DNA of 64,000 bases from Eledone cirrhosa (lineage: Eukaryota). Positions 1-64,000 of the stretch are shown piece after piece. Under the pieces are notes generated by a model. The model had not been told where the DNA came from and searched no databases. It saw only the letters and a list, made by a program, of their open reading frames with translations. Location of the stretch: assembly GCA_964016885.1 (NCBI GenBank), contig OZ024750.1, positions 868,001-932,000 of the forward strand, given 5' to 3'. A program made the translations under genes and the position numbers. Every line of letters starts with the position of its first letter. Position 1 is the first letter of the stretch.

Positions 1-1996
1 TATATATATATATACATACACACAATATATATATATATACATACACAATATATATATACATACACACAATATATATATATATATACATACACAATATATA
101 TATACATACAATATATATATACTTCATTATAATCTCATATATATATATATACATACACACATATATATATACATACACACAATATATATATATATATATA
201 TACACACTATATATACTTCATTATAATCTCATATATATATGTGTGTCCACTTCAGGAGTTTCCTGCTTAACACTTCATCATTATAAAACAATATATTATA
301 CATCACTCTAGCCATGTATTCAGTTTTCTCTCTTGTTTCTATAGACAAACATAACTTTCATAGGTTTTGGCCAGTTTTGGCCCAGGCCATGTCTAACTTA
401 ATAGCACCATCTACCATATATATATATTGTGGAACCTCAGTTCACAAACTTAAGGCTGTTTGTCACCTGAAATGTTTGTAAACCGAAACTATTTTTCCCA
501 TACAAAATGTTGAGAGAGGAACTGTGTGTAAAAGATATCATCACTGTAACTAAATACACAGCAATAATATAAAATAATTGAACAAACTATATTTATGGCT
601 GAACTTTTATTAAAACAAATCAAAATAAAATCATTTATTAACCCATGTTTTAAATACAACAATGGATATAAGAAACACAATAAAAAAATAACAACGGCTT
701 GACATAAATTTTCGTTGAAAATTAAAGTATATTTCTACATGACAATATTTGAAGGTTATAAAGAGATTTTAAGTTTAAAATATTGTACAATGACGAAAAC
801 ATACAAGTGAAATTTTGTTTAAGAAGTGACATCAGCGATGAAACAAGGCTAAAATTGGAAGATCATATAAATGGAAAGAAGAAAGTTTTGTCTACAGTTA
901 TTAGAGGGGGTGACAAGAAAATACTTTGGTAATAAACAGGGAGAGCCGAGAGGGAGGGAAAAAAATGAAGGAATAATTCAATTTATTTATTAAACTTTAT
1001 ATTTATGAAAATTTAAAATTCATTTATTGATCGGATATATTTGTTTATTGATATATATATGTGTGTGTGTGTATACATGTGTATATATATATGTGTGTAT
1101 ACATGTGTATGTGTATATATATATATGTGTATATATGTGTATACATGCGTGTGTGTACATGTGTATAATTATATATAATTGTAAATATGCATAATCTTTG
1201 AACACATGTCTATGTATGTATAATATATATATTTGTGTATGTGTGTATATATATATATATGAAAACCTGTCAATCACTCTTGTTTCAACCGGTTGTATAA
1301 TTTCTTGCCTTAAAAGCAAGAATCAATCTTCAGACACAAGGATGACACTTAAACATGTAGAATAGACATCAACCAAGTAATATATTGTCAAGACATGTAC
1401 ATGTCACCCAGACGTCGTCCAGATATCCACATGTCACCCAGACGTCGTCCAGATATCCACATGTCACCCAGACGTCGTCCAGACACCCAGGTGTCAATAT
1501 ATTGTCCAGGTATCTCGAGATTGATATACAAGTTTTAAAGCAAGGTTTAAATCTGAGAATTATGGGGAACTTAGTAACCAAGTGGACAAACAGGTAGAAA
1601 TTATGCAAATATATACTTCAACTTTGTCATATATGTCTTGATTATATATACAATTATATGTGTGTGTTTATATATATATATATATACAATATATATGTAC
1701 ATATATATATACTATATATATGTACATGTGTACAATATATATATATATATGTACATGTATGTATTATATATATACATATTTATATGTACATGTATGTATT
1801 TTATATATATACACATATATGCATACATAGATACATAGAAATATATATATATATATACACAGATACATGTACACTATATATGTGTGTGTATGTAACTTAA
1901 AGAAGCTTGCCAGTCGGTCGTATGATAATGGTCTGGCTGATGATTGTTATGATTGAATGAAATGTTGACATAAGATGCACCAATAAGTGTTTTATC

Positions 1997-2039
<43 letters not shown>

Positions 2040-2469
2040 CGTCTCTTTCTCCCTCTTTTCATATATATGTATATATATGAAAAGAGGGAGAAAGAGACGA
2101 TTATGAGGAAGAAAAATATATTTTTTTCCTTATTATTGTGTCTCTCTCTCTTTTTTCTGGGTTAGAAAATGATTAAAACGAAATGTTTTACTTTGTGTGA
2201 AGTGTTAAGGTATTAGTTGATTTATTTATTATTTAACAATGGCATTTATTTATCTATTTATATATTTAATTTTTAAATAATAAATAAATCAACTAATACC
2301 TTAACACTTCACACAAAGTAAAACATTTCGTTTTAATCATTTTCTAACCCAGAAAAAAGAGAGAGAGACACAATAATAAGGAAAAAAATATATTTTTCTT
2401 CCTCATAATCGTCTCTTTCTCCCTCTTTTCATATATATATCCTAACTCGTGTGCCTCCTCTCCACATTT

Positions 2470-3796
<1,327 letters not shown>

Positions 3797-5047
3797 NNNN
3801 NNNNNNNNNNNNNNNNNNNNNNNNNNNNNNNNNNNNNNNNNNNNNNNNNNNNNNNNNNNNNNNNNNNNNNNNNNNNNNNNNNNNNNNNNNNNNNNNNNNN
3901 NNNNNNNNNNNNNNNNNNNNNNNNNNNNNNNNNNNNNNNNNNNNNNNNNNNNNNNNNNNNNNNNNNNNNNNNNNNNNNNNNNNNNNNNNNNNNNNNGTGT
4001 GCTTTCATTAGATATAATATAATATAGATCAGTTTTATAAGCAAATATTGACATACCCTTAAAAGAATGCGACCATGTCTGTTGGAAGCTATCCGGGAGT
4101 TTCCAACAGACATGGTCGCATTCTTTTAAGGGTATGTCAATATTTGCTTATAAAACTGATCTATATTATATTATATCTAATGAAAGCGCACCATAATTTG
4201 CTTTGGTGTCCTTGAAATATGTATAATGAAATAAATATTGTTTTATAAATATAGTTTCCATTTGTTAATATATTGTATATATATATATATGTATATATTA
4301 TATATATATGTATATATATTGTATGTGTATAGATAGGTGTATACAATATATATGTGTGTTTATATATATATATATCTGTATGCAAAATATTTATGTGTTT
4401 ATAAATGTATATGAGGTTGTGTATAAATATTTATATATATATAGAATTATTTATTTGTAGTGAATATACACATATACATACAAAAAAATAAATGTGCATG
4501 ATGTTTATTTTCCAAACCAACAGATGCACCACGCAAGCATACAACACTCATACAGATAGAATATTTTTGTCGGAATAATTTCCAGATTTCTTTGTGAGGA
4601 ATGGTTTTTTTTTTGTTTTTTTTATGCAATCTCAAATTTTCCAAAAACAACAGAGTGATTGTCTTTTCTGAGATCAGAGAAAAATAAAAACAAAAAACAA
4701 ACAAACAAGAAAACAAAAAACAAGAACAAATAAGTAACTGCTTGAGTCAATGGAATCTCTTCCATTACTCTTCAGCTTCATTTTTCAATATTGATTCTCT
4801 TGATTTTGTCTGTGTATAGGTATGAGGTCAAAATATTTTTGAAAAAAAAAAGAAATCCTTGGTCCAGCTATTGTGATACCATGACAGTGCTGGTATATTT
4901 TTGGAAGTGGAACATTGGAACAATTAAAAAAATAAAGGACCACTATGATTGTATTTTTTTTTCTTCTCTTCTCGAGTTGTTTTGTCTGACTTACAATAAA
5001 CTATCTTTGGTCAATTTAACATTGGCAGCCAGTCTTTTGATCCCCTA

Positions 5048-5170
5048 TCAAAGAACTTCATCAAATTCCATGGACCCTTTACTGAAAGGTGAGACTGGAG
5101 GGGTTTCTCCAAGTTTCATAATCATTATTCCAGAATCAGAACCAGAGGAGTCATGGCGGTCTTTATTATC
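5048..5170 (-). CDS. GARNL3: GARNL3 terminal coding exon: [40 protein letters not shown]
   Basis: Strong T-tract plus CCAG acceptor, phase 0, TGA-TAG stops; SPF/acidic tail resembles the recalled vertebrate C-terminus. Confidence 0.8.
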   Translation of the reverse strand, partial: DNKDRHDSSGSDSGIMIMKLGETPPVSPFSKGSMEFDEVL

Positions 5171-6065
5171 CTGGTAGAAAAAAAGAAAAAAGAAATTTCT
5201 ATAAAAATAGCAATTTAGAAACCAAATCAATATTTCGATTTTGTAGAAACTTTGATAGCGTTAATCCTTTAGCATTTACATTACTCAATATATAATATTG
5301 TATTTTTGTGGCAAAGGTTTTATCTTACATAATTATCTCACATAATATTGAATCTACAAGATTTTAATATTTATTTTGAGAACAAAACCTTAACGTGAGT
5401 ATGAGTGGCCAGTTATGGCCGATTTGAACAGAAAGAGGTGAGAGAGTTCTGGCTGGATATAGTTGGTTTAAATGCTAAAGGGTTAACAACACCATATTGC
5501 TTCATGACAGAATGTTGCAAGAACTAACAATATGGTAGAACAACAAATTTATTACATATATTATTCCGTAGAACAAGCCATACATATGAATTTATAATGT
5601 TACAACAACAATATTAAATTGCATGAGTAAATAAATAATTAGGTGATCAAATATAATTTTGTTCATATATAACTTATGGTGTGTGATATATTGTGTAATA
5701 GCATGCTATATATAGAGTATATCATATAATAGTATATAGCAGAGCACCATGATATACCACATAAACAATATTCCACAACATCATATCTACATGATACACC
5801 ACATCAACATATACTGAAGGTTGACCACATTATATCAGAAGAGGTAATAGCATCTGATATCCTTTACTGTGAAGAATAATGAAAAAAACTAATATAAAAT
5901 TTCCTTTGAGAAACTCTAATTATTGAGGAAGGTACACACCAGTTTGCCATGTATTTTACACAATATAGTAATATATATCATTGTCATTTTAATGTTTGCT
6001 TCCCCTGCTAGCAAACGTTATATATATATATATATATATATACTATATTATGTAATATGTGTGAG

Positions 6066-6101
<36 letters not shown>

Positions 6102-9100
6102 CGATATTAAATAAATGGAAACTATATTTATAAAACCATATTTATTTCATTATACATATTTCAGGGATACCAAATTAAAATATGGTGTGCCTTCATCAGA
6201 CAAAATACAATATATATATCCAGACAGCTTCCAAAAATAATGGTTGCATCTAATAGGGTACGTCAAAATTATTTATAAAACTGTTTATATATTGTATTTT
6301 GTCTGATGAAGGCATACCATATTTAAATTTGGTATCCCTGAAATATGTATAATGAAATAAATATGGTTTTATAAATATAGTTTCCATTTATTTAATATCG
6401 TATATCTACTCCAAAAACTTGTCGAGTGCTTTATATCAGTTATAAAATATTTACTTGTTGTATCCCAACAATTTTAAATAGAACTTTTGCATATATATAT
6501 ATATGAGTCTCGGGTTCAATCGGGAGTGACCTCAGGGCTTTTCTGATGATTTTGTTTGAATGAAATGGTTCTAGTCCTGTAGAAGCCATTTCTATATTAA
6601 ATATATATATATATATATATATAACTACACCTATGATTGTATGTCCATCTGATGAAGTAGCATGCATAATCATGTAACAGAAATATATAACTTATTGAGT
6701 ATTGACTCAGTCTGTTAAAACCCATCCAAGTTTTGTTCATCGGGAAGGCAGACGTTAAATAATGATGATGATGGAGGTGATGATAATGATGATGGTGATG
6801 ATGGTGATTACAGTTGGTGGTGGTGATGGTGGTGGTGGCAGTAACTATAAGATTATTTATAATTAGATTTGTTTCAGTCATGTTATTTAGACTGTTTACT
6901 CATCTGTGTTGAGAAAAATCAACCAGAATGTGATCACAAATCTTTGGATTATAGAGATTATGTTCGTTGCTATGTAATTAAGCATCTAATATAGAGATTA
7001 TGTTCGTTGCTATGTAATTAAGCATCTAATATAGAGATTATGTTCGTTGCTATGTAATTAAGCATCTAATATAGAGATTATGTTCGTTGCTATGTAATTA
7101 AGCATCTAATATAGAGATTATGTTCGTTGCTATGTAATTAAGCATCTAATATAGAGATTATGTTCGTTGCTATGTAATTAAGCATCTAATATAGAGATTA
7201 TGTTCGTTGCTATGTAATTAAGCATCTAATATAGAGATTATGTTCGTTGCTATGTAATTAAGCATCTAATATAGAGATTATGTTCGTTGCTATGTAATTA
7301 AGCATCTAATATAGAGATTATGTTTGTTGCTATGTAATTAAGCATCTAATATAGAGATTATGTTCGTTGCTATGTAATTAAGCATCTAATATAGAGATTA
7401 TGTTCGTTGCTATGTAATTAAGCATCTAATATAGAGATTATGTTCGTTGCTATGTAATTAAGCATCTAATATAGAGATTATGTTCGTTGCTATGTAATTA
7501 AGCATCTAATATAGAGATTATGTTCGTTGCTATGTAATTAAGCATCTAATATAGAGATTATGTTCGTTGCTACGTAATTAAGCATCTAATATAGAGGCTT
7601 CTTTACAGAATTCTGTTTGTTGTAGAAAATAATTGATCCAAACTATTCCGACAATGTATACAATATTCCCCATAGAGGAGTAATTAAGACTGAATAATTA
7701 CCAACACCACCAGGTATTAGATATATGAAGGATAAACCATCACCACCAGGTATTAGATATATGAAAGATAAACCATCACCACCAGGTATTAGATATATGA
7801 AGGATAAACCATCACCACCAGGTATTAGATATATGAAGGATAAACCATCACCACCAGGTATTAGATATATGAAGGATAAACCATCACCACCAGGTATTAG
7901 ATATATGAAGGATAAACCATCACCACCAGGTATTAGATATATGAAGGATAAACAAAGAACAAGAGATTTCTCTCGTTTGAGATGTTTTACTATAAGTAAT
8001 TTGTAAATATGAGAGTTAGTTGAAAAGTTCATAGGCTGACCAAGATACTCTCATGGAATGACCAAATCAGGTTTATTTTTCAACATAGTCCCAGGAAAGA
8101 AACAATGCAGTTATTAATAAGAAGAGTTGAAATTAATGCATGTAAAATTTCACAGCTCTAGCATCATTCCTTCTTAGTCAGCCTATGAACTTTTCAGCAC
8201 ACCCTCATAAAATTGGCTCTCTACTCTCTGAGTTCAAATCCCACTGAGGTCAACTTTGCCTTTCATCCTTTTGAGGTCCATAAAATAAGTACCAGTTCTG
8301 TACTGGGGTCAATTCTTCCTCTATATCTCTTCCTCTCTCATTGTATGTCATTTTAATACCCCTACAATTCCATCAATAGTTGTGGGACTATACATACATA
8401 TCAGCTATCAAAATATATGTAAGTATATACACAAACAATTTATATATTTTAACATATTTAATATGAAACCTCCTGAAACTGTCCCTGGTTCTACAATACA
8501 GAGCTGTTTATTTAAAAGTGTTTATATCTATTTCCAAGATTCTTCCTATTCAGCTGTTGTCATATGTCTATTGGTTGCTGCTTTAGATGTATGCACTCAA
8601 TAATAATTAACCCATTAGATACCAAATCAAGTTGGTCCCCACACTTAAGGGATCGCCACACTAGAGGAATATACTCTTGGCTTATCAACTACAACAACAC
8701 ATTGCAATGATACTAAACTGTTTATATTTATCTAAAAACCTTTCATAATAATATTATGTAAGAACCTTCTTTAAGTTATGTTCCAAATACCAAATTAATT
8801 ATGATAAAGCTTGTTATATGGCTAAATCCTTCCAAATTCTTGATTATTTTCAAAATGATTTTAAAATTATAGGCAGTGTCTTCCATTAGAAATATGATAA
8901 TGACTGGGTTATGTCGAGATGTTTCCTGATATCAGATGTTAAGATGTGAGGAATATATAAATATAAGAGAACATTAAAAGACAGTGAAATCTTAATTTCC
9001 CCCTCCCCCTCCTGGTATTATGCTAGTATATATATTTATATACTAACTTAATACTCGGCAAAATGATGGGGCATATAGCAAAAACATAATTTAATAATTC

Positions 9101-12100
9101 CTTGATTACAACATTCTATGTGAAGAAGCTTGAATCACTGACTTTTCTTTAACCTTAATTTCAACACATTTAAGGGTTTACTCAAAATATATTTAAGGGA
9201 TACAACTTAAATAGATTAAACAGGAGAGTTATGACCCCTTCTCATGCATTCTCATCGTTTCTTACGAGGAGCCATTTCGAAACTACCTGACAATTGTCAG
9301 TTGCCAGAGACGTTTTCTACTCTATCAGCATGCAGACTCACTGGGATTAGCATTGTATTGCCTATCCTTTCAATCTTCTAAATGTTTTTCTCACTGCTAT
9401 CCACCCCACCATATTTTAAGTCCCTAATCCTCATATAGTTGACCAATTAGAATTACCGGACCTTCAATTCCCTCTTCTCCACATCTGCTGGACAGAACTT
9501 GCAATAACACAGTCATCATCTGACAAGGAAAAGTTGAGCATTTAAACCCCAATCAACTAAAGTAATGCTATCAAGTATAAACAGGGATAACGAAGGAAAG
9601 ATGTTCTATTATTATCATTTATCTAACCTCAGAGCTAATGAAAGGTGGCTCATGACTAAGGTCTCCAGCTACCTCTGGCCTTTGAAAGGAATAGCCTGTG
9701 TAAAATGGAAAATAATGGGAAAAATACAGACCATACAGAAACAGGAGCAAAAACTAGTGAAAAGGTTACTAATGAAACAATAGAGAGAGTGAGATGTTCT
9801 TTGTAATTCAAATCTGAACAGAAATATATCCTGAGATTTTAGTCAGACTCACTCTGAAGTTACAACACACAATCCCATCTTAGTACCTACACAATGTCGA
9901 CTCTACATGTTAACTTCCAACCACTTTATACAGTGATGTTTCTATTTTACTTTCTACTCTTTGTTTCCCAGACCATACACAACTCACCCTCATCCTCTTA
10001 TATCTCTATTCACACATATATCTCCCATCTGTCTATCCACCTATCTGTCAGTCTATCTTCTATCTATCTGTTTGTCTGTATATCTATTATCTCTTCTCTG
10101 TCTGTTTATGAGGAGGAAACATTATTAATCTATGTCTCTCTCTCTCTATCTTTCCTTTTCTTCACCTTTCCTTCTCTATATTCCTAGATAGTCAGAACTT
10201 CTTAGATAAAAACCCTGGTTATTCACCCTTTTCCAGTTCACCGACGTACCTAAAAGGTTTTTTTAGTTACTTGTGTTTTCTTCAGCACTGGAAGAAGGTT
10301 ACTCCATAAAATCTCGGCTAGCCTAAAGAGTGTGTTATGTAAATATAAACTATTAGGAAACAATCTGTAGCCAGTCATATCTTAATATTTGATTGTATTA
10401 CACAGATACAAGCGTATGTGCACACACACACATACACATAAAATAGTAAATATATATAAGAAGCGACAGCAGAAATTGCTGTATTGCAGATTTAAATGCA
10501 TTTTGATGAGAAGCCCAACATATTCCATGATGTACAGGCATACACATGCCAGTTTGTAGCCCTGAAACCCTCATGCAACTGTCTCCAAAATAAACCGTTC
10601 CACATATGCACATGCCGAGGTATGTACATGCATGATGTGTGTAAATATATGTACATGCAAGTGAATGTGTGTATGTAGAAAAAATATATTTGTGTGCACA
10701 CATGGATGTGTGTATATGTATGTGTGTGTAGGTGAGTGTAGTTGTAAACACAGCGTGAAGAGGTATCTAACAGTTGTGACTGGCATTTTTGTGAGTTTTG
10801 TTAGATCATGAAACCATTGGTAGCTGATGTTATGATAACATGTGTACAGATTATAAATATATATATACATATATATATAAAGTTATGTGTGTGTAAATAT
10901 ATAGATTTGTATATAAGCCTGTGTGTAATGATTAAAAAGTCTGCATGCTTATTTATGTCCATATGTGTATGTCTAGTAAATCAAGGGAGGCTACTCTTCC
11001 ACAAGATTCAGTTTTGATTTGTTTTTTTTTTTCCTCTGCAACTATAAACATCCAATTTCTGTACACGTCTCTTTCTCTCTCTGTCTGTGTGTGTGTGTGT
11101 GTGGTCAAAGTTTTAATGTAATTTTCTCCATGTTGGCATGGACTGGATTGTGTATCCGATACAATATAGTATCCCATATTTTGGTGTTTTGTCACCTCAT
11201 ATGGTCTTACCACTTTTATTACTTGTATTATTTTCTTCCTTGGTATTCTAATACCAGTTCCCTCTACTTGCAACAAGACAACTCTTTTTCATGCACTACA
11301 TATCATTAACCCTTTACCATTTACATTACTCTATATATACTAGGCTTTACCTCATATAATTATCTCACATAATATCGAATCTAAGATTTTGATATTATTT
11401 ATTTTGAGAACAATACCTTAACATCAGTATAAGAGGCCAGGTACAGTTGGTTTAAATGCTAAAGGGTTAATGGAAAGAAGTGACAGGATTCCCCTGGGGT
11501 TGTGGTAGAATGGCCTGGCATATAGTAGCGGTGTGTTGTAAGAAGCAAAACATATTCAATCTTTTGTTTTCTGAAATAAATCAATCTTTTAAAACTATTC
11601 CTAGTTATTTGATTTGACTTCTGTTACACAATTAGGATCAGGAAAATATTTGAAATAATATTAAAGTTGTATATCATCATCATCGTTCATGTTAGCATGG
11701 GTTAGATGGGTTCTCCCATTTGAGGCAAGTTGGGTCAGGTGACCGTGACTTGCTCATATAGAACTGTTTCTGTAGTGTACATGTAGAGTACATGTAGTAG
11801 TGTACATGTAGCATACATATAGTGTACATGTAGTGTACAAAAGGTTTAGGTCCATGCCAACTGGCTCACCTACCACCCATCCTGGTTGGTTTGCTCGGTC
11901 TACACCCACACACAAACACGCGCGCGCGAGCAGAAACACAACTACGATGAAAGTAAAAAAAAATTAAAACGACAATGAAGAGGGGAGATAACTCCGTAAA
12001 AATAATGTTTGCTCATCGCTAACTTAGCAATTTCAATGGCAGTTTAGATATTGTTAAATCTACAGTTAAACTATTGAAAAAATAAGGAAAATGGCAGAAA

Positions 12101-15100
12101 AATAGGATGAGTGAGAATGAAGATGTATTCCATATAACAAATAAAACTGACAATACGTCTTTTTTTCCTTCTCTTTATCGTGAACAATAACGACCTTTCT
12201 TACAGTGAATGGAAGGCTGAAAGAATGAAAACCTATTTCTTATATTGAACAAAATGAAAGGAGAGAGTTATATCTTATATGGAATGAAAATGAAAGAAGA
12301 AGTGAGTGTTATATATATATATATATATATATAAAAACAACAACGGAGGTTTCTTAGAGTAAGTAAATGAGAACATGAAATGTTGCTCCTTGTAAATGAG
12401 AATAGAGGAAACACATTGAACTGAGTTAAACCTTTTTATGAATACAGAAGCACAAAGAAATATTTGCTGTGTGCAACAAGAAATAATGTGAATACCACAA
12501 TAAAGCAAAGTCTGTAGCTTGTGCCTAGCAGTGAACAATAACAACAGCAACATTAGGGTGATAAATATGTGCAGCTGATATCTAGGAATTAATAATAACA
12601 ATATCAACACAAGTGAGAGATAATTTGTAGAGAATTTAAACCATTACAACAACGACAACAACAACAACAACAACAACACCAACAACAATAACAATAACAA
12701 CAGTAATGGAAGCAGAAATGAAGCCACTCTCTTGAAGTGAAGAAGATTAAACAAAGCCAGTGAAACCAATCAAAAGACAAAAGATTTATTTTTCTCCCAG
12801 TAAACTGAACTTATAAGAATAAACTTTAATTTTATCATTATTTTACCTTTGATAATTCCCAGCTTGTGACAGTTAAAATGGACATGAAACTGTCTTGTTT
12901 TTCCTTCAGTTCCTTTTTTTCTCTAATACTATAGAATTAGAGGATACTGTAATGTTCTCTTGGCCAGTAATGCTCTAACTCATCTCTAATCTTTAATCTA
13001 GAGTTGTTTTCAGATTTAAGATTTTTCTTTCCCTTTCTTATATAAGGCCACCAACTTCAACCTGAGACCACGGTATGTTGTTTCCGATTTCCCTGAGTTG
13101 TTCACGAAGGTTTGCTGGTCATTTGGTTCTTACAATTCATGTTAAAATTAAGTCTTTTATTTTATGTCCTTTTAATAAAACATTCTTCTTGATTTTTGAA
13201 ATAATTATTGGTGAATAGAGTAATTAATTTTTAAAGACCGGACTGTTGCCGACATCACTTGGACTAGATGGTGGAACTTGTGATTCTACCTCCACAAGGA
13301 ATGTTGGTGTGATTTTCCAAATAGATTCTGATTGAACCTTTTAAAAAAATAAACAAATAAATAAGGGAAGAAATGGAAAAAAGAAAGTGAGAGGAAAACT
13401 TTAGAAGGAGGAAGAAGAGTTGAAGAGATAGTAGAGCTTCTATCAATTTGTGAATGTGGAGGAGTTAATGTTAAGCTTAGTTTAGAGCTTATTGTTATGT
13501 TAGTTGTAGAAGTCTTTCTGAACATTCTGAACATTTCCAAGAGGATTTGTTACTTATCTTGAATATCTCACTATATTTGTAAGCATTCATTAGGACATCT
13601 TTTATAATTTCCCTGTATATTGACAGAATTACTGCTAAACATCAGCTATTTTCATTCAGAAATTCTGCTTTTAATCTAAGATTACAATGTGGTGTTTGGA
13701 ATACATATAAGTAATATCAATTTACAAGTATAATTCTCGTAGCCTACTTACATATGTATCTTTGTTAAACCATGTTACAGCAAATAACTGTAACATGGCT
13801 CATATTTATCAAAGTTTAAAATATTTATTAAATGTAAAAGACACTCAATAGTTAACGGAATGTTTTAACCCTTTAACATTTACATTACTCTATATTTACT
13901 ACTGTATCTTTGTGATAAAGGTTTTATCTCACATAATATCGAATCTATGAGATTTTGATGTTGCTGTTATATATTTTGAGAACAATATCTTAACATCAGT
14001 ATGAGCAGCCGGTTACAGCCAGTTTAAACAGAAAGGGGTAAGAGAATTCTGGCCGGATCTGGCTGGTTTAAATGCTAAAGGGTTCAATGTAGTCAAAGCC
14101 AAAGACAATGAAATAAGGGGTCTCCATGAGTTTTAACTGAGATTTTTTATAGAGTTTTAAACAAAATTTCTCATAATTATATACAGAATATCAGTTTATG
14201 TTGCTAAAAGATAATGTATATAATGTCTATATTAGCAAAACAGATTGTAAAAGGAGAAAGCAGGAGAAAATATAATAGTTTGTGGTGATAAAGGTATTTA
14301 GTAATAATTAAAAGATAAAACAAAAGCTGGCAACTGCCATTGTTAATAGGGATTAATGATTAATTGAACACTGTTAATGAAACTAAGCTGTAGTAGTAGT
14401 AGTAGTCAAGGCATTTAATGAGGTTGTCACTATATTCTTCTTTTACTGGTTTCAGTCATTAAACTACGACAGTGGTAGGGTCAAAGACTTAAAAGGGTTT
14501 AGTTTATCATACCGACCCCAATATTTATTTTATCTGAAACCTATTTCATTGAACTAAGTTACATGACATAAACATATACATACCCATCACACACACTCAC
14601 ACACACACACACTCACACACTCATACACACACACTCACACACACACACACACTCATACACACACACTCACACACACTCACTCACACACTCACACACATAC
14701 ACACCCAACTGGCTTCTATAGTTTCCATCTACAGAATTTCACTCACAAGACATTTGTTAAACTGAGGTTATAGTAAAAGACTTGCTGAAGGTGCTACACA
14801 GTGGAATTGAACCTGAAACCATGGTATTGCGAACCAAGCCCTTTAACCTTAATGCCATACATGTGTTTGTTAATAACTTTTAAGGGGGAGCTTTAAAATA
14901 GATGAATTTAAGGAACCAAATTTTGTTTTAGAGGATTTTTGATGACTAAATTTCTAAATATATGAAACAGATGTAATCACACTTGTATTATATGTAAATA
15001 ACTAAGACCATCAATTGCCTTAATTTGAACATAAACAAACCTACACCAATCCAATACTATCCCTGAACAGAAGCAAACAAAATCCATAATCCTCTTTCAA

Positions 15101-44770: not shown

Positions 44771-45961
44771 TTATTTATTTACATATATGTATATATATAT
44801 ACAGGTGAGGGGATACAAATGACAGAATACAGCAATCAACATTTAATGTGGAATATAAGAAATTGGAAATGTAATTGGAATTGTTGAGAAGATTTATTAA
44901 TAATAACTATACTGGTTTTACGTTTGGATGATTTTCAAAAGTTAAGTGAGGAGCAGAGATGTGTGGCTATGTGGTGATGTGTCTCACATCACTTTTCCCA
45001 TATATATATATTCAATTTAGAATAGGCATACCCTATCCATGAGAGAGAAAGTGAGAAAGAAATAGTGAGGAAGAATCAACCCCAGTACTTGACTGGTACT
45101 TTTTTTTATCAACTTCAAATGGATGAAAGAACTCAGAGAGCAGAGACAGAAAGAATACTGCAAAGCATTCTATCCGATGTTCTAACAACTCTACATGTAT
45201 AAACTGCACACATGTATATATATATATATATATGTATATATATAATTTTAATTGATTAGTCTGGAAGAAGAGACTGTGCCGATGTCTTTCAGAGATATTC
45301 TATACAATATAGATTAGAGAGGAAAACAAGGTCTGACTGCCACAATACATGTCAAATAATTAAACCCTGCATTTATCATTACCACCACCAACAACAGTAA
45401 AGAGTTCACACAACTTACCATTACAGTACATATCATCATCTGATGTTTGCCCATCTTTTGCAAAAAGTACACCAAATTTGAAATTGACAGAACCCTGAAG
45501 AAATAAATGAAACATTGAAAGTTTTATATTGGGAAAGATTTATTTATATCTATTAACAAATTTAATATCTACCAGAAACTACCCAGGGTTCTATGAGATA
45601 AAACTGCTTATTTTAACCGGGTAGAAAAGTACATAGGCTGACTAGGAAGGAGTGATGCTAGAGCTGTGAATTCTTGTATGCATTAATTTCATCTCTTCTT
45701 ATTAATAACTACATTTCTAGGGACTCTGTTGAAAAATAAACCTCATTTGGTCATTCCATGAGAATATCTCAGTCCACCTGTGAACTTTTCAGCCTATGAA
45801 CTTGTAGTGTTAATAGTATTGAAGATTGTGGTGACAATGATGATGATATAGAATATACAGCACACATCTATTTAATATATTTAAAAGATAGATAGATTGA
45901 TAGATAGATATAGAAAATGTTTGCTTCACATAGATAAACAGAGAACAGATAATTCATATAT

Positions 45962-45992
<31 letters not shown>

Positions 45993-48900
45993 ATCATATA
46001 ATATATATATATAGGAGTAGTCAACACATACACACACATAAGTTCAAGCTTTAAATTAAGTGTTATCTTTTCGATTTATTAATATTTCTGAAAGTTTGTA
46101 AATTCAGTTGCCAATGATACATTTGTAGGTGATGAAGTTCCTGTCACGTGTGTATAGACTTAGTTGATATTTTTTTAAGATCACAAAATATGGCATATTT
46201 AGTGACTATATCATCTTTTCATATTGTTACTTTGGCATATTATTGGTTTTCAGTATGTTTTAGAAGTCTATGTTTTATATGTGCACAAAACCAATTTATT
46301 ATTTTTTTTATAAATTTGTTTCTTATATTACGAGCTGCAAGAAAAGTTAGTCACTGAGGATCTATTTGATTCTATAAGATTCTATTTGATTCTATAAGAT
46401 TCTATTTGATTCTATAAGATTCTATTTGATTCTATTTGATTCTATTTGATTCTATAAGATTCTATTTGATTCTATAAGATTCTATTTGATTCTATTTGAT
46501 TCTATTTGATTCTATAAGATTCTATTTGATTCTATTTGATTCTATTTGATTCTATTTGATTCTATTTGATTCTACTTGATTCTATTTGATTCTATTTGAT
46601 TCTATAAGATTCTATAAGATTCTATTTGATTCTATTTGATTCTACTTGATTCTATTTGATTCTATTTGATTCTATTTGATTCTATTTGATTCTACTTGAT
46701 TCTATTTGATTCTATTTGATTCTATAAGATTCTATAAGATTCTATTTGATTCTATTTGATTCTACTTGAGTCTATTTGATTCTATTTGATTCTATTTGAT
46801 TCTATAAGATTCTACTTGATTCTATTTGATTCTACATCTTAGCGTCTTCTATTATAGTCTTGTCTTTAATAGAAGATATATATATATCTTGATATATATA
46901 TAATGATGATGATGATGATGATGATCTTCTATTATAATAGTAATACAATATGTATATCTTCTATTATAATAGTAATACAATATGTATATCTTCTATTATA
47001 ATAGTAATACAATATATATATATATATCATCATCATCATCATCTTCGTTTAACGTCCATTTTCCATGCTAGCATGGGTTAGACGGGAGTTGTCCCGCTTG
47101 AGGCAAGGCTGGTCGGGTGACCGTGTCTCGCTCATATAGGACTATCTGGCAGGTTTTCTACGGCTGGATGCCCTTCCTAACACCAACCACTTTTACAGTG
47201 TGGAACTGGGAGGTTTTTACCGTGTTACCTACACGGCCACATTACAGCGTGGACTGTGTTTTTTGTTGTGACACCTACACGATCTTGATCTCATTTTCTC
47301 GTGCTGTTGGTGGGAGTGGGAGGATAGGGTAGGGGTAGTGGATTGGGGTGTATATTTGATTAAGAGGTGCCTACTGACTGTAGGTTTCGCTTTGTACATA
47401 GGCAAGGCGGGTCTTCTGTATTACTGCGTAGCGCCAAAGATCTCGGTCCAGAGACATTGTCTTAGAGAGATGTAAGTGTGTGAAGTCGGAATTTATCAGA
47501 TCATCCCAGGTTTTTCTGGGTCTACCTATTCTGAAACTACCATCTATTTTGATCGCCCTGCACTTTTTTATGCAGCTGTCGTCTTTCATGCGCATCACGT
47601 GACCATACCAACGTAGTCTTCTCTCAAGTAAACAGCATCTGATCCCTCTTATTCCTAATTTCTCACTTAGTTCATTTATGCTTTGCCATTCACATATATT
47701 ACTATTACACATCCAACGGAGCATGCATGCTTCGTTCCTTTCCAGTCTACGCAGGTCCTCTGCACGTAATGCCCATGACTCACTGCCATGTAGCATTGCT
47801 ATTCGTATACAGGCATCATACAATCTGCCTTTCATTTTTAGAGAGAAACCTTTTGTGGCCAACAGCGGTATAAGCTCTCTGAACTTTTTCCATCCCGTGC
47901 TGACTCTGGCTACTGTACTTTCAGAAGACCCTCCACCACTGCTGATTTCGTCACCCAGGTAACGGAAAGTGTCTACTATTTCTATAGAACCATCTGGGCA
48001 ATAGAAGGAGCTAGTATCCTTTGGACACTTGCTACTTATTGCACCTGAGCATCGGCCACATATAAAGTCTACGTTCTTAGATAGTTTACCTGTGATCCCA
48101 CTACATCTTTTATGTACCCATACTTTGCATTTGGGACATAAAATGGAATTTTTGCCTACTCCTTTCCTTCACACTGAGCATGGCCATTTCCCTGAGGGCA
48201 CCTGTGCCCTATTTTCCTTTCTACAAACTAGAACTTTAGTCTTAGACAAGTTAACTTTAAGGCCTTTTGATTCTAGGCCATGCTTCCATGTTTGGAATTT
48301 CTTCTCTAGTTCAGCCATTGATTCAGCTATGAGCGTTAGATCATCTGTGTATAGGAGTTCCCATGGGCAGCCGGTCTTGAACTGCTCTGTTATAGCCTGA
48401 AGGGCAATAATAAATAAGAGGGGGCTAAGGACAGAGCCTTGATGAACGCCAACTTTTACACTAAATTCTTCACAATATTCATTGTTAATTCTAACCTTAC
48501 TGACTGTTTCATTATACATAGCTTGTATAGCTCTCACAAGCCATTCATCTACACCTAGTTTTCTGAGAGCCCACCAGATAATGGAGCGGGGGACTCTGTC
48601 AAAAGCTTTCTCCAGGTCTACAAAAGCTAAGTAGCAGGGTTTACTTTTAGCTAGGTACTTCTCTTGTAGTTGTTGTACAAGGAAAAGAGCGTCTGTGGTA
48701 CTTTTACCTGACACAAACCCAAACTGCATTTCATCTAGATCAATTCGCTCTCTGATTAGTTGTGCTATAACTCTTTCTGTGACCTTCATGACCTGGTCAA
48801 CTAACTTAATGCTTCTATAGTTTCCCTTATCTAGAGCATCCCCTTTACCCTTGTAGCAGTTAATGATGATGCTGCTACGCCAGTCTTTCGGTATGACCCC

Positions 48901-51900
48901 ATTCTGTATTACTTGGTTAACTATACGGGTGACTATAGTGTGTCCCACCATACCAGATGCCTTCAACATCTCAGCAACTATCTCTGAAGGCCCAGCTGCC
49001 TTGCCTGTCTTCATATCTTTGATTGCCTTACTTATTATACTACCTTCAACTTGCATCGCTGGTCCTTCTATTGGATCGATTTGGGGCAGACTATCTTTTT
49101 CCCATTTATTCTCTTCATTTAATAGTCTCTCGTAGTGACACTTCCAGGCTATCTTCTCATCAGTATCAGTGAGCGCAAGTACACCATTATCATTACGGAC
49201 ACACTTCTCCCCGATAATATCCCGGTTTTCCTTGACACATTGTCTAGCAATCCTGAACACCTCACGTTTTTGGTCCTCACGTTGTAGAACATGCTTGAAT
49301 TTTCTATCCTCTGCTACCCTTTTTGCAAGGTACACTTGTCTCCTCGCTTCTCTCCTGGCCACTTGATAGTGCTCTCTACTTCCCCCATCCTGCCATACTT
49401 TCCAAGCCTACTTTTTGGCCTTGATTGTCTCTTCCACTTACTGTTCCACCACCAAGTTACTCTCCTCCAGCCACAGATTTCATCCGTTGCTTTCAACAGG
49501 TTCACTTTCAAGAATTGCCACTGTTCCTCTATATCGCACGTCTCTAATTGCTCTTCCTTATTGTCAAAGGCATCAAGTAATATGCTTTTAAATTTGTCAC
49601 TGGCTATGGGGTCCTTCAACTTCCATATTCTTCTCCTCAAGGTAGGCCTCTTCTGTCATCGAATACGTCTATTCCTGACTATGAGGTCACTAACTACTAG
49701 GCTATGTTGGGAGGTGCATTCTTCACGGGGGAGGGATTTAGTGTTTACAACAGACATTTTGTCCCGTCTTCTAGTAAGGATATAATCTATCTGGCTGGCG
49801 TGTTCCCCTGATCTATATGGTGATCAAGTGGTTTTCATGTTTTTTGAAGTTTGTGTTACAGATAGTGAGGCTATTTGCGTCACAGATGCATATCTTCTAT
49901 CATAATAGTAATAGAATATATATATATATATATGAGTCCAGGATTCAATCGGGGTAACCACAGTAAGTAACGTACTCAATACATTAGTAGAGTATATACT
50001 AACATTTAATATAGAAATGGGCTCTACAGGATTAGAACTGTTTCATTCAAAGGAAATCATCAGGGAAGCTTTACTGATGATTTCCTTTGATTGAAATGTA
50101 GAAGCCATTTCTATATTAAATAAATAAATATATATTTATTTATTTATGGATCTACACCATGGGTAAACCAGCAAGTTCTACACAATTGCTTGGCCTGCTA
50201 GAAACAGCCATCAAATCTTTTTCAACTTTTACTCAAGCCATGCACAGTTCTTTGGTTGACTAGCAGTATACCACGAGAGTGTTTTATTTATCCATTAAAT
50301 TGTCATAAATACCAACTGTAAAAGAAAATATTTATTATTTAGCTTGATTTGATTTATAAACTTACTTCTTGCTCCTCAAGGACGAGTAATTCTTTCTGTA
50401 TCTCTGTATCAAACACTTCTTTTGGACCTCTTTCGATCTTTTCCATTCCATAGTAGCTGGAAAAAACAAACAATAACAAAAACAAATATTTAACAATTAA
50501 GAATTTGTAAATATTTGAATGATTTATAACTGTTTTAATGCATGTCATTAATTCTTTTGTTGCCATATTTCTAATGAAAGTCACTTCCTATTATTTTTAA
50601 ATCATTTTGGAAATACTCAAAAATTTAGTAATATAACAAACTTTTTCATTATTTATCTGGTGTTTGGAACATAACTTCAAAAAGGTTCTTACATAAAATC
50701 CCTTCGTAAAGTGGTCGTGTTGGTGGCATAACAAAAAGCACCCAATTCACCCTGTAACAAGGTTTGTGTTAGGAAGGACACAACGATGATGATGATAAAC
50801 ATTTTAAAACAAACAATTTTGTATGATAGAACGAGGGGCAGGTGACAGTTTGATAACAAAAGGTTTAAAAGAGACGTCAGAGGAATGAGACTAATGGAGG
50901 GATGATGTGATGGAAAAGACTCATATAACCTATGCAAGCATGGAAAAATGGATGATGATGATGATGACAACGATTATATCTGATGATGATGATGATGATG
51001 TAATTACTTGCTCAACCAAGTCAGTAAATAGCACATTCAAACACAAACTGTAAATTGCAAAAATTGCAGTTGACAGAGTTGTTTCAGAGTTGAACTGCTG
51101 CAGTTTGAAGAGTTGACAGTCTGCAGCTGTCACCGTAGCATTGTTCTCTGGCATTGCTTTAAAAGATAAATAATTAAAAAAAAAAAAAATAACTGTCTCA
51201 GTTCCTGAAATATAAATAAGTACTACTCTACATAATTCAGGCACGCTATAATCCACCATCATCATCATCATTATCATCATCATCGCTTAATGTCCATTTT
51301 CACACTATAATAGGTTAGACAGGTTGTCCCATTAGAAGCAAGTTGGGTCAGGTGTCTCTGTCTTGCTCATATAGAACTGTTTCTGGCTTGGTTTCTACAG
51401 CTGGATGTCCTTCCTAACACCAACCACATTTACAGTGAGAACTGGGAGCCTTTTTTCTCATCAAGAGCAGAAAATTGCAGCTGACAGGGCATGTCCTATG
51501 AATGGGGGATAATATACCAGCAAGAACTGGAATGTCATGGTTACCAGGTATTGGGAAAAGACCAAAAGGTAAGCAAAAGAACACCTGGAGATCAACCATA
51601 AAGGATGACTAGCACAGGGGTGACACAAATTGGTTTTAAGCACCAACCCTTGCCAGAAACAGAGAAAGATGGAAGAGCACAGTGGCCCATTGCTGTGAGG
51701 AGGAACCAGATGATCAGTTTACTTTGGATGGTTTAAACACTAATTAATATAGAGTTAGTTGTAGTAGAAATAGTACCATAAATTAGTGGTTAATCCTGAT
51801 GGATTAAAATTAACTTTAATACATTCTTGAAATCCTGTATATTGCACAGCATTTTCATCACCAAAGCAACCATGGATGGAAAGATTATACCTAACTGAGT

Positions 51901-54900
51901 GTATGTCTAAGAATAGAATGATAGTTTTACAATTGGCTCATGTAAAAATCTTGCTTTTAATACGAGACACACTATTCTTGTATTGGTTTCAGTCATTGTT
52001 ACTGTAGTGACAGTGGTGGAAACCTCTATAAACAGGAAATTAATATACTGTAACTATAAGAATTATCAGGTATTAATGAAAAGAACTGAACAAACATGAG
52101 GCAAACAGGCAAATAAGTTTTAAGGATATGTAACAGTCCTCATAAAACCAGGGGAAGTTGTGGTTCTTCATAGTGTTCATTGTTTAATAGACCAATAAGA
52201 GAGCAGTATCTCTCAGCCATGCATTGCATTGGTTACATAAGTGGAACTTCAAATCCCCCCCCCCCCCCCCATCTCCCTTTGGCAAACGTCAGCTACAGCA
52301 GGAACTGGTTGGAATAATCATTGTCTACTCTTGTTTTAGCGAGTCTTAACCATTTTCATACCCACCTGCCTGAAACCATGTCTCTACAATATAAAACTAT
52401 TCATTGTAAAGTGTTTATAATTATATATCTGCCAGATGGGACTGCTAGATAGTATCAGCAATGGCAAGACTAATGGGAACATTGATTCCTTGGTCCAATC
52501 TATATTTATGTAACTACCTTACATCATAATTATATTGTCTCAAACTTTTATCAAGTTATATCCCAAGCCTTTATTAAGTCATGTTCCAAATGCCAACTTT
52601 AATATGAGAAAGTTAGTTACATTATTATAGTATATATACTACAATATATATACTACAGTATATATACTACAGTATATATACTGTAGTATATATACTATAG
52701 TATATATACTACAGTATATATACTACATTATATATACTACAGTATATATACTACAATATATATACTACAGTATATATACTGTAGTATATATACTGTAGTA
52801 TATATACTACAGTATATATACTACAATATATATACTACAGTATATATACTACAGTATATATATACTACAATATATATATACTACAATATATATATACTAC
52901 AATATATATATACTACAATATATATACTACAATATATATACTACAATATATATACTACAATATATATATACTACAATATATATATACTACAGAATATATA
53001 CTACAGTATATATACACTATAGTACACATATTATAGTATATATATACTAGAGTATATATACACTATAGTATATATACACTATAGTATACATATTATAGTA
53101 TATATATATTAGAGTATATATACTACACTATAGTACACATATTATAGTATATATATATACTACAATATATATACACTACAGTATACACACTACAGTATAT
53201 ATACAGTGCAGTGTATACACACTACAGTATACACACTACAATATATTCACACTATAGTATATGAACAATACAGTATATATATATACACATTACATTATAT
53301 ACACTACAGTACACACATTACATTATATACACCTTATGTTATATTCACCTTATGTTATATACACACTACAGTATATATACACATTACATTATATACACAC
53401 TAGTATATAACACATTATGTTATATACACACTGTAGTATATAACACATTATGTTATATACACACTGTAGTATATAACACATTATGTTATATACACACTGT
53501 AGTATATAACATATGTAACAATGTCATCAACATAAAGAGATTAATATTTAAAAAGACAAAATAATTCCAGTAAGAGAAAAATATAAATATAGAAATATAG
53601 AAATAAAATAGAAATCTAAAAATCTAAAAATCTAGAAATCTACTCACTTGAGGATTCCTTTAACAGTTTGTGGTTTGTTTGGATTGAAAGACAAACATAT
53701 TCGTTGTGCTCCCTATTGAGAATAAACAATTTAAACAGTTTTATAAACATTTAAATAATCATTTGAAACAGTTAATTTCTACATTTAACTAATCATTTGA
53801 AATATAAAGTTAATTCCTTCAGTATTTAAACAAACAAAATTAAGATTGTTTGAAATGAGTTCTCTGTAAGTAAGTTTTAAATTTATCATCATCATCATCA
53901 TCATCATTATTGTTGTTGTGACCATAGTCAAACATTCCTGACAAAGTCTCTCTACAATTCACGATTTTCTGTTGCTCCTGGCAACTGTTCTCTATGGAGA
54001 TCTGTATTGTCTGAGAGTTGATTGGTGATGGTTCAAGCAGATCTTCCTCTACTGTATCTTATATGAGTTGGTTCCTACAATAGTAGCTTGTATATAACTT
54101 CCTGCTTACTTCTCCAGCAATGTCCTCCAAATTGTGACTGTCTTTGAGCAATTGTAGTTGTTATCTTGGGCAGGTTTCCATATAAACTTCCATTTGTAAA
54201 GCATTTCAGTATGTACCATCTAGTTTCTTGTCAAGTGCTTGTGTCAGGGTCCATATACCTGATCCATACAACAACACTGACACAAGTGCTTGTGTCAGGG
54301 TCCATGTAAATTGATCCATACAACAACATTGGCTCAAGTGCTTGTGTCAAGAACCATGTACCTGATCCATACAACAACATTGGCTCAAGTGCTTGTGTCA
54401 GGGTCAATGTACCTGATCCATACAACAACACTGACTCAAGTGCTTGTGTCAGGGGCAATGTACCTGATCCATACAACAACACTGACTCAAGTGCTTGTGA
54501 TGATATAAATGAGATCATATTGAGGACGACAGAGAGCAACAGGATTAAAGTAGTGAAGTGCAAATAAAGGAAGGGTTGACACTTTTGTCACATATTACAA
54601 GTATGGGAGGGTCTGCAAAGGTCATGAGCTCTGCCCCTCCTTCTTTGACTAACTCACAGAAAAAAGAAAATGATTGTTTTTTTTCCATTCCATAATGCAC
54701 AGCACTCAGCTTGTGGTAGTTTACCATTTCATGACCATATATAAACCAATTATTCCTCTGAATTTACATAAAATGAACCATTTCTTCTACATTAGCATAG
54801 CACGGACATAAAACAGTTTGAAAACTATATAAATATACATTAGTTGAAGGAAACTAAGATAGATAGACTGAAAACTAGAGAGATATAATTAGATAGATAA

Positions 54901-57849
54901 AAGGATAGATAGATAGACAAATAGATGTAAGGATAGATAGATAGATAGCTATAGAGTTTTAAGGAAGCCATTGAAAGACATTTATTAAAGGTTTCCATTA
55001 AATTATTCAGTGTTAATTCATAAAATAATTCTTGTTTGCTATGATGTTTCTCTGTTCTACATTTCAGATGTCATAAAATTATCACATTTCTTTTCACACT
55101 TATTTCTCTGTGTTGGCATGGAAGGATAACTTTGAAAACTGTCACCCTCCCTTTCATGTCTTTCATATAAGATATGGATATATTTCTTTCGAGATTCAAC
55201 TTCTTTCATCTAACTACTGAAGCAAACAAAATAAGGATTTCTTTCTTGAAAATAAAAGTGAGTTAATTTGGAAAAGTTGGTGGTAGTATATTGCAAGTTG
55301 ACTGGGTACCATTGTAATTAACTGGTTGTAAGTTGAAGTCCTTGTGAAGGCACGTGGCCTAGTGGTAAAGGTGTTGGACTTATGATCGTAATGTTGTGGG
55401 TTCGATTCCTGGGCTGGGTTGTGTTGAATTCTTGAGCAAATCACTTCATTTCATGTTGTTCCAGTATAGTTAGCTGAAAAGAGTACCAGTAATAGCTGGA
55501 AGTTTAACCCTGCGATGGACTGGTGTCCTGTCCAGGGGGAAATCTTGTACTCTCAGTTGCTTCATGCCATGAAACCGGGATAAGCACCGGCTCAACGTAT
55601 TGCTTGCACCGCACAAGGGCATGCATGCATGCATCTTGAAGTCCAATATGTAAGATCTGGTTATGTGTGTATTTTATATGTATTACAGATATTTGTGAAG
55701 GTGAATGGTTTCGTGGTTAGAGCATAGGGCTTGCAATCATTAGGTGGTGAGTTCGATTCTCGGACCGGGTGATGTGTTGTGTCATTGAGTAAGACACTTT
55801 ATTTCACATTACTCCAGTTCACTCAGCTGTAGAAATGAGTTGCGACATCACTGGTACCAAGCTGTATTGGCTGTTGTCTTTCCCTTGGACAACATCAGTG
55901 GTGTGGAGAGGGGAGACTGTTATACATGGGTGACTGCTGGTCTTCCACAAACAACCTTGCCGGGATTGGCACTTAGATCACAAAAACTGGAATAAATACC
56001 TGCAAAGCATTTAATTTGATGTGTTAATGCTTTTACCAATTCCCTCCCAATTCATATGTTGGGTTTAATTCCATGGTATGTAGATTGAGTCTGGTAATCA
56101 GGATTTCAGGATTTGTTTTATATCTTTAGTGTGTGTTCAATAAATAAACTACTACTTTGGTGATGTCAAATTAATATACATGTTAGAACTTTAATTTTAA
56201 AGAGCTTTGTTATTATTATTGATGTTTATGTTTAGCCTCAGATCAGACACGATCAAACATACCTATGATAAAAAGCCTTCCTGAAATGACTATTCTGCCT
56301 GTTTCTGTTTCGAAATTGTAGGGTGTGAGTTGAGAGAGATATTTAACTGCTCTTTCTAGCAGATTTACCAATCATGTAGTGGCTCCCCTCATGAATTTTA
56401 CAAGTATTTGGCAACAAATAAGAAAGTTATGTCAGCTGAGGTAATTACAGTTGCAACTATTTTCTAAATAGTTAATAGACCAGACTGGTTTGCTGTTCTT
56501 TTTCTACTGATCTAACAAAAATCAATATTTACATAACTGCAGTGGCAGAAACAGCAGAATCACCATCATCATCATCACCAACTCAATTTAATGTCCATTT
56601 TTTTTCTATGCTATCATGAGTTAGATGAGTTGTCCCATTGTGAGATAAGTCAGATCAGATGACCATGTCTTACTCATACAGAACTGATTCTGGCTTGGTT
56701 TCTACGACTGGATGGATGCCCTTCCTAATGCCAACCACATTTACAGTGTGGACTGGGGGCTTTTTAACGTGGCACCAAAATGATAAACTGATAGGTTGGA
56801 CTGAATGCTTTTTGTTGTGTCACCAACATGACCACTTTACAGGGTGGACTGGGTGCTTTTTGTCATGTCAAATCAAAATGATTTATAGCATTGGAACAAT
56901 TTATAGTATTTAGTCTTATCTTTCAGAGCTATGAGTTCAAATCCTGCATTGGTTAACCTTGATTTTATCTCAGTTATAGCCACTCTCAAGACGAGAGGCT
57001 TGTCAAGCTGGAGCTTAACCCGGCTTCAGTAGTGTTAAGCAGCTGAAAGTACACATACCTCTCATTCGAGACTTGATAAAATAAATGCTAGGCATGTACT
57101 AGGGCCAACCATACAAGGGTCAGCTGAAAAGATACTCTCATGGAATGACCAAATGAGGTTTATTTTTCAACATAGTCCCTGCAAAGAGTTGAAATTAATG
57201 CATGCCAGATTTCAAAGTTATAGCATCACTCCTTCATAGTCAGTCTATGAACTTTTCAGCCGACCCTTGTAGTTCCCTTCTACAAATTTGAGATTTTGTT
57301 GTGATGTGAAAATTGATATTGTTATTAAACTGTTATCAGAAACAAAAAGCATGGCTATTAAGCCTGACAGAAATATCTGAGTACTAACAACTGAATTGAT
57401 TAAATACTAATTAGATGTTTTGTAGAAAAGGAAATTAAAATTAATCCTGTTGATTAGATATTTGGAGACATGTAAGGCTGGGTGGTTAGGGAGTTAGTTT
57501 TGTAATCCCGTTGTTTTAGGTTTGGTTCCATCTTGTGGCACTTTAAACAAGTCTCAAGTGCTATAATCTTCAGTTTATATATTGGGAGGAAAATTTGGTA
57601 GAAGGAAACTGAAGAGAATATATATATATAGAAGTAGTAACAACAGTTAGTTGACCATACCGAGAACAATTGTTTCACCTTATGTGAATCTTCAACTCGG
57701 ACTGGTAATCCAGTCCGAGTTGAAGATTCACATAAGGTGAAACAATTGTTCTCGGTATGGTCAACTAACTGTTGTGTTACTACTTCTACCAAACTCGTCC
57801 CATGGACTGAGTCCTCTACCACTACGGATATTACTTTCCAGTGTTCTAC

Positions 57850-57907
<58 letters not shown>

Positions 57908-60316
57908 TACAACAAAATGAGGTTTCACATTAAGGTTTTTATTGATTAGGCTCAGTTACACACACACACACACACACACATATAAATTTAAAGGTATAGA
58001 AAAAACAAACAACTAGACATGAAGTAGAAGTTAGATGAAAAACATTTTAATTAAAGTCCGTTCTTTAACACATGTTTCAGTACAACATCAGTCTACGAGC
58101 GCTGATTGCATATTATTATTATACTCAATTGCTAGCATTATGTAAAACACTGCGCTTCTTCAGAAAGAGTTCATAGTTCAAGGTGAGGTCCTGCATCTTG
58201 CAGAAGGAATTTTCTTACCGCTATCTACTCAGACCTAAAGGCAACTCTTTAGGTCTGAGTGATTGTGATGATTGGCTGTCATTAAATAATCAAACAATTA
58301 TCCAGCCCTTATTAGATAACACTCAATACGAGTTCAATACATGACAAAAAAAAAAAAAACTTGCACAAAATGCCATGAGGTAAGATTGAACTAGGGACTC
58401 CAATATTGCAAAGCCAAGGTTTTAACCACTTGACTATGCTTGTGTCATATAATTACTTCATCTTCTCAGATGACAGATCATCCTTATGTAATATTCAGTC
58501 AAGTTCTGTTCAGTATTATGTGTTGATGTGTTCCGAGAAGACTTTTAAGATCGGCAGATAATTATTTATATGGAATAGAAAAATAACTTAGAATTTCTAC
58601 AACTTTGATTAGATGTATCTGTGGCATGACATTGTAGTGCATATGTCTTTGCAGTTTAGGTTTCAGTTAATGCACTCTGATGCACAAAATCCCGACTGCG
58701 GCGCAAGCGGTTTCAGCTTGTGTGCCATACACACATATATGCAAAAAGTAAACGGAAACAATAAAGCAAACAACACAGTATAATGAAGAAATATATTTGT
58801 TTCATGCTTGATATAGTAGGAAAAGAGTCTTTACGTTTCAGACACTAGTCCTTCATCAGAAGATAGAATGAAAAGTAAAAGATGAAATAGAAAGATTGAG
58901 AGGGAAAACAGGAGGGAACGGAAAAAATATAAGGTGTCCTTATGTATACACACTTCAACAGCAAAAAACAAACAAACAATGCATTCAAATAAATTCTGTT
59001 TTATATGCATTATTTAAATTATGTAAACATTTTTGGGTGTTTACTTACAATTGAATTAAGTCTGGAGATCATTTTATTTTTGGAAAAGGTTGAACATTCT
59101 AATAAATATTGCCTGTACAGGTAATCAAAGTATGTATACATTTTTTTGGGACACCCTGTGTATATGAGATGCTACTAATTAAGACCAGTGAGGCCGTTAT
59201 TCACCTCAGTAGTGTATACTTAAAGAAAGTAGAGTGTAGATATTATTATAGGGATTCTTTGTCTTATGGTTGAGCTTATAACATTTCGATAGCAAATGAG
59301 AAATAAACCTGATTAAATCCTCCATTTCTTCTCGAAACAGGCTTAACCAGAAGGAACAGAACCCCTATAATAACAATTTCTGATTTAGGCATAAGAAGGC
59401 CAGCAATTTTGCGAGAAGGGAAAGTCGATCCCAGTACATTACTGGTACTTTATTTCATCGAACCCGAAAGGATGAAAGGCAAGTTAACCTCACCGGGATT
59501 TGAACTCGGAATGTAAAGGGACAACAACAGTAATAATAATTTCTCATTTAGGCACAAGACCAACAATTTCTGGGGGGAGGGGAAAGTTGATTAAATCGAC
59601 CCCAGTGTATTACTAGTACTTTATTTTACCAACCCCGTGTGTGTAGCAGTATAAATCTGCATGAATACCTTGAAGGTAACCACTTTACTAAAAGGTGTCT
59701 AAAAATAGGTTAACTCAATCATTTGATGACTACATATCGATAAAACATGTATTAGGGACTGATATTATATAACTGATTAAATCCCGCCCAGGTCAACTTT
59801 GCCTTTCATCCTTACGGGGTCGATAAAATAAAGTACCAGTAATGCACTGGGTAATTGCTGGCCTTGTGCCTAAAGTAGAAACAATTATATAACTGATTAA
59901 AACTCAAGGCACTGTCCCAGCATGGCCAGAGTCGAATGACTGAAACCGACAAAAGAATAAATACTTACTGTTTTTCTCCACAAAATTGTTCTGTACTGGG
60001 GTACATTGAGGTTGTTGGCATCTGTGACAACCACAGATAAAACGAATGGTTCTTTTTCCCCATCAGCTCCAACATAATTCTGATGTACTACATAAGAGAA
60101 GTCAGAAGTTTGATAATATTCTCAGTCCACACTCGCTATTTATATTCTTGTATTTCTTAGCTAACTCTCTTTCTCTCTCTCAAACACACAGCGTGTGTGC
60201 GCATGTGCACACACACACTCTCTCTCTCTCACACACACACATATATACACTCAATGTATATATATATATACATACACTTACACCTATATGAGAGAGAGAG
60301 ATAGATAGATAGATAA

Positions 60317-60357
<41 letters not shown>

Positions 60358-61940
60358 TAGATAGATAGAGAGAGAGAGATTCCACACAGTGACCAAAGAA
60401 ACCTATTACAGAAAGATTAGAGAGTGGGATTAGATATCCATTCCATTCTCCAATCTTTCACATTTCGCCTCCTTCACCAATGGACATTTCACTCGAAATG
60501 TTAGTAATTATCTATTTCCAAGCTAGTATTTTGATTTCCTTGTTTGTTTTTGGTTCTTTTTTCTTTCTTTCTGATATTGAGATCTTGACATATATATAAC
60601 CCCAGTTGTATTGTAGCTCCTTAAAGCTCATTTTACCGTATTTTACAATACTGTAAACAAACTATAACAAACAAACTATAACTCTCTTCTTGTATCTATA
60701 GCTGTATCAGATAAAAATATTACTTTCATATCTTCTTTTTCTCCTGCTTAGTTTCATAAACAAATGTTTTTAGACTTTTCTTTATATAAAGACAACGAAA
60801 ATAAAAACGACTCCTCCCCATCCCCCAAACAAACCCTAGGGAAAAACAGACAGAAATAATCTACTTACGTTTTCCCAAAAAGTAACGAAAATACCAACGA
60901 GTCTGGGATTCTGGATTCTCAAGATGGATAGGACTATTCAAGGGGCTGGGAATTTGAAGATGGTTCTAAAAACAACAAAAAACATCAATTTCAGTTAGTT
61001 TAAATAATAAAATTCTTGGTGTTTATTACTAAATACAAACAGCTACGAGGGTGGGCTGAAAAGTTCTTAGGCTGACTATCAAGGAAGGATGATAAAGCTG
61101 TGAAATCTTGCATGTATTAATTTCAACTCTTATTATTAATAACTGCATTAGGGTGGTGGATTGGCAGTATCGGTAGAGTCAGACACGTTCTGAGTTCAAA
61201 TCCCGCCGAGGTTAGCTTTGCCTTTCAACCTTAAGGATCGATAAATAAAGTACCAGTAATACACTGGGGTTGATTTAATCGATTTTCCCTTCACCCAAAA
61301 TTGCTGGCCTTGTGCCTATAGTAGAAACAATTATTAATAATTGCATTGTTTCTTTCCAGGGACTATATTAAAAAATAAACCCCATTTGGTTATTCCATGA
61401 GAGTATCTTGGTCAGCCTATCAACTTTTCATAGGCTGACTATGAAGAAATGATGATATAACTGTGAAATCTTGCAGGCATTAATTTCAACTCTTCTTATT
61501 AATAACTGCATTGTTTCTTTCCAGAGACTGTCGAAAAATAAACCCCATTTGCTGATTCCATGAGAGTATCTTGGTCAAACTATGAACTTTCCAGCCGACC
61601 CTCGTATATTGAGAGGGTTGTTATTGTAGAACAATGAATAAATTGGATTATTTAAACATAAAGCAGATGGGTTATGACTTCATCATTCAGCGTTAAATTG
61701 TAAATAATGTTTATATTTTTTCTTTCAGTTTTGTTCAACAAACACGTAGACTCTATCAAGCATAGCACAGCATGTATAAATGAGAGTGGATATTAAGTGA
61801 AGCAGTGAAACTATATAATTCTCCAGGCAGTATATGTCTAGTTTTATGATTATATGCTTTTGTTAACTTTAAAACCTAAACATTCTCCACAGAAACATTC
61901 TCATTATTATCATCATCTGCATCATCATCATCATCATCTG

Positions 61941-61973
<33 letters not shown>

Positions 61974-63053
61974 AACCATTGTTTTAACATTTGTTTTTCT
62001 ATGCTAGCATGGGTTGGATGAGACTTCCAGAGGCAGCATTTGACGGTTAATCTCCTTGACTATGGTACTTATTCTAATGATATCATCTATCGAACTGCTA
62101 AGATTTAAAAAAAAGTAGTGTCCCCAACCCACTGCAGCCTTTGGCCCACAGATGCACTTTTGTTTTCCTGTCATTTCTACCACTACTACAACGACCTCTG
62201 CTCCTCCAAGTTGTCTGGTTTTGTATCACTTCCATACAACCACTCATGACTCATTCATTTCTCCTCATCTCATCACCCGTCTTATGTCCAATTCCTTTCC
62301 ACCTCAAACTCTGCACTAATCATTACAATCAGTCCTTCATTTCAAGAAGTTGACTCTCTGGAATCTCCTCACTACCCATGTTTTTGTTTTTCCGTAGCTA
62401 TCGATCTTCAAAAGAAACATCAACTGGATCAATATCACCAGCCACAGAAAACCTACAACTAGTCCCTGCCCCGATATCACAAATATTACCTACCCCAAGG
62501 TCAATCCAATGAAATAAATATATAAAAAGACAATGTCTCTCCACCAAATCAGCCCTCATCTACACATGTTCAAATCGAAGATAATAATGGGGCACAATTG
62601 AGAAGAGTTAGGATTAATTGGATAATTAATTCATATTCAAAGTTATTAAATTAATTAATTCATAAAAAAAATCTGATACATTTATATCGATCTTTCAATT
62701 AGTCTAATGGGAATATAAAAACCAATTCTCAAACATGTCCACTGGCAGGAGTGAGCCCCATGGAATGGGTATTTTAATACGTCTCCCTCGCCATTCTCCA
62801 CTCTGTCCTCTGGACCTACAGGTTGACTTGCATCTAACTTCTTCATTTCTAATATGATCATGGTACAAAATTCTCAGGATTTTGAATTTTTCAAATATCT
62901 TCAGGGAAAGACATCCGCCTTTTTTGATGATCTTTAGTTTTCTTCCACATAATATTTACCTAGAAAAATATGTCGTTTACTCTTACAGTTTTTACCTGGT
63001 TTCAGGTACGAGACTAAGGCCAAGCGGACGTTAAAACGACGATGATCTATATA

Positions 63054-63124
<71 letters not shown>

Positions 63125-63240
63125 GTAGAACACTGGAAGGTAATATCCGTAGTGGTAGAGCACTCAGTCCATGGGACGAGTTAGGTAGAAGTGGTAACAC
63201 AACAGTTAGTTCACCATGGTGAACTAACTGTTGCGTTACC

Positions 63241-63307
<67 letters not shown>

Positions 63308-63865
63308 TAATGAAATAACAGGAGGCTGGATTTGTGTAAATCCTTGAAAGGTTTATTACACTATGATCATTTCAATGACCGGGTTCCGTATGAATCCGGT
63401 GATATCATCAGGTATTCGAAATATAATACGTGAATGTAATAGATAAAATCCATGGGGCTGAAAATCGAGGACCCGAGGGCAACCTCTATCTTGCACCCTC
63501 TATCTTAGCCGGTCGCCCTCGAGCTAAGATAGAGGGTGCAAGATAGCGGCCGCCCTCGGGTCCTCGATTTTCAGCCCCATGGATTTTATCTATTACTTTC
63601 ACGTATTATATTTCGAATACCTGATGATATCATCGGATTCATACGGAACCCGGTCATTGAAATGATCATAGTATAATAAACCTTTCAAGGATTTACACAA
63701 ATCCAGCCTCCTGTCATTTCATTATAATATTTAACTCTGTAATAGCACCACCAACTACAAAAACAAAGACGGTTGAACTGCCTTACATTGAGTACTCTCT
63801 ATATTATTACATTACGATTGACCATACGGAATAGACCAGCTCTATACAGTGGTGAACCTCAAACC

Positions 63866-63906
<41 letters not shown>

Positions 63907-64000
63907 CCCTAAGACTATATTCATTAGTTTATCATTGAACTGTCTCTTACCTCATCTGTGTCTCTTTCGCCAGTTTCTACGCGGAATCGACCGACGCTCT
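5048..64000 (-). CDS. GARNL3: GTPase-activating Rap/Ran-GAP domain-like protein 3 orthologue (Rap-GAP + CNH); 27 exons in window, 5' end lies beyond the window
   Basis: Hand-spliced GT-AG exons join in frame with consistent phases. They give [84 protein letters not shown] and NGNLVHT, in the order recalled for vertebrate GARNL3. Confidence 0.95.
5261..5486. mobile_element. piggyBac-like MITE (copies also at 11306-11470, 13865-14086, 17202-17428, 36596-36823)
   Basis: TTAA flanks and CCCTTTAGCATTTA..TAAATGCTAAAGGG consensus terminal inverted repeats. Confidence 0.8.
6143..6207 (-). ncRNA. Type I hammerhead ribozyme motif (left arm of palindrome)
   Basis: Reverse-complement copy of 6295-6359 with intact CUGAUGA/GAAA/UA. 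Confidence 0.75.
6295..6359 (+). ncRNA. Type I hammerhead ribozyme motif (right arm of palindrome)
   Basis: UAUUUUGU-CUGAUGA-[AGGCAUACCA..UGGUAUCCCU]-GAAA-U-AUGU-A-UA^AUGAAAUA, AATAAA. Confidence 0.78.
6951..7596. repeat. 40-bp minisatellite, about 16 copies
   Basis: Unit atagagattatgttcgttgctatgtaattaagcatctaat. Confidence 0.97.
7705..7953. repeat. 36-bp minisatellite, about 7 copies
   Basis: Unit caccaccaggtattagatatatgaaggataaaccat. Confidence 0.95.
13224..13337 (-). CDS. GARNL3: Candidate alternative last exon: [37 protein letters not shown]
   Basis: Pyrimidine tract plus AAG acceptor, phase 0, 37 open codons to TAA, AATAAA about 60 nt downstream (13161-13156). Confidence 0.45.
   Translation of the reverse strand, partial: VQSESIWKITPTFLVEVESQVPPSSPSDVGNSPVFKN
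18998..19209 (-). CDS. GARNL3: GARNL3 exon: (S/A)[24 protein letters not shown]...TALTVEK
   Basis: TTTAG acceptor phase 1; NIYKIPL motif; donor AG/GTTTGT phase 0 (less certain). Confidence 0.82.
20506..20568 (-). CDS. GARNL3: GARNL3 candidate cassette exon: [21 protein letters not shown]
   Basis: T-rich tract plus AAG acceptor, GTAAGT donor, 63 nt symmetric phase 1-1, open in frame; no recognisable conservation. Confidence 0.65.
20921..21011 (-). CDS. GARNL3: GARNL3 exon: [30 protein letters not shown]
   Basis: TTCAG/GTAAAA, 91 nt, phase 0-1; SDIYF motif. Confidence 0.9.
21243..21473. repeat. 29-bp minisatellite, about 8 copies
   Basis: Unit ccatgtacaccacatgtctataccaaca[t/g]. Confidence 0.95.
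21506..21624 (-). CDS. GARNL3: GARNL3 exon: [40 protein letters not shown]
   Basis: CCAG/GTAAGT, 119 nt, phase 1-0. Confidence 0.95.
22558..22745 (-). mobile_element. tRNA-derived SINE with Nin/Deu-like core (representative copy; others at ~16800, 17710, 19835, 25582, 27260, 29826, 32900, 34780, 59370, 59780, 61150)
   Basis: A/B-box-like TGGCAGTATCGG..GAGTTCAAATCC; core CTTTCATCCTTACGGGGTCGATAAAATAAAGTACCAG; TSDs visible at 25568/25683 and 59764/59884. Confidence 0.85.
22746..24502 (-). mobile_element. 3' fragment of a CR1/L2-like LINE containing a 61-bp minisatellite
   Basis: Minus translation [45 protein letters not shown], then a UTR and (TTA)n tail. Confidence 0.75.
22931..24458. repeat. 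61-bp minisatellite, about 25 near-identical copies
   Basis: Unit catggaggttttaaaggatgcagtgtctcgacagctaacaactgatgcaggtagtttgttt. Confidence 0.97.
24833..24913 (-). CDS. GARNL3: GARNL3 exon: [27 protein letters not shown]
   Basis: TCAG/GTAAG, 81 nt, phase 1-1. Confidence 0.88.
25824..25890 (-). CDS. GARNL3: GARNL3 exon: [22 protein letters not shown]
   Basis: CTAG/GTAAGT, 67 nt, phase 0-1. Confidence 0.93.
26419..26568 (-). CDS. GARNL3: GARNL3 exon: [50 protein letters not shown]
   Basis: TTTAG/GTAAGT, 150 nt, phase 0-0. Confidence 0.93.
26783..26930 (+). mobile_element. R4/Dong-like (RLE clade) LINE fragment
   Basis: Plus translation [48 protein letters not shown] (zinc-knuckle tail plus RHD motif). 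Confidence 0.7.
26934..27097 (-). CDS. GARNL3: GARNL3 exon: [55 protein letters not shown]
   Basis: CCAG/GTAATA, 164 nt, phase 1-0; GCHLYAI motif. Confidence 0.92.
27910..28023 (-). CDS. GARNL3: GARNL3 exon: [38 protein letters not shown]
   Basis: TTTAG/GTAAAT, 114 nt, phase 1-1. Confidence 0.92.
28100..28356. repeat. (CAC)n-CTGCTGCCATACAT compound repeat
   Basis: Direct reading. Confidence 0.9.
28766..29420. repeat. (AC)n-TGACAT compound minisatellite
   Basis: Direct reading. Confidence 0.93.
29605..29703 (-). CDS. GARNL3: GARNL3 exon: [33 protein letters not shown]
   Basis: CCAG/GTTAGT, 99 nt, phase 1-1. Confidence 0.92.
29729..30113. mobile_element. Tc1-like MITE with nested SINE (relative at ~58930-59158)
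   Basis: CAGGGTGTTCCAAAAA..TTTTTGGGGACACGCTG termini. Confidence 0.7.
31101..31148 (-). CDS. GARNL3: GARNL3 exon: [16 protein letters not shown]
   Basis: TTCAG/GTATGT, 48 nt, phase 1-1. Confidence 0.88.
31358..31421 (-). CDS. GARNL3: GARNL3 exon (CNH start): [21 protein letters not shown]
   Basis: ACAG/GTAAGT, 64 nt, phase 0-1. Confidence 0.92.
31704..31778 (-). CDS. GARNL3: GARNL3 exon: [25 protein letters not shown]
   Basis: TTCAG/GTTAGT, 75 nt, phase 0-0. Confidence 0.92.
32516..32620 (-). CDS. GARNL3: GARNL3 exon: [35 protein letters not shown]
   Basis: TTCAG/GTGAG, 105 nt, phase 0-0. Confidence 0.93.
33738..33853 (-). CDS. GARNL3: GARNL3 exon: [39 protein letters not shown]
   Basis: CTAG/GTTAGT, 116 nt, phase 1-0. 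Confidence 0.95.
33851..34675. repeat. 36-bp minisatellite, about 23 copies, containing the GARNL3 3' splice site
   Basis: Unit ttactagaatgtaacataaaatattatattagaata; the first unit overlaps the exon boundary at 33853. Confidence 0.97.
35584..35690 (-). CDS. GARNL3: GARNL3 exon: [36 protein letters not shown]
   Basis: GTAG/GTAAGT, 107 nt, phase 2-1. Confidence 0.95.
36307..36352 (-). CDS. GARNL3: GARNL3 exon: [15 protein letters not shown]
   Basis: TCAG/GTAAGT, 46 nt, phase 1-2. Confidence 0.9.
36353..36853 (-). other. U12-type (minor spliceosome) GT-AG intron
   Basis: 5' splice site GTATCCTTTT; branch site TTCCTCAAC (36373-36365) 12 nt before the intron end; no long polypyrimidine tract. 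Confidence 0.88.
36854..36965 (-). CDS. GARNL3: GARNL3 exon with the Rap-GAP Asn-thumb motif: [37 protein letters not shown]
   Basis: ACAG acceptor; U12-type donor GTATCCTTT; 112 nt, phase 0-1; KRHIGND motif. Confidence 0.95.
37123..37196 (-). ncRNA. Type I hammerhead ribozyme motif (solitary, intact core)
   Basis: GCUGU-CUGAUGA-[stem II GACACU/AGUGUC, CACAC/GUGUG]-GAAA-U-AUAU-A-UC^ACAGC. Confidence 0.85.
38760..38848 (+). ncRNA. Hammerhead-like motif with a 1-nt core insertion (CUGAAAGA) in a palindrome arm
   Basis: GUGU-CUGAAAGA-long stem II-GAAAC-AUUU-GUA^ACAC, AATAAA. Confidence 0.55.
39991..40094 (-). CDS. GARNL3: GARNL3 exon (Rap-GAP): [35 protein letters not shown]
   Basis: CCAG/GTATGT, 104 nt, phase 1-0. 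Confidence 0.95.
41511..41850 (+). mobile_element. tRNA-derived SINE with RTE-type 3' tail ending in (GAT)n; inverted partial copy at 39611-39878
   Basis: tggcttaatggttagagc..gagttcaattc head; tail cttgcaagcagggaaaaagcggacgtaaaatga resembles the LINE 3' end at ~47050. Confidence 0.82.
42938..43036 (-). CDS. GARNL3: GARNL3 exon (Rap-GAP): [33 protein letters not shown]
   Basis: AG/GTAAGT, 99 nt, phase 1-1. Confidence 0.95.
45419..45494 (-). CDS. GARNL3: GARNL3 exon (Rap-GAP): [25 protein letters not shown]
   Basis: TTCAG/GTAAGT, 76 nt, phase 0-1. Confidence 0.95.
46360..46835. repeat. 10-bp satellite (tctatttgat / tctataagat)
   Basis: Direct reading. Confidence 0.95.
47028..49890 (-). mobile_element. 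5'-truncated, degenerate RTE-clade LINE (partial APE, RT, Cys-rich insert, 3' UTR with (GAT)n tail)
   Basis: ORFs 48169-49362 ([29 protein letters not shown]) and 47371-47862 ([23 protein letters not shown]); QIDYIL APE motif near 49790; stops and frameshifts; TSD-like tatcttctat[t/c]ataatagtaata at ~46987 and ~49891. Confidence 0.93.
50366..50456 (-). CDS. GARNL3: GARNL3 exon: [31 protein letters not shown]
   Basis: CCAG/GTAAGT, 91 nt, phase 2-0. Confidence 0.93.
52625..53512. repeat. TATATACTACAG-type degenerate satellite
   Basis: Direct reading. Confidence 0.9.
53648..53712 (-). CDS. GARNL3: GARNL3 exon: [21 protein letters not shown]
   Basis: AG/GTGAGT, 65 nt, phase 0-2. Confidence 0.9.
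54232..54498. repeat. 51-bp tandem repeat, about 5 copies, derived from an RTE LINE coding fragment
   Basis: Minus translation [14 protein letters not shown]; adjacent KKLDGTY and LYGNLPKIT remnants. Confidence 0.8.
55346..55975 (+). mobile_element. Two adjacent tRNA-derived SINEs; the first has a V-domain-like ccctgcgatggactggtgtcctgtccaggg segment
   Basis: gtggcctagtggt..gggttcgattcct and tggttagagc..gagttcgattct heads. Confidence 0.75.
57715..57755 (+). ncRNA. Minimal hammerhead variant (UUGAAGA core); mirror copy on the minus strand at 57660-57700
   Basis: CCGAG-UUGAAGA-short stem II-GAAAC-AAUU-GUU^CUCGG. Confidence 0.68.
58062..58168 (-). ncRNA. Type I hammerhead motif with long stem II
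   Basis: UCUUU-CUGAAGA-[AGCGCAGUG..UGUUGUACU]-GAAAC-AUGU-GUU^AAAGA. Confidence 0.68.
58828..58863 (-). ncRNA. Minimal hammerhead motif (dimer-type stem III)
   Basis: UCUU-CUGAUGA-AGGAC-UAGU-GUCU-GAAAC-GUA^AAGA. Confidence 0.72.
59969..60087 (-). CDS. GARNL3: GARNL3 exon: [40 protein letters not shown]
   Basis: AG/GTAAGT, 119 nt, phase 1-0. Confidence 0.93.
60869..60965 (-). CDS. GARNL3: GARNL3 exon: [32 protein letters not shown]
   Basis: TTTAG acceptor, GTAAGT donor, 97 nt, phase 0-1. Confidence 0.93.
61045..61606. mobile_element. Mariner-like MITE with nested SINE and partial duplication (relatives at ~8010, 21692, 45615, 57112)
   Basis: TA-CGAGGGTGGGCTGAAAAGTTC..GAACTTTCCAGCCGACCCTCG-TA. 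Confidence 0.78.
63358..63415 (-). ncRNA. Type I hammerhead ribozyme motif (left arm of palindrome)
   Basis: AUAC-CUGAUGA-[ACCGG..CCGGU]-GAAA-U-GAUC-A-UA^GUGU, then AATAAA. Confidence 0.8.
63617..63674 (+). ncRNA. Type I hammerhead ribozyme motif (right arm of palindrome)
   Basis: AUAC-CUGAUGA-[AUCGG..CCGGU]-GAAA-U-GAUC-A-UA^GUAU, then AATAAA. Confidence 0.8.
63951..64000 (-). CDS. GARNL3: GARNL3 exon (partial): [16 protein letters not shown]
   Basis: GRFRVE motif; donor GTAAGA, phase 0. Confidence 0.85.

What the first reader, a model, noticed from the sequence alone, without database searches (positions are those of the whole stretch)
3997..63728. Dispersed hammerhead-ribozyme fold-back elements next to (TA)n tracts: about ten motifs from six or more families in one gene
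Seen: at least five 160-430 bp palindromes (~4000-4270, 6097-6405, 38595-38900, 57629-57788, 63304-63728) and three solitary motifs (37123, 58062, 58828). All show type I hammerhead topology: stem I - CUGANGA - stem II - GAAA - 2-bp stem III, often with a palindromic tetraloop - UH - stem I'. Stem sequences differ between families yet still pair, AATAAA often follows the cleavage site, and most copies abut (TA)n. Established: minimal type I hammerheads mark Penelope-like element pseudo-LTRs and non-autonomous retrozymes, and PLEs can produce inverted termini. Inference: these are non-coding, ribozyme-bearing, microsatellite-targeting retroelement families, abundant in this genome and possibly uncatalogued, with one ribozyme per strand.
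Basis: partly seen in the sequence, partly recalled or inferred. Interest (0 to 1): 0.9.

Follow-up and report, generated by a model that had tools for sequence, protein, structure and literature searches.

The report
Hydra-type Penelope stubs, paired start hairpins
These palindromes are cut-down ends of a known kind of ribozyme-carrying jumping gene (Hydra-type Penelope-like elements) sitting head-to-head in TA repeats, and their two ends stop just before two copies of a small conserved RNA hairpin that likely tells the copying enzyme where to start.

Summary
The palindromes, hammerhead motifs and (TA)n neighbours are real (8 intact-core motifs against 0.18 in shuffles), but not all palindromes hold two intact ribozymes. 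They are not a new class. Families A, B and E are the pseudo-LTR ends of coding Hydra-clade Penelope-like elements; E shows pLTR-ORF-pLTR with the clade's diagnostic motifs. D (2.26 kb) and F (1.3 kb) are non-coding tandem derivatives. Inverted truncated arm, one-sided tail, hammerhead on both strands and (TA)n targeting are all in print. Beyond what I found in print: each family has two fixed insertion ends; 99 of 103 classifiable head-to-head pairs join one near and one far end; both ends lie a few bases before an RCTC..GAGY-RC hairpin (6 of 6 and 3 of 3 families), also visible in 4 of 6 published Hydra consensus sequences; family C copies stop at a fixed 5' point behind a TATA box. Likely mechanism: two cDNAs primed from the two ends of a cut in (TA)n. 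This scan has already reported these stubs and hairpins on other DNA of the same genome. No cleavage, expression or priming was tested.

The parts
3997..4283 (.). Family A stub 1: forward arm 4089-4283 ends at the near site in (TA)n; inverted arm cut by the N gap; core CUAAUGA (G5A) in both arms
6094..6491 (.). Family A stub 2: inverted near-end arm 6094-6216 (core 6199-), forward far-end arm 6217-6491 (core 6303+), tail with hairpin starting 6408
   Evidence: family linked to a Hydra-type endonuclease 1.3 kb upstream in L009 and L145
6505..6613 (.). Family C stub 1: inverted fragment of the tail only (from 6505) joined to a near-end arm 6537-6613 with core 6543+, stem III decayed
37063..37247 (-). 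Family F solo near-end arm, intact core at 37191, predicted cleavage after 37128; family is a 1299-nt non-coding tandem unit in L156
38595..38981 (.). Family E stub: inverted near-end arm 38595-38728 (no complete core), forward far-end arm from 38729 with core CUGAAAGA at 38764+, tail hairpin from 38905
42876..43097 (-). Open frame holding an exon of a Rap GTPase-activating protein gene (host gene)
   Evidence: PF02145, 35.8 bits above cut-off 27; Rap1GAP chain E 0.003
49934..50121 (.). Family C stub 2: far-end arm 49934-50072 on minus (core 50063-, hairpin from 49993), near-end arm 50066-50121 with stem III deleted
57629..57852 (.). Family B stub 1: inverted near-end arm 57629-57709, forward far-end arm 57710-57852; core UUGAAGA (C3U) in both; tail hairpin from 57793
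   Evidence: endonuclease ends about 185 nt upstream of the core in L111, L123
58005..58215 (-). Family H solo arm: core CUGAAGA at 58163, 78-nt stem II region, predicted cleavage after 58067; no RCTC..GAGY hairpin
58740..58928 (-). Family G solo arm: classical minimal hammerhead (extra A, G10.1-C11.1, GAAACGUH), core 58859; clade not determined; no RCTC..GAGY hairpin
63123..63243 (.). Family B stub 2: far-end arm on minus 63123-63217 plus a short inverted arm; too short to include the hammerhead
63304..63870 (.). Family D stub: inverted near-end arm 63304-63523 (core 63411-), forward far-end arm 63523-63870 (core 63621+), tail hairpin from 63734; family is a 2.26-kb non-coding tandem unit

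Best explanation
The motifs are hammerhead-bearing pseudo-LTR ends of Hydra-clade Penelope-like retroelements and their non-coding derivatives, left as short head-to-head stubs in (TA)n, likely because the element's enzyme primes two cDNAs, one from each end of a cut in (TA)n, at two hairpin-marked sites on an uncut transcript. Shown: linkage to RT-endonuclease frames (A, B, E), non-coding tandem units (D, F), two fixed ends per family, near-plus-far pairing, a conserved hairpin just behind each end, microsatellite junctions. From the literature: a Penelope-like enzyme cuts and extends both strands and starts at two internal RNA sites, with or without ribozyme cleavage (PMC11167929). Inferred: the hairpins set the start sites; the two cDNAs stop early, in family C at the RNA's 5' end behind a TATA box, and are joined at short complementary stretches; the hammerhead rides along and in a read-through intron transcript is buried by arm-arm pairing. 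Odds: identity about 0.9; two-cDNA priming about 0.6; hairpins as start signals about 0.6.
For: E: pLTR on both sides of an RT-EN frame plus an inverted arm in L146, upstream pLTR in L140, EN 2.3-2.5 kb before the E end in L097, L148, L153; motifs RWR, DKT, YRDD, CxCx5C, CxxC..E..N..CxH. B: EN directly upstream in L111, L112, L123, L126. A: EN 1288 and 1355 nt upstream in L009 and L145, four collinear matches between them. D: 2261-nt period in L091, no Hydra-protein match; 20 of 20 fetched body loci follow the unit, none matches the PLE proteins tried. F: 1299-nt period in L156. Two end peaks in A-G. 99 near+far, 3 near+near, 1 far+far, 30 more with one unclassified end, of 133 pairs. 274 of 319 arm ends run into microsatellite against 17-20% of random places. 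First hairpin intact in 152 of 175 copies spanning it, all six families; chance per tail about 1% or less. Second hairpin behind the far end in 11 of 14 non-microsatellite D continuations, in L140 for E and by eye in L156 for F. Stem changes A-U to G-C in two other families and, by eye, the motif in 4 of 6 published Hydra consensus sequences, one with a further U-A to C-G change. In 24 of 99 pairs the near arm holds sequence the far arm lacks. C: 78 of 104 arms stop in one 15-nt bin, 4 go further; long copies have TATAAATA about 30 nt before it.
Against: H and G lack the hairpin although G has two end peaks; H's link to an endonuclease rests on one locus; no frame was linked to C or G. The single D and F reference copies used, and the second hairpin in L146, L034 and L256, carry substitutions that break the motif. 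The hairpins are weak folds on their own (z -0.6 to -2.1). The two arms mostly share alleles (307 of 351 polymorphic sites, 191 expected at random), which fits self-copying as well as two cDNAs from one source. Lopsided arms can also come from later deletions in palindromes. Samples were the best hits to the window's copies, so lengths and 5'-end peaks in B, D, E are biased; pairs were not purged of segmental duplicates (L022/L023). In vitro, PMC11167929 saw no strand difference in start site. No tree with reference Hydra proteins was built.
Confidence: 0.75

Rival explanations
1. Same elements, but the inverted arm is made by self-priming: one cDNA folds back and is copied, and the tail hairpin acts as a stop for that second strand rather than as a start signal.
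For: 45 of 99 pairs turn within 15 nt of the same point; arms share alleles; palindromes at inverted junctions were read as self-priming in PMC3846280 (passages).
Against: 24 of 99 pairs are not nested, 7 with a tail-only far arm; 41 of 153 near-end arms had no partner found, some over 800 nt long (part of these reflect reference mismatch); an identical hairpin also lies behind the far end, where no stop is needed.
Confidence: 0.3
2. One reading: the palindromes are self-contained non-coding families that move as fold-back units with a working ribozyme on each strand.
For: D and F are non-coding; C is almost always about 135 nt long with a repeated junction.
Against: Arm lengths and junctions differ from copy to copy; stubs lack the second hairpin; only 2 of 5 palindromes hold two intact cores; arm-arm pairing dominates the fold (-396 kcal/mol); A, B, E continue into coding frames.
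Confidence: 0.07
3. Miniature inverted-repeat DNA transposons that target TA and resemble hammerheads by chance.
For: Inverted ends in TA-rich sites.
Against: One-sided tails, variable arms, RT-endonuclease frames upstream, conserved cores with changing stems across 29 clusters from 282 motif positions in 1.0 Mb of fetched, overlapping loci.
Confidence: 0.02

Closest known systems
Hydra clade of C-terminal-endonuclease Penelope-like elements (Craig et al. 2021, PMC8557442; includes Hydra-1_Obim from Octopus bimaculoides)
   Same: Protein motifs, (TA)n targeting, hammerhead in the pLTR often with U.U at the base of stem II, 5'-truncated inverted copy with a hammerhead on each strand (Penelope-13_HM), one-sided tail.
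   Different: The window's hammerheads differ from that of Hydra-1_Obim; tails are 60-140 nt, not 30-40; 3' untranslated parts reach 1.3-2.3 kb (E about 5.2 kb per unit against 'generally <3 kb'); the paired hairpins are not mentioned in the main text.
Poseidon element PAc of Anolis carolinensis (Frangieh et al. 2024, PMC11167929)
   Same: Two internal RT start sites that bound the tail; AT-rich target; both strands cut and extended; uncut RNA as template.
   Different: Different clade; start sites lie inside an AC-rich stem-loop within the ORF, here before two copies of one hairpin upstream of the ORF; the genome shows near+far pairing, not seen in vitro.
Minimal hammerheads of metazoan PLEs (Cervera and De la Pena 2014, PMC4209133)
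   Same: Type I, short palindromic stem III, pairs on opposite strands 100-700 bp apart, mostly from truncated elements; family G fits the consensus.
   Different: A-F and H lack G10.1-C11.1; A, D, E, F have a C.C mismatch at the fourth position of stem II; E has an 8-letter core; H a 78-nt stem II region.
Animal non-LTR retrozymes (PMC7229834; bioRxiv 10.64898/2026.07.22.740005)
   Same: D and F are non-coding tandem units with one type I hammerhead each, tied to PLEs.
   Different: Units of 1.3 and 2.26 kb against about 300 bp (at most 972 bp in a search limited to 1000-bp periods); mostly dispersed stubs; no RNA or circle evidence.

Membership tests
Hydra-clade PLE | One frame with RT and C-terminal GIY-YIG-type endonuclease between pLTRs | tested here: met
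   E in L146, L140, L152 (frames broken in these copies); only the endonuclease end seen for A, B, H
Hydra-clade PLE | RWK motif near the N-terminus | tested here: met
   RWR in L140; Hydra-1_Crog also has RWR
Hydra-clade PLE | DKG changed to DKT | tested here: met
   SDKT in L097, L140; DK[TS] in 35 of 40 long relatives, ADKG in 0
Hydra-clade PLE | CxCx5C linker | tested here: met
   E, B and A frames; not readable for H
Hydra-clade PLE | CCHH motif absent; CxxC and CxH beside the conserved E and N | tested here: met
   Read by eye in E, B, A endonuclease ends; one cysteine only before YIG
Hydra-clade PLE | Hammerhead in the pLTR and insertion into (TA)n | tested here: met
Hydra-clade PLE | Generally shorter than 3 kb (a tendency, not a diagnostic) | tested here: not met
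   E unit about 5.2 kb between pLTRs in L146
Hydra-clade PLE | Placement in the clade on an RT tree | not tested
   No reference Hydra proteins were available to the tools; resemblance to the printed Hydra proteins is by eye
Non-LTR retrozyme (families D, F) | Non-coding tandem units, each with a type I hammerhead | tested here: met
   partial tandems of two units, no long arrays seen
Non-LTR retrozyme (families D, F) | Small unit (about 300 bp, under 1 kb) | tested here: not met
   2261 and 1299 nt
Non-LTR retrozyme (families D, F) | Self-cleaved linear and circular RNA accumulates | not testable with these tools
   needs RNA data or bench work
Active hammerhead ribozyme | Intact CUGANGA, GAAA and UH with three stems in the family majority | tested here: inconclusive
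   Met for A, B, C, D, F, G, H majorities; E has CUGAAAGA. Stem I of C changes in step between subfamilies. Cleavage not tested.

The most novel reading that the evidence does not exclude
Hydra-clade Penelope elements across at least four phyla use a duplicated RCTC..GAGY-RC hairpin as a two-site start signal: an enzyme pair primes one cDNA before each hairpin from opposite ends of a cut in (TA)n, close to the RNA's 5' end, so most events give tiny palindromic stubs; kilobase non-coding units that keep hammerhead and both hairpins hijack the same machinery. This would explain the tail and the head-to-head ends of these elements in one rule.
Probability: 0.5. Interest if true: 0.65.

Novelty: new member of a known kind. 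Interest (0 to 1): 0.42.

Why it matters
The finding as written is known biology. What it offers is a testable handle on an open question named in PMC8557442: how Penelope-like elements make tails and inverted ends. A 10-letter paired motif, fixed offsets and a near+far rule give direct mutational tests, and the motif is a way to recognise non-coding passengers. One endonuclease query drew 57,081 first-look candidates (150 scored), so a clade described from about 27 families seems to be a large part of this 3.0-Gb genome. If transcribed in introns, the stubs would supply long double-stranded RNA, a possible editing substrate (speculation).

Tried and rejected
Rfam scan: no hammerhead family in the listed matches, only microRNA-like hairpin matches below gathering scores. 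Pfam did not recognise the Hydra frames (RVT_1 only at E 0.013), so assignment rests on motifs. Sequencing runs for the D unit: no RNA holder listed; no reads were laid, so expression and cleavage sites are open. A homologue search with one presumed host exon found nothing; the name GARNL3 is recalled, not shown. AATAAA as a poly(A) signal: rejected as a general feature (3 of 7 families). A degenerate hammerhead in the loop of the E palindrome, and the second CUGAUGA at 38913 in the E tail: the first vanished in the family majority, the second has no GAAA partner there. Reading family C as a SINE with no upstream part: rejected once L148, L157 and L161 showed upstream sequence. Test for two different templates per insertion: not decisive. 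Folding single motifs did not recover full hammerhead folds reliably (z +1.0 to -3.0). Look-ups by sequence in the scan's notes gave nothing.
Full report
Setting. The window lies at G000:C10:868001-932000 in a 3.0-Gb, TA-rich animal genome. That it is an octopus is my inference from size, composition and protein likeness to Hydra-1_Obim; it was not established. One Rap_GAP exon lies on the minus strand at 42.9-43.1 kb.

Observation. The five palindromes are there. A strict type I hammerhead descriptor found 3 motifs against at most 0.145 per shuffle; a relaxed one, tuned on these motifs, found 8 with intact cores against 0.18, 0 of 200 shuffles reaching 8. Of the five palindromes, two hold two intact cores (6094-6491, 63304-63870), one holds one unusual core (38595-38981), two have a core change in both arms. 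Rfam listed no hammerhead among 150 shown of 206 matches.

Families. Searches of the own genome with each motif gave 22 to 4409 first-look candidates, of which at most 40 were scored and 15-30 loci fetched per search. Family majorities keep CUGANGA and GAAA while stems differ; E has CUGAAAGA. A relaxed scan of 1.0 Mb of fetched, partly overlapping loci gave 282 motif positions in 29 clusters.

What lies upstream. E continues through about 2.3 kb of untranslated sequence into an RT-endonuclease frame; L146 has pLTR-frame-pLTR plus an inverted arm, L140 the upstream pLTR and start codon. B has the endonuclease end about 185 nt before the core. A has it 1288 and 1355 nt upstream in two loci that match each other. 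H has it in one locus. The frames carry RWR, DKT, YRDD, CxCx5C and CxxC..E..N..CxH and lack the CCHH cysteine pair, the Hydra diagnostics in section 11 of PMC8557442. The E endonuclease drew 57,081 candidates; its RT has 5187 relatives at E<=0.001, and 35 of the 40 longest among the top 150 carry DK[TS]. D is a 2261-nt and F a 1299-nt unit in partial tandems, with no match to the PLE proteins tried; 20 of 20 further D body loci follow the unit. No frame was tied to C or G.

Anatomy of insertions. Arm ends fall in two peaks per family, a near and a far site 40-140 nt apart. Of 133 head-to-head pairs, 103 had both ends classified: 99 near+far, 3 near+near, 1 far+far (duplicates not purged). 274 of 319 ends run into microsatellite against 17-20% background. 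In 45 pairs both arms turn at about the same point, in 30 the far arm is longer, in 24 the near arm. Arms share alleles at 307 of 351 polymorphic sites.

The hairpins. I noted the first hairpin, RCTC-loop-GAGY-RC at the start of the tail: intact in 152 of 175 copies of A-F that span it, present in 5 of 15 further clusters tested (two with G-C for A-U), absent in G and H, chance about 1% or less per tail. The idea of a second hairpin came from the scan's earlier notes; I confirmed it behind the far end in D (11 of 14 continuations), E (L140; decayed in L146) and F (L156, by eye). Ends lie mostly 2-11 nt before the hairpins; larger values reflect subfamily differences and the 16-nt limit of the test. 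By eye the motif stands in 4 of the 6 new Hydra consensus sequences of PMC8557442's supplement (coral, two sea cucumber families, copepod), twice in a row in Hydra-1_Ajap; it was not seen in the parts shown for Hydra-1_Amil and Hydra-1_Obim.

Family C. 78 of 104 arms stop within one 15-nt bin at the start of stem I; 4 go further. Of 82 cores, 58 have a fold-back partner upstream; among the other 24 only the long copies share upstream sequence, with TATAAATA about 30 nt before the stop. I read this as cDNA running off the RNA's 5' end; it is inferred.

Mechanism. Best reading: two cDNAs from the two ends of a cut in (TA)n, one started before each hairpin on uncut RNA, stopped early and joined head to head. 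It builds on PMC11167929 (parts 1-2 of 4 read). The rival is self-priming with the hairpin as a stop (PMC3846280, passages). Non-nested pairs, partnerless near arms and the second hairpin favour the first; shared alleles and later deletions keep the second alive. In a read-through transcript the D arms pair with each other (-396 kcal/mol), so the stubs are unlikely to cut.

Literature. PMC8557442: passages, section 11, supplement rows and passages describe the clade, its (TA)n targets, hammerheads, inverted copies and tails, and list one octopus family. PMC4209133 (parts 1-2 of 4) reports hammerhead pairs on opposite strands. PMC7229834 (passages) and bioRxiv 10.64898/2026.07.22.740005 (parts 1-2 of 5; supplements not seen) cover retrozymes. 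PMC13282606 (passages, section 6) lists active Penelope families in Octopus vulgaris and does not use the words Hydra or ribozyme. Searches, and a term look-up in PMC8557442, found no description of the paired hairpins; the library lacks most subscription papers, and Arkhipova 2006 and Lunse et al. 2017 (recalled) were not seen. Supplementary figures of PMC11167929 were not read and could bear on novelty.

Verdict. The paired hairpins and the near+far rule are the part worth keeping, and the scan has met them before in this genome.

Noticed in passing
window 2034-2470: A further fold-back with a one-sided tail and no hammerhead core seen; 984 first-look candidates, copies 92-99% alike, same near and far ends in other loci, no RCTC..GAGY hairpin; family not identified.
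   Followed up: partly
window 6303, 37191, 38764, 63411; cluster 10: A C.C mismatch at the fourth position of stem II recurs in families A, D, E, F and one more, while the pairs around it change; may be a tertiary contact.
   Followed up: partly
window 6649 (+), 19719 (+), 39484-39527 (-): Decayed hammerhead-family remnants: two resemble other clusters by eye, the third is a family C fragment.
   Followed up: no
window 47371-49655 (-): Broken non-LTR reverse transcriptase frames (RVT_1, 112 bits), unrelated to the hammerhead stubs.
   Followed up: no
window 22809-24572, 33706-34833, 6790-7729, 46231 onward: Near-perfect tandem arrays with periods of 61, 36, 40 and 10 nt.
   Followed up: no
window 50354-50587, 59897-60121, 5048-5260 (-): Frames that look like further exons of the Rap GAP gene (likeness to GARNL3 recalled, not shown).
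   Followed up: partly
L025:227-535 and L027 minus strand: Other Penelope-like clades are present: a GIY-YIG frame with the cysteine pair (PF01541) and a Neptune- or Naiad-like frame.
   Followed up: no
L022/L023, L033, L046, L071, L161, L171: Stubs of different families often sit side by side in one (TA)n tract, which suggests repeated use of the same targets.
   Followed up: no
window 49934-49960: The far end of family C reads like a tRNA T-loop (B-box-like) on the opposite strand; may be chance.
   Followed up: no

What the first reader, a model, noticed from the sequence alone, without database searches (positions are those of the whole stretch)
63304..63728. Largest and least decayed double-hammerhead palindrome (~206-bp arms, 13-nt loop)
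The CpG-rich, nearly perfect arms begin at the end of a (CT)n(TA)n tract, about 220 nt into the intron after the exon ending at 63951. Both cores are intact, with a palindromic GAUC loop III and AATAAA just after stem I'. It is the best probe for finding the autonomous parent and a strong predicted dsRNA/ADAR substrate.
Basis: partly seen in the sequence, partly recalled or inferred. Interest (0 to 1): 0.78.

Follow-up and report, generated by a model that had tools for sequence, protein, structure and literature searches.

The report
Two-armed hammerhead Penelope passenger insertion
This mirror-image repeat is two truncated copies of a 2.3-kb non-coding repeat, present thousands of times in this animal genome, joined back to back in a (TA) run; their ends suggest it was likely written in by a Penelope-type jumping-gene enzyme copying from both sides of a DNA break, and the self-cutting RNA motif it carries is untested.

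Summary
The palindrome is real (206-bp arms, 7 mismatches) but is not a unit of its own. The right arm runs on to 63869, and the '13-nt loop' is only the offset between two 5'-truncated copies of a 2,283-nt ORF-less monomer. The family has over 5,000 intact hammerhead cores genome-wide and subfamilies of 2.0-2.3 kb. Each strand carries one core, not two. Copies end in (TA)n at two fixed sites, A and B, about 140 nt apart. In 43 of 44 classifiable two-armed loci one arm ends at A and the other at B; an ORF-bearing Penelope-like family does the same (5 of 5). Paired arms share template variants, either arm can reach further 5', and junctions cluster at a conserved hairpin. This favours two primings by a Penelope RT dimer over simple fold-back. 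No parent was found among three autonomous families. Cleavage, expression and editing are untested, and 5' ends do not pile up at the cleavage site. Opposite-strand hammerhead pairs and one-sided tails are published, and this scan found the two-armed footprint before on other DNA. The long monomer is what is new.

The parts
63304..63523 (-). Left arm: 5'-truncated copy, monomer positions 1923-2142, 3' end at site A (TA-like) fused to (TA)n
   Evidence: 97.3% to the monomer
63523..63869 (+). Right arm: 5'-truncated copy, monomer positions 1937-2283, 3' end at site B fused to (TA)n
   Evidence: 97.4%
63510..63523 (.). Head-to-head junction; the '13-nt loop' is extra left-arm sequence; 1-nt microhomology (G 63523); lies in the family's junction hotspot (monomer 1919-1944)
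63617..63674 (+). Type I hammerhead motif of the right arm (core 63621-63627, stem II 63628-63658 with C>T at 63633, GAAA 63659-63662, palindromic AUGAUCAU, predicted cut 63670/63671)
   Evidence: cleavage untested
63358..63415 (-). Type I hammerhead motif of the left arm (core from 63411; predicted cut 63362/63361); the sense core in a minus-strand pre-mRNA
   Evidence: cleavage untested
63474..63521 (-). GC-rich hairpin (monomer 1925-1972) upstream of the hammerhead; stem kept while the loop varies across subfamilies
63675..63680 (+). AATAAA after stem I'; not where copies end; role untested
63729..63869 (+).
63276..63303 (.). (TA)n target remnant, left
63870..63905 (.). (TA)n target remnant, right
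63951..64000 (-). Candidate host exon (81 nt, starts 31 nt beyond the window end); donor at 63950
   Evidence: no transcript evidence (laid nothing)

Best explanation
The palindrome is a two-armed insertion of a 2.28-kb non-coding, hammerhead-bearing repeat, made of two 5'-truncated copies joined head to head in (TA)n, and it was likely written by a borrowed Penelope-like RT/GIY-YIG enzyme priming from both ends of one break. SHOWN: repeat family, monomer length, no ORF, two fixed 3' ends A and B fused to (TA)n, one A plus one B per two-armed locus, shared template variants between arms, junction hotspot, arms that read through the predicted cleavage site and over more than one monomer. INFERRED: an enzyme dimer cuts both strands of (TA)n; one subunit starts at site A and the other at site B of the same RNA, or of sister RNAs from one donor, helped by pairing of the TA primer with these TA-like sites; both cDNAs run 5', often stall at the base of the GC hairpin, and are joined by short microhomology. 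The template is uncut, multimeric or circular RNA. The hammerhead is inferred to be a dimer- or protein-dependent processing element of the family's RNA and to be silent at this locus, where the 206-bp duplex would sequester it.
For: Copy number: 2,091 exact matches to a tail 25-mer, 4,699 to a hammerhead 25-mer, 5,260 with full core plus stem I'; reversed-pattern controls 0. Monomer of 2,283 nt with terminal redundancy; no ORF above 149 codons and no tblastn hit to PLE proteins. Position-ordered sample of 68 loci (all of the first 100 of 2,091 matches): 48 two-armed, of which 43 A+B, 1 A+A, 0 B+B, 4 with one end unclassified (43 of 44, p=3e-12). Same coupling in 5 of 5 two-armed loci among 10 loci of an autonomous family with a 1,216-aa ORF. 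Arms differ at 23 of 393 subfamily-diagnostic sites within loci (22 of these from neighbouring independent insertions) against 14,310 of 38,123 between loci; 5 of 35 doubleton variants fall in one locus, expected fraction 0.008. In 26 simple loci of the 43, the A arm reaches further 5' in 11, the B arm in 10, equal in 5; in the window the A arm does, which copy-back of a single target-primed cDNA cannot produce. Junction ends: 20 of 54 in monomer 1919-1944 (p=9e-9); paired ends within 15 nt in 11 of 41 against 3.25 shuffled. Opposite-strand joints also occur in contigs of one public run. PMC11167929: a PLE enzyme cuts and extends both strands, starts at two internal sites and uses uncut RNA.
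Against: No autonomous partner shares DNA with the family: three families tested, all negative, out of many in the genome. The start sites here resemble the target, whereas PMC11167929 reports initiation without homology. 5' ends do not pile up at the predicted cleavage site (3 of 54, p=0.74), so nothing shows that the ribozyme cuts. The active fold is far from the predicted minimum (-4 against -15 kcal/mol; the model ignores core tertiary contacts), the base of stem II is weak with no G10.1-C11.1 pair, and 9 of the first 100 matches carry a non-palindromic TGTTCA. Gene conversion between arms could also give shared variants. The sample comes from one contig and needs the tail 25-mer in one arm. 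Target duplications cannot be read in (TA)n.
Confidence: 0.7

Rival explanations
1. Self-priming (fold-back): one strand folds back and copies itself into a hairpin, as proposed for Penelope on an antisense template (PMC3846280), and the endonuclease then trims the two arms at the TA-like sites A and B.
For: Some junctions are perfect palindromes or use the internal inverted repeat (L004, L008, L012, L013). Arms share variants. The hotspot lies at a hairpin base. PMC8557442 ascribes the tail to endonuclease resolution.
Against: Either arm can reach further 5' (11 against 10); 2 of 26 loci have arms that do not overlap at all; independent trimming would give A+A and B+B, seen in 1 of 44.
Confidence: 0.15
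2. The arms are short end pieces (pseudo-LTR) of an autonomous Penelope-like element not yet found, and the 2.3-kb unit is its deletion derivative that depends on that one parent.
For: The hammerhead and tail are the best-conserved part between subfamilies (48 of 50 and 85% against 42-68% in most of the body). Non-autonomous Chlamys elements resemble their partners at the 3' end (PMC8557442). Only three of many PLE families were compared.
Against: Every long copy examined continues into the same non-coding body and closes into tandem monomers. The tail shows no codon-position bias and has frame-breaking indels. All 100 listed hits of a relaxed pattern are this family.
Confidence: 0.1
3. A host-selected intronic RNA device: a self-cutting or ADAR-edited hairpin that regulates the surrounding gene.
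For: Lies 81 nt from a candidate donor; CNH-domain exons lie downstream on the same strand; predicted duplex about -370 kcal/mol.
Against: It is one of thousands of similar insertions; the arms have decayed with mostly C>T changes and the + core stem II is damaged; the duplex would block the single sense core.
Confidence: 0.03
4. A MITE or foldback DNA transposon with terminal inverted repeats inserted at TA.
For: Long inverted repeat flanked by TA.
Against: The two outer ends differ (A against B), inner ends vary from locus to locus, arms are unequal, and copies are 5'-truncated or longer than one monomer.
Confidence: 0.02

Closest known systems
EN+ Penelope-like element insertion units (Arkhipova et al. 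2013, PMC3846280, passages; Craig et al. 2021, PMC8557442, passages)
   Same: 5' truncation, partial tandems, adjacent inverted 5'-truncated copy joined head to head, a tail present at one end only, simple AT-rich or (TA)n targets.
   Different: No RT/GIY-YIG ORF; the tail is about 140 nt rather than 30-40; one-sidedness is counted here as a near-strict rule (43 of 44).
Minimal hammerheads of metazoan PLEs (Cervera and De la Pena 2014, PMC4209133, parts 1-2 of 4)
   Same: Type I core, short helix I (4 bp), long helix II, palindromic helix III thought to act as a dimer; that paper already reports dual motifs 100-700 bp apart on opposite strands, tied to truncated PLEs.
   Different: No G10.1-C11.1 pair (U.U, or A-U / G.U if an extra U follows position 9); 13-position helix II with mismatches; very low variation within the family.
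Animal non-LTR retrozymes (Cervera and De la Pena 2020, PMC7229834, passages; Li, Clavereau and Pollet 2026, 10.64898/2026.07.22.740005, parts 1-2 of 5)
   Same: Non-coding, one type I hammerhead per monomer, head-to-tail multimers, proposed PLE dependence.
   Different: Monomers of 2.0-2.3 kb against about 300 bp typical and 51-972 bp reported (that survey capped the repeat period at 1,000 bp); mostly truncated two-armed copies rather than arrays; self-cleavage and circles not shown.
Poseidon PLE of Anolis in vitro (Frangieh et al. 2024, PMC11167929, parts 1-2 of 4)
   Same: Two internal start sites downstream of the hammerhead, both target strands extended, AT-rich target, uncut RNA as template, predicted dimer.
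   Different: Start sites here are TA-like and so match the target; they are about 140 nt apart; the element is non-autonomous.
Non-autonomous Chlamys PLEs such as MRC1 and Chlamys-N4 (PMC8557442 and 10.1101/2022.05.23.493040, passages)
   Same: Non-coding PLE passengers with pseudo-LTRs, head-to-tail copies, short 5'-truncated insertions in intronic microsatellites.
   Different: Those lack canonical hammerheads, target (C)n and resemble a known partner at the 3' end; no partner was found here.

Membership tests
Non-autonomous Penelope-like element | 5'-truncated copies, partial tandems, inverted head-to-head copy | tested here: met
Non-autonomous Penelope-like element | Two alternative 3' ends with a one-sided tail | tested here: met
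   43 of 44 A+B; 5 of 5 in an ORF-bearing family
Non-autonomous Penelope-like element | No RT/endonuclease coding capacity | tested here: met
Non-autonomous Penelope-like element | Sequence shared with an autonomous partner's end | tested here: inconclusive
   none with three families; the genome holds many more
Non-autonomous Penelope-like element | Mobilised in trans by a PLE protein | not testable with these tools
   needs an in vitro or cell assay
Autonomous EN+ PLE | ORF with RT and GIY-YIG | tested here: not met
Type I minimal hammerhead of PLEs | Core CUGANGA...GAAA...UH with helix I | tested here: met
   13 diagnostic sites in monomer 1925-2003 and none in 2004-2135 among tail-selected copies
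Type I minimal hammerhead of PLEs | Palindromic helix III / loop 3 | tested here: met
   AUGAUCAU in both arms; 9 of 100 listed family copies have TGTTCA instead
Type I minimal hammerhead of PLEs | Highly conserved G10.1-C11.1 pair | tested here: not met
   U.U, or A-U / G.U in the shifted register
Type I minimal hammerhead of PLEs | Self-cleavage | not testable with these tools
   indirect test negative: no pile-up of 5' ends at the site
Non-LTR retrozyme | Tandem units each with a type I hammerhead | tested here: met
   L167: tandem units of 2,077 nt, 99.6% identical; same-strand spans of 2.3-4.3 kb in 10 of 68 loci
Non-LTR retrozyme | Small monomer (about 300 bp, reported up to 972 bp) | tested here: not met
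   2.0-2.3 kb
Non-LTR retrozyme | Expressed as linear and circular monomer RNA | not testable with these tools
   no RNA holder listed
MITE / foldback DNA transposon | Fixed identical terminal inverted repeats moving as one unit | tested here: not met

The most novel reading that the evidence does not exclude
The family is a 2.0-2.3-kb retrozyme, more than twice the longest animal monomer in the papers read, that forms circles through an atypical hammerhead kept off until it dimerises or binds protein; a Penelope RT dimer loads at two fixed sites on one circle and copies it from both ends of a (TA)n break, so that head-to-head Penelope palindromes in general come from twin priming by a dimer and not from antisense self-priming.
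Probability: 0.3. Interest if true: 0.7.

Novelty: new variant of a known kind. Interest (0 to 1): 0.43.

Why it matters
How Penelope-like elements make their tandem and inverted insertions is named as open in PMC8557442, and PMC3846280 explains the head-to-head form by self-priming. The strict one-A-plus-one-B rule, the symmetry of arm lengths and the shared template variants give countable predictions that separate twin priming from fold-back, and a short non-coding RNA (monomer 1920 through site B and a little beyond) is a ready substrate for the existing in vitro assay. The family also shows that hammerhead passengers of 2 kb and more exist and would be missed by searches capped at 1-kb periods. 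The locus itself is an ordinary, slightly decayed copy.

Tried and rejected
Rfam: no hammerhead match in the window or the monomer. Parent search: the monomer and four other subfamily copies against loci of a 1,216-aa family, a second related family and a 784-aa family gave only low-complexity matches; these ORFs got no Pfam hit and only weak RT hits in PDB (E 0.05-0.14), so their PLE identity rests on motifs read by eye (YVDD or YRDD, YIG, cysteine linker) and their clade names are recalled, not tested by a tree. L008's apparent join to a PLE ORF was dropped: the joining sequence is a different repeat also seen in L081. ORF relic in the tail: no codon bias. Run-off at the cleavage site: suggested by score-ranked loci, not upheld in the position-ordered sample. 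ADAR scar in the arms: 1 A>G and 1 T>C among 7 differences. An inhibitory hairpin over the GAAA appears in some folds, but my probability for it was mis-indexed and is not used; a constrained-dimer script crashed. One search included one mis-chosen window row and was read by eye only; no formal covariation count was made. RNA: no RNA holder listed; three runs of unknown kind from one sample laid nothing on the exon, so presence/absence and splicing stay untested. Host gene: CNH hits at window 26934-27095 (E 0.03) and 21509-21625 (over cut-off); no PDB hit; its link to the 81-nt exon is not shown. Literature searches listed no paper on this family; subscription papers, Repbase and all supplements were not seen, and the supplements of PMC4209133 and PMC11167929 may hold similar hammerheads or end counts.

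Full report
OBSERVATION. The inverted repeat is as described: arms 63304-63509 and 63523-63728, 206 nt, 97% complementary, 13 nt apart, with 7 mismatches and CpG o/e 1.09 against 0.37 for the window. A motif scan finds a type I hammerhead core in each arm, at 63621 on + and 63411 on -; Rfam finds none. The predicted cut 63670/63671 and the AATAAA at 63675-63680 are in the sequence. The two cores are on opposite strands, so any transcript holds one core and its complement.

WHAT IT IS PART OF. A search of the genome with one arm gave 1,400 first-look candidates, 40 scored, full-length matches at 97-100%. The hits show that the right arm continues to a fixed end at 63869 followed by (TA)n. Extending 5' gives a 2,283-nt monomer, called U here, with 153 nt of terminal redundancy in L031. 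U has no ORF above 149 codons and no tblastn match to PLE protein pieces. The window locus is U1923-2142 inverted plus U1937-2283 forward, sharing one G at 63523; the '13-nt loop' is the offset between the two truncation points. Exact-pattern counts are 2,091 for a tail 25-mer, 4,699 for a hammerhead 25-mer and 5,260 for core plus stem I', with reversed controls at 0. Older subfamilies exist: one has 360 exact copies of its 50-nt hammerhead and a 2,077-nt monomer in a 99.6% tandem (L167); others repeat at about 2,040-2,060 nt.

THE TWO ENDS. I took all of the first 100 tail matches in position order on contig C1, which fall in 68 loci. Copies end in (TA)n at site A (U2131-2148) or site B (U2283), both TA-like. 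Of 68 loci, 48 are two-armed and head to head: 43 have one A and one B end, 1 has A+A, none B+B, and 4 have one unclassified end; 20 scored as single-armed. For the 44 classifiable loci p=3e-12 against independent ends. Among 10 loci of an autonomous family with a 1,216-aa ORF, the 5 with both outer ends visible each use one of each of its two end sites, also fused to (TA)n (L087 re-read by eye). The footprint is therefore that of the Penelope-like machinery of this genome. The identity of that ORF as a PLE rests on motifs read by eye; Pfam gave nothing.

ONE TEMPLATE, TWO PRIMINGS. Arms of one locus differ at 23 of 393 subfamily-diagnostic sites, 22 of them from neighbouring independent insertions, against 14,310 of 38,123 between loci; 5 of 35 doubleton variants lie within one locus where 0.8% is expected. 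Gene conversion could add to this. In 26 simple loci of the 43, the A arm reaches further 5' in 11, the B arm in 10, and 5 are equal; 2 have no overlap. In the window the A arm reaches 14 nt further 5' while only the B arm has the tail, so neither arm can be a plain copy-back of the other. Junction ends cluster at U1919-1944 (20 of 54 in U1800-2100, p=9e-9), the base of a GC hairpin whose stem is kept across subfamilies, and the window junction lies there. Paired ends fall within 15 nt in 11 of 41 junctions against 3.25 shuffled. BLAST overlaps at 41 junctions are 1-7 nt in 25, 0 in 5, 11-17 in 3, and gaps in 8. Contigs of one of three runs from a single sample hold opposite-strand joints, which argues against an assembly artefact.

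THE HAMMERHEAD. It is the most conserved part. Among tail-selected copies there are 13 diagnostic sites in U1925-2003 and none in U2004-2135. Between U and two older subfamilies it is 48 of 50 identical against 42-68% over most of the body (those copies were found through the core, so this figure is biased). The two fixed differences keep or add pairs in stem II. Against activity: the base of stem II is weak and lacks G10.1-C11.1; the hand-drawn active fold scores -4 against -15 kcal/mol (without tertiary terms); 9 of the first 100 matches break the helix III palindrome; and 5' ends do not gather at the cleavage site (3 of 54). Arms read through the site, and same-strand spans of 2.3-4.3 kb occur in 10 of 68 loci, so the template was uncut, religated or circular. 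In the window the + core has C>T at 63633 (stem II pairing 0.02 against 0.97), and the whole palindrome is predicted to fold at -363 and -373 kcal/mol, which would sequester either core.

HOST CONTEXT. An 81-nt minus-strand exon candidate ends at 63951, and CNH-domain exons lie downstream on that strand, so an intronic position is plausible but not shown by transcripts. A dsRNA/ADAR substrate is a prediction only; the arm differences are mostly C>T or single transversions.

PARENT. Not found. Three ORF-bearing families share no non-trivial DNA with U or four other subfamily copies, the tail is not an ORF relic, and a relaxed pattern lists only this family in its first 100 hits.

COMPARISON. 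It works like an EN+ Penelope-like insertion: inverted 5'-truncated copy, one-sided tail, AT-rich target (PMC3846280 and PMC8557442, passages). Dual minimal hammerheads 100-700 bp apart on opposite strands were reported in 2014 (PMC4209133, parts 1-2 of 4). Two internal start sites, extension of both strands and uncut template were shown in vitro (PMC11167929, parts 1-2 of 4). As a retrozyme it meets the tandem-plus-hammerhead test but not the size (about 300 bp in PMC7229834, passages; 51-972 bp with a 1,000-bp cap in 10.64898/2026.07.22.740005, parts 1-2 of 5), and expression is untested. Earlier notes of this scan describe the same two-armed footprint for 310-535-nt families in this and other genomes; none matched this sequence.

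VERDICT. A real but ordinary copy of a non-autonomous, hammerhead-bearing Penelope-type family. The class assignment is firm (about 0.9); twin priming by an enzyme dimer is the likely mechanism (0.7). The long monomer and the counted A+B rule make it a new variant of a known kind, interest 0.43.

Noticed in passing
window 63083-63275: A different small two-armed repeat with (GA)n/(CT)n ends and a CACCATGGTG junction sits directly beside the finding in the same (TA)n; related sequence at 57757-57849 and in 14 of 261 fetched loci.
   Followed up: partly
window 6094-6408: Second palindrome with a hammerhead on each strand (cores 6199 -, 6303 +), 98% arms, from another abundant family seen in several fetched loci.
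   Followed up: no
window 58859 (-), 37191 (-), 6543 (+): Further single hammerhead-like motifs of other families.
   Followed up: no
window 38595-38900, 2070-2439, 57644-57771: Other near-perfect palindromes next to (TA)n without a canonical core by my scan.
   Followed up: no
window 21509-21625, 26934-27095, 32516-32620, 5083-5170 (all minus strand): Candidate exons of a CNH-domain gene with very long introns.
   Followed up: partly
window 47609-47993 (-): Open frame resembling the end of a LINE reverse transcriptase, by recall only.
   Followed up: no
L081:2909-6556; G000 C2, C3, C4, C28: Young autonomous PLE-like family with intact ORFs of about 1,220 aa that contain a long asparagine-rich stretch; 36,878 first-look candidates. 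The ORF's first ATG lies at its first end site.
   Followed up: partly
L161:1755-7637: Tandem array of a 3,531-bp PLE-like unit with a 784-aa open frame and a long pyrimidine-rich 3' region.
   Followed up: partly
L264:2850-2900 (minus orientation): A copy of the second autonomous family shows a run of A-to-G changes around its hammerhead-like motif compared with sister copies, as RNA editing would leave (read by eye).
   Followed up: no
L024/L025:1885-2295, L127: Tail-only palindromes of the family placed tail to tail across a (TA)n spacer next to a main insertion.
   Followed up: no
monomer U305-778, U965-1386, U1450-1897: The monomer body is built of diverged internal duplications (70-72%), whose number varies between subfamilies.
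   Followed up: partly
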